Source: Phaeosaccion multiseriatum (Eukaryota > Protista > Ochrophyta, other classes). Taken from it: a stretch of DNA of 64,000 nt. Both the position numbers and the translations under genes were made by a program. This document shows, in pieces, positions 1-64,000 of this stretch. Under the pieces are notes generated by a model. That model was not told the origin of the DNA. It saw only the letters and a program-made list of their open reading frames with translations, and did no database searches. The first letter of the stretch is position 1; every line of letters starts with the position of its first letter. The DNA lies in assembly GCA_965112735.1 (NCBI GenBank), contig OZ218960.1, positions 2,914,001-2,978,000 on the forward strand. The letters are read 5' to 3'.

Positions 1-95
1 GCAGTCCGGAGAAGGATAGGGGAGAGGGGTTGAGTGTTAGACAGCTCACAGCCCAGAGCGGGCATTCTAGGTCAAGTAGACCAGCCTTCACTCAC

Positions 96-389
96 AAAGT
101 AGAACGAGGGATAGAAAAGATAGGGCCAAGGCAGCGCTCTTCCACCGCCACAGCTCGTCTCGCTGCTTGCAATCGAGCGCACACACTCTCACTCAGTGGG
201 CAGGCAGGCAGACGGGCATGAAACAAGGGGTGGCAGGGGGTCGGAGGCAACAACCGGCTGCACCATCCCCTCACCTCACCTGTGAACAATGCTGTGAAAG
301 CGTAGGACGTCTTCTCGCCCCGGCTCGGTATATGGACGAAGGAAGAGCGGTCGGAAGCCCTTTCCGACCACCGCAAAGCACACAATCAT
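96..389 (-). CDS. TRAPPC2L: Sedlin-family TRAPP subunit (TRAPPC2L-like), 5' exons only; gene runs off the window start
   Basis: Exon 389..280 reads MIVCFAVVGKGFRPLFLRPYTEPGREDVLRFHSIVHS and ends at a GTGAGG donor. This resembles the TRAPPC2L N-terminus (MAVCIAVIAKENYPLYIR...LKFHYMVH). The next exon (~193..96; acceptor uncertain) reads ...VEERCLGPIFSIP and ends at GTGAGT. Not in the ORF track as a single ORF. Confidence 0.65.
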
Positions 390-804
390 CCCCTGCAGCT
401 GCTGCGCCCCTCCTCACCCCTCTTTCCCTGTCTCTGCTACCCCTTCCCTCCCGGGCGACTCCCGTCCTGCCTTGGCCCCGCGCGAGTCGCTGAAGTTTTC
501 CCTTCGCCTAAATCTCCTTGCCGTTCTTCCTCCTCTTTCCTCCCCTCCCCTCTCTCTCTCTCTCTTCTATCTTTCCTCTTCTTCACCTTCAGCTGCCTCG
601 CTCTGCAATAAGATCTTCGACAATAGGCGCTCGGGGGAGGGAAAAGAAGGATCGCGATTATGGCAGTGAGAACGAGAACCCGGGGGGCTGTTCTCTCGCC
701 CCGACTCCTATGCACTCCCCCCCCTTCCCTGCCTGGCTTTGCTGTATCTTGTAGTAGTAGGAGCAGGAGTAGGGCATAGGTTTGCGTGGACGAGAGGAAG
801 GACG

Positions 805-1905
805 ATGGACGAGGAAGGCGACAACGCCAACACTCTTCACTTCGGGCCAGGATTCGACTTTGAGGGCAAGGAGAAGCTGCAGGTGCGGGCGTAAGAGGGT
901 GAAGGACGAGCGAGGATGGGAGGAGGAAAGCCTCTTGCGTGCGTATGTAGCTGCATAGCATTGCTGACATTGTCTGGCAGGGTTCTCCTCTCTCCCTTGG
1001 CTCTTGCCTACGTTCCCATATCTCCCTCCCTCACAGGTTTTACTTCTCCCCCTTGCCGTCGTACCCCTATTGCACGCCCCCTATCAGCGCCTCTGACCCT
1101 CCCTTTTCCCTCCCGCCCACCCTCCGCCCTCTTTTCGTCATCCTTCCCACCCACCCACCCACCCACCCACCCCTACCCTTCTTTTCGGCTAACCCAGTGC
1201 CTATCCAATGCTGAAGTGGCCATCGTACTGGAGCAGCAGAAGGGAAACTACGAAGAAAAAGACATCAATGTCACCCCGGCCTTCGCGAAAACGCTCCAGT
1301 ACGTTAAGCGGTATGGCGCAGGTAAGCGCCGGTCCGGATACCTCTGAGCGACTCTTTCCTTCCCTGTGTGTGCTCCCCTGTGTGGAGTCCAACCCTGCTT
1401 GCTTCTGCATGTCTGGGGCCGCGTCATGCTTCGACTTGGGCGTAAACTACGGCGGCGGGAGGCAAGGGGGGGACGAGGGGTTACTTTCTTGTCTCCCTCC
1501 CCCCCTCCCCAAGCACCGCCCTCTTCTTTCTCTCCTTCGCCGCTGACACGATACCGTCCGCACTGCCCTTCCTCCTGTGGATCACTCCCCACCCCTGTTG
1601 CTCCCTTGTTGCCTTTGTCCGCTTGGCTCCTTGGCCCCTCCTCAGCGGGTGACCGAGACGTGAACGTGGCAACCACCAAAGAGCTGCGCCGAGCCCTCGA
1701 GGCCTTTGAGCAGTACACTGAAGAGGGCCCCACTCAGCTGCACCAGTTCGAAATCTCCGCCCTCGCCAACCTCATGCAGGCAGACTCCACCGCCGAGGAG
1801 GCAATGGCCCTCATCCCCTCCCTCGGCAAGAAGTTCAATGAGGACGAGGTGGAGAGCATCTTGGAGCTCGTCAAGAGTCACGCCTCAAGGAGGATGTACG
1901 GATAA
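805..1905 (+). CDS. RPB4: RNA polymerase II subunit RPB4, 3 exons (805-882, 1198-1321, 1646-1905)
   Basis: Spliced product MDEEGDNANTLHFGPGF..CLSNAEVAIVLE..AFAKTLQYVKRY..LHQFEISALANL..TAEEAMALIPSL..EVESIL matches the Rpb4/HRDC signature. GT-AG introns keep frame, and a CTAAC branch point lies before acceptor 1197. Confidence 0.92.
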
Positions 1906-1926
1906 GTCTTTCGGGCAGTCTACCCC

Positions 1927-1979
<53 letters not shown>

Positions 1980-3191
1980 TGTCTCTCTCTCTGTCGGAGT
2001 TGGGAGTGGAGCAGTGGGCGGCGAACGAGATGGATACTTTGTTCACCGTATGCGGTACCGGAGACGGACCAGAGTGGAGGAGGGAGCCCGACCCGACCGA
2101 TGCGCTCCCTAGTGCCATGCTGGTAGTGCCATGCTGGTGGGTATGGGGCATCCTTGCCTATGCAGCTAGCTTTTCGCCGAAGCTTTCCTCGACTCGAGGA
2201 CTCGCCTTGCTGCGGACACCGGAGTGGCCCACCTAGGCCCGGCGCATGGGTGTGGGGGAGGGTTGACTTTTGGGTGGATATGGCGTGTGCAGACTGGCGG
2301 AGAGTCGATCGGGGAACCAACCTAGCATGGAATCCACCAGAAGGCGCCGCTCTGCCTGGCACACCGGCTCTGGTAGCAGAGACTTGTCTTCCCCCAATGA
2401 GCTTGTTGGAGACGGAGGGCGGCATATGTGTGTCCCGAGGACGGAGAAGCGCCCCAGAAAGGCACCCGCTGCATCTTACACGCGGGGGGGTTTGGGCTGG
2501 GGGTGGGGGGTGGGAGGAGCTTCTCTGCCTTTCTCTCGGCGAGCAGCAGGGTATTCCCCCCCGTGTTGTTTTCGGCTGCAGCTGTTGCTGGGATGGAAGA
2601 GAGGCGCCAAGGCTGTAGCGGGCAAGTGGATGAGGGGGAAAGGCGCAGCCAGTCGTGTCCCGCTCTGCTCAGACGGGCTCACCCACCCTCCGCGGATGGA
2701 GCCATGGAGGCCCCAACTAGTCCCAACTAGTCCCAAATGCAGCTCCATGCAAGCAGGCCGGAGGCTAAGGAGGCCTTTCGGGGGGGGGTTGCAGAGGATG
2801 GCGGTAGACGGGGGGCGAGCGGCCGGCCCCCGGCCAGACGGGCCGGCGAGAGCAGATTATAAAGTATGAATCAGAACCCTGAGAAGCCAGCCAGCACCGG
2901 CATAATACATGTACTGTAGCCGTACAATACCATCGTACGATAAACCGGGTCCCCAACAGGGGTAGGGGTAAAAGATGAAAAAAAAATATAATCGTTCCGG
3001 CCCCCCCCGGGGCTTTTCGTGCTGATCGAGAGTCTCGACATTCAGGCAGTCATCAATTTGTTTGCAAGGGAAAGTATTCAAGACAAGAGAAAACCACAAG
3101 CCCTCAGAGCGAGGGGATTGGACATCGAAAGACGTGAGGGAGGCAGCATTGCCCCCTCTGAAGTAGACACTTCCACCGCGAAAGCGCTGGA

Positions 3192-5511
3192 ATGGTTTGG
3201 CCCATGGGGTCAGATAGCACGGACGAGAACAGTGGTTTGAGCAGTGGGGATGAGGCCCTGGGGGTAGAAGGGACCATCAGCCGGCAGGAGGAGGAAGAGC
3301 AGGAGAGGACTCAGGAGCTGAGGAAGGCGTGTGACTGGTGCACCAGGCGCAAGAGGAAGTGTGATGGGAAGGCACCCTGCAGAAATTGCCTGGAGATGAA
3401 CCTCGGCAGTTCCTGCACGTACAGCCTGAAGCTGAAGAGTGGAAGGTGAGGCAGGAAGTGCTCGGTAGGCAGGGACAAGGATAACCTCGCGGGGAACACG
3501 TCCACATTCAGTCTTCGGCTGTGGTGGAGAGGTTGGCGCAAAATCGAGTCCATTGTCATTTTTTTTTTTCCGTCCATTAGGATACGTCCTCAGCGGGAGG
3601 AAGATTTTTCAATGACCCGCGGGGCAGTAGGGCGGCTGTGGGCGTGCATGGGGCCTTGTACATGTGTTTTAATGATGTATGAGCGAGGAGGGCTCGGCGG
3701 GAGTGCTTCCCTGGGTCGGAATCGGCCACGCGGGGAACGAGGAAGATGCAGAGAGGGGGGGCAAGAATTGGGCGGGAAAGGCGGCATCACCCCATCCGCT
3801 ACCCCAAAGGGCAGGATTACGGCAGAAAACGGCTGCTGTCATGGGCCCGAGCAGGATTGCTCTGTCGCGCCATCCCTTTCCTTCCCTTCCGACCTTCACT
3901 TTCCCGCTTTTTTGGCCCCTGCCCTCTCTCTCTCTGGTCTTGCTGAGTCATATGCACATTTATCCACACACCCCTCCGACGCCCCCTCCCTGCACACCAT
4001 CTACCGCAATGACAGGAAGAAGAGAAAATATGATGCAGAGATGGCAGCGGCGGCGGCAGCGGCGGCAGCGGCCAACGAACCCTATGGAAACGCGCATGTG
4101 GCGGCACTGATTGCCGCCAATGGGAGAGGCCGCGGCGCGCCCATCGGCGTGAACGGGATCGACTCCGCCCGGGCGCGCTTCGGCCCTTCGGAAGCATCGG
4201 GGCTGGTGGGTACGCTGGAAAGCTTTTTCATGGCAACCTATTTGCGCGACTTCAACGCGTTTTGTCCCCTGACCACCGAGGAAGGGGTCATGTCGAGCAT
4301 GATGGAAGTGCTGCGGCCCAGCCTGCCTGGAGGGCTCGGCATGTCATTGGGTGCCGTTTCCGTGGTCCCGTCCTTGCGCAAGGCCAGGCTGGCGGTGTTT
4401 TGGGGTGTGGTGGCGCTGGGGGCCAAGATCAACAACGCCCCCGACGAGATGGTGGACCGGTATGCCTCCAGGCTGGACGCAGCCATACGGGAGTGCTTTG
4501 ATTGCGGGGAGAAGGAAGTGGTGCATGCCTACCTCATTCTCTCGACTCTCGAGGTGTGTAACGTGTGTAACGGTTACGAAACCAAGTACACGTAGTGTGT
4601 GTGGATGATATGGCCGGAAGGGAGGCCACTTGTGCTGTTGTGGCGGTGAAGGGGGGGGCGTGAGGGTGTGGAATGCTGTGTGCGCAACAGATCTGACTCA
4701 AGCCTCGGCAGGGACTCAAAGGGCGACAAGGTGCTGACGCGGCGCCTTGCCTTTCGCTTGCATCACCCGGCTACTCCCTTCCCCCCTCGGCACTCCACTC
4801 TTTGCTTGTCCTCCTTCTTCCCAGACGCTGCGCGGTAACACGGCCAAGGCGAATCGGTATCTCAAATTCGCTGAAACTATGTATCAAGGCCTTGGTAAGA
4901 ACTTCTCCGATGAGCGGCTGTGTCCGCTAATGTACATCTTTACAAACAAGCTGTGGGACGAGGGCTTCATGCACGCAAGGCCCCTGCCTCAGTGCGCAAT
5001 TGACATGTGCAAGGCTCAAGGGGAGGCATGGGTACAGACGGGAGAGGACTCAGGGGAGGCCTCAAGTGCACATTCAAGCCTCGGCCCGTGTGACTCTCAC
5101 ATGGCGGAAGTGGCGCGTCGAACGATGGCTGGCACCAGCGCGCCGCGCCCGCTGGATGCTCTCAAGCTTGTGACGGGGGTGTCCATGTATACGGCAGCCA
5201 TGCTCAGGCCAGAGGTGCAATGTAGAGATATGACAGAGGTGAGGAGGAGGAGGAGGAGGAGGAGGAGGAGGATTTAGTCAATGCTTTCCTTGGCCGTGCT
5301 TGCAGGTCGTGTGTTATAGCGGTTTGTATGCCCGGTCGGCGGTGCTACGAGTGTGGAGTGGAGCTCAGTCCACGCAGCGCAGCTGGCACCCTTCGGCTCA
5401 CGAAACATGCTTTGCGCTCTCTCCCTTCGCCTCCCCCCGGTGATCCTTCCTGCCTGCCTTCCCCTCCTCCTCCTTCCCTCTCCTCCGTCCGTGACTTTCG
5501 CGTGTACCCCC

Positions 5512-5552
<41 letters not shown>

Positions 5553-6646
5553 CACAACGCCCCTCCCAATAGAACCTGAGCAAGGTGGACAATGTGATCA
5601 GAGGCGCCGCACACCTCGTCGACCACACCTCTCTCAGGGAGTGCGTGACGGGTATAGTGCCCATTCGCATCTGGACAGGGGTGGCCAAGGTGCTCAAAAC
5701 GTCCTACAAGGGCGCGAATGAGGATGGGCTCAAACTTGTCCGAGAGGGGGTGCAGCATGCGGTACTGCGGCCCGGTCTCATGAACTTCCCTGTGTGGACA
5801 CATGCGCTTCACTCGGCGGCCTATGTGTTGGCCTTTTTCGGCCCGGAGGAGGAGTACGATTCGTTCCGAGAGGTGTTCAATGCCAACACCGCCGACACCT
5901 CCAAGCTGCCCGACCGCAGCGCCATTTTCTCGGGGGAGGGTATTTGCCAAACGGGCAGCAACTGCACGGCCGTCTCCAAATGGCTTTCTCGGTGTGCTGC
6001 TAACATGGACTGCAACAGCAACAACAATCTTCTGCTGGAGGAGAAGATGCGTGACGAGGCCGGGGCGGCTGCTGCGACTTCTCAATTTCAGAGTCAGAGT
6101 AGTCAATTCTCTTCCACTTCGGAGGGATTTGTGGGGCCGAGTGCGCAGTCCTTCGTGCCCCCTAACAGGGACGCCATTGAAGGCTCCCGCGCGCGGTGCC
6201 CGCTTTCGCTCAAGCAGACACAGGAGGAGCAGAATGAGGTGTTGCTACAACCGCAGAATATGCTTCGGGACCTGAGCACAGGGAGTACTGATATGATGAT
6301 GGCGGCAGCAGCAGCAGCGGCAGGAGCAGCAGCGGCAGAAGGAGGAGGAGCAGGAGGAGGAGGGGGAGGAGGAGGAGGGGGGGGGGATGAGTTTGGGGAG
6401 GATCCACTGCAGTTCTCGGACCTGGACAATGAGCTTGTGGAGTTGGGAGAGATGAACTTACCGGAGCTGGATGGCATGGAGGTGGACAGAGCGGAGGGGG
6501 TGGAGGGGGTGGGGGGAGATCAGGGAGCAGCGTGTACCGAGGAGGAGGGGGAGGAGGAACTGGTGCAGGTGCTGCAGGCTTCGTTTGGCATGCCGGGCAT
6601 GGTGTCGAGGGAGAACAGTTTCTCCAATGCGCTGCTGTCGGCATAG
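3192..6646 (+). CDS. Zn(II)2Cys6 binuclear-cluster transcription factor, 4 exons (3192-3445, 4016-4553, 4825-5238, 5573-6646)
   Basis: ACDWCTRRKRKCDGKAPCRNCLEMNLGSSC fits C-X2-C-X6-C-X5-C-X2-C-X8-C, followed by basic KSGRKKRK across the splice. Acidic C-terminal region is activation-domain-like. All junctions are GT-AG and in phase. Confidence 0.85.
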
Positions 6647-7177
6647 CGGTGCTTACCTGCATCGAAACGGGGGAGGGGGAGGGAAGGAGGTATGGGGGAT
6701 TTGGGTATAAGGAGCTAGAGCGGTGGCCGGAACAAGTGAAGCAAAGCACGGGAGCCGCTGGGCTTGATTTTTTATACTTCGTAGTATTGATTTATTTTTG
6801 TACTGACGGGCGAGAGGCCGCGTTGTGCAAGTGTGCATAGGAGGAGGGGGAGGGGCGAGGGGTTTTTGGGAGGGGAACAGAGGGTGCAGGAGCGCGTTTA
6901 GACTATACAATACCACGTTTGTAAGACTAAAAGCAAGTTACTTTCTACGGTGTTTTCATATGTGTTACTCACTTTTCCGGGGCATACGTAAGTAAGCAAG
7001 GAGTGGAGGGGGAGAGAGGGTGTGTGTGTTATTATGGAGTGGTGGGCAGCGGCTGATCACGTTCAAAAACGAGTGAAAGAAAGGGTTTCCGAGCTGCCAT
7101 TTTTGTTTCTTTGAAATTTGACATCCCACTATCCCCACTCGCCCCTGGCTCCTTCTTTAGACCCCTTGCGTTGGGGT

Positions 7178-7786
7178 ATGCTGTCCTCTTCGGAAATGAG
7201 TGCTTGGGGGGTCGGCAGCAGTGGCACCAGCAGTACCAGCCCTCTCTCAGCCCACCTGTTGCTCAGAAGAGAGGAGACAACGAGCAGACGGAATGCCCTC
7301 TTGTCTTTGCGCGGAGGAGGCGGGGCAGTGAAGAAGAGGAAGAAGGCACGGTCTGCGAAATCAGCGGCAGCAGCAGCAGCGGAAGTAGGGGGAGCCTCGG
7401 GAAGAGGCGAAGGAGCCGGGGCGGCAGCAGTACGAGTTGGAAGGAGGCGGCGTAGTGTGCGGGGTCGGCGGCGGCGTGGGGGAACGCCCCCAACCATACC
7501 TCAGTTGATTCTCAAGGGCCTCGCTCTACCCATCGTTTTGGTGGTAAGCTTGCTGCAGAGCTTGCTGTCCTTAGTCAGCCCTGCCTACCGCCGGAGGAGG
7601 AAGGAGCGCCGCGCCGCCGGCCTCCTGGAGAAGAGGCAGCAGTCTTTGGCCAGCGAGCCCACTAACGCGCTGGAGAGTCGCATGACGAGCGCGCAGGTAC
7701 TGCAGCGGCGCAAGAAAGTCGGTGTGATGCATTCTTTAATCGATATCCCCGCCGCCCCAGCAGCGCGGAAGGGTGGATGAGGGTAG
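7178..7786 (+). CDS. Selenoprotein K/S-like single-TM protein; TGA 7778-7780 read as Sec (C-terminus ...RKGGUG*)
   Basis: One hydrophobic helix (LILKGLALPIVLVVSLLQSLLSLVSP) and a basic tail ending GGT GGA TGA GGG TAG TGA = G-G-U-G-stop-stop. SECIS-like hairpin about 240 nt downstream. Start codon uncertain. Confidence 0.75.
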
Positions 7787-8015
7787 TGAGAAGGCCAGGG
7801 CATGAGGGAAGGGGGTGCGGTGATGGGGGGATGAAGAGGAACAGAGCCGACGGGATTTACCTGCTGTTCTCCTCCCCCCCCCCTCCTCCCTCTTTGTATG
7901 CTCTGACTTTCTCACAACCTGGACAAGCTTGACACATGCACAGCAGAGTACAGGCACTGTCCATTCTTTTTGTACATACACGTAGAGCCGTGCACGCCTC
8001 ATCACCCCCATACGC

Positions 8016-8080
8016 CTGCGGAATGACGAGCCAGCAAAGAATGACCAGCAAAGGTCGCGGACTGGCTCCGATCACAGCAG
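8016..8080 (+). promoter_or_regulatory. SECIS element (type II) in the 3' UTR of the SelK/S-like gene
   Basis: ATGA 8023-8026; helix II GAGCCAG 8028-8034 / CTGGCTC 8062-8068; AA 8040-8041; minihelix TGACC 8042-8046 / GGTCG 8053-8057; CGAT 8069-8072; helix I CTGC 8016-8019 / GCAG 8077-8080. Confidence 0.72.
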
Positions 8081-9080
8081 TAGCACGGGAGGGGGGGGGG
8101 GCAGAGAGCGAGCGGCAGGGTGGGGCAGGCAGGGTCCGCACCCGTTCAGGTGTGGGGGGGGCGCTGCTTTCCCAAAAAAAACAAAAAAACAAAATCAAAA
8201 ATCCTAAATCCCAAATCCCGACTTTTCGCATACACCCAATTCAATTTGTTGATAGAGTGAATAACTGATTGAATGCATCTCCGCATGGATTTAAATCACT
8301 ACAAAAGTGCATTCCAACATTTCAACGCTGCTCGCTCGCCACAGTAATATCCCTCGCTCTCCTCTTTAATCTCCACACAACCTCTCCGAGCACTCCAGGT
8401 CCGCTCCTCCTCTGCCACAATGTACTACTTTGGCCCGCCTTGCCCGACTGCCCTGACCTTCCCTCCCACCACCTCCCCTTCCCTTCATCTCCGCAGTCCT
8501 AGCCCCTCACCCTGAGAGAGTCTCCGTTGCTTCCTGTGACGACACGTAGGGCACGCTACTCGGACCCGCTGACGCCCCCATTCGGGTCCCACCTCCTCGA
8601 TCTCCAACGAGGACCTATGCATCACTCGTACCCACAACAGATGCAATACAGAACCCTTGCAGCTCTCGCTCGCCACCTCCAGCGTGGTCTCGAGCCTTAC
8701 GCCACTCTCCTGCGGCGGCAGTCCTCTCTCCTCTCGTGTTGGTGCACGTGGCGTCGCCAGGCGAATGAGATCGAAGGGCGTCTGCGAGGGGAGGCGGAGA
8801 CAATGGCTGTTGCCTGCCTCAGTCGGCCGGTCAAAGTCTGCACTCAGACCTGTCTTGCGGACCACCTCACCTCCAAAGAGTGCGACATTGAAGCTCCTTC
8901 CCGCCGTCCTCCTCGTTCATATCATCAGTGTGTCCGCTTCGCCTTAAGAGTACTCCTCCTCCTTCTACTCAATAATCCTCACTCCAAGGCCTTTTGAAGA
9001 ACTCCACTTCAAGGCCTTCTGGCAGCTGAGCAGAGAGCTTGTATCCCTCCAAAGCCTCGAGTCGCTCCAGACCTGCAGGT

Positions 9081-9430
9081 AGATCCGATAGGGGCTGGTT
9101 ATACTCCCCTCTGGAGGTGGGAGGGGAGTATAACCAGCCCCTATCGGATCTGCCGGACGGGCTGAAGGAGCTGACGTTTGCCTATGGCTCGAAGTTTAAT
9201 CATCCGTTAACCCTGCCTGCCTCTCTTCGGACTCTGAAGGAGCTGACATTTGCCTATGGCTCGAAGCTTAATCATCCGCTAACCCTGCCTGCCTCTGGGG
9301 AGTCCGAAGAGAGGTAGGCAGGGTTAACGGATGATTAAACTTCGTCCGAAGAGAGGCAGGCAGGGATAACGGATGATTAAACTTCGAGCCATAGGCAAAT
9401 ACCAGCTCCTTCAGCCCGTCCGGCAGACTG
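9081..9430. pseudogene. Scrambled FNIP-repeat (LRR-like) fragments in direct and inverted orientation
   Basis: Plus strand reads GGEYNQPLSDLPDGLKELTFAYGSKFNHPLTLPASL with the unit partly duplicated. Copies at 9301-9428 are inverted. Perfect 31-bp inverted repeat 9081-9111 / 9121-9151. Confidence 0.7.
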
Positions 9431-10381
9431 AGAGCCATGTCTGGATGCCCGCAGCATGGGGCAATCACCAAGAGGGTGTAGCCTGCGCGCTGCATCACGC
9501 GATCGAATGGTGCGCCGGCGTCCAGAAGGTAGTCCAAGACAGGAGGTAGTCCAAGACAGGAGGTAGTCCAAGACAGGAGGTAGTCCAAGACAGGAGGTAG
9601 TCCAAGACAGTGTGGTGCCCTTCTTGAGCCGCGAGATAGACCGGGGTGGCTCCTGTGTCGCCGTCCACCTCCACGCTCGCGCCCACAAAGAGAAGGCGCT
9701 TCACCGCTGCAGCGTGACCATTTTGGGAGGCGAAGGAAAGAGCAGTCTCAACCGCTCCTACCGTGTGTGTGGGGTATCAAGCTCTGCCCCTGCGACTAGG
9801 AGGGTAGTGTCCAGAGTTGCTCCTTGGCCGCTCCCCGCCGCAGCGATGATGGGTGTGTTCCCGTCGTCTGCCGCAGTGAGGTTGGGCCCCCCTGCGAGGA
9901 GCTTCTCCACCAAGCATGTGTATCCATGTTGGGCGGCAGCGAAGAGTGGAGTGCACCCCTTGTAGGTCGGGATATCAACACCAGCGCGCACTGAGAGGAG
10001 CACGTCCACACACTCACGGCTCCCTCTGCATGCAGCGAAGAATAAGAGGCGTCGTCCCGTTGGCATTGGTCTGGTCGACTAAGCCCCCTGCCTCCAACAG
10101 CCTCTTTAGCACCTCAATCTCTATCGTAGTCGCAGGCCACGAGCAAAGGCGTCGTGTGTCCCTCCTCCCCAACCCGACTCGCATGGCTCGGGGAGGCCCC
10201 CTGCTGTAGCAGAGCATCTACGGCATCGAGTCGGCCGCATCCGAGAGCCCACTGTTCGGTGAAGCTGCCGCTCAAGAGGTTGCTCGAGGCTCTCCGACCC
10301 GTGCCTGGTCTTTAGGCTTTCCACCTTTGCTCTGATGCTCGCCACGCCCTCTCTGCCGTCAAGAGCCTCGCGCGAAGACAT
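9430..10381 (-). pseudogene. Ankyrin-repeat pseudogene (frameshifts and stops), joined to FNIP fragments
   Basis: Ankyrin motifs in shifting frames: GCTPLFAAAQHGYTCLVEKLL, GNTPIIAAAGSG, GATPVYLAAQEGHHTVLDYLL, LLEAGGLVDQTNANGTTPL. No introns explain the frame changes. Confidence 0.75.
9527..9610. repeat. 17-bp tandem repeat x5 (AGGTAGTCCAAGACAGG)
   Basis: Five consecutive copies inside the ankyrin pseudogene; the unit length is not a multiple of 3. Confidence 0.9.
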
Positions 10382-10767
10382 ACCGCCTGATGAAAGGGCA
10401 GGGAAGAAAGAGGAAAGGAAGGAATAGGGGATTAGATGTTAGATTTCCCGGGAAGGGTTCAAGGGGTGCGAGTCCCGACGGGGTGTGAAAGCTCTGTGAA
10501 CGCAAAAGGAAGCGGGCGACGGTTCATCATTTTATATTTCATAGCGAAGGGGTGGTTCAGGTGTTGGGTGGTTCAGGTGTTAAAAGAGGACATAGACAGA
10601 GCACATATACCTCAGAACTGACTGTATGGCGCATGACGAGGATGTCCAGACAAGAAAAGAGGGGGGAGAAGGGAAGGAAAAGGCGATGGGAGCGTCGCCA
10701 TTTGAAGGCCGAACTGACAACAAGCGATACCAGCCAGCCTCCTGCTCATGTTTATCAAAAAGTAGCT

Positions 10768-13494
10768 ATGCTTGGCTTCGTTGCGCTCGCCGCCGCCGGT
10801 GGGAGTGCTACAAGGGATCAAAGCCCTTCCGCTGCGTTGCTGAGCACCCTACCTCAGCTGAGGCTTAGCTGGTCTGCCACCTCTGTTGGCACAAAAAAGA
10901 GAGGTTGTACACGCCTGCTGGCAGGGAGAGGAGAAAGTGTGGAAAAAGGCGGGGGGGAGACGGTACAGTGGGACTGGGGAGAAGCGGATCTGGGGCGAGG
11001 CGTTTACCAGGGCCGGAGCTACTCCAAGGAAGAAGCCTATGCGCCAATTGCCGTCTCAGGAGAACCCTCGAAGCGACCCTCAGGGGGGCAGGGGGTGATG
11101 GGCAGGAGCAGTGGCGGGGCGAGCGATCGAGGAATGGCCAAGAAGCAGATTGCTCTGGTACGCCGGCTCCAGACGCTGGGTAGAGAGAAGCGATGGAAGG
11201 AGGTGGCGCGCGCCCTGCAGGTTGCCAAGCAGGAGCAGGGTGTTTTGTTCAACGACCGAGTGTATGGTGCGGCCATCCACGCTCTGGGCCAGTGCGAGCG
11301 GTGGAGAGGCGCAGTGGCCTTGCTTGAGGAGATGCAGGAGGATGAGAGCGGCTTGTTAGAGCCAAATGAGATCCACTTTCGCTCCGTCATTGCCACTTGC
11401 GCGAGGCAGGGGCAGCTGGAGACGGCAGAACGTGTGCTGCTGCAAGATATGACGGAGGCCGAGTGCGGGGCTGACTTGGACGCATTCAACGCGCTCTTGC
11501 TCGAGTACGGCCGAGCAGGACGGGTGGGCAAGGTGCTGGCCCTGTTTCAGGCAATGGAGGCTCAGGGCATTGTGCCAGACCCATTCAGCTACAACGCGCT
11601 CATCAGTGCCCACCTAAAGAGCGGGGAGGTGGAGCAGGCGGTTCAAACCCTTCGTGGGATGCGCAAGGGCAGCACCATTAAAACCGTGGGAGTGGAAGTG
11701 ATGCCCACTACCGTCAACTACAACACTGTCATTGCTGGCCTGGGGAGGGCGGGCCTCGCTCGTGATACGCTGGCATTACTGCGTGAAATGCGAGAGATAG
11801 GTCCCCCACCCTCGGACAGGACGTTCTCTGCCGTCGTTACCGCTTGCAGCAAGGCCGGCTTGTGGAGGGAAGGCATCATTGTGCTGAAGGAAATGTCGAG
11901 GAAGGTGAAGGAGGGAGGCAGCGAGGGGGCTATCCAGAGAGGCAGCGAGACAAGCAGTAGTAGTGGGGGGATGAGCTGTGCGGTGTACTCCGTACTGATG
12001 ACCGCGTGTATCAAGGCGGGGCAGCACTCCGCGGCGGTCGAAGTGTTTGACGCGATGCACAAGAGGGACGGTGTACAGCCCGATGCCCAGGCCTACGGCA
12101 CACTCCTCACCGCCCATGGACAGCTGGGTGAGTATGCGCATGCGAGCACGAGGCTCGGTGAGATGCGCTCGGCAGGTATTACGCCCAATCTCGTGGTGCA
12201 TAACAGCCTTGTCTTTGCGCTGCGCAACGCCGGGCACTTGGAAAAGGCAGTGGATGCGCTGGCGGAAATGGCAGTGGACGACCTCGCCCCTGACGCTCTC
12301 ATGTGCAGCAACTTGGTGGCGGCGTGTGGCAAGGCAGGCAAGCTCAAACTCGCGCTGCGAGTGCTTGAGGTGATGAAGCAGAGCACCCAGCAGAGCACCC
12401 AGCAGAGCACCCAGCAGAACGGATCGAGCCCGAGCACCCCGCCTGGCCGGGTAATTTACAATGCGCTGATTGCAGCTTGCGGAGTCGCAAAGGACTGCGA
12501 CAAGGCCTTTGAGCTCTATGCCGAGATGCGCGCGAGTGGCGTGGAGGCAGACATCGTCACGTTCAACTCACTCATCACGGCCTGTGGCAAGGCCGGCCAG
12601 CCCGACAAGGCCGCTGCGGTGCTGGAGGACATGGTCCAGAGTGGAGGTGCCGTACTGCCCGAGGCCATCACGTACAATGCCCTCATGAGAGCCTACGCAC
12701 TCGCGGGGCAGTGCGACGCGGCCTTTCGTGTCTTTGATGAGATGCAGGCGGTGGGGGGCCTCAAACCGGACTTTTACAGCTTTGACGCGCTCATCACGGC
12801 GTGTACAGTAGCGGAGGACCACGCACGCGCACTTGACACGCTTGTCGTCATGACCTCTACATACGGCCTCTGCCCCAACATTATCATCCTGAACAAGCTT
12901 GTGAAGGCGAGCGCCTCGAGAGGAGAACACCACATTGCCCTCGCCCTGCTCAAGGAGATGCGAGCGGCGACTTGGGGTGTGCATCCCGACTTCACCACGT
13001 ACCAGACACTGTTGGACGCCCTCTTCCTCTCGGCGTCGGGGGGGGACAGGGTGGGTTGCACGGAGTTGTGTGACGAGGTGTATGCCCAGGCATTGGCAGA
13101 GGGGGCGGTTTCACACTGGGCCGAGGAGAAGGAGAAGAAGAGCAGTGCTGCTGCTGCTGCTGTATCACCAACTGGTGGAGGTGGGGGTGGTGGTACGGCA
13201 GTTTCAACGGAGGGCGGGACGGTTTCCGAGTCGAGGAGCAGGAGTAGGACGACGACGAGGAGGACGAAAAGGAGGAGGGTGGACTTGCGCGGCTGGTCCC
13301 ACTCGATGAGTCGTGCAGCCCTTCGCCATGTGGTCTTTACGGAGCAGGTCCGAGGGGAGGTGGAGGTGGAGGCGGGCAAGGGAGGAGGGGTGCTTCATGG
13401 ACTGGTCATGACCTTTCTCAGCCACGATCTCGGGCTGTCGGCCACGGTGGAGGCAGGCTCAAGGGGCGTGATTGTGTTCCAGGTGGATGATTGA
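10768..13494 (+). CDS. Pentatricopeptide-repeat protein with C-terminal SMR-like domain, intronless
   Basis: Roughly 15+ 35-aa PPR motifs (e.g. PDPFSYNALISAHLKSGEVEQAVQTL, DIVTFNSLITACGKAGQPDKAAAVL). C-terminal VDLRGWSHSMSRAALR..VEAGKG..LVMTFL is SMR-like. Start could be 10633 or 10768. Confidence 0.88.
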   Translation: MLGFVALAAAGGSATRDQSPSAALLSTLPQLRLSWSATSVGTKKRGCTRLLAGRGESVEKGGGETVQWDWGEADLGRGVYQGRSYSKEEAYAPIAVSGEPSKRPSGGQGVMGRSSGGASDRGMAKKQIALVRRLQTLGREKRWKEVARALQVAKQEQGVLFNDRVYGAAIHALGQCERWRGAVALLEEMQEDESGLLEPNEIHFRSVIATCARQGQLETAERVLLQDMTEAECGADLDAFNALLLEYGRAGRVGKVLALFQAMEAQGIVPDPFSYNALISAHLKSGEVEQAVQTLRGMRKGSTIKTVGVEVMPTTVNYNTVIAGLGRAGLARDTLALLREMREIGPPPSDRTFSAVVTACSKAGLWREGIIVLKEMSRKVKEGGSEGAIQRGSETSSSSGGMSCAVYSVLMTACIKAGQHSAAVEVFDAMHKRDGVQPDAQAYGTLLTAHGQLGEYAHASTRLGEMRSAGITPNLVVHNSLVFALRNAGHLEKAVDALAEMAVDDLAPDALMCSNLVAACGKAGKLKLALRVLEVMKQSTQQSTQQSTQQNGSSPSTPPGRVIYNALIAACGVAKDCDKAFELYAEMRASGVEADIVTFNSLITACGKAGQPDKAAAVLEDMVQSGGAVLPEAITYNALMRAYALAGQCDAAFRVFDEMQAVGGLKPDFYSFDALITACTVAEDHARALDTLVVMTSTYGLCPNIIILNKLVKASASRGEHHIALALLKEMRAATWGVHPDFTTYQTLLDALFLSASGGDRVGCTELCDEVYAQALAEGAVSHWAEEKEKKSSAAAAAVSPTGGGGGGGTAVSTEGGTVSESRSRSRTTTRRTKRRRVDLRGWSHSMSRAALRHVVFTEQVRGEVEVEAGKGGGVLHGLVMTFLSHDLGLSATVEAGSRGVIVFQVDD

Positions 13495-13654
13495 GTGACT
13501 GTTACATGCTTTTATACTTTGCTTGCCTTGTTTGTTTTCTGTTCCTTTGATTTAAGAAGAGACAGGGAGGGGGCTGGAGGGGGGAAGGAGTGCGTTTACT
13601 ATTAGGCAGCACAGATGGCAAGAAAAAACAAACAAAAATCGCATCTTCAACAAC

Positions 13655-16311
13655 ATGGGGAGTAGCGAGCAAGAGAGGAACGAGGCCTTGGAGGCGCGTG
13701 GTGAGTAGCCTATATGGAGGGCTTGGTCAGACAGAAAAGGTCCAGGCCTCGCTCTTTATTCCCTACGCAATTCAGCGTGTCTTCTCTCGGACCTGATAAT
13801 ACCGCGGCACCAGCTCTCCTGAGGTCCGCTCGCTGCTGTACGCCTCACTACTCTTCACCCCTGCTACCCCCCTCTGCCCCGGGACTCACTCCTCTGCTCC
13901 TGGTCTTCTCTTCACTCTCTCCCTTCCATTCTTTGCATTATTTTTTCACTCAAAAAAAAAAAAGTCAAGGAGCTGGCCGACAAGTACGGCATCCGAGTGG
14001 AGGACATACCTCCGGCTCTGCACCAGGCCATCTTTGGCGACTTCACCACGAATGAGGTAGGCCTGTCAATTGCGCTTCAAGTGGAGGGGCACTTCTTCTC
14101 CCCCACTCGCTCGGAACACTACTACTAGTTAGTCTCAAAGACTTCCCTCCTCCTTCCACTTGTTCGCTCCGATGACGTCGTCGCGTGGCTGGGGCGATGC
14201 CCTGTGCGTACGACCTGTGTGGCTGGATCGACCCCTCGGGCTGACACTGGTGGTCGACAGCTCAAGAAGCCAAAGCAGGGAGTGCGGAAGGTGCGCAAGG
14301 GGACAGAGAGGGGAGCGTGTTGCTTGCTTTAGCTGAGGGAAGGCCTTGGCTACTCGTCCTCCCTGTGTGGCCGTCGGCAGCAATCGTACTGTTACAGGGA
14401 AGGGGGCAGCCTCGCTTGGCTCTTCTCAGCAAACATACTTCTTTGTCGTTCCCACCGGGCCGCCCTCCACCGCCCTCCCCCCTTCCCTTCGCCCCCCCCA
14501 AACCTTCCTGCGGTGAACTAACCGCCTGACTGCAGATCGTGGCAGCTGTGAAACGCTTCAAGGAGAAGGTCCAACCCGTGCTCTACGTCCCCGCGCCACC
14601 GTCTTCCGCTGCTGCGGCATCATCAGCACCCTCCTCCTCCTCCTCCTGGTCTGCCTCAGCCGCCTCTGCCTCCTCACCTGGCGGCCAACAAGATGGAGCA
14701 GCAGCAGGAGTGTCCGCGTCCGCTCCCCCCCCTCGCCTCGAGGAGCATGTGCAACAGTTGGTGGTCCAACCCGGAGGAGGAGTGGGCCCCTCTAACTCTG
14801 TGAGTACGATCACCGCCACCGCAGAGCCGTCGGAGGACGGGCAGGGGCAACAGCAAAAGGCACAGCAGGACACTCAGGAGGGAGGCGAGGAGGAGGAGCA
14901 CCCCAGCAAGAAGTCCAAGACGCCACCGCCCCCTCAAGACCCTCAGGCTGTGGAGCCCTTCTCCTTCTTGCCTGCCTTTCTCTCCGAGGTTCGAGCCGTT
15001 GGACCTTTGCTCGGGGACGATGCTCAAGGTCACGGCCGTGGTCAGAGCCGGCTTATGCAGCAGCTCTTTCACTACTTCACCAGCGAAGCGGAGGAGCTAC
15101 GAGCCTGGCACGAGCGGCAACAGCAGAGGCGGCTCAGACAAGAAGGAGAAGCAGCGAACTCCACCCCCGCTGCCGCTGCGGACGATGAAGATGACGAGGG
15201 CAGCAAGAAGCAACCGCCCTTGCCTCCCTCCCGCCGCTCTGTGGCCTCCTTTCTGCGCCTCCTTCAGCTGCAGAAGGAAGTTCTGTCGAAAGGTGTGTGT
15301 GAAACAAGCTCTGTCTAATTTGTATGTGCGTTTGTGTATGTGTGTGGACGTGTGCATTTGCGTGTGTGGACGTGTGGACGTCGTGGCCGTGCCCGGCGGG
15401 GGAGGCCTTTCTATTCTGTCTCTTACCTGTCGCAAAGCCGCCCACCCCTCTCCCTCTCTTCCTCGAGGCCTCTTGGCAGGAGTGGCAAGCAAGCGTGCTC
15501 CTTGCGTTACCTTCCGATCAACCAATTGCTGATCGTAGCTACCCACTGCCCCACTGCCCCACTACTCCACTACTCCACTGCTCCACTTGGCCAATTCACC
15601 ACTGCCCCACCCCCGCGCCTGTCGCCTCTGCCTCTGCTGAACAGAGTGGATCTGTGTGGCGATTCTGGAGAACCTCTCGGATCCCAGGAGCGCAACGGAA
15701 GGGCTGGTGAGTGAGAGAGAACAGCAGAGAAAGGGAGAGAGAGAGAGAGAGCCAAGGAGAGAAAGAGAGAGAGAGAGAGAGCCAAGGAGAGAGAGAGAGA
15801 GAGAAGCAAACGCCATAAGCTCAAGCTACTCACAATCGGTCGTTTGGGAGTTTTTTGGGGGGGGGGGGCGGCAGCAGGGAGTCGGCGACAAGTCACAGGA
15901 GAGCAAGAGTTACAGTTACAGCAAGAGGTACAGCTACAGCAAGAGTTACAGTTACAGCAAGAGTTACAGTTACAGCAAGTTACAGTTACAGCAAGAGTTA
16001 CAGGCTCGAGGCCTGTGGCAGCGAGCGCTTTACCCAACTCGCTCTCGTGTTGACGTGTTGGTACTACTCTAGTTCAGTGCCTTAATGAATCTCTGTCTTG
16101 CCCCTTTGGCTGCTGGTGCCTCTCTCAGGTTCAGCTCCGCAAGGGAGCGAAGCTGCAAGAAGAGATCAAAGCCAACCACCGGAAGGTGAGCAAGACAACT
16201 CGTGAGACGACAGCGCCTCGCTCCTCCTTGTGGTGGGCTCGCATACACTGCCTGCGCCTGTTTGCTCTTCGTTCCTCGCTCACTGGCGCCCGTTACTTGT
16301 GTATGTGTGTG

Positions 16312-16394
<83 letters not shown>

Positions 16395-17945
16395 GTGTGT
16401 GTGTGCGTGCGTGTGTGTGTGTGTGTGTGTGTGGGCGTGTGGTGTCTGTATGTGCGCATCCGTGCGCGTAATAGGCCCGCTTAATGCTGGTGGCCGAGCA
16501 CCTCGTCACCGCAGGTAAGGCCCCGGACGGCAAGGCGGCCCTCGCCCTCATCGAGACACAGCCCTTCAGCAACAGGATGAACAGATATCTCGACTACCCA
16601 AGCCACCCCCAACACGACCCAAAGATCGTCGCAGACAAGATCGGTACGGTCTCCAAGGAGCACAAGTGGTGTGGTTGAGGGGAGTGTCTTGTGGCTTGGG
16701 GGGAGGGGAGGTGGCTCTCTCGTGGCTGATAGAAGGGCTCTGGCTCGCGCGCTGCGAGCCCTGCTGAAGCAAGTATAGTGGTCGCATGCACACACAGTCG
16801 AGTGCCCTGAAGGAGCTGAGGCTTTGCTAGCCAGTGACTCCCACTGTCCTTCTCCTCGTCCTCCTCGTCCTCCCCACCCCGCCCTCTCTCTCTTTCATTC
16901 CGTTTTCAGTCGACTTCCTCGATACGAAGGACGACCTAGCTGTCCGAGAGACGAAGGTAAGCACGAATGCCGTGTTGAAGTGGCACCGTAAAGGTGTTCG
17001 GAAACCGTCTAAGCTGCCTTCCCCGCTGAGCTGGCATTCACGCAGCAAGACAAGAAGCCCCTCGTTTCCCCTCACCCGTCGAGTAGTAGGGGCTAGTCTC
17101 GCTCAGCACGCCGCTCTCCTACTCTTGGGGTGGTGTGGACGCTCACCCCCTTTCTTCTGCTCTACTGTGCTTGATCTTTGACCCATCGTGCCTCGCTCAA
17201 ATGCTCCTCGATACGGATGTTTGTTGTCTTGTGTGTGTGTGTTGCTGGTCGGCCTACTACCACCTCGGACGCGCGCGTCAAGATCCGAGCTGCGTTGACC
17301 GAGTTCGACACCGAGTACCGCAGCGACAGCTCGTTCATCAGCACTTTCGAGAGCGGGGAAGAGGATGTTGACGCGGAGGAGGTGGCCGCCATCATGGCCC
17401 TCACCTCTTGTAAGTAAGGAAGAGGAGCAAGCAAGCTCATCGCCTGTGTTGCTGCTCACTCTCACTCACTCAATGACTCGCTCGCTCACTCAATCACTCA
17501 ATGACTCGCTCACGCGCTCACTCGCTCACTCACTCACTCACTCATTCACTCACTCACTCACTTACTCACTCATTCACTCACTTATTCACTAACTCACTCA
17601 TTCACTCACGCATTCACTCACTCACTCACTCACTTCCTCCCTCCCTCCCTCCTTCCCTCTCTTTGTCCTTGTATACTAGCAATGTTCGCCAGGAATCACA
17701 TCTTCTGGAGCCACAACCACTTGAACATCGAAGCCACGTGCAGGGCAGCCTATCTGGAGGAGGGCAAGACCTGGCAACAGGCCCTGGAGTACGCCGATGA
17801 GGAGATAGACAACATGTCGGACGTTGAGATCTCCCCTAAGCGGAGGTTTCGCCGGAGGTATAGCTACGACTGGGACTGGGACAGCTGTGATGATGACGTT
17901 TCGGATGACGGTTACGACTCGGATACCCCATACGAGTACTATTGA
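13655..17945 (+). CDS. Uncharacterised protein, 9 exons (13655-13700, 13965-14056, 14536-15292, 15645-15706, 16129-16185, 16475-16643, 16910-16956, 17283-17409, 17680-17945)
   Basis: All eight GT-AG introns join in phase into one ORF: MGSSEQERNEALEARVKELADKYGIRVED... to ...IRAALTEFDTEYRSDSSFISTFESGEEDVDAEEVAAIMALTSSMFARNHIFWSHNH..., with an Asp/Tyr-rich tail. Confidence 0.72.
15901..16003. repeat. 18-bp intronic minisatellite (AGCAAGAGTTACAGTTAC)n
   Basis: About 5-6 degenerate tandem copies. Confidence 0.8.
16298..16435. repeat. (TG)n microsatellite, intronic
   Basis: Long TG run directly visible. Confidence 0.95.
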
Positions 17946-18516
17946 GCGCGTACGACGATGATGTGTGTGAGAGAGAGCTGTCATTGTGTGCGGTAAGTGC
18001 TTTGGAGTGGTGGCGAGGAGGGAGGAGAGAGAAGGGGGGGAAGATCGAGGAGCGAGGAGGGAGAAGGGGGAGAAGATCGAGGAGCGAGGAGGGAGAAGAG
18101 GAGCGAGAAGAGGAGGGATGAAGCAATGCGAGAAATGTGGAGGGGAAATAGGAGAGAGAGAGAGAGGAAGAGTCGAAAAAGTCGGACAAGATGCCGTCCT
18201 TGTTTCAATCGTGGGTAGCTAGAAGCAGGGGGTGGGAAGTTGTGCAGTCGAATGGGGCGGAGGGAGAAGAGGAGCGAGGAGGGACGGATATACAGCCCCA
18301 GCCCACCAGAGCCAGGCAGGGGGTCGACCACTGACGCACTATCCGCTATCGCCGGCGCCAGCCGATCCGCTATCCGCTATCGAGAATGTGGGCGATAGTG
18401 GGGGGGGGGTCGAAGGGGGAGCGAACAGATCCCTTTTTTTTTTTTTTTTTTTTTTTTAGCCCCATCAATCGTTTGAATCCTACCCAGGGAGGCAAGAGCC
18501 AGCCATGGCACTCCCA

Positions 18517-18728
18517 CCCACAGACGACACGGGCTCCGTATCCCGCCCTCCTTCTCTCCGACTATGACGTCGAAGGGAAATGGACGAGCAGGAGGACAGC
18601 CCTCCTTCTCTCTGACTATGACGTCGAAGCAAGGGAATACAGCACTGCTCCTCCTGCTCGTCCATTTCCTTTCGACGTCATAGTCGGAGAGAAGGAGGGC
18701 GGGATACAGAGCCCGTGTCGTCTGTGGG
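18517..18728. repeat. Long inverted repeat: 80-bp arms, 52-nt spacer (hairpin or MITE-like)
   Basis: 18517-18596 is the reverse complement of 18649-18728 with 2 mismatches. The spacer holds a third, direct copy of about 30 nt of the arm. Confidence 0.9.
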
Positions 18729-18905
18729 AACACAAACATTAAAAACTAATGAACTACGCCTACTTGCACCGTGCGTGTGGTGATCTGCTGGACACATCCA
18801 CCGCACATCCCCTACTCAGCTCAGCAGTGGGGAGGGATGGAAGGTCGTTCGTAAGCCCACCATTCACTCGTTCGAGTCGTTCAAAGTGTCAAATTGTGCG
18901 TGCAA

Positions 18906-19263
18906 TCACCACCCATAGTCGCCGTCGTCAAATTCGGTATCGTACACAGGGTCCTCTCCCACGATGCTCTTGATTCGCCGCATCACAGCTGGCAAGCGTC
19001 CAAAGTGCCTGCAGCACCGGTTGAGTACGAAATAAGCCTCGGCCGGGCTGCCCTGGGTGTAGGTAGCCGGGGGCTCCTTGCTTCTCAGAGGGCCAGGGTT
19101 GACTAGAGCAGGCAGCAGCGTGGGGTTGTGCTTATGCAGCGCGCGAAGGTAGTCCATGGCATGGTCTTCTTGCTGCTGCATCACGCGGGTGTGGGCCTCG
19201 GTCCCGCAGAGCATCTCTCGCACTTGGCCCAGCAGCTCGGGGCTCAAGACACAGAAGGGCGGG

Positions 19264-19296
<33 letters not shown>

Positions 19297-20404
19297 GAGG
19301 AGGAGGAGGAGGAGGAGGAAGCGGAAGAGGGAGAAAGGAGAGGAGGCGAAGGAGTATCCCTTCGTCCCCTGTCGGTCGCGGCAAAAACATCGAACGAGGC
19401 TAGCCGGCCTTCGTACTCCGACACCATCCTCATCTTGATTAGGACCACGGAAGCGAGGAAGTCCATGTTTGGAAACTCCCTGAAAGACGGGAACTCATCC
19501 AAGATGTCCTCCAGCATACTCGGGGCGGAGTCTCCAGCTGGGTAGAGCCAATCACCGTCCTGCCCAAGCCGAGCCGACCAGGCCAGAGCACAACAGAGTA
19601 GAGCAGAGCAGTTGGTGCTACAGAGCCGTGCCGAGGGGTAACAGATTCGTGAGACGCAGACACACACACACACGCAGCGGTAGCCAAGAGCAGTGCCAGG
19701 AGAGCCAGAGCAGCCAGAGAAGTTGGTGATACAGAGCCGCCAGCTGCCTACGGCGGCGAGAGCAGCAAGCATGCGCACACAGCCAGACGTGCAGGGGGCT
19801 GCGAACAAAGCCTCAAGATTGAGCACCCAGACTCGGCACCCTCCCCCTTCCCTTTGTGGCGCTCGCAAGTTGCCGCCGGGTGTGTGTGGGAATGCCTAGC
19901 AAGTCAATCAAAGTGGGCACCCACCCCCCGCCACACCCCCAAGTACATGCACATACGCATGCATACATACATACATACATACATATACATACATACACAC
20001 ACATACATACACACATACATACATTCATACATACATACATACATACATACATACATACATACATACATACATACATACATACATACATACATACATACAA
20101 AGATACACACATCTATCTATCTATTTATGCATACATACCTGCGTACCGTCCGGCCACTCCTCGTTGACGATGTCGAGGTTGATGTGATGAAGCCACCACT
20201 TGATGAAAGAGTAGCAGTCCTGGTCTCTGTTCATGTACAGCAAAACTGAGGAGGGGAGGAGAGGGGAAGGGCCGGCATGAGTTCGCGCACGAGCCATGAG
20301 TGAGAAGGCGAATACCATCAGAGATATACAACAGAGTGAGGACAGCTCCTCCCTCCCTCCCTCCCTCCCTCCCTCCCTCCCTTCCTTCCTTCCTTCCTTC
20401 CCCT

Positions 20405-20441
<37 letters not shown>

Positions 20442-21138
20442 ACCCTCCCTGCCATCTCCTCCCTCCCATCCCTCACTCACCCCACGGGACGCAACTCCTG
20501 ATGCCGATATTGTCCGACTTATTAAGCCTCAGCAACCCGAGCATATGACCCAGCACCATCTCCCAAGCAGGAAGCTGCTCCTTCTCGTACGCCGCGTGGT
20601 ACAGCTCGAGCGCAAGCTCGTGTCGCTTCCTGCACATGGAACGGGGGAGGGTGCCGTGCAGTTCATGCAAGAGCTTAGCTCTCAGTATGGAATCAGCTTC
20701 GCTCTCTCAGCCCCCCCTTCAATCAACCGCTAACCTGCAGTAATCCCGTGTGTCCAATATGCCCCAGAAATGACCCACGGCGTTGTCAAAAGGCCGTGCT
20801 GTAAAGAAGAAGTCGTCGTCTCTTTCATTCAAATCCCTCTCGAGCTTCGCCAGCTGCTTCGTCAGCTTATCCACCTGCTTGCAAAACTCCTTGTGCTCCG
20901 GGAAGTCCGCCTGCTGACACTTCTGAGAGCAGTACAGAGCGAACTTGCACCTTGCACACTTGGACAGCGCCGCATCGGGTTCGCGTGGCTGCCCCAGCGT
21001 TCTCCACGGACCGAACCGATCATCGCACTCGCAGTTGAAGCACACACTCACGTCGACGAGGTTGGGGTCTTTCCCTGCATAAGGAGGCTGCTTCTCGGCC
21101 AACTCCCTGACCCAAAGGGGCTCATCTTCCATCGCCAT
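18906..21138 (-). CDS. MYND zinc-finger protein, 4 exons (21138-20735, 20629-20481, 20245-20139, 19559-18906)
   Basis: CFNC..CARCKFALYCSQKCQQADFPEHKEFC is a zf-MYND. It is followed by VGHFWGILDTRDYCR..LLRLNKSDNIGIR..LLYMNRDQDCYSFIKWW..AYFVL. Junctions are in phase. Confidence 0.85.
19945..20137. repeat. (CATA)n microsatellite, intronic
   Basis: Directly visible. A second (CATA)n array lies at ~49490-49652. Confidence 0.95.
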
Positions 21139-21441
21139 CTAGTGCAAGCTTACAACAGGTGAATGCACTATGGATCGGCCAACAGGGGAAAGAAGGGCCT
21201 TTTGGCCCATGTTTTCATTGACTTAGTTAGATTCCCCTTTCCCATTTTCCCTCTCCCTTTGCCTCTGCCTTGCCTTGGGTAGGTGCAGGTTGCCTCATCG
21301 CCTTCGCGCCATCGCTCAATCAGACCAAGACTTCAAAACTAACATTAACATTAACATTGACATTAACATAGGTCAACCCGCCTAGAAAAAGAAGAATTGA
21401 AGCAGGCCCGCCCAGGGCACGTGAAGGTCGAAGGATCACAG

Positions 21442-22501
21442 TCACATGAGTGCGCATCCTGTCGCGGAATCCCTCTCCTGCATCATGGCCTCGATGTCCC
21501 CTTGGCTGAAGCTCCTTGGATGCACATCCTCTAGGTTGGGCAGCCCCCTGAAGGCAGCAGGAGCAAGGAGGAGCAGTAGAAGCAGCCGCAGGAGGCGAAG
21601 GAGCAGCAGCAACAAGACCAGGGGGAGCAGCAGCAGCGGCAGCGGTAGCAGGAGGAGCGGCAGGAGAAGGTCAAGGATCAGCAGGAACAGCAGCAGCAGC
21701 AGCAGATCTTTCCTCGAACTACAACAACAACCGAAGGCTAGGCACCACATGTCTATATCGTACCTGCGGCTGTAGAAGAGAATGTAGGCCGACGATGTGA
21801 GCATCTCCTCGTCCTTCAGCGGCGTCACCTGAGCAGTTGGTGATACAGGACAAACCAGCGATGTGAAAAATGCAAGCGAGGGGGAGGGTTGGGTGTGAGG
21901 GGCCGCATCAAAAGGGCGGTAGACGCCTTGTCATTGCATGATTGACTAGTGCATACAGTGCCTACCTCCGAGTCGTTACAGTAGTGCCACTTTCCCGTCT
22001 CTTGTGACTTGATACTGGCCACGTAATGCCCCGCACTCAACGCCCCCAAGTGATGCACCACCGCGTACAAATCGTAGAGCTGCGACTCTGCTGTATCACC
22101 AACTTGTGCTGCTGCTGCTGCTGCTGCTACAGTTTCACCACCTGCTGGTGCAGTATCAACACCTGCTACTGTTGCTGCTGACTCCTCTCCACCCCCGCTT
22201 GCCTCCTCCTGCTGCTGCTGCTGCTGCCTCCCGATCGCGGCCGCCGCTCCTGTATTCCCACCTGCTGCTGCTGGTGCTGCTACTACTGCTGCTCCCGCGT
22301 CGTGGCCACTCCCTCTCTCACTCTCGCAGATCTCCTCCTGGCTTGGTTGTTCAAGTGGTGACACACCGCCGGCTGGCGACTGCTCCACACTGCCCTCCTC
22401 ATGTGCCGCCCCTGCTCCTCTCTCATCCTGCCCCGCAGCTGACCTCACACCCCCCCCTCCAGTTCCTCCTCCTCCTGCTCCTTCTCCTCCTCCTGCTCCT
22501 T

Positions 22502-22542
<41 letters not shown>

Positions 22543-23294
22543 CCTCCTCCTCCTCCTCCTCCTCCTCCTCCTCCTCCTCCTCCTGCTCCTCCTCCTCCTC
22601 CTCCTCCTCCTCCTCCTCCTCCTCCTCCTCCTCCTCCTCTTCCTCCTCCTGTGGAGCTTTGTTGCCCGACCACGTATGGCGAGAGGTCGAGGCCCTTGAT
22701 AGGGAAATTCACAACGTTTCTGAGCTTCCTCCTCGAGTACTGCGTGTACTGGAAGCGCTTGAGGTGGATCACAAGGATGGGAGGGAGGCGCCAAACTCGC
22801 AGTTTCAGCTTGGCTGAGCGGAGTTCCTTACACTTGGAGCAGTAGCCCTACGAGCAAGGGGGGGGGGGGGGATGGCAGTGGAAGGGGGAGGCGAGGGGAG
22901 AGGAGGTACCAAGAGTGAGTGGGAAACGCATGTGTAGGCACAGAGCGAGAGTGACGTACGGTACGGCCTACAGCTGTGCCTGAGAATGCCCTCCCCTCTC
23001 CTCTCCTACCCGTACGCCATGTGTATACCCTCTCCTCTCCTGCCCATATGCCTGTGTATGCCCTCTACTCTCCTGTCTGCGTACGTACACCCTCTCCTCT
23101 CCTGCCCATATGCCTGCCTATCTGTCTCTATCCAGCCACTCACCTCATTGATGGCCTCCTCTGCCGTGAAAGTGTCTAGGCACTTGTGCAGGTTGAGGGG
23201 GCGATTCTCCCTCTCCAGGCACTCCCCCAGAGAGGGGTCCAGCACACACGACAGGGCTTCTGCCGTATCGTACTTCTCCTAAGAGAGGGAGAGA

Positions 23295-23328
<34 letters not shown>

Positions 23329-26300
23329 CACACAGAGAGAGAAAGAGAAAGAGAAGAGAGAAGAGAGACACAGCGTGAAAGAAAGAGAAACAGAGGAAGA
23401 GAAGGAGAGAGAGTGTGTGTCGCCAGAGCACAGCCCAGCATACCACAGCAGGGTCAGGGTCAGGGTCAGGGTCAGGGTCAGGGTCTAGGTCAGGCTCAGG
23501 GTCAAAGGCAGGGTCAGGGTCAGGGTCAGGTTCAGAGACAGGGTCACAGGGTCCGGCTCACTCTGGTCAGGATAAGTCAGACAAGGCATGGTCAGCGTCT
23601 GTCTGGTCAGGCTCTGGTCGGGTGGATGAAGAAAGAATGGCAGTCTAAGCCTCCCCCCCCCAAAAAACCAACCTTCATGACGGTCAGATGCCAGTCCACG
23701 GCCAATGTGTCCCCATCCCTGATGTCCGCCACCTCCTCCTCCGAGTCCGCCACGAGACAGCCCACACAGCCACTCAGCCAGTGGCAGCGACTGCACGCCG
23801 TTCCGCTGCTGTTGACCCTCCGTAGACGGAAACCCCACACCGGCACCGGCCCTGCAAACAGATCCTCTGATGTGAGGCGCGTTTGGGTAGCAGCGGCCTT
23901 CTTCTTCCCCTTCGCTGTGTCCTTCATCTTCCCCGTTCCCCCTCCCCCTCCTCCCCCTCCTCCTCCTCCTCCCCCTCCTCCTCCTCTTCTTGCTGCGGCT
24001 GCGGCTGCTGCTGCTGTAGCTGCCTCTTGCTCGTGTTCCGCCCCCGCCAAGGCCGCTCGGAAACCTTCCTGATAGGCTTGATCCGCCGCCTCCACCACCT
24101 CGTCCACCCCTGGGGCATCCTTCACAAAGCGCCGCAGACGGGCGTACAGCATCTGATACAGAGCCCGGCCGCTGAGGGGAGGGGTGTGGGTGCGTGCGCT
24201 GCTGGCCACACACACAAGCGGAGTGCCGAAGACCTAATGGGGTGGAGGGACACATAAACACACACACACGCGCACACACACATACACAACACACACACAC
24301 ACACACGTGCGTTATGATCGGTGGTACACTGCGCCCCGTACGCTTGCGAGCTGAAACTGGAAACTGAAAGAGAGCCCCACACCCACGCACCTGCACTGTG
24401 TAGGGATTGACAAGAAACCTCTCCCCCCTGGCCAGGCAGCGGTGCAGCACTGCGAATAGAGGAGGGCGGGGCCCCACCTTCACCCGGGGAGGAGGAGGCG
24501 TGGCAGGAGGTGGCAGTGGATGGGGAGGAGAAGGTGGAGGGGGAGGAGGCTCGCTGGAAGGCACGGAAGCGCCACCACTTAAGGGAGCAGCGACAGCAGA
24601 TGGCACACCAGAGGCAGCATCGTCGCAAGGAACAGGAGACACCCCGTCTACCCCGTTCACTCCCCCCACCTCCCCCTCCTCCCCGTCCTCCTCCTGCTCC
24701 TCCTGCCCCTCCTCCTCCTCCTCGTCCGGCAGCCTTCTCTCCAGCTCGAAGATATGCAGCACTTCATTCTCTCTCACAGAGGAGAGCTTGCGCTCCGGTG
24801 AAATGGTCGAAAACACCTTATGCAGCACCACATCCACCACCACCAAGTCCTGAGCTGCCATCCCGGGGCTCAAGTAGCATCGCCGAATGCGCTCAGAACG
24901 TGCACGTGCAGACTCGACCTCCTCGTCCTCGTCCTCCCCGGTCAGAGAGGAGGAAGAGGATACGGAGGAGGAAGAGGAGGAGGAGCAGCTGCGGAGAGAT
25001 GAAACCGACGAGACGGAGAGGGAGCGGCGCGGGTGGACAGCACCAGTCGTGCCAGCGGCATTGGCCTGTGCATCGCTCTCCATCACGCCGCTGTTATCTT
25101 CATCCCCCCCTCCGCCACTCCCCTTCCCGTCTCTCCCTCTTTCTCTTCCTCCGCGTCCTTCCTCTCCACATTGCCCGTCTGGTGCGCCCTCCTCCTCCTC
25201 CTGCTCCGCCACCGCCTCGTCCACACATGGACACTCTTCCTCCCCATGTGGAGTCTCCTCCTTCTCGTCCTCCTCTTCCTCCTCGTCCTCCCCCTCTGCT
25301 CCCCTCCTCCCAGTGGTTAGCAGCTCAATCAAGGCCGTGAGCACATGTCTGACGCTGCCCGTCTTGTCTACCCGAAGACCGCATTTAATCGGGCATTTGG
25401 CCCCATCCAAGGGCACGAATAGGACGTGTACAGAGCGGGCCGAGTCCTCGGGGAGCGGCAGCTGGGGTATTATGGGCATTGGGGGTATTATGGGGATGGA
25501 GGATGGGTATGGACCGCCGAGGATAGAGGAGGAGTATGGGTGCACGAGTACAAGGGGTGGGCACGGAGACGCAATGGGACGAGTGAAGGGAGGGAGGGAA
25601 GGGGGTCGATCAGCGATGGTGTGGCCACTCAGAGAGAGAGAGGGAGAGGAGAGAGAGAGAAAGAGAGAGGAGGGAGGGGGGGGGGTGCACACGCACACAC
25701 ACACATGCACACACGCACACAGACACACGCCCACACACACAAACACACGCAAACGCATGCACGCACACGCGCACGCACACACACGCACACACACGCGCAC
25801 GCACACACACGCACACACACGCAACATGGCCCGACACCAAGTACCTGGAGGAAGGTGAAGGGCTCGAAGCGGGCGGACTCGTAGCCGCACTCTCCACAAG
25901 TCAGTAGAGACTTGAACTGACCGGCGAAGAGCGCCGTCTTAAGAGAGAGGATAGTTGGTGATACAAAGGGGAGAATAAAGTATCAGCCTGCATGCTTGTC
26001 TCTGTCTCCCTCTCAGTCAGTCAGTCAGTCAGTCAGTCACTCAACCACTCACACACTCACCATGATCGAAAAGTCTCTCTTGAGGTGGTTTCTCCACCAG
26101 ATGTCCGCCAGCAAGCTGTCATTGCGGCCGTCACTGCAGCAGAGCAGAGCACATTCACATCAAAGCAAGCAGCAGAGCATTCACATCAAAGCAAGCAGCA
26201 GCAGCAGCAGAAGCAGCAGCAGAGCATTCACATCAAAGCAAGCAGCAGCAGCAGCAGGAGCAGCAGCAGCAGCAGCCAATGAGGGGTGAGTAAGACAGAC

Positions 26301-27555
26301 CGGGCAGACTAGAGAAACCCCTCTCCTAAACCCCATCACTGGGGAACCCCTCTCCTATACCCATCACGTCTCCCTTCCATCTCGGAACTCTACGTCCCTC
26401 CTTCGATTCCACCGACATTCGATATCGACATTGACATTGATATCGATATCCATCTGCATTGATTGGTACTGGATAGGGCATAATAACCGGAACTGAAACT
26501 AGAACTGCAACCGACCTGTCTGGCTGCTCGATGTAGGGCTTCACGGCCACGCGGTTCAGATCCTCGTTGAGACCGTTTAGCAGGAAGGCAAGCAGCTCCT
26601 AGAGAGTCAGTAAGGCAGTGAAGGGGCAGTAAGTCAGCGAGGGGGCAGTATGCCAGTGAAGTCAGCAGCCCCTCTGCAGCAGTCAATACGCACTCGCGGA
26701 GAGGTTGGCCTCCCTCCACTGACTGACTGACTGACTGACTGGCTGACTGACTGACTGACTGGCTGACTGACTGACTGACTACTGACTGACTGACTTACTG
26801 ACCTGTGCGTCGTGCTGATCGTGCCCTGCGAAGACTTCGTTGAACTTGGCGATGGCGTTCTTGAAGCTCTTGGGGGTCACACACGTCCTATTTGTGTGGA
26901 TGGATGAATACCAATTAATGGAGAGGGGGTGGATGAATACCCATAGTTGAAGGGGGAATGGATGGCCATGGGGGTAACGGTTGTGTTGTTGTTACAATAC
27001 AAGTGGTAACGGTTACAGAACAAGTAGTGACGTATCCTACTCCTCCTCTCCTCCACTTGTTCCTTCTTGTGTCTTACGTACTGCCTACGCACTGCCTGCC
27101 CACTGCGTTCCCACTTACTTGTCCGCCGTCCACAGCTCCTGTACCAGTTGGTGATACACCTGCGCAAGCTTCCCCTGCAGGCCCAGCTTGTTCTCCACGT
27201 TGATATCGCCGAGGAAGGCGCCTGAGGTGAAGTACTCCGTGAGAAGGGGCGTGTGACTCAGGCACTGGAGGGGGGGGGGAGGGGACGGGAGAGGGGGAGG
27301 GAGAGGGGGAGGGGGGGTAAGTCCGCTGCCTAGTGATCGTGTCTCGCGACACAGAAACACACTAAAGCGACACGCACACGCACACGCACGCACACGCACG
27401 CACACACATGCACACACGAACACACACGCGCACACACGCATCTGCATGCCTACTACGGACCTGAATGGAGGCGTTCAAGTAGCAACTGTTGCCCAAATTG
27501 TTGAGCCCCACCAAGCCGTTTCCGAGCTTCTGCTGCTGGATCACCAACTGCTGCC

Positions 27556-27587
<32 letters not shown>

Positions 27588-30500
27588 ACCACTGACTGCC
27601 TCTGCTGCCCTGGCTGCCCTGCCAGCCCCTGCTGCCGCTGCTGTATGGCCAACTGCTGCTGATGCCGAGCCTCCTCCTCCTCCTTCTCCTCCTTCGCCGC
27701 CTGCAAGTCCGACTGCAGCTGCGACCTCGGCCATGAGCCATCTGTGAGTGCGATCTCCAACAACAGCAGCTGCCCGTCGTGCAACCCTGCCTCCTCAAGA
27801 GTCTGCCCATCCAACGCCAGCACAGACTGAGCACCAAGTTCCTCCTCTGGAGGGTTGCGGTTGGCGTAGTTCCACAGATGGCAGCGATCGGGCTCCACAT
27901 TGAGCATGGAGCACAAGTGGTGTAGGAGGGCCTCCACAGTCGCCACTCGAGAGAACAAGACCTCCTTGTGGGTCGGGTTGGGTCTCCCCTCGTGGTTGCA
28001 GGTGCATATCTTGAAGGCATACGGGTACAGCTCCAACTCTAGCACCCCTCCTTTGCCCACAATAACACTACGGGGGATGGGCGGCCCCCCTCCGTACCAA
28101 GCCTGCAGAGCGGCCCAAACCCGAGGGGGCAGTACCTCGTAGTGCATGCCGGGGGAGAGTCCGTCAAGTAACTGCCCGCTCCCCGTCTTGCGCATGAGCG
28201 GCCAGTTGGAGATTTGCCCCGGTTGCTGTATCACCACCTGCTTTACTTGATGGTTTCCCGCCACCCCTGACGACGGCCCCCTCCTTGATGCATGCAATGC
28301 TTCCTCTGCTGTACCACCAGCTGCTGCTGCTGCTACTACTGCCGCCGCCCCTCCCGCCCCACCTCCTCCTCCCCTCCTGCCGGTGTTGATGTGCGAGGAG
28401 GAGACGGAGGAGGAGGAGGAGGAGGAGGAGGAGGAGGAGGAGGCGGCAGCAGCGCTCTCGTGGGGGAAGTGCGAGTACCGACACCAAGCCGCCCACCAGG
28501 AAGACTCCACTAGGTACCATTTGGTGCCTTCCGCGCCGTACTTGCACCTCCGGGACGGGGGATGCATGAGCCTGTGGCGCCGCTCAATCTCCACCACCAC
28601 ATTCCTCTCCTGGATTGGCAGCGCTGGCTGAATGCCCAGCTCGGCAGCGCAGAGGAAGAGTAAGTCATAAAGCAGTTGGGAACGCCCCGAGTGGGCCGCA
28701 GTCCACGCCATGAAGCCGGCGAGGCTCACGCACTTGGTGCTATGCACGCTCACACTACTAGCGCCGCCATCTGTGCGCCTTCCGCTGCCGCTGCTTGTGC
28801 TGCTGCGGCTGCTGTTGCGGCTGCTGTTGCTGCTGCCACTCGCTCCCCGGTGATGATGCCCACTCCCACCCCCAATGCTGAAGCTCCTCTTCTTTCTCAT
28901 GCCCCCACCACTGCTCCTCCCCGTCCTGTCATCCCCCCCCCCCCTGGCTTGGCCGTCCTTTTGGAGCAGACCCTCCTCCTCTTGCCCTTGCCTTCGTTGC
29001 CTGTCCTCCAACCCATTCGCTGCTGTATCCCCAACTGCTGCCGTATCACCAACCGCTACCCCTGCTGCCGGTGCCTGCCCGACGGACGCCGCCCGCAGCC
29101 TCTGTCTCGCCCCTGCTCCAGCTCCAGCGTTCTCCTCTCGCGGTACGTCTCCTCCCCCCTCTAAGTGTCGTTTCGGCTGCATCAAAAGTGCCCCCTCTGT
29201 TGCGCCGTACGCTGCTGCTGCCCCTCCTCTTGTCCTTCCAGCTGTCCCTCCTGTTGTCCCTCCTGCTGCCCCTTCTGCTGCCTCACGCTCATCGGACGGA
29301 GGCGGAGTGGGAGTGGGCGTGGGCGTGGGCGCGGGCGGAGATGGGGCAGCAGGTCGTCGCTCTACCACGTACTTGTCCGACAGAGCCGCCAGCTCGTCAA
29401 ACAAGGCGTCCATGATGGCTCTCATACCCACTGTAGGGTCGTAGCCCAAAAGTTTCAGCCCATACGCCACAGGCTCATCTACGTGCCGTCGGTGGTTGTG
29501 TGAGTGGTGGTGGTGGTGGTGGTGGTGACGATGATGCTGGTGGTGGAGGTGGCGGTAATAGTACAGCCGATGACGCTCGCCGCTCGTGGGACCTCCTCCT
29601 CCCCCATCTCCTCCTCCTCCTCCTCCTCCTCCTCCTCCTCCTCCTCCTCCTCCTCCTCCTCCCTCCGCTTCTCCATCTCCTCCTCCCTCCCCTCCTCCTC
29701 CCCCTGAAGAAGAAGCAGATCCCCCCTTGCGTTGCTGTTGCAGCGCCTGAGGCTTCATAGCCTGAGGCTTCATAGCCTGAGGCCGGCTGTTGCTGACCCC
29801 AGGTACCTGGTCCCTGAGGAAGTGGTGCAGGGAGAGAGAGAGGAGCGCGTCCTCCACCTCGTCGTATCCAAGCACGCTGGTGTCAGGATGGAGCGTCAGG
29901 CCAGAGGGGGGAGTTTGAGTTTGAGTTCAGTAGGGGGACCTTCCCCTTTCCCATGTACCGAATACGATACCAAACACAAGAGATCGCTATTGAATGGGAC
30001 AGGGAGAAGAAGTTAAAGATAGGTAGGTAGGTAGGTAGGTAGGTAGGTAGGTAGGTAGGTAGGTAGGTAGGTAGGTAGACAGGAAGGTAGGTAGGTGGGT
30101 GGGTAGGTAGGTGGGTGGGTAGGTAGGTAGGTACGTAGGTAAGTAGGTAGGGAGGAAGGAAGGAGGTAGGTAGGTAGGTAGGTAGGCAGGTAGATAGGTA
30201 GGTAGGTACGTGGGTAGGTCGGTCAAGGTAGGTAGGTAGGTAGGCCGGTAGATAGGCCGGTAAATAGGTAGGTAGGTAGGAAGTAATCAGTGCAGCGATT
30301 GCCGCCTTGTGTCGGCAGGCCCCATCGGTCAGTGGGGAGTCAGTGGGGAGGAGGAGGAGGAGGAGGAGGAGGAGGAGGAGGAGGAGGAGGAGGAGGAGGA
30401 GGAGGAGAATGGCAGTGGGTGCATGCCGACCATAACAACCACCGCCTCTGTTCCCAACTGCCACAGCAAGTGAACTTGCACACTTACCCATCCTCGTCCT

Positions 30501-31018
30501 GATCAAAGACTCTGAAGAGGCAGGCGAGGCGCTCCTCCTCGGCACTCGCTCCGGTAGCCACACACGTGCAGCAAAAGGTCAGCAGGTCCACCACCGTCCA
30601 GTACAGCCGCCCCGACTCACTCTTGGCAAACACTTGAAACACTCGTCGAGATACCTCCTCCTCCATCCGAAGTAAGGGTTGCACCAGCAGCTGACACCAG
30701 GCGGCTTGGTCGAGTCTACCCGACCGACTCTGGTGACAGAGGTGCATGTGCGTTTGTCGTATCTTGTTAACAAAGCCGCCGGACACGCGGAACTTCGTCA
30801 CCACCTTGGCAAGGTCCCTCTCCGGGTTGTACCGCTGCTCCAACTGGCGAATACCCGTGTGGGGCAAGGAGAAGAGCGAGGTGGGGCTGGATGACGAACA
30901 CAAGCACCTAAACCACCGCACCACGAGGTCGCTGGCCGGGCTGCCGCTGTGGCGCTGCTGCAAGATGCGGGCGACAAAGTCGTCCATCGTCAGCACGTCC
31001 GAATCCCACTGCTGCCGC

Positions 31019-31054
<36 letters not shown>

Positions 31055-32019
31055 GGCTGCTGCGGCTGTAGGTAGTACGTGGGGCTCTGCCCCCCCGCAC
31101 GTCCAGGGGGGCCACAATTGCTGGTGCTTGTAGCGCTGTCCGGGCCATTGCTCGCGTCGCTGCCTGCCGTCCCCTCGGTCAGCGCCCCTCCGTCCCCAAG
31201 GAGGCCATACCCGTCGCCGCCATCCATGAGAAAAGAAGACTCCACCTCCCGTCGTCCCTGCTGGTAGACACCGCGACGACTGCCACTGCTGCTGCTGCTG
31301 CTGCTGCTGCTGCCCAAGTGACTGCTGCTTGACCCCAGCCCGTGGAACAGCCAGTCCACGCCAGCAGCCACCACCCGGGGGTCGAAGTGGGTCGCCGGAT
31401 AGACCACTTGCAGCAGCCTGTGCACATCGTCGCGCTGAATCTGCCCCTCCTGCCTAACATCGTAGCAGCGGAAGAGCAGCTTGGCCCAGTCCTCTGTGGA
31501 GCCTCGAAGCATGATTGCCACGCCCGACACGAACTGCTGCTGCGTCAAGTGGCCCTTCCTGCCGGCGTCAAAGGCGTCGAAGAGCTGGTCAGAGGCCGCC
31601 TTGGGCAGCATGGGGAAGGCCGCAAGGAAGTACAGGTGGAAGCTTCGCGGGTCAAGGGTCCCTCCTGCTGCCCCCCCACCCCCTCCCCCTCCTGCTGCCC
31701 CCCCGGCCCCTCCCCACCCCCCTCCCCCCAACCAATACCCGCCCCAGCCGCCTCCACGTGTGGTGCCGCCCGTAACAGGGGTCCCGACGGGCACTCCCCC
31801 ACCATATACACCGTTGCTGCCTGAGCTGACCCCGTTCCCGCCATCTGTGAGCCTGCCGCCGATGCTGCTCTCGCCGCTGCTGTTCCTGTCGCCGTCGCCT
31901 GCCTTGCCTCCCCCCTGCAGCCTACGGAAGGCTGCCTCGACCTCAGCAGTGGTCTGGGCACCGAGCAGGAGCTGTGCATCCTTGTAGGCCACTATTGGCT
32001 TGGAGCCGGACAGACCCAT
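21442..32019 (-). CDS. USP32: Ubiquitin-specific protease, USP32-like (EF-hands, DUSP, UBL, split USP domain), about 12 exons
   Basis: N-terminal MGLSGSK; EF-hand-like [26 protein letters not shown]; [32 protein letters not shown]; Cys box [18 protein letters not shown]; [20 protein letters not shown]; [10 protein letters not shown]; His box [32 protein letters not shown]; C-terminal CALM. Confidence 0.9.
23448..23550. repeat. (CAGGGT)n hexamer array, intronic
   Basis: More than 12 degenerate tandem copies. Confidence 0.85.
30019..30280. repeat. (AGGT)n microsatellite, intronic
   Basis: Directly visible. Confidence 0.92.
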
Positions 32020-32690
32020 CCGCGCCCAATCCCGCCTGATGCAGAGAGTGTGTGGACTCTGCACTGGCTTGGCCCTGTTCAGTTGCTCGTACCGGCATAG
32101 TAGCGCTGCCCCCGCGGCTCGTTGGGTGCCGGGGAGCCCATTGCAGCCAACAACTCTGCAGCCACTAGCCGAGCTCAGTCACTCATTGATACGAAGGAAG
32201 GCGTTCTCTTCCTCCCTTCTCCTCTTATCGCTCTGCTGCTGCTGAACTGAAGTACATGGAAGGTGCTGATGCTCTGACCTGAGGGAAGATGCCAGGGTGG
32301 GAGAGTCACAGCAGCAGATGGGGGGAGGAGCAGAACAGCAACGTTAGATGCTTTTTAAGGGGAGTCGAGGAGGAGGGGGCGGGGCTTCTTCAAAGCGAGA
32401 TGTGTCGGCGAGAGCGGAAGGCCGCAGAGGAGGGCTCTAACGAGAATAGAAAGTTAAGTAAAGACCACGCAGACTTCCCACACACCACAGGCACACACGT
32501 ACCTCGATGAATGCGAGAGCAAAGCACGAGAGAGATCGGAGAGAGGAAGCGTGGGTGTGGGACGTACGCCTCCAAATGCTTTGTTGGCTTTTCTGATATC
32601 CTTTTCTTCCCCCCCGCCCCCCTCTCCCTTCCTCCCCCTCTGTTCCTTAAGCGCTGGCATCCCATGGGGAGTTGACGCCAGGCTCCTTCG

Positions 32691-33551
32691 ATGAGGAGAA
32701 CGTGGTACACGGTACAGAACAGAAGTGGGGAGTATCGGGGCTTGCCCACCGACATTAGCCGTGGCAGTGTCAGTGGTATTGAAAGTGGCACTCGCAGAAG
32801 TACTCTGCACAGCCGATACTCCCAGAGCCATCGCCATTCTTCGAGAGGACTCTTATCGTCGCGATGTGGGTACTGCTGCGGCCGATCGGTGCTGCGTGTG
32901 CTCCTGGCGGTGATCTGCCTTGGATTGGCGCTCGTAAACTTGATGAGTGGGCGGCGGCAACCCCAGACAGGCGTGAAACAGGGCAAGACGGGCAGGGTGG
33001 AGCCTCACGCCGCGCGATCGCGAGTGATAATAGCGGAGTTTGGACGCGTGCTAGCGGCGGCAGAGATAGATGGAGAAGGGGGGAGTCGTGCGGAGAGGAG
33101 GGGGCAGAGCGACGAACACGCCAATGCAGGGGAAAGGGCGAGGAGGAGAGCAGCAGCAGAGGGCAATCTGCAGCGAGAAAAAGAAGAAAACCAGGAAGAA
33201 CAAGAGCTTCGCCGAGGGGCGCAGCAGACCGAGAGGAAGCAGCAGAAGCAGCGTGGGGCGGGGGAGCGGGGGTTGGAGACAGCCCGACATGGGCCGGGGC
33301 AAGAAGAGAAGCAGGGGCAGCAGAGGCTGGCATTTGCAGTGTCGTTTGTCGCCGCTGACATTAGCCATGTGATTGACATGCTCCAGTCGTGGGAGGAGCA
33401 CCCTCCCTGCGACGCCTCCATCTCGAACCCGCCACTGCCGCTACCTAGGGAGGTAGACCTGCTGTTCCTCTTTGACGGAGCGGCGCAGGAGAGGAGCCCC
33501 ATCAAGGGGGAGGACGATGGAGAGATTCTAGAGCTGCTGCGCCAGCAGGTA

Positions 33552-33592
<41 letters not shown>

Positions 33593-33673
33593 TACAATGA
33601 CTGGGGAGGTGGAGGCTTTCGACCGGGAGCGGATCTCAGACTGCTTTTTAAGCCTCAAGCCTCCTGGAAAGCA

Positions 33674-33704
<31 letters not shown>

Positions 33705-36700
33705 AGCATGAGAAGCATACAGGTGCACTTACACTTGCACGCACGCCCCCCCCCCTCCCTGTTCTCGGTCCTTCCCCCCCCTTTCATACATACACACACT
33801 CTCTCTCTGCTACCCCCCTCGCTCTCCCGAACTTTGCCCGCTCTTTCTTTTCGGCCGCGGGGGTGTGGGTCTCCAGGTCGACATGAGCTTGTGGAAGCAC
33901 TGCTTCAAGCGCATCTCCCTCCACGGCTTGGCGGAGGCGTCATCCCTAGACGACACCCCACCCCAAGGGCCAGAAGGAAGGGGGCAGGAGAAGAACAAGG
34001 CACAGGCTCAAAGTCACGAGAGAGTGCGACGCTCCGAGGCCCTGCGCCACTTGTCGGCAGCGGACAGAGCCGCTCTTCTCTTGTACGGGCTGTTCCCCAC
34101 GGTGGAGCGGCAGCACTGGGGAGGAGAGGAGGGGGGGAAGAAGGACTCAGAGCTGGTGCGACATACTCAGACTGGAGACAGAAGAAGCAGCATGAGCACC
34201 AGTAGTAGTTTCAGTAATGGCATGTATCGGGCTGTGTTTGCCTCGGAGTACAGCACTCGGCCCTCGAAGGACTTGTGGCTTGGCGCCATCGTGGAGGTGA
34301 GTGCCGAGTGGGAATGGAGGGACGGAGGGGAGGATGTACGTAGGAGTGGCGGCAAAAGAAACGGCTCCCCGACGAGAGAGACACGACTCTTTCTCTCTCT
34401 CTCTCTTTTGGCACGCTCCTCTTTGCTTGTCTTGCTTGTGCAGTCGGACCCCTCATCGCAAAGAGCCAAAATTGCCCCCCCCCCCCCCCGCCCCTTCCTC
34501 TCTGTCCTCCTCCCCTCACGCAGGCGGCCGAGGGGCTGGGCTGCCAGGCAGAAGGCAGCCTATGGCAGCTGAGCAGCCCTGCCACCTGCCACCCTCCACC
34601 CCCCCCCGTCCCTCCTTCTTCTCCTCCTCCTCCTACGCCCGCTGCGCTGCACCGAAACGGCCTCTATGTGGTGGGGTGTCCGGCGTTTCGCGACTTTGTG
34701 CGTGAGGCGAGGGTACGGGCCAGTGAAGCTCTGGACGAGGGTCGAAAGGAGGGTGGGTGCGAGGTGGCCGGTGAGTAAGCAGTTGTGTGTACGATATAAA
34801 GAGATTGGGAACGACTGTTTTGATGGATTTTGGAGAACGTGGATTGGGCAAGCGAGGAATGGGAGGGTAATTGACCCCTCCCTCTCCCTCTCCCTCTCCC
34901 TCTCCCTCTACTTGTCTCTCCTCTCACTTGTTCATCCATCTCTCTTTCACGTACATGCATTTCCTTCCACCTCTTTCGTGGGCAACACACAGGCTGTGGG
35001 GTCTGTGGAAAAGAGGGGGAAGGCGCAGGCGGAGGGGTGGGGGGGGTGCTTTGGCAGCACCGCATGGCGTTACAGAACGGCACGCGCGCACAGGCGGAGT
35101 CCGTGAGGGGGCGCTTCGCATACACAAGCCTGCTTGCTGCGAGCTCCTGTGGCGGGGACTACAACTCTGTCGATGGGCCAGGGGGTGGCGTATCACCAAC
35201 TGTTGTGCTGGTGCTGGACGACGACTGGGCGCTGCTTTCAGATACGGAGAGGACGCTCCGGCGAGCGGTGAGGGGTGCCTTGGGCAGAGGACCGAGCAGG
35301 GCGGAGCGGTGCAGGCATTATGCTCGCCTCAGGAGCGGCGAGATGACGCGAGAGAATGTGGTGGAAGAGGTGTGTGTGCACCACCAGCAGCAGCAGCAGA
35401 AGGGCGAGGGGGAAGAGACGTTGTCAGAGACGTGCCAATCGGCGCTGCAAGTGAACGATAGCGGAGGAACGCAGCAGCAACAGCAGTTGGTGGTACAGCC
35501 GCAGCCGTGGGTAAAGCGCTTTCCGGGGCAGGTGTACTTGTGGACGGTGGACTTCCACGCCGGCCCAATCGCGTGCAATATGCCCCTCCTGCGCGAGGCC
35601 GGGGTGGTGGTGCACGCAGAGGTTGACTTTTCGAACTGCGTGTACACGGGTGGTGTGTGTAGGGACAGGCTCAAGGTGCTCCGCCTCGACAAGTGGCGAG
35701 GGGTGTCGCTTGACTCTCCCTCCGGTGGGGATTCTCCCGGTGGGGACTCCTCCTTCCCGGGGAGCGGCAGTGGCAGAGTCGCACGCGACTTTCGGGCGGC
35801 GTATGTGAAGGATGAGGAGATGCGGGATAGGGTGGATGTGGTAATCTGCTCGCACCCAGCCGCCAACTGTGAACTCTTCCTCGAACTGCCATCCCATAGG
35901 GGGAAAGGGAAGGAGAAAGGGGATGAGAAAGCAGCAGGGGGGAGGGCGGTGGAGGAGGCGGTCATCGGAAAGGAGACGAGCGAGGAAGGTGAAACGCCTC
36001 TGTTGGCGCTGGTCGTATACGCCACCACGAGGCTGGAGTTTGGAAGGGACGATGCCGGGGTGCGATGGAGACTGCCCTTCTACGATGAGCGCACGGCTCC
36101 CAAGCGATGGGAGGGGTGGGTACGAAGCGTTATTGCGATTCATCGGCGGGCGAATGGGGTGGTCCTCGCCAACAATCGTTACGACGCCATGTATATAACA
36201 TATCACACAGGGGTGGAGGTGCAAGTTGTGCCGTCTTGGTGCGGTGATAACGACTCCAGCTATGGCTCCGAGTCGGCGTGCGGCGGGTTGCCTGTGGAGG
36301 GCAGTCGAGGGGCGGCGTGGAGCAAGACGACAAAGGGGAAGAGCGGGGGCGGGGAGGACAGGAGGTGGTGGTGGTGGTGGTGGCGGCGGCGGGGAAGGGA
36401 CGGTGGAGGTGGTGGGGTAGGGGGCTCCCCTCCTCTCCATGATGATGCTGACGCCTCGTCTAAGGAGTCCAAATCGGAGGATTGGTATGGGCACAGGGAG
36501 CCCCTCTCTTACCTCCCTGTGAGGAACTCGCTTGTGATTGGGCCATACCGCACAAACCTCGACCGCACTCGGATGGACAATCTCAACGCACCCCCCCGGG
36601 ACCACCCTATAATGAAGGGGCTGTTCGAGGCCTATAGAGGTCAGGAAGGACTTTTATTTTCCTTGGCTTGCTTTGCTGGATGCCCCACCCCCCGCCTGTT

Positions 36701-37837
36701 CCGCCTCGCTATGCTTCTCTTACCTTCTACGCACTCCTGCCCCCTCGCTGTCTGTCTTTTTGTCTGTTTCCCTGTCCCTCTCTCTCTCTCTCGGTGTGTC
36801 TTTTCTCTTTCTCACACCTTCCTCCTCCTCTCTCTGTCTCACTCTCCACAGACCGCTTTGGGGGGTCTTCCGATCTACGCGGGTACTACGCAGCCACCGC
36901 TGCTCCTGCTGCTGTATCACCAACTGCCCCTGATGCTCAGAAAGTCGTGATTGCACCGGACCTGCTGGAAATGTCTGAGATTAACGACCGCTCTCCCCGA
37001 GCGCTCAGCGGCTACCGCGGCATCATCTTGATCCCTTACCAGGTGTGTCCTGACACCTCACACACGTTCTCTATCCTGACACCCTCTCTCTTTGTCCTGA
37101 CACCCTCTCTCTTTGTCCTGACACCCTGTCTCTCTGTCCTCACACCCTCTCTCTTTCTGTCCTGACACCCACTTAATCCGTCCTGACCCTCTCCTCTGTC
37201 CTGATACCCTGTTTCTCTTTCCTGACATCCCAATACCAATACCAGGTGTCAACCATCAGCCTGTTCGAGTACTATCGTCTCAACGTGCCCATCTTCGCGC
37301 CCTCCCTCGACCTCTTGTGCGAGTGGCACGAGGAGTACGGCATTCTGTGGGAGAGGATCTACGGCTGGCCAGAGCGGCAGGTGGGTGGGTGGATGCTGGG
37401 GCTTGGTGCTTTCGTCCTTGCTTGTTTAAGTAGCAGTAAGGAACACCGCTGTAGTACGGAGGTACTGAGCAGTGAGTGCTTGCTCGCGAATGCACCCTCG
37501 GGCCGGCGACTGACTGGTCCTGTTCTGACGCTCGAACAACCAACAGGTGAAGGTGATGGAAGAGCTGGGCATGCCGGTGCTGAAGAACGTTCCCGACCCA
37601 AATTCGGAGAGCCCCGAGGCCTTCCGCTACTGGGTGGGGTTGTCGGACTGGCTGCACCTACCGCACGTACTCCTCTTCGACAGCAGCCATCACTTGATGG
37701 AGCTCATCGAGCATACGGATCTGTGGGCAGTCAGTCGTTTGATGGCAGAGGAGAACGAGCGAGAGCGGCCGAGGCTGGTGGAGGCCTGGCGGGAGGTGTT
37801 TACAGGCTTAGGGTTGGGGATAGAGGGTGGAGGGTAG
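32691..37837 (+). CDS. Type II membrane glycosyltransferase-like protein, 7 exons (32691-33548, 33877-34296, 34524-34770, 34993-36639, 36852-37042, 37246-37380, 37547-37837)
   Basis: Short basic N-tail, signal-anchor (VLRVLLAVICLGLALVNLM) and stem. Then LWTVDFHAGP..VDVVICSHPAANCELF..TTRLEFGR..LANNRYDAMY..YRGIILIPYQVSTISLFEYYRLNVPIFAPS (GT-B-like). Splices are in phase. Confidence 0.72.
37046..37230. repeat. ~21-bp intronic minisatellite (TGTCCTGACACCCTCTCTCTT)n
   Basis: About 8 degenerate copies fill the intron. Confidence 0.8.
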
Positions 37838-38923
37838 AGGCGGCGTTTTATAAGATGGCAATGGATGGTATTGGTTGCTCAAATTTTGGTCTGCCATCTG
37901 GTGGGGGGAGTTCAGAAACACGGACATGGGGGCGAGGTGTAGAGGTTAAAGGTTTAATTTTGCTTATATTTTTGGTTCGTTGGAAGTACATGGGTGTAAG
38001 AGTAATACTTGGGTGAACGAACAGCTAATCGGTTTCGCCGCTAACTCTGAAGGATACAGGTTTTTTTTTTTTTTTTTTTTTTTTTCCCTCCCTTCCCTCT
38101 ACACACGCACCTCTGCTCTTGTCGCCGCTGCTGTTCCGGCTACAGCGTTGCCCCCATTGCAATGGCCGGACAAGATGATGGCTGCGAGTGGACGATGGGC
38201 CGAGAGCGTCATGAGCAAAGAGGGAGGCGAAGACAGTCGGTCGGCGCTGGAGGCGATGCAGGAGGAGGAGGGAACAGGCGTACCGGTGGACGAAGGAGAG
38301 GCCAAACAATCAGACGAAGGAGATAGAGGGCAAGAGGAGAACAACGACATGGCACTAGTCTCGGCGGGTGCCAATTCTCGAGCGGGCAGAGCGCTGAAGC
38401 GCCCCAGGAGGGAGGGGAAGAGGAGGGGGGAAAACGAGGGTCGCGTACGTAATAATGTCAAATAATTAACTTGCTTCCGACTTCTAAAGGTGGCAATGTG
38501 TTCGTAAGAGGCAGGGCTAAGACAGGGAGGCAAGTGCGGCGCCAGAAGTGGCAAGAAGAAAAAGGGGGGAAGTAAGGGTGTGTTTGTCTGCCGGTATTAC
38601 TCTTACCAATTTTGATTTTGTTGGGGAAACTCACGTGTTGTTCTCCAGAGACAGCCTGTGATCGCCCAACAGTCGCAATAAAAGGGGGGAGGGGGGGGGG
38701 GCTACAGTAACAAAAACAGGAGAAGCAGAAGAAGAAGCACCACCACTTCCACCAGCGCCTCCAGAAAAACAGGAGCAGTAGCAGCCACAGCAGGAAAAGA
38801 ATTTACCTCTCGGGAAAATCCCCCCAACGCTCTCTCGCTGCTCTGCTGGATGCCTTAGGCCCTGAAGGCTCATGATGTAGGCTGAAAGCAATCGCTTGAG
38901 CGAAATCTATTGGGGGACCCACG

Positions 38924-40288
38924 ATGGACAAGACGGAGTGGTTCTCCGCGCAAGAGCAGCAGGAGCGCGCCAGGCGGCACAGGCAACAGCAGCGGGAGGA
39001 GTGGCAACAGCAGCAGGAGAGGCTCGCGCAAGAAGGGGGGTTGGGGCAGCAGCACGCACCATATGTTCATCGCCAGAGTGCAGAAGTTGAGGAGCTCGAC
39101 TGGTCGAAGGTGGCGGCAGCAGCACAGGCGGCAGAGGCAACCGTAGCAGCGGCAGCAGCTGTGCAAGGTGTTGGAGCGCTGCTGTCTCCTCTTCGAAGAA
39201 ACTCGACTCCGTGGCGCCACCGCCGCTCCCCGAGCGCACCAACCCTGAAAGAGAAAGAAGAAGAAGGGGAGGGAAGAGAGACGGGTAGACACGTATGGTC
39301 ATCGGAGAGAGGAGAGGCAGATGGCAACGCATGGCCATCGCCCACTGAGAATGGCGCTGGTAAGTGCCGCAATTGCCCAAGGCGAAGGAAGCGCACGTGA
39401 GGCAAAGTGTCCATCCCATGTGGAAAGCTCCAGACTTCCGTCTCTCTCTCTCCCCATGTCTCTCTCTCAATCTCAGACGACGTGCTACTGCGCAGAGATA
39501 CTGTAATGCCCGCTCCAAGAGAAGAAGCACAGGCCCAGACACAAGCCCAAGCACAGGTCCAGCAGCTGAGGCGAGACCTCCGCGTAGAGGCCGTGCAGGC
39601 AGACCTTGTGGCCATGGCTAGGAGTCTCGAGCAGGCCCGGACACACAGAGCCGCTGCCGAGAAGGAGGGGCGGGACATGCAGGAAGCGCTCAACGATGTA
39701 AGTCAGTGAAACGTCATGAGCATGGCACCCACCCACCCACACGGATGCCCCACTGCCCTCTACTCCCATCTGCTGCCATCTCTCCCCCGCACACCCTCTC
39801 TCTATCCCCAAGGTGGTGCAAAAGAACGGAGAGCTGACGTGGAAGCTCAGAGAAGCAAGGGCGGAGGCGGCGGCAGGCAAGCGGCTGGTGGAGATGCATC
39901 TCATCAAGAAGAAGAACAGCATTGGTAGCAGCGATGGCAGTCTAAGCGGCGGGTTGAGTAGTCGAGAGTCTGAGTCAGATCGGGGCATGGAGCTACTGAG
40001 CACGCTCGAGGCTATGAAGGAGTTGTGGAAGGAGATGAGGAAGGAGTGGGAGGCTGACGTGCAGGTGAGTAAGTGCGCGCGTTTGTGTGTGTGTGTGTGT
40101 CTGTGGGCCAGAGAGGGCGGGGGGGGCTCCCTTCCTTCCTTGCATCCTTCATTCATTCCGTCTTTCCCTCCTCCCTCCCTCCCTCCCTCCCTCCCTCCCT
40201 CCCTTCCTTCCTTCCTTCCTTCCTTCCTTCCTTTCACCCCACCCCCCTCCATCTTACCCATTGTGCGTGCTTTGCGGTGTGATGTGGT

Positions 40289-40350
<62 letters not shown>

Positions 40351-42001
40351 CAGCAAGAGATTGCAGCAGCGGAGGCCAGAGCAGAAGCGAACGCAGAGGC
40401 CCGCATACACATTGTGGAGAGAGACCTTCGTGCCGCTCAGCTCAGTGAGGTGGCGAGGGCAGAGACTGAGGCCCGGGCGGCGATGGCTCTGCAGAGGAGG
40501 CGAAGTCAGGAGCTGCAGGCGGAGGCAGTGAGGCAGGCCCTGAGGGAGAGGGATGTGGCGGGGGAGGAGCTCATATCCTCGCTGAGGTGCGTTGCGGTGG
40601 ATTGCATTGGATTGTTAAAGGATGGAGGGAGAGACGAGGAATGGGGACTGGGGAGCGAGGAATGATGCGGAAGGAGAGAGGAGGAATGAATGAATGAATG
40701 GGGAAGGGGGGGGGGGTTATATCTTCTTTCAGGTGCGGCGCCCTCGTAGCAATGAATTAGAGAACGGAGGGAGGGAGGAGCGAGCAAGTGTGCGTGTACG
40801 CTTGTGAGGCTTGCTTGCGGTGTCTGTATGGGTACTTACTCCCTCCCTCCCTCCCTCCAAACCGAACACAGGAGCGACGAGGCGGAGCAGCAGGGGCAGT
40901 TGGTGATACAGCATGGGGTGGGGGAGATGAAAGATGCCATGCTGCTGAGTCTCAAGAAGGGGCTCGTACGCACTAGGCAGGCAGGGGCACTCAAGACTCT
41001 GAGCAGGGCGTGGACGACTCACAGAAGGCGGCATGTGGAACAGGCCTGGCGACGCTGGTTGGTGTACAACTCGTCGAGCTACGCCAACGTCATCACAGAG
41101 GTTTCTGTGTCGCAGAATCGCAAGACCGCGGCTGCGTGCCGCATTTTGGTGAGGGGGGGGGGGGTATGGGGGGTAGGAGGGAATATCATACATGCTGTCA
41201 ATGTTTGCTTGCTTCGTATAGTTGTCAGTGATGTCTCTCTCTCCCTCTCCTTCATACTCTCTGCCTCTCTCCTTGTGTGTGTGTGTGTCTGTTTGTGTTC
41301 GCGTGATGTCCTCTCCCTCCCCCCTCCTCTTCAGTCATCTCTACAAAGCACGCACCTGCGGGCCTTACAGCAGCAGCAGGCCTTCTCCCGCTGGAGGTGG
41401 GGCACCATTGCTTGTGACGAGGGCAGCGCCGCATATGGAGTGCGCAGAGCGGCTCGCCATTACGACAGACTGCTTGCTGCGGAGAGGCTACAGCGTCTGT
41501 CTCTTCGTAAGCGGGTGCGTGCGTGTACGTGCGTGTGCGTGCGTGCGCGCGTGTGTGTGTCTGCGTTTGTCTTTGCTTGTGTGGGTATGAGGTGTGTAGG
41601 TATGATATCGTGGTGTTCCACTTTCGGGTGGAGGCAATTTTTTTCAAAGGAGGGATGGCAGTCAAAGGCATCGTTTTCCTCCGATCTGTATACACCAGAC
41701 GCATACCTGCACACGGACGCCTGGAAACCTGAGACTGGGACTCTAAGACTGAGACACTCAAAAACTCAAACTGAACTAACTGAAACCCTCCCTCCGTCCG
41801 TCTCTCCCTCCTTCTCTCCAGAGCGACTCGATGCTGCGATGTCTTCTCCGATGGCGGGCGGGGGCGGAGGGGTGGACAGAGCGTGCCCGGTTGTTCGCAC
41901 AAGTGGGTCTCCTGCACGAACAGCTCAGCGTCGCCAAGAGCGAGGCCTGGAGCTTCAAGAGGAAGGTGCTGAGGGAGGTGGTGGAGCGGAGCATGGCCTG
42001 A
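38924..42001 (+). CDS. Coiled-coil protein with W-rich Sfi1-like motifs, about 7 exons
   Basis: In-phase exons 38924-39359, 39477-39697, 39813-40064, 40354-40586, 40872-41148, 41335-41514, 41822-42001. E/Q/R/A heptad-rich, with motifs LSRAWTTH, EQAWRRW, AFSRWRW, CLLRWR. 5' end uncertain. Confidence 0.6.
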
Positions 42002-42434
42002 CTGGTGTAACACTATAACCATGGGCCGTCGTCACAGATGGCGAATATGGCGTGGGAATGACACGTACTCGTAAGTATGTACGGCCTTGCTTTGCGTTTG
42101 TAGCGGCAATGCACGGCGATACACACGAATGTGATAATGTGATGGTTGCTCGTTATGTTGTGAGTAGTATTGTAGCACGCTCTCTTCATGGACTGCTCTC
42201 TTTAGTTCTGTCTGTCTGTGGTGAAGGACCTTGACATACAAACGATACGACTATCTTGTGCCTTCGTCGTGTGAAGCGGAGCCTCACACTCCCTTCCTCC
42301 TTTTCAAAGGATGTGGGTAACCAACGGGATGTCATCCGTTTCGCCTGTAGTCACTCATCAGCCGTCACTCGTCTGTCGCCTGTCGGACTCTGCCTCGTGT
42401 GGAAGTACCACATTTGTTCTTTATGTACATGCAC

Positions 42435-42629
42435 TTGGGATGGTCGGTAGGCCCAACCAACCCTTTGTTGGGATGGTCGGTAGGCCCAACCAACCCTTTG
42501 TTGGGATGGTCGGTAGGCCCAACCAATCCTTTGTTGGGATGGTCGGTAGGCCCAACCAACCCTTTGTTGGGCTGGTCGGTAGGCCCAACCAACCCTTTGT
42601 TGGGATGGTCGGTAGGCCCAACCAACCCT
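42435..42629. repeat. 33-bp minisatellite x~5.9 with internal dyad symmetry
   Basis: Unit TTGGGATGGTCGGTAGGCCCAACCAACCCTTTG, near-identical copies, no spacers. Confidence 0.93.
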
Positions 42630-42774
42630 CGCCACTCTACTCTCACGCTTCGCCTATGCAACACCACGGCATGCACGCTCAAGCAGAATGATGGTCACAG
42701 AGAAAGTATGAACATTATCACTCCAGCCAGCAGGCTTAGTGAGTGAGTGCGATAGAATGTAGCTATAGCTGGCA

Positions 42775-44271
42775 CTACACTGGCATCACCTTGCTGCTCT
42801 CCTTGCTGAAGAGAACATCGTTGTTGCTGGCTACTGCCACCCCCCCTCCCACCCCCGGGTCGTGAGAGGAGCTGACTCTCTCACCTGCCTCACCCACTTG
42901 TGCTCCTTCTGCTGCCGGAGTGCTGAGCCCTCCTCCTCGTCCTCCTCCTCCTCCTCCTCCTCCTCCTCCTCCTCCTCCTCCTCCTCCTCCTCCTCCTCCT
43001 CCTCCTCCTCCTCCTCCTCCTCCTCCTCCTCCTCCTCCTCCTCCTCCTCCTCCTCCTCCTCCTCCTCCTCCTCCTCCTCCTCCTCCTCCTCCTCCTCCTC
43101 CTCCTCCTCCTCCTCCTCCTCCTCCTCCCTCTCCTCCTCCTCCTCCTCCTCCTCCTCCTCCTCCTCCTTCTCTGCTCTCTTCTTTTGGCATCGCTTTTGG
43201 TGGGCCCGCCCAGCCGCCGAGCACATAAAGCATGACCATGTACCACACACATGGCCCCACGGTGTAGGGCAGCCAAAATAGAAGCATAGGGTACACCGTC
43301 TCCACCTTACAAGCCAAAGCGATGACCGCAAAGGCGTCAAATGTCAAGATGATAACCCCCGCGAAGACGAGGCCGTACTTGAACTTTTGATGCAGCACGT
43401 AGGCAGCATCCTCCTCCGTCTTCTCCCTACCACCGCGGAAGGCGAAGCTGAGGCTGCTCTTGATCAGGGTAAGCCTCGCCCCATCCATAGTGTGGTTGGG
43501 AAACTGCCTCGCCATGATGTTTTTACCATCGGCACTATGGTGAAGGGGCCTCCCATAATCCAGGCTACGGTTGGGGAAGAGCCTTGCAGTGTCCCTTCCA
43601 GTGTCCCCGCCCTCGGGGCTATTGTCCTGCTGCTTGAAGCTGTTGCAGCGCCTGCTGCTGGGACTCGCTGCGTTGCCTTGCTTCTTCTGCATCCTCCCTA
43701 TCAAATCTTCCGTGGTGGCGCAGGTCGTCGCCTCCGTCCCTATTTCAATGTTGCCGTCGGATGTCTGGGTCAGGTGGTCGTAAAAGCCACCAAAGTTGGT
43801 AGTAACATCACGCTCTCCTTCTTCCAGGGAGTCATCAAACCTCACCACCGCCCCACCCCCTCCTTTGTGTATGACATGGCTGCTGCGCTGTTGTGTAGCG
43901 CTGCTGCTGCAACCTTTGGTGGCGCTGGTGCTCAGAAAACCTTGTTCGTGAGTCTGTTCGGCCTTTGGCAGCAGCAATTTCAAGACATGAAGTAGCTCAA
44001 GGCCCGCGGGGATGATGTGAATGCTGTGCTGCAGGAGGTAGAGAAAGCCTAGGATGATGAAGGTACGTCCCAGCAATACGTTTCCCGTAAGGAGGACCAC
44101 AGGTGTGCAGGTGAAGAAGAGGAAGGAGATGAGCAGCCCGAGAACGACTTGGAGCTTTCGGCGGGAGAAGACGGCGACGGTGAGGGTGGCGATACGCCCC
44201 TTCTCAACGAGCTTCTGGGGAAGGGCCTGCATCCACACTTGCATCGAGAGCATGGTCCCTGGATAAAGGAG

Positions 44272-44306
<35 letters not shown>

Positions 44307-45367
44307 CGACAGAATCAAGAAAGGGAGGCAGGGAGGAAGGGAGGGAGGGAGTGGACGTCGGGGAGAGAGGGAGGGAGGGAGGGAAGGAGGGAAGGAGAGG
44401 TAGGGACATTACTTTGGAGTACGCCAAACACAGGCCGCCGACCGCCCCAGATAGGAGACTTTGCATGGCCGTGGTCACTGCTAACCTGGTCCGTGCAGCC
44501 AGTAAGTCACCGATAGCAGAGAGAGGTTCCATCGGTTGAGATGGAAGTCCGAACCATTCGCCATGGCGATCGTCGCTAAAGTGGAGAGGCATAAGCCCCA
44601 CTGCACGGAGCAGATCTGCAGCCCTCGCTGGTTCTGCATCTGCGTACTGAGCTTACTCCAACGCCAGCTCTGGCGTCGTGGACAGAGAGGAAGGAAGGGT
44701 TCGATTGGTTAGATACGAATTGCTCGATAGGACTGACACCAACAACAGATCTTGCTGAGTGCGTCAAGAGCATCTCAGCAACTTCCCAGGACCTCGCTCC
44801 CACAGCCCTTACCCATCCTCAACGACGCAAGTTGGCAGGAAGCGGAAGTACCAAGGGATGGTATCACCCCCCCCCGGTCCCCACCACTCACCGTCCTCTT
44901 CGCATGCCTCGCCATTGTCGAAACCGAGAAGATGAGCACGGACAAGGCCCAAAGGAGCACAAAGGTGTGGACCGTCCACACGGCAGCTCTTGGCACGCAG
45001 GCCGGGATACCGAAGATGTTTCTATCCGTGTACGAGGAACCGCACACACACGTGTGCACACCTGTCATATTGTTGGTCTCGCAGTAGCCCTCACCACCCC
45101 AGATTTTACTTCTATGGAGAGGAAAAGCAGCAGGTTACGGCAAGAAGGAAAGGTCGGAGTCGGAGGGTGAGAGGGAAGAGGCCGTGTCCTTCAAGGAGAC
45201 GCACATACACCCACCAGTGTTCCGCAGCCAGAGCACTTCTCGTAGTATATCAAAAGCACCGCAAAAGTGGAGGAGCTTCTTTCCCTCTACACACACGTAC
45301 GGCATCATATGGCTTACCGGCAATCCGAAGGTGTGCAGGCTCCAGACAGTCCCCCAGGGTGCCCCAT
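42775..45367 (-). CDS. EGF-like + seven-transmembrane (GPCR-like) protein, 4 exons (45367-45318, 45111-44892, 44669-44486, 44258-42775)
   Basis: Spliced N-terminus CTPSDCRSKIWGGEGYCETNNMTGVHTCVCGSSY..C has 6 Cys. Seven hydrophobic segments follow, with a long polar loop between TM5 and TM6 and a poly-Gly C-tail. Confidence 0.65.
42930..43168. repeat. (CCT)n/(GGA)n triplet expansion encoding ~75+ Gly
   Basis: Directly visible, in frame within the last exon of the 7TM gene. Confidence 0.95.
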
Positions 45368-45876
45368 GGTAAGAGGCTGGTGGAGCCAATAAGCTACCGC
45401 CTCATTATCCTATCAGCCTCAACCTCCTCGCGCTGCTCTTGCTCCTGGTGGTGGAGAGATATATACCCCTTCGGAGGTGAAACTTCTGAAACGGAAAAAG
45501 GGTAGGATACCTACGTCGCCTCCTGTGAGTGTGAAATCGACAGCTTTTTTTTTTTTTTTTTTTTCCCTCTCTCTCTCTCTTGTCTTGCTTTCGTCGTTTC
45601 CAGCCTCCCCCCTCTTCCTGTTCGATTCGGAGGGTTTGAAGCTGACCAATACCGCGTCGTGAAAGGGGAGGGCAATAGATGGTGTCATCTCATGCTCGTT
45701 GGGGGCACCATCTCGGACGTAGAGAATTCTATCCACCTTAGTCTCTAGACTGGCCGCCACCGTGCGCTTGCACGGCGGAAAGCTCAGGAGCGACGTCTCA
45801 AGGGCTAATAACTTGAAACTTTCATCGGGTAGCCCCACCCCATGGTCCCATGGTGCAATCCATAGACCCATGAGCA

Positions 45877-52343
<6,467 letters not shown>

Positions 52344-53534
52344 GAACCTTGGACTACGAGAGAGAGTCACTTTCTACGAGAGAGAGTGGTAAAGATGGAG
52401 GCAAAGAGGCAACGTGTGTGAGCGTTTCCCCGGATTCGAGAGATAGATAGCAGTTCCCTAACCTCCTTAGTCTTCAGGAAAAGCCACACGAGCTTCTTGG
52501 AAGCCTTCGTGAGAAGTGCTTGCTTTTTACTTTTCGTTCATTGCCGGCCGGCCCCGGCCGAGGCCCCGCTCACAGGCTGGCTTTTGCATCACCAACACGT
52601 GTACAATTCCGCCTTGTTTGTCTGTGCCTTCCAAAAAACTTTCCATCTCTTTCACCGCTGAAAGAGATGTGTGTGTGACTGGAAACTGCGGACAGGAGCC
52701 TAGAGATAGTGGGAGATGGAAGAGGAGGAGAGCAACAGAAGTGAGAAGGGGGTTTGTTGTTGTTTTTGTGATGTCCCCTATAACGGTGCGGTGGGAGTAC
52801 AACACATGGCATCAGCCCCCCTTCCTCTGCTGCTGCCACTGCATGAGCTCCACCTCCTTCCCAATAAACTTGCCTGGTGTGACTCTTCCAGGACACCAAC
52901 AACCTGTGCGCCATCCACGCCAAGCACGCTACCATTCGTGGGCCGCCGCATGAGGGAAGCGCGCTCGTAGAAAGCCTGACGTGAGCCTTCTCTCTCTCTC
53001 TTTCTCTCTGATACGCATAATGTCGACTCAGCCGCTGGCACCCGCCCTTCTCGCAGCCAGGATGACTAGCCCCAAAACAACAGCAGTACACACGTAAATG
53101 AAGGAGAAGGGACAACGCAAGGCAAAGTGAGGTCTTTTTGGGCGGGAGGGCTCTGATCTGTAGAGGGTGCCGAGAGAGCGAAGGACTTTGTTTCACCGAG
53201 ATACCATGATACCACTCGGACAACGGCTGAACGACTCCGATCACGACAACGACGACTGGATTTGTGGCGGAGGCCTGGACTGGATTGGTGGCGGCTCTGA
53301 TTCAGGAAGATGGAAATTGGGGACACCTCTCGATCTGGACGGACAGCAGGCGTATCACCTCTGCCTCCTTCTTAGCGCCGCTCTTGGTAGACTCGAGGTG
53401 AGGGCGAAGCGGGCAGAGTGGCAGGGCAGGCCCGTCTACACAAGGAGTAGCGGCAGGAAGGAGGGAATCGGCAACAGCCAAGACGCTCTACAAAAGCCGG
53501 CACCTCCGCATACTTCCCCACTACAATATATGTT

Positions 53535-53569
<35 letters not shown>

Positions 53570-54607
53570 AAAACGACGATGGAAAACAACTGGTACAGGC
53601 ATACCCATGAGCAAGGCAATTTGATACAGTATCGTACTTACTTATCGGCTGAAAATCTATTCGCATATTCTGTTCTGCTCGGCTGCGCTATGCCGCTCTA
53701 CTGTACCCTCCCAATTTATCTACTCCTCCCGCCCCTCCTTCTCCTCAACTCGATTGCGTAGCGTGGTAGCTGCTGGCCCAGTGGTGGGCCGGGCCGCTTC
53801 GAAGAGTAAGCGAGGGGACGCTTCGAGGCAAGCCTGCTGGCCAAAAGGCTCGGTACTGTGAGGAAAGATGGTGCGTAGCGGTACAGGGGACGGGTTCATC
53901 AGCAGTCGAAGTACCGCTCCAAGAAACGGGGTGGCTGGAGCAGAAGGCAGCACCTCAGCTCGCTGCAGGAATCGAGAAGAGGGAGGAAAATGCAGTGGGA
54001 GTCGAGGAGGACCGGCAGAGCGATGGTGTTGGCATAGATCAGCGAGCGTGGTCTTCCCATCGAGGCCCTCAAGCAGTGCAGCCGTCCTTCTCCGGAGCGA
54101 CGCAAGCAAGGTTTGGATGAGGGCGTGGCTGGGCAGTATCATGAACTGGAAGGAGGGGGGCGATGGAGATCCAAAACTAGCGTCGCTCCGGCCTCACTGA
54201 GGCCCAGCGGCACACCACTATTCGCTCAATGGTACCCGCGGAATCGCTTCGGGAGCTGGACTTCCCCCCACATGGAGCACGCTGTTCTTCCCCGTGCGCT
54301 CCCTCTCCCCGACACACGCGGCTGCCTCACTGCTACCCCGAGATCAGCAGCACACAAGCGATATACAAACAAAGCAGCAGGGTGGCCTGCTCGTGTGCCC
54401 CTCAGGCTTCCTTCTCAGCTCGGCATACGCAAACGTGAGTTTGAATTTCCTGGCCCCTGTTGCCCTTGGCAGTTGGGCTCTGTTCTTTGGCGCGAGAGTG
54501 CTTTTGTAACTCGCATTAAAAGCTTCCATGCTGTTAGCCGGGAGGGAGCTTGCTCAGCCTTCACAACCATTCCCACACAGCAGCACATCGCATCCGAGTC
54601 GATCATC

Positions 54608-55880
54608 ATGCGCGCTTTCCTCGCTACCCTCCTCCTGGCGTCATGCCTCGCCGCCCCAGGCCTCTCCCTCGAGCAGGCGGATGACCGTGAGCTCGCCGGG
54701 AGTAGCAGCAAGAGCAGCAGCGGCTCCTCCGGCAGCGGGAGCTACCCCGCGTACTTCCCGAAGGGTTTCAGCGGCTCCTCCGGGAGCAGGGGCGGCTCAT
54801 CGTCCTCATCCTCGGGCTCCTCCTCGGGATCGCATGGAGGCATCTACCCCGTCCACGGCGGCAAGCACCTGGACTATGACGATATCAAGCTCCACCCCCG
54901 CTGGATCAAGGATGACCACGGCAAGTGGCTCTACAAAGTCCCGGTAAGCAAGAGCACTGAAGAGTTTGGCCTTCTCCAGCAACGTTGATCAATCACTTCG
55001 CTCACAAAGTACTAACTAGTTCCTCGCCTGTCCCATGGCTCGACTTTTCAAGGAGCCCAAGTGGCACGAGGAGTACGTGTTTGAAGACCCGGACCACACT
55101 TGCACGGTGAGTGGGTGAGCATGAGCGAGCGAGCGAGCGAGTGTTAGAGACAGAGCATCCAGACTGCATTTGCACCGGCCTTGAGACTCAGCGACCCCTT
55201 CTGCGACCCCCCTCCCCCGCTTGCTCGCTCGCCAGCATTACTGCAAGCAGAAGGACTTCCCCATGTACGGCATGGACTACTGCCACAGCTACTTGCCCTA
55301 CTACAAGGACCACTGCATGGACTACTACCATCCCTACTACCACCCCTGGATCTTCTCAAAGGGCCCCCACGGATTCTCGTCCTCCGGCTCGTCCTCCAGC
55401 GTCGGCTCTTCCTCCTCGTCTTCGTCCTCCAGCGGCGACCATAACCGCGAGCTGTGCGGCACGGAGTGCTTCGCCGAGGAGGACAGCCCCGGGCGCCACC
55501 TGCTGACCGAAGAGGGCGAGGCCTTCCACCGCGAGACGGGCGAGTGCCCTCCTTGCCCCGCCCGCAAGCTCACCACCTCCTCCTCCTCCGGCGACTCCTC
55601 TGGGTCATCCTTCTCCTCGGGCTCCGGTTCAGGCTCCTTCTCTGGCCGCGGCTCGTCTTCTGGCAGCGGCTCGTCGTCCGGCTCGTCCAGCGGCAGCAGC
55701 CCCTTCTACCGCTACTGGGAGCCCAAGTGGCCCGAGAAGGAGAACATGTACTGCCACTTCTACTACTCCATCTGCGGCCAGACTGTGGCGTATCACCTCA
55801 GTGGTAGCTACGGCTCCTCCTCGTCCTCGTCCTCCGGCAGCAGCGGCAGCAGCAGCTCCTCCTCTGGCTCGTCCCACTAG
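54608..55880 (+). CDS. Secreted Ser/Gly-rich, His/Tyr/Cys-rich protein with RXL motifs, 3 exons (54608-54943, 55053-55106, 55236-55880), ~344 aa
   Basis: Signal peptide MRAFLATLLLASCLAAPGLS, in-phase GT-AG introns, strong C-ending codon bias, and REL/REL/RHL/RKL motifs. Confidence 0.8.
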
Positions 55881-56617
55881 AGCTCAGGCCGCGCATTTGG
55901 CGCTGGCTTTCGCTAGCTCTCTATCCATGACTATATCTATCAAATGTACATGACCAAACGAACCTTTCAGTTCTCTGACACTTCCTATACCCCTCACGCC
56001 TCCATTCTGTGCGTGTGGGTGTGTATAACACCTCTGTGCAAGCTCACCAGTCGAGAGCGACACCCCCTCGAGTTTGGAAGTGCGAGTGTGGGGCTCCTGT
56101 GGGCCTCGGGGAGAGAACGGGAGAGGCGAAGAGTGATGGAGTCGGAGAGCACAGGAAGCCCGAGGTAGGTGGAGAGATACCAAGCCGTCATCACTCTCGT
56201 CACTCGTCGATGAAGCTTCCGGCACACGAGCAGAGCAGCAGGTTGGCCTTCTCTTGTTCCTTGTTCAGAAGCACGCGGGTAGTAGGGACCCAGTTAACCA
56301 GCCGCCCGCAGGGCCCGAAAAAATTGCAATCGCATATGCTATAGCAGGAGAAGGGTATATACTGCTCGAGGGGAGAGCAATATGCGAAAGTACAATCGCA
56401 TATTGTGTTTTGTCGACACCCAGTATATGCGTTTTATGATATATATGCGTATATTGTGCGGACACCCTATATATGCGTTTGTTACTTGCTCAAATATACG
56501 TTCATTCTCTGTCTGCAGCAGATAAGCTCCTAATGACCTGCGCCGACGCAAGAGCTCTCCCGCGTCTCGGCAGCTCGGCAAGCTGCTCAGCAAAAGCAAG
56601 GTCAAGTACTTGTCTGC

Positions 56618-56836
56618 TCAGTTCGTCGTCGAATGCGGCCAGCCTACCGTGTCTGCATGCTCGCGGTTGTGACACAACATCACTGTCAGCTGAAGCAAGT
56701 CCTCCTTCATGTTGGCTTGGCCAGGACTGATCACCCTATTCTGGGTGGAGAAGACCCTTTCCATGAACGCCGAGGATGGCTGGATCAGAGAAGCGAGTTG
56801 CATCAGTCGGAAGAAGTGAGGAAGCTGATTGCTACG
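56618..56836 (-). pseudogene. hAT transposase C-terminal dimerisation-domain remnant
   Basis: RSNQLPHFFRLMQLASLIQPSSAFMERVFS..Q..MKEDLLQLTVMLCHN matches the hAT P-SSA-x2-ER-x-FS motif. Confidence 0.8.
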
Positions 56837-56859
56837 TGTAGGCTAGTCGGCCCCTAACA

Positions 56860-57096
56860 TGGTTCTGAGACAGGCCGGCCCAGAAGCAGGAACCAGGCCG
56901 GCTGGCGCCGACCAGAACCAGGAACCAACCTTGGCCCTCATCGTTGCCTTATTACATGGCTTTCCCCCAGAACCTGGAACCTGCCTGGCCGGCTGGCGCC
57001 GACTAGAACCAGCCAGGAACCAGGCCGGCTGGCGCCGGCCAGAACCAGGAACCGGGGTCGCCTCAGAACCAAGCGGGACGAGTGTAGCCAACCCTG
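56860..57096. mobile_element. MITE-like insert nested in the hAT element
   Basis: Inverted TGGTTCTGAG (56860-56869) / CTCAGAACCA (57062-57071). Three GGCCGGCTGGCGCCG copies and many (A/G)GAACC motifs. The right end reads CAGGGTTGG on the minus strand. It sits where transposase homology stops. No clear TSD. Confidence 0.55.
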
Positions 57097-58737
57097 CTAT
57101 CGCTAGCAAGTCGGAAAGTGAGCCAATAATCTATGAGATGGGTGCAAGGTTGTAAAGTTTGGAGGCCTTGCCTCAGCTCCAGTAAAGAGCCGAGTTTCCT
57201 TTGGCTTTAGGGTGGATAAGCTAAGAGTGAGGGAGCGCCACAGGCTACTACTCCCGGTGGGCTGTGTGTGCCACCTCATTGTGGTACATTGTATTATTGT
57301 ACAATTGTTATACGGCAGACTGCGTGGTGACAGTTACATGTAAGAAGGCAATGAATGAGGCTGTAGGCAACACTTCCCCCTCGAGAGAGAAGCTCGACTA
57401 AGAAGAAAAACTAAACTAAATGCTAAAAGAGAAGATGAGAGAGAGAGAAGGAAAAAAGGACCCAAAAAGGGTTCCCGAAGGGTTCCTTATCGGCGGCCTG
57501 CTCCTCGCGGGGGTCGGCGTGACGAGGGGCCGCGAGACCGAAGGAAGCGTTTAGCGTCCTCCGCCAAAGAGCGACGAGGGAAAGAGGAGAGGAATTGCTC
57601 CCAAGAGAGCGGGAATGTCATCATTCATGACGGTCAAAGGTTCCCAAGTATGTCGGTGGCATTTAAGCCCTTCCAGGAGGTGTGAACCTGCCAGGGTGCG
57701 CCTTAAGAGGGACGTTGTAGGTCCTTGAAGGCGGAGACGACCCAGGAGGCTGAGGCGTGTGAGAAACGTACTGCATACAGCCTCCGTTGGCCCGGCTCCC
57801 GCCGGCAAGCGTACGCTGGATATGCAAAGCATGCGAAGCGAGGGAGGGATACAGATTGAAGAGAAGGAACAGGCCTACATTGCCGAGAAGGGAACCGTCT
57901 CCCCCCGCTCTTCCGAGACGCCCTTCACCCTTTACTGCCGAGGATGTGAGATAAATAAATTGAAGTTTGACTTGCGAGCGAGGGGAGGGAAAGTATAGTA
58001 TACGAATATGGGCACACATTGGCCATTTATGCAGCTGAGCTGGGAGTACCTTTTATATTCTCAAAATATGCGACCACTTGCATGCTCCCAAAGCCCTGTG
58101 TATCCGCCGCGAATGGCCGAAATATAACGAAAATATAGCGAAGGACCACCCACCCCCATGCGACGTCGCCCGGCTGTAGCGCTATAAGTCCGAACATCCG
58201 AAGCTTGAAGGAGCACTGGGGAGGCACTCAAGACTGCGTACGGGATGTGTGGCGACAATGGAGGGCCTACCAAGTGCGGTGGCAGAGATATATATGCGAT
58301 CGCGAGACTAACTCAGAATATGCGACACCATATGCCCTAGTATGTGAAACGCATAATCGCATATGCGTCTGTACAAGCGGTCGCATACTCGTAGTGTTAC
58401 ATCGTATCCCAGCCCGAGCGCAATGTACGCCTCTGTCGGGCAGTCTATACGACGCAATATGCGATCCTCAAGGTTTGCCCAGATATACTAAAAAATATGG
58501 CGGTTTACAAACTGGGTCCCCGCCGGGTAGCCTCTCGTGGAAGGAAGCCTGTTTCGGTGGCCTGAAAAGACAATCATCATTCGCTCTCATGGACCCTCTC
58601 AGGGGGGGGGTGGTTCTCGCTCTCCTCCTATGGCCGCTTGTACTTGTCGAATGCCCTGGCGACCATCACCACCTCCTTCGTACACCAACAATTGAATACA
58701 TTCTTATTGAGCTGCTGCCACGCGCTTGCTTCGCACC

Positions 58738-58789
<52 letters not shown>

Positions 58790-59299
58790 TTCCAGCGTTC
58801 CGGAGCCCTATCGCTTCGTCGTTTCCACTCATTACGTCTCCCCTTTCGCTCGACGACCGTTCCCCGGGCCTTTCTCTCCATCTCTCTCTCTCTCTTGCTC
58901 TTCTCTTGCCCTCCCTCTCCCCCTTCTCCCCCTCCCTATCTCTGACTCTCAATCTCTTGCCTTCTCGCTTCCTGTCCCGCCTTGTCATCTCCCTCTCTGT
59001 CTCTCTGCCTTTCCCTTCCTCCCTCTTGTTGGAGAATTAGTCTTGCTCCAACAGCGAGGCGGCCGGAGGGCCATCAGGAGCGATTGGTGACATCTGTCAG
59101 CGACGGTGGCTCAGTGAGGCAAGCGGCAGCAGCACGGCCGGCGGCGAGTGAGCTTGCTCTTGTTGGAGCATGAATATCGAATTCAAGATAAAAGGGAAAC
59201 AAGAAAGGAGAGGCCTCCAGCGCCGGTCGGTTGGATCGGGTCAGTCACTGCCTCAGGCAATTGTTTGGTGGGTATAATGCTATACTGAAACTGAGACAA

Positions 59300-59437
59300 T
59301 CAGTCACAGCACCTCAGCAACACCAACTCCCCCTCCGCCTCCTCTTGCTCCTCCTCACCGCCCCCCCCCCCGGTGGGAACTAGTACGCTAAGCAGGCTCT
59401 GCTCCGGCCCCAATTCATAACTGCTACTCAGACGATA

Positions 59438-59472
<35 letters not shown>

Positions 59473-61966
59473 GAGTGTCTCCCACCACGGTGCGGCTCCC
59501 GACAAAGTCGACACAGTGAGGGGCACCACCCGCGTCCACCTCTCGAATAACACTTAGGGGAGAGAGGGGGGGGGAGGGGGAGGGGGAGAGCAAAGGGGGA
59601 GAGCAAAGGGGGGTAATGGAGAGGGGCGGAGGGTGGAGTCGTGGTGTGGAGTGGGTAAGGGCTCCAGGGCGACTTGGCTCGAGTGTGTGTGATCCTCCTT
59701 TACTAACTCCGACCCTTCCCCTGTGCGCCTAACATCTTCTTGCCCCTCCTCCTGCCCCCCCAAGAGGCAGCCCCTCCGTGAGTGACAGGGCAAGCTATCG
59801 GGCTACTCCTTACGCTAGAACAGTCAAAGCAACTTCCCCTTCCCCTTCACCTCTCCTTTCCCCTCCTCCTCCGGCTCCCCCTCCCCCTCCTCAGCCTCAG
59901 CCTCCCCCCTCCCTCCCTCCCCCCCTCCTCCTCCTCCTCCTCCTCCTCCCCCTCCCCTCCCCCTCCTCTCTCCCTCCTCCTCCTGCTCCTCCTCCTCCTC
60001 CTCCTCCTCCTCCCCTCCCCCCTCCCTCTCTCACCCTCCTCCTCCTCCTCCTCCTCCTCCTCCTCCTCCTCCCCCTCCCCTCCCTCCTCTCTCTCTCCTC
60101 CTCCTTCACCCTCACCCTCACCTGGAGGACAGACAGGCCGAAGAGACGCGTATCGAGTACAGTACCACCGAGCTCAGGGGCACACTGTCCCCCCGTCCAC
60201 TGCCATCCCGCCCCCCGCCCCTCTTCGGCAGATACGTTTCGAAGGTTGCTGCCAGCACGTCACTGCGCGTGTCCCACACCAAGTCTCGCACACGGACGGC
60301 GCCCCTGGGAGGGGAGGAAAGCAGGAGGCATATGGGAGGAGCATAGGCAAAGCAGAGGCAGTGGGCAGGGGCGCAAGGGTAGAGCAGGACAGAGAAAGAA
60401 AGGCGAATCAATCATCAATAAGAAGGCACTGGAGCCTTCCATCAAGCTCACGACCCTCACCCTTCATTCTCCCGCCCACGCCCCCCTCTTGTCCTTCTTA
60501 CCTCGGTGTCTTCTGCCGCCTCCCGTCGCTGTCCCCGGCCTCCTCCTCCGCTTCCCCCTCCTCCTCCTCCTCTTCGTCCTCCTCACCCTCCCCGCCTCTA
60601 TTTAAATCGGCGGCTATCCTCGGTAACTGCAGCTGTAAGCGATGTTGCAACATCTCTACAGGCACCCCTCCTCGCCCTCCTCCTCCCCATCCACTACCAT
60701 CTCGCCCCACACTCTCAAATGGCGCCCCCACGTGAAGCACCACCGCGCTACGCAGGTGCGAGAAGACCACGAGGAAGCGCGAGGAAGGGTCCCAGACCGC
60801 TCCTCGGCAGGGGCAATCTGTCCAGCTCTCGGCGGCCCATGCCCGCGTCTCAAAGAGCATTACCCCTTTGGATCTGCGGCCCAGAGGAGGGTGGGGGGTG
60901 GGTGTACGAGTGGGTGGGTGTACGAGTGAGTGAGTGAGTGAGTGGGTGGGCGAGTGGGTGAGTGAGTGAGAGAGCGAGTGAGTGGGTGGGTGAGTGGGTG
61001 GGCGAGTGGGTGGGCGAGTGAGTGGGTGAGTGAGTGAGAGAGTGAGTGAGTGGGTGGGGGTGGGAGGGCGGGTGGACGGGATGAGTGCTAACATGCTGTT
61101 CCACTCACTTCACTGGCATGCCCTACATACGACAGCACTCACTTGCTCGAGGCGGCGAAGAGGAATGCCCCGCTGGGGGACCACCTTAGCAGATCCACTG
61201 GCCCGTGCTGGCCCCCCGGGGTGCGCACGGCCGTACTGGCTGTATCACCAACTGCTGTGCTGCAGGCCGGCGCTACGTCCCACAGACGCAAGCAGGACTC
61301 TGAGGGGGAGCAGGAGGCCAGCAAGCGGCCCTGTCGTAGGCAATCGGCAAGTATTGGGTCATTCTCCGCCAGTCAGTCAGTGAGTCAGTACTCCAATACT
61401 TGGTGTCAGTCAGTCAGTCAGTCAGTCAGTCAGTCAGTCAGTCAGTACTTGGTGTCAGTCAGTACTTGGTGTCAGTCAGTCAGTACTCCAATACTTGGTG
61501 TCAGTCAGTCAGTCACTGCCCACCTGGGGACTCCATGCCAGCTCGTGGCAGGGCAGCCTGAGGGGATGCTGCAGGAAGCGCATCCAGCAGTGCGGCGAGA
61601 AGGAGCCTGACGAGTCTACTATGCCCTCCGCTCCGAAGCGCCACAGGCAGATTCCGTGTCTGCAGGAAGCAGTAGAGGCAGAGAGAGGACGGGCGCGTGG
61701 ACACGGAGAGAGAGAGGGCGAGAGGGAGAGGGAGGGATGGGAGAGGGAGAGGGGAGGGGGTGGGAGGGAGTGGGAGAGAGATAAGAGAATCATCAGAGAG
61801 CCAAAACGGAAGGAGAGAGATAGAGCACACATACGCACACACACGCTACTGCTGCTCACCTGCAACCCACGGCGAGGAGGGCGGGAGAGGCGATGGGTCC
61901 CCAGCGTAGGCACGATATGTCGCGCTGAAAGTCGTGCGACAAGGGGGAGAAGCCTTTCAGGCTGTG

Positions 61967-61997
<31 letters not shown>

Positions 61998-62775
61998 TCT
62001 AGCACATAGCTGTCGTCGCTGCAGGCGTATGGGCAGACGGGTAGGAGGTTGAGAGGCAGGACGGACGGACGGACGGACGGAGGGAGGAAGATAAGAGGCA
62101 TGTTGGTGCGCAGGTAGGCAGGGAAGGATGAGGATGGGACGGGAGGGTGTGTGAATGTGTGTACTTGTGCTCCCCCGCCCCCTTCCTTCCTTCCCTCCCC
62201 CACAGTAGATCGAAGGCCCTATATGGCACTCACGTGCTGCCACTGCCCCTGGTCCGAGCCAGGTGCTGCACGTCGAGGAGAGCGACGGTGCAGCTGTCGT
62301 TGGGCCGCGCCCCTGCCAGCACCACCGCCAGCACCCGCTGGGCTGGGTGCCACGACATCAGGGCGGAGGAGGAGCCAGTTGCAGCAGGGGTGGGAGAAGG
62401 GTTCGGGGGTGGCCTGGGGGGAGAGGGGGGGTGTGGGTGGGGGGAGGGAGGGGAAGAGAAGGGGGGTGAGAGGCAAGCTTGCGCTGGGGAAAGGCGACTT
62501 GTCTGTTCGCCCCCTTTTGTTGTTGCATACCCTCCGCTTAGAAGACTCCAGCCCTTGCGAAGGGCGGTGGACACCCAACCCCCTCCACCTCCTCGTCCAG
62601 GGCCCTCCTCAGGGAGATTCTCCAGCTCCTCGTCCTCCTGCTGCAGCGAGAGGTCGCCTCCATCGTCCTCCTCGCAGACCTGCGCCAAGATCTGGCGCCA
62701 AGGGATGGCAAAACTTGTCAACACTTGGCCTCGCCCGCTCCCCTCGCTACGCGTTCGGTTGCCGTACGGAGCCAT
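59300..62775 (-). CDS. AAAS: Aladin (AAAS) WD40 nucleoporin, multi-exon
   Basis: MSWHPAQRVLAV..LSHDFQRDISCLRWGP..LAVGC..GICLWRF..LAWSPQG..LASCSPSESCLRLWDVA..LLRWSPSGAFLFAAS..LFETRAW..AVWDPSSRFL..LVWDTRSDVLAATF follows the aladin motif order. Start uncertain. Confidence 0.82.
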
Positions 62776-63074
62776 GGTTGCTGTCACCTACACCAGACGC
62801 CAACTGGCATGGCTTCACCGTACAGATAGGAGCTGTGACACTAGAGAGAGAGAGAGAGAGAGAGAATCGAGAAAGAGGGGAGAGAAATGGGAAAGAGGGA
62901 AATTTTAAGTATGCGACCATCCCAGCCGTGGAAACCACTTTCCCGCGTATCAACGATTGATGCGACGCGCCATTACCCCTGAGTGGACGTCCAAGCTCTA
63001 AGCAATCGAGTGGCCCACCACACAACAACACAACCACAGCCTCTCGTTTATTTATCAACACTACGGCAGTAAGG

Positions 63075-63962
63075 ATGGGAAGGACAAAGAAGGCCGGGAA
63101 GGCTGGGGCAAAGGGGAAGAAGGGAGAGGAGGAGGAGACAGTGGAAGAGACAATGGTAGAGGAGGTGGTGGTGGAGGAGGAGAAGACGGAGAAGAAGAAG
63201 AAGAAGACCAAGAAGGACAAGAAATCCAAGAAGAAGGAGGAGTCTGAGGAGGAGGAGGAGGAGAAGGAGAAGGAGGAGGAGGAAGAGGCCGACGAGGAGG
63301 AGGCGGACGCGGACGAGGAGGAGAAGGGTAGCGACAAGGAGGGCGAGGACGACGAGGAGGAGGAGGAGGAAGAGGAGGAGGACAAGGAAAAGGAGGACGA
63401 CAGCAAGAAGCGCAAGCACGACGAGGTGGAGGAGGAAGGCGACGCCGCCGAGGAGGGCGGAGAGGCCGGGGACATCAACCTGACCTGCATGGAGTGCAAC
63501 GGAGGCTTTGTATTTTCCAAGCTGGAACAGGACTTCTACGAGGAGAAGGGATTCGAGGGACAGCCTAAGCGATGCAAGGAGTGCCGCGCCGCCAAGAAGG
63601 CCCGCTTCAACGAGCAGGGGGGAAGGGGAGGGGGGAACCCATGCTACGCCTTCCAGAAGGGAGAGTGCAACAGGGGCGACAGCTGCAGATTCTCGCACGG
63701 CGGAGGAGGAGGCGGGGGAGGAGGATACGGAGGAGGAGGATATGGTGGGGGGGGGGGGCGAGGCGGAGGAGGGGTGTGCTTCGCCTTCCAGAAGGGGGAG
63801 TGCAACAGGGGTGACAGCTGCAGGTTCTCGCACAGCGGAGGAGGAGGCGGCGGGGGAGGAGGATACGACGGGGGAGGAGGGGGAGGAGGGGGCCGAGGAG
63901 CGTGCTTCGCCTTCCAGAAGGGAGAGTGCAACAGAGGCGACAGCTGCAGATTCTCGCACTAG
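63075..63962 (+). CDS. Acidic/basic N-terminus + zf-trcl-like zinc ribbon + 3 CCCH zinc fingers with Gly/RGG linkers (probable RNA-binding protein)
   Basis: LTCMECNGGFVFSKLEQDFYEEKGFEGQPKRCKECR, then three C(Y/F)AFQKGECNRGDSCRFSH (C-X7-C-X5-C-X3-H). Intronless. Confidence 0.85.
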   Translation: MGRTKKAGKAGAKGKKGEEEETVEETMVEEVVVEEEKTEKKKKKTKKDKKSKKKEESEEEEEEKEKEEEEEADEEEADADEEEKGSDKEGEDDEEEEEEEEEDKEKEDDSKKRKHDEVEEEGDAAEEGGEAGDINLTCMECNGGFVFSKLEQDFYEEKGFEGQPKRCKECRAAKKARFNEQGGRGGGNPCYAFQKGECNRGDSCRFSHGGGGGGGGGYGGGGYGGGGGRGGGGVCFAFQKGECNRGDSCRFSHSGGGGGGGGGYDGGGGGGGGRGACFAFQKGECNRGDSCRFSH

Positions 63963-64000
63963 AGACGACCCGGAGCGAAGGAGCAAGGGCCGCAAGAACG

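Follow-up and report, generated by a model that had tools for sequence, protein, structure and literature searches.

The C-terminus of SelS reads GGUG, and the tail of the protein is about 140 residues long. Selenocysteine (Sec) is the penultimate residue of SELENOS, and when recoding fails the product is just two residues shorter (PMC6844570). The SECIS of SelS is of type II (PMC2647825), the 'PSL' stem-loop starts directly after the stop region (PMC6844570), and human SelS has a selenosulfide between Cys174 and Sec188 (PMC3628699). SELENOK carries Sec two to three residues from its end and also has a type II SECIS (PMC6844570). Few eukaryotic selenoproteins are as widely distributed as SelK, which green algae also have (PMC2375036, PMC7539508).

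Here we describe a locus in a 64,000-nt stretch of the Phaeosaccion multiseriatum genome, referred to as the window, in whose coordinates all features are given; they lie on the + strand. A first-pass annotation had proposed a hidden selenoprotein of the SelK/SelS family. The selenoprotein part of that proposal has gained from the Sec machinery of the genome, from a coding exon that runs up to the TGA, from a downstream hairpin with a UGA/GA core and from a transmembrane (TM) segment with a basic tail, whereas the family assignment is not supported. Our reading, which we think probable, is that the locus encodes a lineage-specific selenoprotein of SelS/SelK-like design that cannot be shown to belong to either family.

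Coding end, exon structure and predicted protein

The open reading frame (ORF) starts at ATG 7178 and, read letter by letter, is open through the GGA that ends at 7777. The TGA at 7778–7780 is the proposed Sec codon, for the penultimate residue. It is followed by GGG (Gly, 7781–7783), TAG (7784–7786) and a second TGA (7787–7789), so that, under recoding of the UGA, translation would add the GGG codon and terminate at the TAG (7781–7786). The predicted C-terminus is then ...PAARKGG-U-G-stop. The ORF end as annotated, KGG-TGA(7778)-GGG-TAG, was exact in its coordinates and motifs, and the LSLRGG and K/R-rich stretches attributed to the ORF are both found within it. For a selenoprotein gene, genuine coding sequence must contain a UGA in frame or end with one. 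Here codon statistics give a coding signature up to 7777, ending at the TGA and absent beyond 7790.

The coding signal resides in the segment from 7505 to 7777, which encodes the TM helix and then a 64-residue basic tail ending KGG. Its codon log-odds are +0.21 bits per codon in its own frame and below zero in each of the five others, with a GC3 of 0.77; GC by codon position (.62/.50/.75) matches that of the window's PPR gene (.63/.50/.70). Compared with random frames the log-odds score lies at the 97th percentile, and among stop-free frames at the 87th; it is comparable with those of the PPR, SepSecS, SelO and SelD exons. These statistics support the view that 7505–7777 is genuinely a coding exon and has its end at the TGA.

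Upstream of this exon, 7385–7504 is probably an in-frame intron of 120 nt (GT...CAG), as suggested by its anti-coding codon usage (-0.305 bits per codon, GC3 0.50) and by the flanking splice sites. The donor GAA/GTAGGG at 7385 is usable, with G at +5 as in all ten inferred donors of the genome, and the acceptor CCCCCAACCATACCTCAG/TTG at 7504/7505 is a strong pyrimidine-tract/CAG site in phase 0. The ORF track passes through this segment because it contains no stop. A possible first coding exon, itself uncertain, is the open frame at 7178–7384 (ATG 7178 or 7196; 63–69 aa, rich in Ser, Ala, Arg and Lys), with neutral codon log-odds of about 0 (+0.04 bits per codon) and a GC3 of 0.62. The unusual N-terminal extension of the first-pass annotation is therefore doubtful: the part from 7385 to 7504 is lost to the probable intron, and the part from 7178 to 7384 is neutral. 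We infer the N-terminal exon structure, with a provisional start codon and first exon. An apparent 6558-to-7362 joint in reads from four DNA runs of one sample is an artefact, its sides being 18–21 letters in GGAGG-type repeats.

The core of the single TM segment, LALPIVLVVSLLQSLLSLV, covers ORF residues 115–133 (7520–7576) and has a Kyte-Doolittle 19-residue mean of 2.42. AlphaFold2 predicts a helix over residues 107–158, of which the TM segment is the first part (pLDDT 73–89 in the TM segment). The 64-residue tail has a net charge of +11, is predicted to be helical and is rich in Arg, Lys and Gln, with four Gly and three Pro; no Cys occurs anywhere in the ORF. A TM segment, a basic tail and the proposed position of Sec are also features of SELENOK, in which the TM segment is N-terminal; the Gly/Pro-rich character of the SELENOK tail is absent here. 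Hydropathy and the structure model support a protein that crosses the membrane once, carries a basic tail and would have Sec as its penultimate residue, in a topology that is likewise predicted.

Selenocysteine decoding and a candidate SECIS element

The genome decodes Sec. The machinery on which the first-pass proposal depends is present in this intron-bearing algal genome, with ten tRNA-Sec genes above the Rfam cut-off, SepSecS in three exons (203+106+89 bits) and SelD in two (85+83 bits). PSTK was not detected in an exon-by-exon genome search, and the matches to TIGR00475, used for eEFSec, were swamped by EF-Tu/EF1A and other GTPases. Three selenoprotein genes were confirmed, namely a SelM/Sep15-like gene with an in-frame TGA within CPAU-KLKRLPEVKRFI, a SelO gene ending FLS-U-SS-stop, and an MsrA gene with a GUFWGP microexon. 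These are working genes, and the remaining Sec machinery is therefore implied. No further SECIS controls turned up in the fetched 3′ flanks of the GPx, MsrA and SelD genes. Two kinds of PF10961 match in the genome were set aside: low-complexity GGREGGRE DNA that is not SelK, and a TM-protein match ending DRGG-TGA, in which the TGA belongs to a GTGAGT splice donor and does not encode Sec.

The candidate type II SECIS occupies 8014–8084, as the local minimum-free-energy (MFE) fold of -24.1 kcal/mol (z -2.13). Helix 1 pairs 8014–8019 with 8077–8084, the core sets A-UGA-C (8023–8027) against C-GA-U (8069–8072), and in helix 2 GAGCCAG (8028–8034) pairs perfectly with CTGGCTC (8062–8068). The AA at 8040–8041 lies 13 nt past ATGA (8023–8026), or 12 nt past AUGAC. 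Helix 3 joins TGACC (8042–8046) to GGTCG (8053–8057) in 5 bp, one of them U.G, and is closed by a 6-nt apical loop, AGCAAA (8047–8052). A letter check bears out the ATGA-N13-AA spacing, the two helices and the CGAT at 8069–8072 as first annotated. The outer pairing annotated with them is also real, CCGTGC (7988–7993) being complementary to GCACGG (8083–8088), and the caveat entered about helix II was apt, as its upper part (CAAAG against CGGA) is unpaired.

The UGA/GA core, the unpaired A, the G:Y pair, the AA spacing and helices 1 and 3 are described features of SECIS elements (PMC2647825, PMC3753652). In the candidate, the quartet pairs are U.U, G.A, A.G and C.C with an unpaired A 5′ of the UGA, in keeping with the invariant core of the consensus (PMC2647825), and a G:C pair comes directly after the quartet. 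The AA falls within 10–13 nt of AUGAN, and helix 3 and the short loop have the required 5 bp and 6 nt. Helix 2 falls short of the 11–16 bp of curated SECIS elements: it spans 12 nt with 7 contiguous standard pairs, to which G8039-C8058 may be added, and its upper part has 3–4 successive non-standard positions (C.A, A.G, A.G, A.C), where SECISearch3 penalises consecutive mismatches (PMC2647825, PMC3753652). The 3′ quartet CGAU keeps the W and misses the K of KGAW, which is a majority consensus and not an invariant; the two SECIS proven in the genome read UGAC, keeping the K and missing the W. The candidate is located 245 nt from the UGA and 237 nt from the stop, and the distance in the two controls is 194 nt, counted from the stop, for one and 291 nt, counted from the UGA, for the other. 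Its 5′ arm starts ATGACGAGC (A-ATGAC-GAGC), identical to that of the SelO SECIS and nearly like that of the SelM-like SECIS. Taken together, these features make the hairpin a plausible, if imperfect, SECIS.

Rfam model RF00031 matched nothing in a 2-kb piece, in a 106-nt piece or anywhere in the genome, and this blank is uninformative here because the proven SelM-like SECIS was missed too. A covariance model built from one sequence, the SelM-like SECIS, scored the candidate at 3.1 bits in the right register and did not place it among the window matches; this model is also uninformative, since it missed the SelO control altogether. TGTAA was considered as a poly(A) signal and dropped, as it is not enriched (43 observed versus 39 expected).

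A second structure lies directly after the UGA. The 140 nt from 7781 to 7920 fold into a long hairpin with one purine and one pyrimidine arm (MFE -74.1 kcal/mol, z -3.84), and none of 200 shuffles was as stable. The hairpin is single copy in the genome, Rfam returns only weak miRNA-like hairpins for it, and a comparable hairpin is absent from the SelO control (z +1.06). It may modulate recoding, a function that is putative.

Homologues, chance and rival readings

The protein searches gave a uniformly negative picture. An hmmscan of the protein against Pfam-A matched no family at E<=10, PF10961 and PF06936 included. A word-indexed search of 5.8 billion proteins, with the full ORF and with a 100-aa C-terminal piece, returned no homologue, nor did an exhaustive phmmer search over 1.84 billion representatives. 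No relative was found in metagenome contigs by protein-pattern and SECIS-pattern searches or in the PDB at E<=10, and in the ESM Atlas the best score, 0.79, is within noise and the 'recognition' value is low. The genome holds no paralogue of the exon, the locus being single copy, and the searched collections hold no protein covering 7505–7777. These searches used the pieces before the TGA, and for so short a protein relatives at 30–35% identity could escape them. The idea that homologues would carry Cys or TGA at this position thus found nothing to build on: across the protein, metagenome, structure and own-genome searches, no homologue with an aligned Sec or Cys turned up. Membership in the SelK/SelS family is unsupported, in view of the blank Pfam result and the want of homologues, and also of a tail that is not glycine-rich and has no Cys.

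How often such a hairpin arises by chance was estimated on both strands of the window (128 kb), with Markov-2 simulations as the null. Set to look for the features of the candidate, a tuned scanner matched once in 128 kb, at the candidate itself, against 0.18–0.45 simulated matches per 128 kb for the core only. With helix 3, helix 1 and U.U added to the core, the expectation is 0.001 per 128 kb (once in 1006 simulated 128-kb sets), a low background that overstates significance because the tuned scanner missed both positive controls. A neutral scanner, reduced to a minimal SECIS core that also catches the two proven SECIS of the genome, has a background of 7.3 sites per 128 kb, or about 0.057 per kb per strand. 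It found nine sites in the window, and the candidate is the sole one of these with 7/7 pairs. The hairpin alone is only moderately improbable. Chance becomes unlikely because the hairpin sits behind a coding-like exon that ends GG-TGA-G-stop.

It is unlikely, to our mind, that an ordinary small membrane-protein gene simply ends at TGA 7778 and that both the SECIS-like hairpin and the GG-TGA-G-stop ending are coincidental. Coincidence would profit from the background frequency of the minimal core and the nine sites in the window, from the substandard helix 2 with C at the K position (PMC2647825, PMC3753652), from the lack of any Sec or Cys homologue in support of recoding, and from a G-rich strand (GC skew +0.24) on which GGN codons are common. 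It would nevertheless have to supply, beyond the 7/7 pairs seen in the candidate alone among the neutral matches, helix 3, helix 1 and U.U, on the correct strand, at a distance like that in the genome's real selenoprotein genes and with the ATGACG(G)AGC arm that is shared with them. It would also have to account for predicted last four residues that match the GGUG of SelS, Sec being second from the end.

That the ORF is an untranslated chance frame in GC-rich, low-complexity DNA seems quite improbable. The region abounds in long frames without a stop (22 ORFs of at least 150 aa in 16 kb), two frames are open simultaneously over 7111–7455, and the N-terminal half has no coding signature, all of which, with the missing homologue and Pfam family and the low Atlas 'recognition' value, would suit a non-coding frame. 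The segment 7505–7777, however, has the codon usage of the genome in exactly one of the six frames, encodes a clean TM helix and an amphipathic basic helix instead of low-complexity sequence, and has a strong 3′ splice site exactly at the onset of the coding signal. We give very little credence to a real exon in which the TGA is bypassed, either by a donor before 7778 or as an alternative last exon of an upstream gene (ORF 5585–6646, same frame). Short introns are numerous in the genome and the present gene has only a candidate first exon; moreover, odd exon ends do occur among genes of this kind, as in human SelK, whose stop codon lies immediately beside a splice site (PMC3316567). The two potential donors near the TGA, GTGGAT at 7773 and GTAGTG at 7783, are nonetheless unusable, both lacking the +5 G of all ten inferred donors. 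For at least 270 nt after the TGA, none of the frames shows a coding signal, and the upstream ORF stops at its own TAG (6644–6646), after which the composition is non-coding.

Proposed mode of action and relation to SelS and SelK

The reading of a lineage-specific selenoprotein suggests the following mode of action. A nuclear gene of this intron-bearing alga would produce a small single-pass membrane protein whose last exon, 7505–7777, ends KGG-UGA-GGG-UAG. The kink-turn hairpin at about 8014–8084, presumably in the 3′ UTR of the same mRNA, would recruit a SECIS-binding protein and, with it, the Sec-specific elongation factor and Sec-tRNA, so that UGA 7778 could be read as Sec. Under recoding failure or scarce selenium, translation would stop at the UGA and yield a product two residues shorter, as for SelS. 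The TM helix is predicted to continue into a long basic helical stretch and then a flexible 16-residue tail, on which a single selenol would be displayed close to the surface of the membrane. If SelS and SelK are a guide, the protein might be an adaptor, or else a cofactor tethered to the membrane that serves in redox or acyl-transfer reactions. A further proposal, which we regard as possible but rather doubtful, is that the gene is the founding member of a lineage-specific family that reached the SelS/SelK design independently, with an unusually short-stemmed SECIS (7–8 standard pairs in helix 2, CGA core) and with the 140-nt hairpin modulating recoding.

If real, this orphan gene joins the small membrane selenoproteins with a C-terminal Sec and indicates that a protein may have this design while its sequence is recognisable neither as SelK nor as SelS. 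Two questions could be put to such a natural test case: how short helix 2 of a SECIS may become, and whether recoding is tuned by a large hairpin next to the UGA. Homology-based selenoproteome surveys are blind to such a gene; one algal survey is BLAST-based, and SELENOK and SELENOS are among its least widely detected families (PMC7539508). If not real, the locus teaches caution, as chance alone often yields a minimal SECIS core in a genome so rich in GC, about 0.06 times per kb on each strand.

As for the elements, the candidate resembles the type II SECIS of SECISaln/SECISearch3 and RF00031 in its A-UGA-N/N-GA-W core with U.U, its G:Y pair, its AA and its helices 1 and 3, and differs in a helix 2 of 7–8 standard pairs (versus 11–16) and in the C that replaces K before GA. 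Compared with the PSL/SPUR elements of SelS and the Sec redefinition elements of the SelN type, the putative recoding hairpin after the UGA is of much greater size (about 140 nt, -74 kcal/mol) and differs in its purine-tract and pyrimidine-tract arms.

As for the proteins, the product differs from SELENOK (SelK/SelG, PF10961) in having no PF10961 match and in a tail that is helical and Arg/Lys/Gln-rich rather than Gly/Pro-rich. The predicted protein is like SELENOK in its small size, its single TM segment, its basic tail devoid of a redox partner Cys, its proposed Sec position and its candidate type II SECIS. It departs from SELENOS (PF06936) in sequence, Pfam showing no similarity at E<=10, in the 64-residue length of its tail, in a possible long basic N-terminal region and in an ORF without any Cys that could serve as a Cys174-Sec188-type partner. 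It would nonetheless share with SELENOS the architecture of a single-pass membrane protein with a long cytosolic helix and then a disordered tail, the penultimate Sec with a type II SECIS, and a stem-loop directly after the stop region, here the hairpin at 7781–7920.

Reading frame and exon structure of the candidate gene

The candidate frame is open from ATG 7178 to GGA 7777 and is followed by TGA 7778–7780, GGG, TAG 7784–7786, and TGA 7787–7789. SECIS-dependent reading of UGA 7778 as Sec would give the C-terminus ...PAARKGG-U-G-stop, that is, a penultimate Sec in a membrane-anchored protein; termination there would yield a product shorter by two residues. GC by codon position over 7478–7777 is.62/.50/.75, the same signature as that of the reference used here, the window's PPR protein gene (10552–13494, forward strand; a single 980-codon open frame, PPR_2 268 bits), at.63/.50/.70. 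With a codon log-odds score trained on 2,080 codons from PPR, SepSecS, SelO, and SelD exons, 7505–7777 scores +0.21 bits/codon in the candidate frame and negative in the other five; for comparison, exons that are known or likely fall between +0.16 and +0.28. Downstream of the candidate stop all frames are negative. The coding signal is thus on at ~7500 and off at ~7780.

The genome has spliceosomal introns, and SepSecS and SelD were recovered exon by exon. The N-terminal extension that the first-pass annotation called unusual is probably, at least in part, not protein-coding: 7385–7504 scores −0.305, with a GC3 of 0.50, and has plausible splice sites at both ends. The donor at 7385 (GAA/GTAGGG) is usable, with the +5 G seen in 10 of 10 donors inferred in the genome, and at 7504 the segment closes, in phase 0, with a pyrimidine tract and CAG that make a strong 3′ splice site. 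The 7178–7384 segment scores about 0. The simplest model has exons 7178–7384 and 7505–7786, separated by an in-frame, stop-free intron of 120 nt that the ORF track read through; a model with an unseen exon farther upstream is no less plausible.

The window also holds a nest of inverted repeats at 9048–9430, with arms of, e.g., 84 nt (9149–9232/9344–9427, 95% complementary) and 47 nt (9065–9111/9121–9167), encoding FNIP-like units (LKELTFAYGSKFNHPLTLPASL) on both strands. Its contig word depth of about 20,000, versus about 85 nearby (one read run, X1), marks it as a very high-copy element. A minisatellite of five 17-nt units (GGAGGTAGTCCAAGACA) lies at 9523–9610, and a reverse-strand open frame at 9758–10066 looks ankyrin-repeat-like by eye (GxTPL...AA..G).

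Sec decoding and the hairpins downstream of the UGA

The genome (67 Mb in 22 contigs, the window being part of contig 11) clearly decodes Sec, since it has ten tRNA-Sec genes, SepSecS, SelD, and three genuine selenoprotein genes. The tRNA-Sec genes, a check proposed in the first-pass annotation, all exceed the Rfam cut-off (C12:2660299–2661653 and C10:1901872–1901957; nine are in a tandem array). PSTK was not detected in the genome, and the search for eEFSec was confounded by other GTPases, which is of little importance because working selenoprotein genes are present. A SelM/Sep15-like gene (L027, G000:C8:2105046–2108201; 1296 and 1902–1945) has an in-frame TGA in CPAU-KLKRLPEVKRFI and, 194 nt past its stop, a canonical type I SECIS (helix 1 of 7 bp), which Rfam RF00031 does not detect. 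The SelO gene (L060, G000:C13:3246800–3251000; 326 and 617–773) ends FLS-U-SS-stop in a short last exon; its SECIS lies 291 nt after the UGA and has an apical stem of roughly 120 nt (−75 kcal/mol). The MsrA gene (L059, G000:C11:805000–814999; near C11:811,438, reverse strand) encodes its catalytic GUFWGP in an 18-nt microexon bordered by splice sites (CAG/GATGATTCTGGGGTCCCG/GTGAGT); no SECIS was found within the flank of L059 examined.

The candidate's SECIS-like hairpin has ATGA at 8023–8026, AA thirteen bases downstream at 8040–8041, a perfectly paired helix (GAGCCAG 8028–8034/CTGGCTC 8062–8068), a mini-helix (TGACC 8042–8046/GGTCG 8053–8057) with a 6-nt loop, the GA partner of ATGA in CGAT 8069–8072, and outer complementarity between CCGTGC 7988–7993 and GCACGG 8083–8088. 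All these letters, and those of the ORF end and the GGG TAG after the TGA, stand where the first-pass annotation placed them. The hairpin is the local minimum-energy fold in ViennaRNA (−24.1 kcal/mol, z −2.13; 5 of 200 shuffles fold equally well). The type II SECIS assignment holds in part. The core has the invariant UGA/GA, preceded on its 5′ side by an unpaired A, together with U.U and, immediately above the quartet, a G:C pair; at the apex, AA lies 12 nt after AUGAN, below a 5-bp helix 3 with its 6-nt loop, and helix 1 is present. These are features of the curated SECIS consensus (PMC2647825, PMC3753652). Helix 2, however, has only 7 contiguous standard pairs, possibly with G8039–C8058, and then 3–4 consecutive non-standard positions, whereas curated SECISs have 11–16 bp and SECISearch3 marks down consecutive mismatches (PMC2647825, PMC3753652); the base preceding GA is C, where the consensus has G or U. 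The start of the 5′ arm, ATGACGAGC, is identical in the SelO SECIS and nearly so in that of the SelM-like gene (ATGACGGAGC), and the SECIS-to-UGA distance agrees with both.

A second hairpin, of purine and pyrimidine arms, occupies the 140 nt directly 3′ of the UGA (7781–7920, forward strand) and contains the TAG. It folds at −74.1 kcal/mol, with 0 of 200 shuffles as good and a z of −3.84, a score that segregated purine and pyrimidine tracts tend to inflate. There is one copy in the genome, and Rfam gives weak miRNA-like hairpin scores only. In mammals, a stem-loop often follows the stop immediately in selenoproteins whose Sec is C-terminal, and the one in SelS dampens recoding (PMC6844570); no comparable hairpin is present at the UGA of this genome's SelO gene. 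A role in recoding may be considered a lead, not a finding.

Chance, relatives, and competing readings

A scanner shaped on the candidate found it as its sole match in the window; Markov-2 simulations gave 0.18–0.45 core matches per 128 kb, and 0.001 when helix 3, helix 1, and U.U were added, although this scanner catches neither positive control (the SelM-like and SelO SECISs). With a neutral scanner that recovers both controls as well as the candidate, the background is 7.3 sites per 128 kb (0.057 per kb per strand); the real window gives 9 sites, and 7/7 pairs occur only in the candidate. Because these backgrounds differ, the chance of a SECIS-like hairpin within 1 kb lies between about 6% and a far smaller value. 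RF00031, which did not score the candidate, tells nothing here, and neither does a covariance model built from a single sequence, since both miss proven SECISs of this genome.

No relatives were found. The 200-aa ORF and its 100-aa C-terminal piece had no match in a word index of 5.8 billion proteins, nor did an exhaustive phmmer search of 1.84 billion representatives, metagenome contigs, or PDB sequences yield one; the ESM Atlas gave nothing above noise (best 0.79). The locus is single copy, and the 7505–7777 exon has no paralogue in its own genome. Homologues with Cys or TGA at the Sec position, which the first-pass annotation proposed to seek, were therefore absent from the protein, metagenome, PDB, and ESM Atlas searches, and Sec at UGA 7778 is without comparative support, although short, fast-evolving tails are hard to detect and relatives at 30–35% identity could escape.

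On balance, UGA 7778 is probably recoded in a SECIS-dependent manner, so that the membrane-anchored product would carry Sec as its next-to-last residue. It is unlikely that the TGA is an ordinary stop and the hairpin a coincidence: the short helix 2 and the neutral background leave room for this reading, and we estimate the joint chance explanation at roughly 10–20%, because, independently of the hairpin, the exon before it looks coding, contains a TM segment, and ends GG-TGA-G-stop. That the ORF is spurious is less likely still; the empty searches would suit it, and the codon signal of 7505–7777 speaks against it.

Least likely, by a little, is that splicing bypasses the TGA or that the exon is part of the upstream gene. 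An upstream ORF (5585–6646, forward strand; 353 codons, a poly-Ala/poly-Gly stretch, no Pfam family) does have a clear coding signature and shares the candidate's frame, but it has its own stop, TAG 6644–6646, there is no usable donor for a bypass, and the coding signal ends abruptly. The in-frame stop immediately preceding the candidate ORF is likewise TGA (7112–7114).

Comparison with SelS and SelK

A strong TM segment spans ORF residues 115–133 (KD 2.42), followed by a 64-residue tail with a net charge of +11, 4 Gly, 3 Pro, and zero Cys. The TM segment has strongly basic sequence on either side, which would allow either orientation in the membrane if the N-terminal region is real. In a single-sequence AlphaFold2 model, whose confidence beyond the TM segment is low (pLDDT 53–60), the TM helix is predicted to run on as a long helix, followed by a second helix and finally by 16 unstructured residues bearing KGG-U-G.

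The proposed SelK/S likeness extends to the predicted single TM, the basic tail, and the putative penultimate Sec. Membership of either family finds no support: Pfam at E ≤ 10 returned none, hence neither SelK_SelG nor Selenoprotein S, and with the SelK Gly-rich feature and the SelS Cys partner also wanting, the candidate may work like SelS and SelK yet cannot be filed under either. Algae are already known to have SelK and SelS (PMC2375036, PMC7539508); the candidate is notable as an orphan whose helix 2 is atypically short. In its predicted architecture of TM, long helix, disordered tail, and penultimate Sec, it resembles SelS, less its Cys partner, more than it does the Gly/Pro-rich SelK.

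Follow-up and report, generated by a model that had tools for sequence, protein, structure and literature searches.

The DNA analyzed here, referred to as the window, is a 64,000-nt stretch of Phaeosaccion multiseriatum, a microalga related to the brown seaweeds (GCA_965112735.1, OZ218960.1, positions 2,914,001-2,978,000, forward). It carries, among other features, genes for a USP, a PPR protein, an AFG2-like AAA ATPase and an uncharacterised eukaryotic protein. Dispersed through these genes and through non-coding DNA is a 12-base word, GTATCACCAACT (reverse complement AGTTGGTGATAC), which occurs in 12 exact and 6 one-mismatch copies; all the coordinates and strands listed in the original prediction were confirmed. 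Dinucleotide shuffles gave an expectation of 0.13 copies at one mismatch or fewer, and Markov models of orders 2-5 gave 0.002-0.045 exact copies per window. Across these shuffle and Markov null models, run on the window, 0.002-0.13 copies were expected versus 12 seen. When up to three mismatches were allowed, 60 matches were found versus 33 expected.

Among the 11-16-mers in the window, the word is the sole dispersed, non-simple one in excess. Neither half-word alone was in excess, and no second dispersed word was found in the window, the candidates being local tandem arrays. The invariant unit is exactly 12 bases long with sharp edges; no shortened copies were found in the window, and its self-comparison gave no empty site. 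The copies form a decay series (12 exact, 6 at one mismatch and approximately 9 at two) and decay as neutral DNA does, with copies of differing ages, decayed beside less decayed, in single tracts.

In the USP gene, an exact copy on the minus strand (21835..21846) lies in sense orientation in a short intron and ends 6 bases before the exon (CTCAG/GTGACG). Another minus-strand copy (25953..25964) lies, also in sense orientation, in the pyrimidine tract of an intron of approximately 120 bases, 15 bases from the exon and without CAG context. On the plus strand, the exact copy at 22093..22104 abuts (GCT)7 and is read as QVGDTA in an exon, within an expanded linker of low complexity and immediately ahead of the His-box block; decayed copies lie nearby at 22132 and 22153. 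The one-mismatch copy at 27538..27549 (plus strand) is read as QLVIQQ in a lineage-specific polyQ linker and is followed by a GGG marker, and the same tract holds decayed copies at 27586 and 27643. The one at 28228..28239 (plus strand), read as QVVIQQ, marks the junction of a 71-residue lineage-specific insert with the conserved DUSP block PGQISNW.

The exact copy at 27146..27157 (minus strand) is read as VYHQL in a USP catalytic-domain helix of conserved length, and it is a replacement rather than an insertion, as the helix has equal length in 25 homologues. The corresponding residues of Phaeothamnion are VYAHL (LAHVYAHLVHELW), and its orthologous codons do not form the word: the DNA reads GTG TAT CAC CAA CTG GTA in the window versus GTG TAC GCG CAC CTG GTG in Phaeothamnion, with TGTA and CTG common at the edges. 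We also considered the clustering of substitutions at this copy (five changes within 7 bases) as proof of a templated event; it was not significant for that exon (P = 0.46).

A second replacement was found in the uncharacterised eukaryotic protein, where the exact copy at 35190..35201 (plus strand) is read as GVSPTV in a conserved exon, all four codons ending in A or T. Eleven homologues show AVSP, AASP or QSP in the columns occupied by VSPT, and there is no four-residue insertion. This copy is flanked by CTG-repeat-like sequence, GTG CTG GTG CTG. The same exon contains, in a variable polyQ stretch, a one-mismatch copy of a GGTA variant (AGTTGGTGGTAC; 35485..35496, minus strand) that is read as QLVVQ. 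The exact, GGGGC-extended copy at 36914..36925 (plus strand) probably lies at the end of the following intron, where 15 bases separate it from a putative 3' splice site (GCTCAG/AAAGTC). This one gene would hold the word in three frames, two in the exon (VSPT and QLVVQ) and the third in the intron. With this inferred site included, three intronic copies (21835, 25953 and 36914) lie 6-15 bases before 3' splice sites.

The exact copy at 13162..13173 (plus strand) abuts (GCT)5 and is read as AVSPT in the C-terminal low-complexity tail of the PPR protein, the open frame of which has no close relatives in the protein database. In CT/TG-rich DNA that is not coding-like lie both a one-mismatch copy (GTAGCACCAACT; 19610..19621, minus strand) and the exact copy at 19721..19732 (minus strand), which have approximately 35 flanking bases in common; the exact copy belongs to the purine-rich strand of its AG/CT-rich surroundings, which are not a CAG tract. 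Two one-mismatch copies 18 bases apart (29025..29054, plus strand) are each read as AVGDTA; their mismatches differ, and the second carries the GGG marker. The exact copy at 40898..40909 (minus strand), again GGGGC-extended, would be read as QLVIQH in an open frame, and that at 48529..48540 (plus strand) as QLVIRQ in an open frame of 741 bases on the minus strand. The AFG2-like AAA ATPase has an exact copy in its N-terminal linker (50993..51004, plus strand). Read as QQLVIQQQ, this copy aligns gap-free with brown-algal AELSIS, but the alignment is weak and gapped in this region, so that it is not a firm case of replacement. A further exact copy lies at 61242..61253 (plus strand). Most copies are located in lineage-specific low-complexity inserts.

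The word is present on both strands, and its readings cover five of the six possible frames. Given the peptide, the joint probability of the codons used, which are rare ones, is approximately 5e-4 for VSPT and 2e-3 for VGDT. Since an exact 12-mer is expected only 0.002-0.045 times per window, these codons show that the copies are neither chance nor convergence of peptides, and they bear out the view in the original prediction that the sequence is generated at the DNA level and imprints short peptides on unrelated proteins. The exonic readings proposed there held for VYHQL at 27146, VSPT at 13162 and 35190, VGDT at 22093 and QLVIQ at 50993, whereas the copies at 21835 and 25953 proved to be intronic and that at 36914 is probably so. 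The reading LYHQL at 21835 and 36914 would consequently be an artefact of open frames.

The orientation of the word is fixed relative to the purine-rich (CAG/AG) strand, with which it is always in phase, and shows no bias with respect to the direction of transcription (6 against 8). The copies occupy exons and intron ends, with no preference for promoters. The surrounding CAG tracts are 9-35 bases long and lie upstream of the word as often as downstream. In many copies a 9-base core is bracketed by CAG, the flanking CAGs being incomplete in a third, and the 12 bases are intact in the non-CAG contexts at 25953, 19721, 27146 and 35190. Conservation of the flanks fades gradually (C in 9/12 before the word; A in 10/12 and then G in 8/12 after it). 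After the word, (AGC)1-5 is frequent, giving a tail-like (AGC)n in about half of the copies, and a subset carries the GGGGC extension, on one side only.

Beyond simple repeats, the flanks are not in common. No terminal inverted repeats were found, and the 12-mer with its flanks is not self-complementary; a target-site duplication of fixed length is also absent, as 4-5 of the 12 exact copies have unlike left and right flanks (for example TTT-word-ATC and GGC-word-GTT). This agrees with the earlier statement that flanks are not shared and that the word is no normal transposon. The copies at 36914 and 40898 have 29 bases in common at 97% identity. A GGG unit lies 1-4 bases upstream of the word in four or five copies (CAGGGGC-AGTTGG). 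Since this unit is otherwise rare, its recurrence looks like co-conversion.

Orthologues were compared, as suggested in the original prediction, and three relatives lack the word at the corresponding loci. It was likewise not found at one mismatch or fewer in 16.6 kb of Phaeothamnion, 22 kb of Chrysoparadoxa and 27 kb of Scytosiphon (approximately 66 kb in all), where some 19 copies would be expected at the density of the window. Viral and metagenome contigs gave only isolated chance matches, at VGDT or LLYHQL codons in AT-rich coding DNA of phages or bacteria, and nothing akin to the dispersed word. Scans of the window for tRNAs and Rfam families gave no hit, and no abundant-RNA source was seen; the Rfam scan and the local alignments covered positions 1-27390 and 27450 onward. 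A likeness of the word to a tRNA D-arm, U4 and U6 was dropped as coincidences of 7-8 bases.

Since at least two copies, the firm cases at 27146 and 35190, overwrote ordinary coding sequence without a change in length, we suggest that the word spreads from other copies in short patches that are anchored by homology and copied over the resident sequence, by ectopic conversion or template switching, and not by insertion, a reading to which we assign a probability of roughly 0.45. Whole-unit behaviour, strand lock, equal-length replacement, the linked marker, decay of copies and absence from relatives are directly seen; the copying mechanism, and whatever bias favours an increase of the word, are inferred. 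The event would start from a strand broken or stalled in a CAG or AG-rich tract, or in sequence that only resembles one. Held by a short flanking homology of a few bases, this strand would pair with another copy elsewhere in the genome, copy across the word and then return in register. The process may be ectopic short-tract gene conversion or microhomology-anchored template switching, with either DNA or RNA as the donor. The result would be a 12-base patch, AGTTGGTGATAC, that overwrites resident sequence of equal length, rather than a mobile insert. Within CAG tracts, four repeat units would give way to the word, which preserves phase and reading frame, and in ordinary coding sequence only those events with a tolerated translation would survive.

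Two features of conversion were found: resident sequence replaced at equal length (27146 versus 25 homologues; 35190 versus 11), and co-transfer of a linked marker with tract ends in flanking homology (GGG in four or five copies, the 29-base tract and the fading flanks). The two exact replacements in conserved coding sequence give direct support to a biased conversion process, which was one of the candidates in the original prediction. CAG tracts of 9-35 bases are short for classical homologous recombination, and intron copies outside repeats, such as 25953, show little visible flanking homology; both observations weigh against copy-over. GC-biased conversion would act against the word, which is AT-richer, so that another bias must be assumed. 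We guess that uninterrupted repeats break more often and become recipients, and that interrupted tracts serve as donors.

Unlikely, by comparison, is an RNA-templated addition by a dedicated reverse transcriptase, either from the 3' end of a (CAG)n-tailed retroelement at nicks in repeats or by a telomerase-like enzyme with a 12-base template. The fixed unit length with sharp edges, the one-sided GGGGC extension, reminiscent of copies with variable 5' ends, and the (AGC)1-5 that often follows the word would all fit such an enzyme. However, there is no graded truncation within the word, repeat tracts are found upstream as often as downstream, the equal-length copies at 27146 and 35190 are unlike target-primed insertion, and no parent element carrying the word was found in the 64-kb window. 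A true 12-base insertion by a site-specific enzyme at C^AG or purine-rich sites, that is, a micro-transposon mobilised in trans, would explain why the 12 bases are unchanged in the four non-CAG contexts and why most copies lie within lineage-specific low-complexity inserts. We consider it quite unlikely, because two exact copies leave the protein no longer at these sites than in homologues, no target duplication or termini recognisable by a transposase were found, and a linked GGG marker is unexpected for a fixed insert. If the copies were instead excision footprints of a CAG-targeting DNA transposon, their short, fixed size and the CAG on both sides of the core in many of them would be accounted for, but the core lacks the palindromy of footprints left by elements with inverted ends, one copy in three has incomplete flanking CAGs, some copies change no length, and the window contained no half-words or full elements, all of which makes this reading very improbable.

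The original prediction had also proposed a maintained binding site comparable with DUS, Chi or HIP1. As a functional motif for an abundant DNA-binding factor of Myb or GATA type, or for a replication or recombination factor, the word would have arisen in place and been kept by selection or by motif-directed repair. In favour of this is that equal-length copies in rare codons within conserved coding sequence resemble bacterial uptake sequences, and that the word contains CAGTTG/CAACTG, which we take to be a Myb-type core. The findings do not support maintenance, since the copies decay like neutral DNA, no copy is present at the orthologous loci or in the approximately 66 kb of the three relatives, and neither promoters nor a transcription strand is preferred. 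Nor does the word show the conserved position at orthologous sites or the promoter preference typical of cis-regulatory elements. The tie to the CAG strand is left unexplained by a functional motif, and point mutation cannot lead from (CAG)n to the word; we therefore hold this alternative to be as doubtful as that of a true insertion. An artefact of assembly, adapters or polishing is scarcely credible, because in-phase copies with 1-3 mismatches occur within the same tracts, long open frames (2.0-3.3 kb) run through copies without interruption (the stop-bearing frame, SW*, is never the long one), and five runs of one sample and one run of a second hold most words of the region, this last result referring to words generally and not to the 12-mer itself.

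If copy-over is the correct reading, repeated DNA could multiply without any element-encoded function, through the bias of a repair pathway alone, and residues in conserved protein domains could be rewritten across a genome. The word would then be a source of common peptides (QLVIQ, VGDT, VSPT and YHQL) in unrelated proteins, which homology searches could mistake for motifs, and would report, in a natural setting, on ectopic short-patch repair at simple repeats, for which disease loci and reporter constructs are otherwise the only systems of study. More tentatively, copy-over may amount to a self-reinforcing 'conversion parasite', in which a 12-base word without genes, ends or structure multiplies because break repair in purine-rich simple repeats copies it from the copies already present, overwriting coding sequence where it stands. 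Uptake-sequence drive would then have a eukaryotic analogue, and the word would represent a new class of repeated DNA. We could not find a comparable repeat described in the literature, where the 12-mer occurs in unrelated primers only and the 15-mers nowhere.

Among the nearest parallels are Neisseria DUS, Haemophilus USS, cyanobacterial HIP1 and Chi. Like the 12-mer, these are short exact words far more frequent than expected, located in coding sequence on either strand and in more than one frame, with non-preferred codons at equal-length sites. They multiply through a bias in recombination, without transposition, as copy-over would imply for the word described here. Over-representation regardless of frame or strand was found in the window as well, but the word is not common to related species (approximately 66 kb, three algae); it is eukaryotic and nuclear, tied to one strand of simple repeats, non-palindromic and decaying, and implies no uptake, RecBCD or methylase system. 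Like the interruptions that stabilise repeats (CAA/CAT in CAG, AGG in CGG), it is a non-repeat unit in phase inside CAG tracts, and the predicted stability of the hairpin falls by approximately 1.7-1.9 kcal/mol when the word is present in a CAG tract of equal length. Known trinucleotide interruptions are single-unit point variants of local origin, whereas here the same 9-12 bases, not derivable from the repeat, recur at unrelated loci and outside repeats. An interruption by point mutation was not supported, given this recurrence of an identical word and the match of TTGGTGATA to CAGCAGCAG at only 2/9 positions.

Rickettsia palindromic elements and the mitochondrial GC-cluster and byp elements are likewise dispersed DNA of non-coding origin tolerated in frame in unrelated proteins, but they are 30-150 bases long, palindromic and inserted, whereas the word has 12 bases and no fold and, at least sometimes, replaces. 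Rice Micron, dipteran mini-me and microsatellite-specific non-LTR elements share with it the association with one type of microsatellite in a fixed orientation; they span hundreds of bases with their own ends or coding capacity, and no such body surrounds the word. Polymerase-theta end joining and microhomology-mediated template switching also place short patches from ectopic templates between microhomologies, with or without a change in length. Such events are sporadic, each with a different template, whereas under copy-over a single template family would have become self-reinforcing and genome-wide.

The 12-mer GTATCACCAACT, the word, occurs exactly 12 times and with one mismatch six times in the whole 64-kb window, and the coordinates and strands given in the original prediction were matched exactly. 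The excess that it claimed was upheld: Markov models of orders 2–5, with the copies themselves inside the training data, gave an expectation of 0.002–0.045 exact copies, and dinucleotide shuffles of the window gave 0.13 matches at ≤1 mismatch as compared with the 18 observed. All copy statistics refer to these 18 copies in one window. At ≤3 mismatches, 60 matches were found versus 33 expected, the excess consisting of approximately the 12 exact, the six one-mismatch and several two-mismatch copies. A k-mer census of the window showed that, among words of 11–16 bases, GTATCACCAACT is the sole dispersed non-simple one in excess. Since its 6–8-base sub-words were not in excess apart from the full copies, the word behaves as a whole unit.

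Tetranucleotide microsatellites of tens of units each, (CCCT)n, (CATA)n, (CCTT)n, (ACTG)n and (CCTA)n, are plentiful throughout the window, which also contains two local tandem arrays at 9540–9610 and 15900–16000 (a 17-base unit, GAGGTAGTCCAAGACAG, present at least four times; units of 6–18 bases of the CAGTTA/CAGCAAGAGTTA type). At 61380–61520, TACTTGGTGT breaks up a (CAGT)n repeat at four points. This sequence has TTGGTG in common with the word and may represent either a local tandem array or a relative of the word suited to a different repeat.

In its purine-rich-strand form, the invariant unit reads AGTTGGTGATAC. Because C precedes the word (9 of the 12 exact copies), and A (10/12) and then G (8/12) follow it, many copies read CAG-TTGGTGATA-CAG, with the core better conserved than the flanking triplets. 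In six of the 18 copies, the word touches, or lies within 6 bases of, a perfect tract of at least three CAG units on the same strand type; in none of the 18 does it touch such a tract of the opposite strand type. The proposed proximity to (CAG/CTG)n runs is seen in these six; others are found in AG-rich or pyrimidine-tract contexts, the word being on the purine-rich strand in every case. Interruptions of 9 bases with (CAG)2 on both sides were nearly all decayed word forms (TTGGGGATA, CTGGTGGTA, TTGGCCATA, TTGGTGATC), and some tracts carry several differently aged copies (22093/22132/22153, 27538/27586/27643 and 29025/29043). A GGG unit, rare as an interruption elsewhere, is located 1–4 bases upstream of four or five copies, as CAGGGGC-AGTTGG in copies 36914 and 40898, and with an additional triplet in copies 27538 and 29043; copies 36914 and 40898 have 29 bases in common at 97% identity. 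The copies have neither target duplications nor inverted ends, and the 250-base flanks, as predicted, had no common sequence except simple repeats. Transposon footprints are a very improbable source of the copies.

Pfam and homologue alignment identified a PPR gene, a USP32-like ubiquitin-protease (USP) gene with EF-hand, DUSP, UBL and UCH domains, and an AFG2-like AAA ATPase gene in the window. The exonic copies are read AVSPT (13162), QVGDTA (22093), VYHQL (27146), QLVIQQ (27538), QVVIQQ (28228), AVGDTA (29025/29043), GVSPTV (35190), QLVVQ (35485) and QQLVIQQQ (50993). A conserved uncharacterised gene (35049–37804) carries the word three times: copies 35190 and 35485 are exonic in differing frames and strands, and copy 36914 probably lies in the next intron. 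The codons used have a probability, conditional on the peptide, of ~5e-4 for VSPT and ~2e-3 for VGDT, so a peptide- or codon-preserving null cannot explain the word. In no copy does the long open frame coincide with the single stop-containing one (SW*). The linker inside the USP catalytic domain (22090–22660) is ~197 residues long and consists of poly-Gly, Gly-Ala, polyQ and polyA; in a transcript-derived homologue, ~58 residues occupy the same position.

The word is also intronic, as had been stated. Copies 21835–21846 (21829–21846), 25953–25964 (25938–25964) and probably 36914 (36914–36940) are in the sense orientation 6, 15 and 15 bases, respectively, upstream of the 3′ splice site, which is inferred for the last. 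We attribute this position of three copies to the target context, since pyrimidine tracts complement purine-rich repeats. The orientation of the word relative to transcription (6 versus 8) argues against an RNA-level role.

Copy 27146 lies inside an exon (27267–27121) that ends in a canonical GTAAGT donor, and the LA-to-LW spacing around it is identical in 25 homologues. The counterpart of this segment in the alga Phaeothamnion is LAHVYAHLVHELW, and comparison of the DNA (GTG TAT CAC CAA CTG GTA in the window versus GTG TAC GCG CAC CTG GTG) indicates that the word occupies resident codons, retaining the conserved Y and L and adding no residues. Five of the changes fall within 7 bases, a cluster ordinary for that exon (P = 0.46). 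Phaeothamnion has a ~170-base intron in the Cys-box exon after ...NKLGLQ (L177:8012–8182), which the window gene (27267–27121) lacks. At 35190, followed by the CTG-like run GTG CTG GTG CTG, VSPT stands in the columns where homologues show AVSP, AASP or QSP, and there is no four-residue insertion. An exact 12-mer is expected by chance at most ~0.05 times per window and rare codons are used at both sites; judged from these alignments, 27146 and 35190 are thus true family members, and replacements rather than insertions. Copy 50993 aligns without gaps to AELSIS of brown algae, and a PLA located three codons on is conserved; as the surrounding region contains gaps, this site is no more than suggestive of a further replacement.

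The reading that we prefer, with a probability of roughly 0.45, is short-patch templated copying from other copies, by ectopic gene conversion or microhomology-anchored template switching, because the overwriting is of equal length and in phase with flanking similarity, occasionally includes a neighbouring marker, and leaves no ends or duplications. Within a CAG tract, the word would take the place of four CAG units, which would account for the constant phase and frame; in coding sequence, only those events that selection tolerates would persist. Addition of the word from an RNA template is unlikely. True site-specific insertion of 12 bases is doubtful, since 27146 and 35190 have no added residues relative to homologues. 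A functional motif kept by selection, or by repair directed at the motif, is equally doubtful, as the copies decay after formation, which implies that individual sites are not maintained. Of the suggestion that the word is maintained or generated at the DNA level, generation is backed by the differing reading frames and rare codons, and maintenance is not. An artefact is the least probable explanation. The replacements at 27146 and 35190 favor the earlier candidate of a biased conversion process, the bias itself being a proposal: pure repeats might break more often and act as recipients. At unchanged length, the word makes the predicted hairpin ~1.7–1.9 kcal/mol less stable, a modeled drop that lends weak support to such a breakage bias.

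The AAA ATPase was closest to brown algae and Chrysoparadoxa (57–65% identity over the domain), and the USP gene to Phaeothamnion confervicola (72–82% identity, conserved exons); the protein collections searched contain none of the genome's own proteins. Orthologous or neighbouring DNA of Phaeothamnion (16.6 kb), Chrysoparadoxa (22 kb) and Scytosiphon (27 kb) contained neither the word at ≤1 mismatch, of which ~19 copies would be expected at the window density, nor an analogous dispersed word, in line with lineage specificity of the word. Marine metatranscriptomes contained a few percent of the words sampled from the region. The searchable literature yielded the word in unrelated primers only, and the scanned viral and metagenome contigs gave only chance matches in phage and bacterial genes. 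One unrelated marine metagenome contig (L127:770–850) carries a tandem 12-base array, GTRTCACCAGYW, in which two exact occurrences of the word are included; the array appears to encode a tetrapeptide repeat and not to be an instance of the algal phenomenon.
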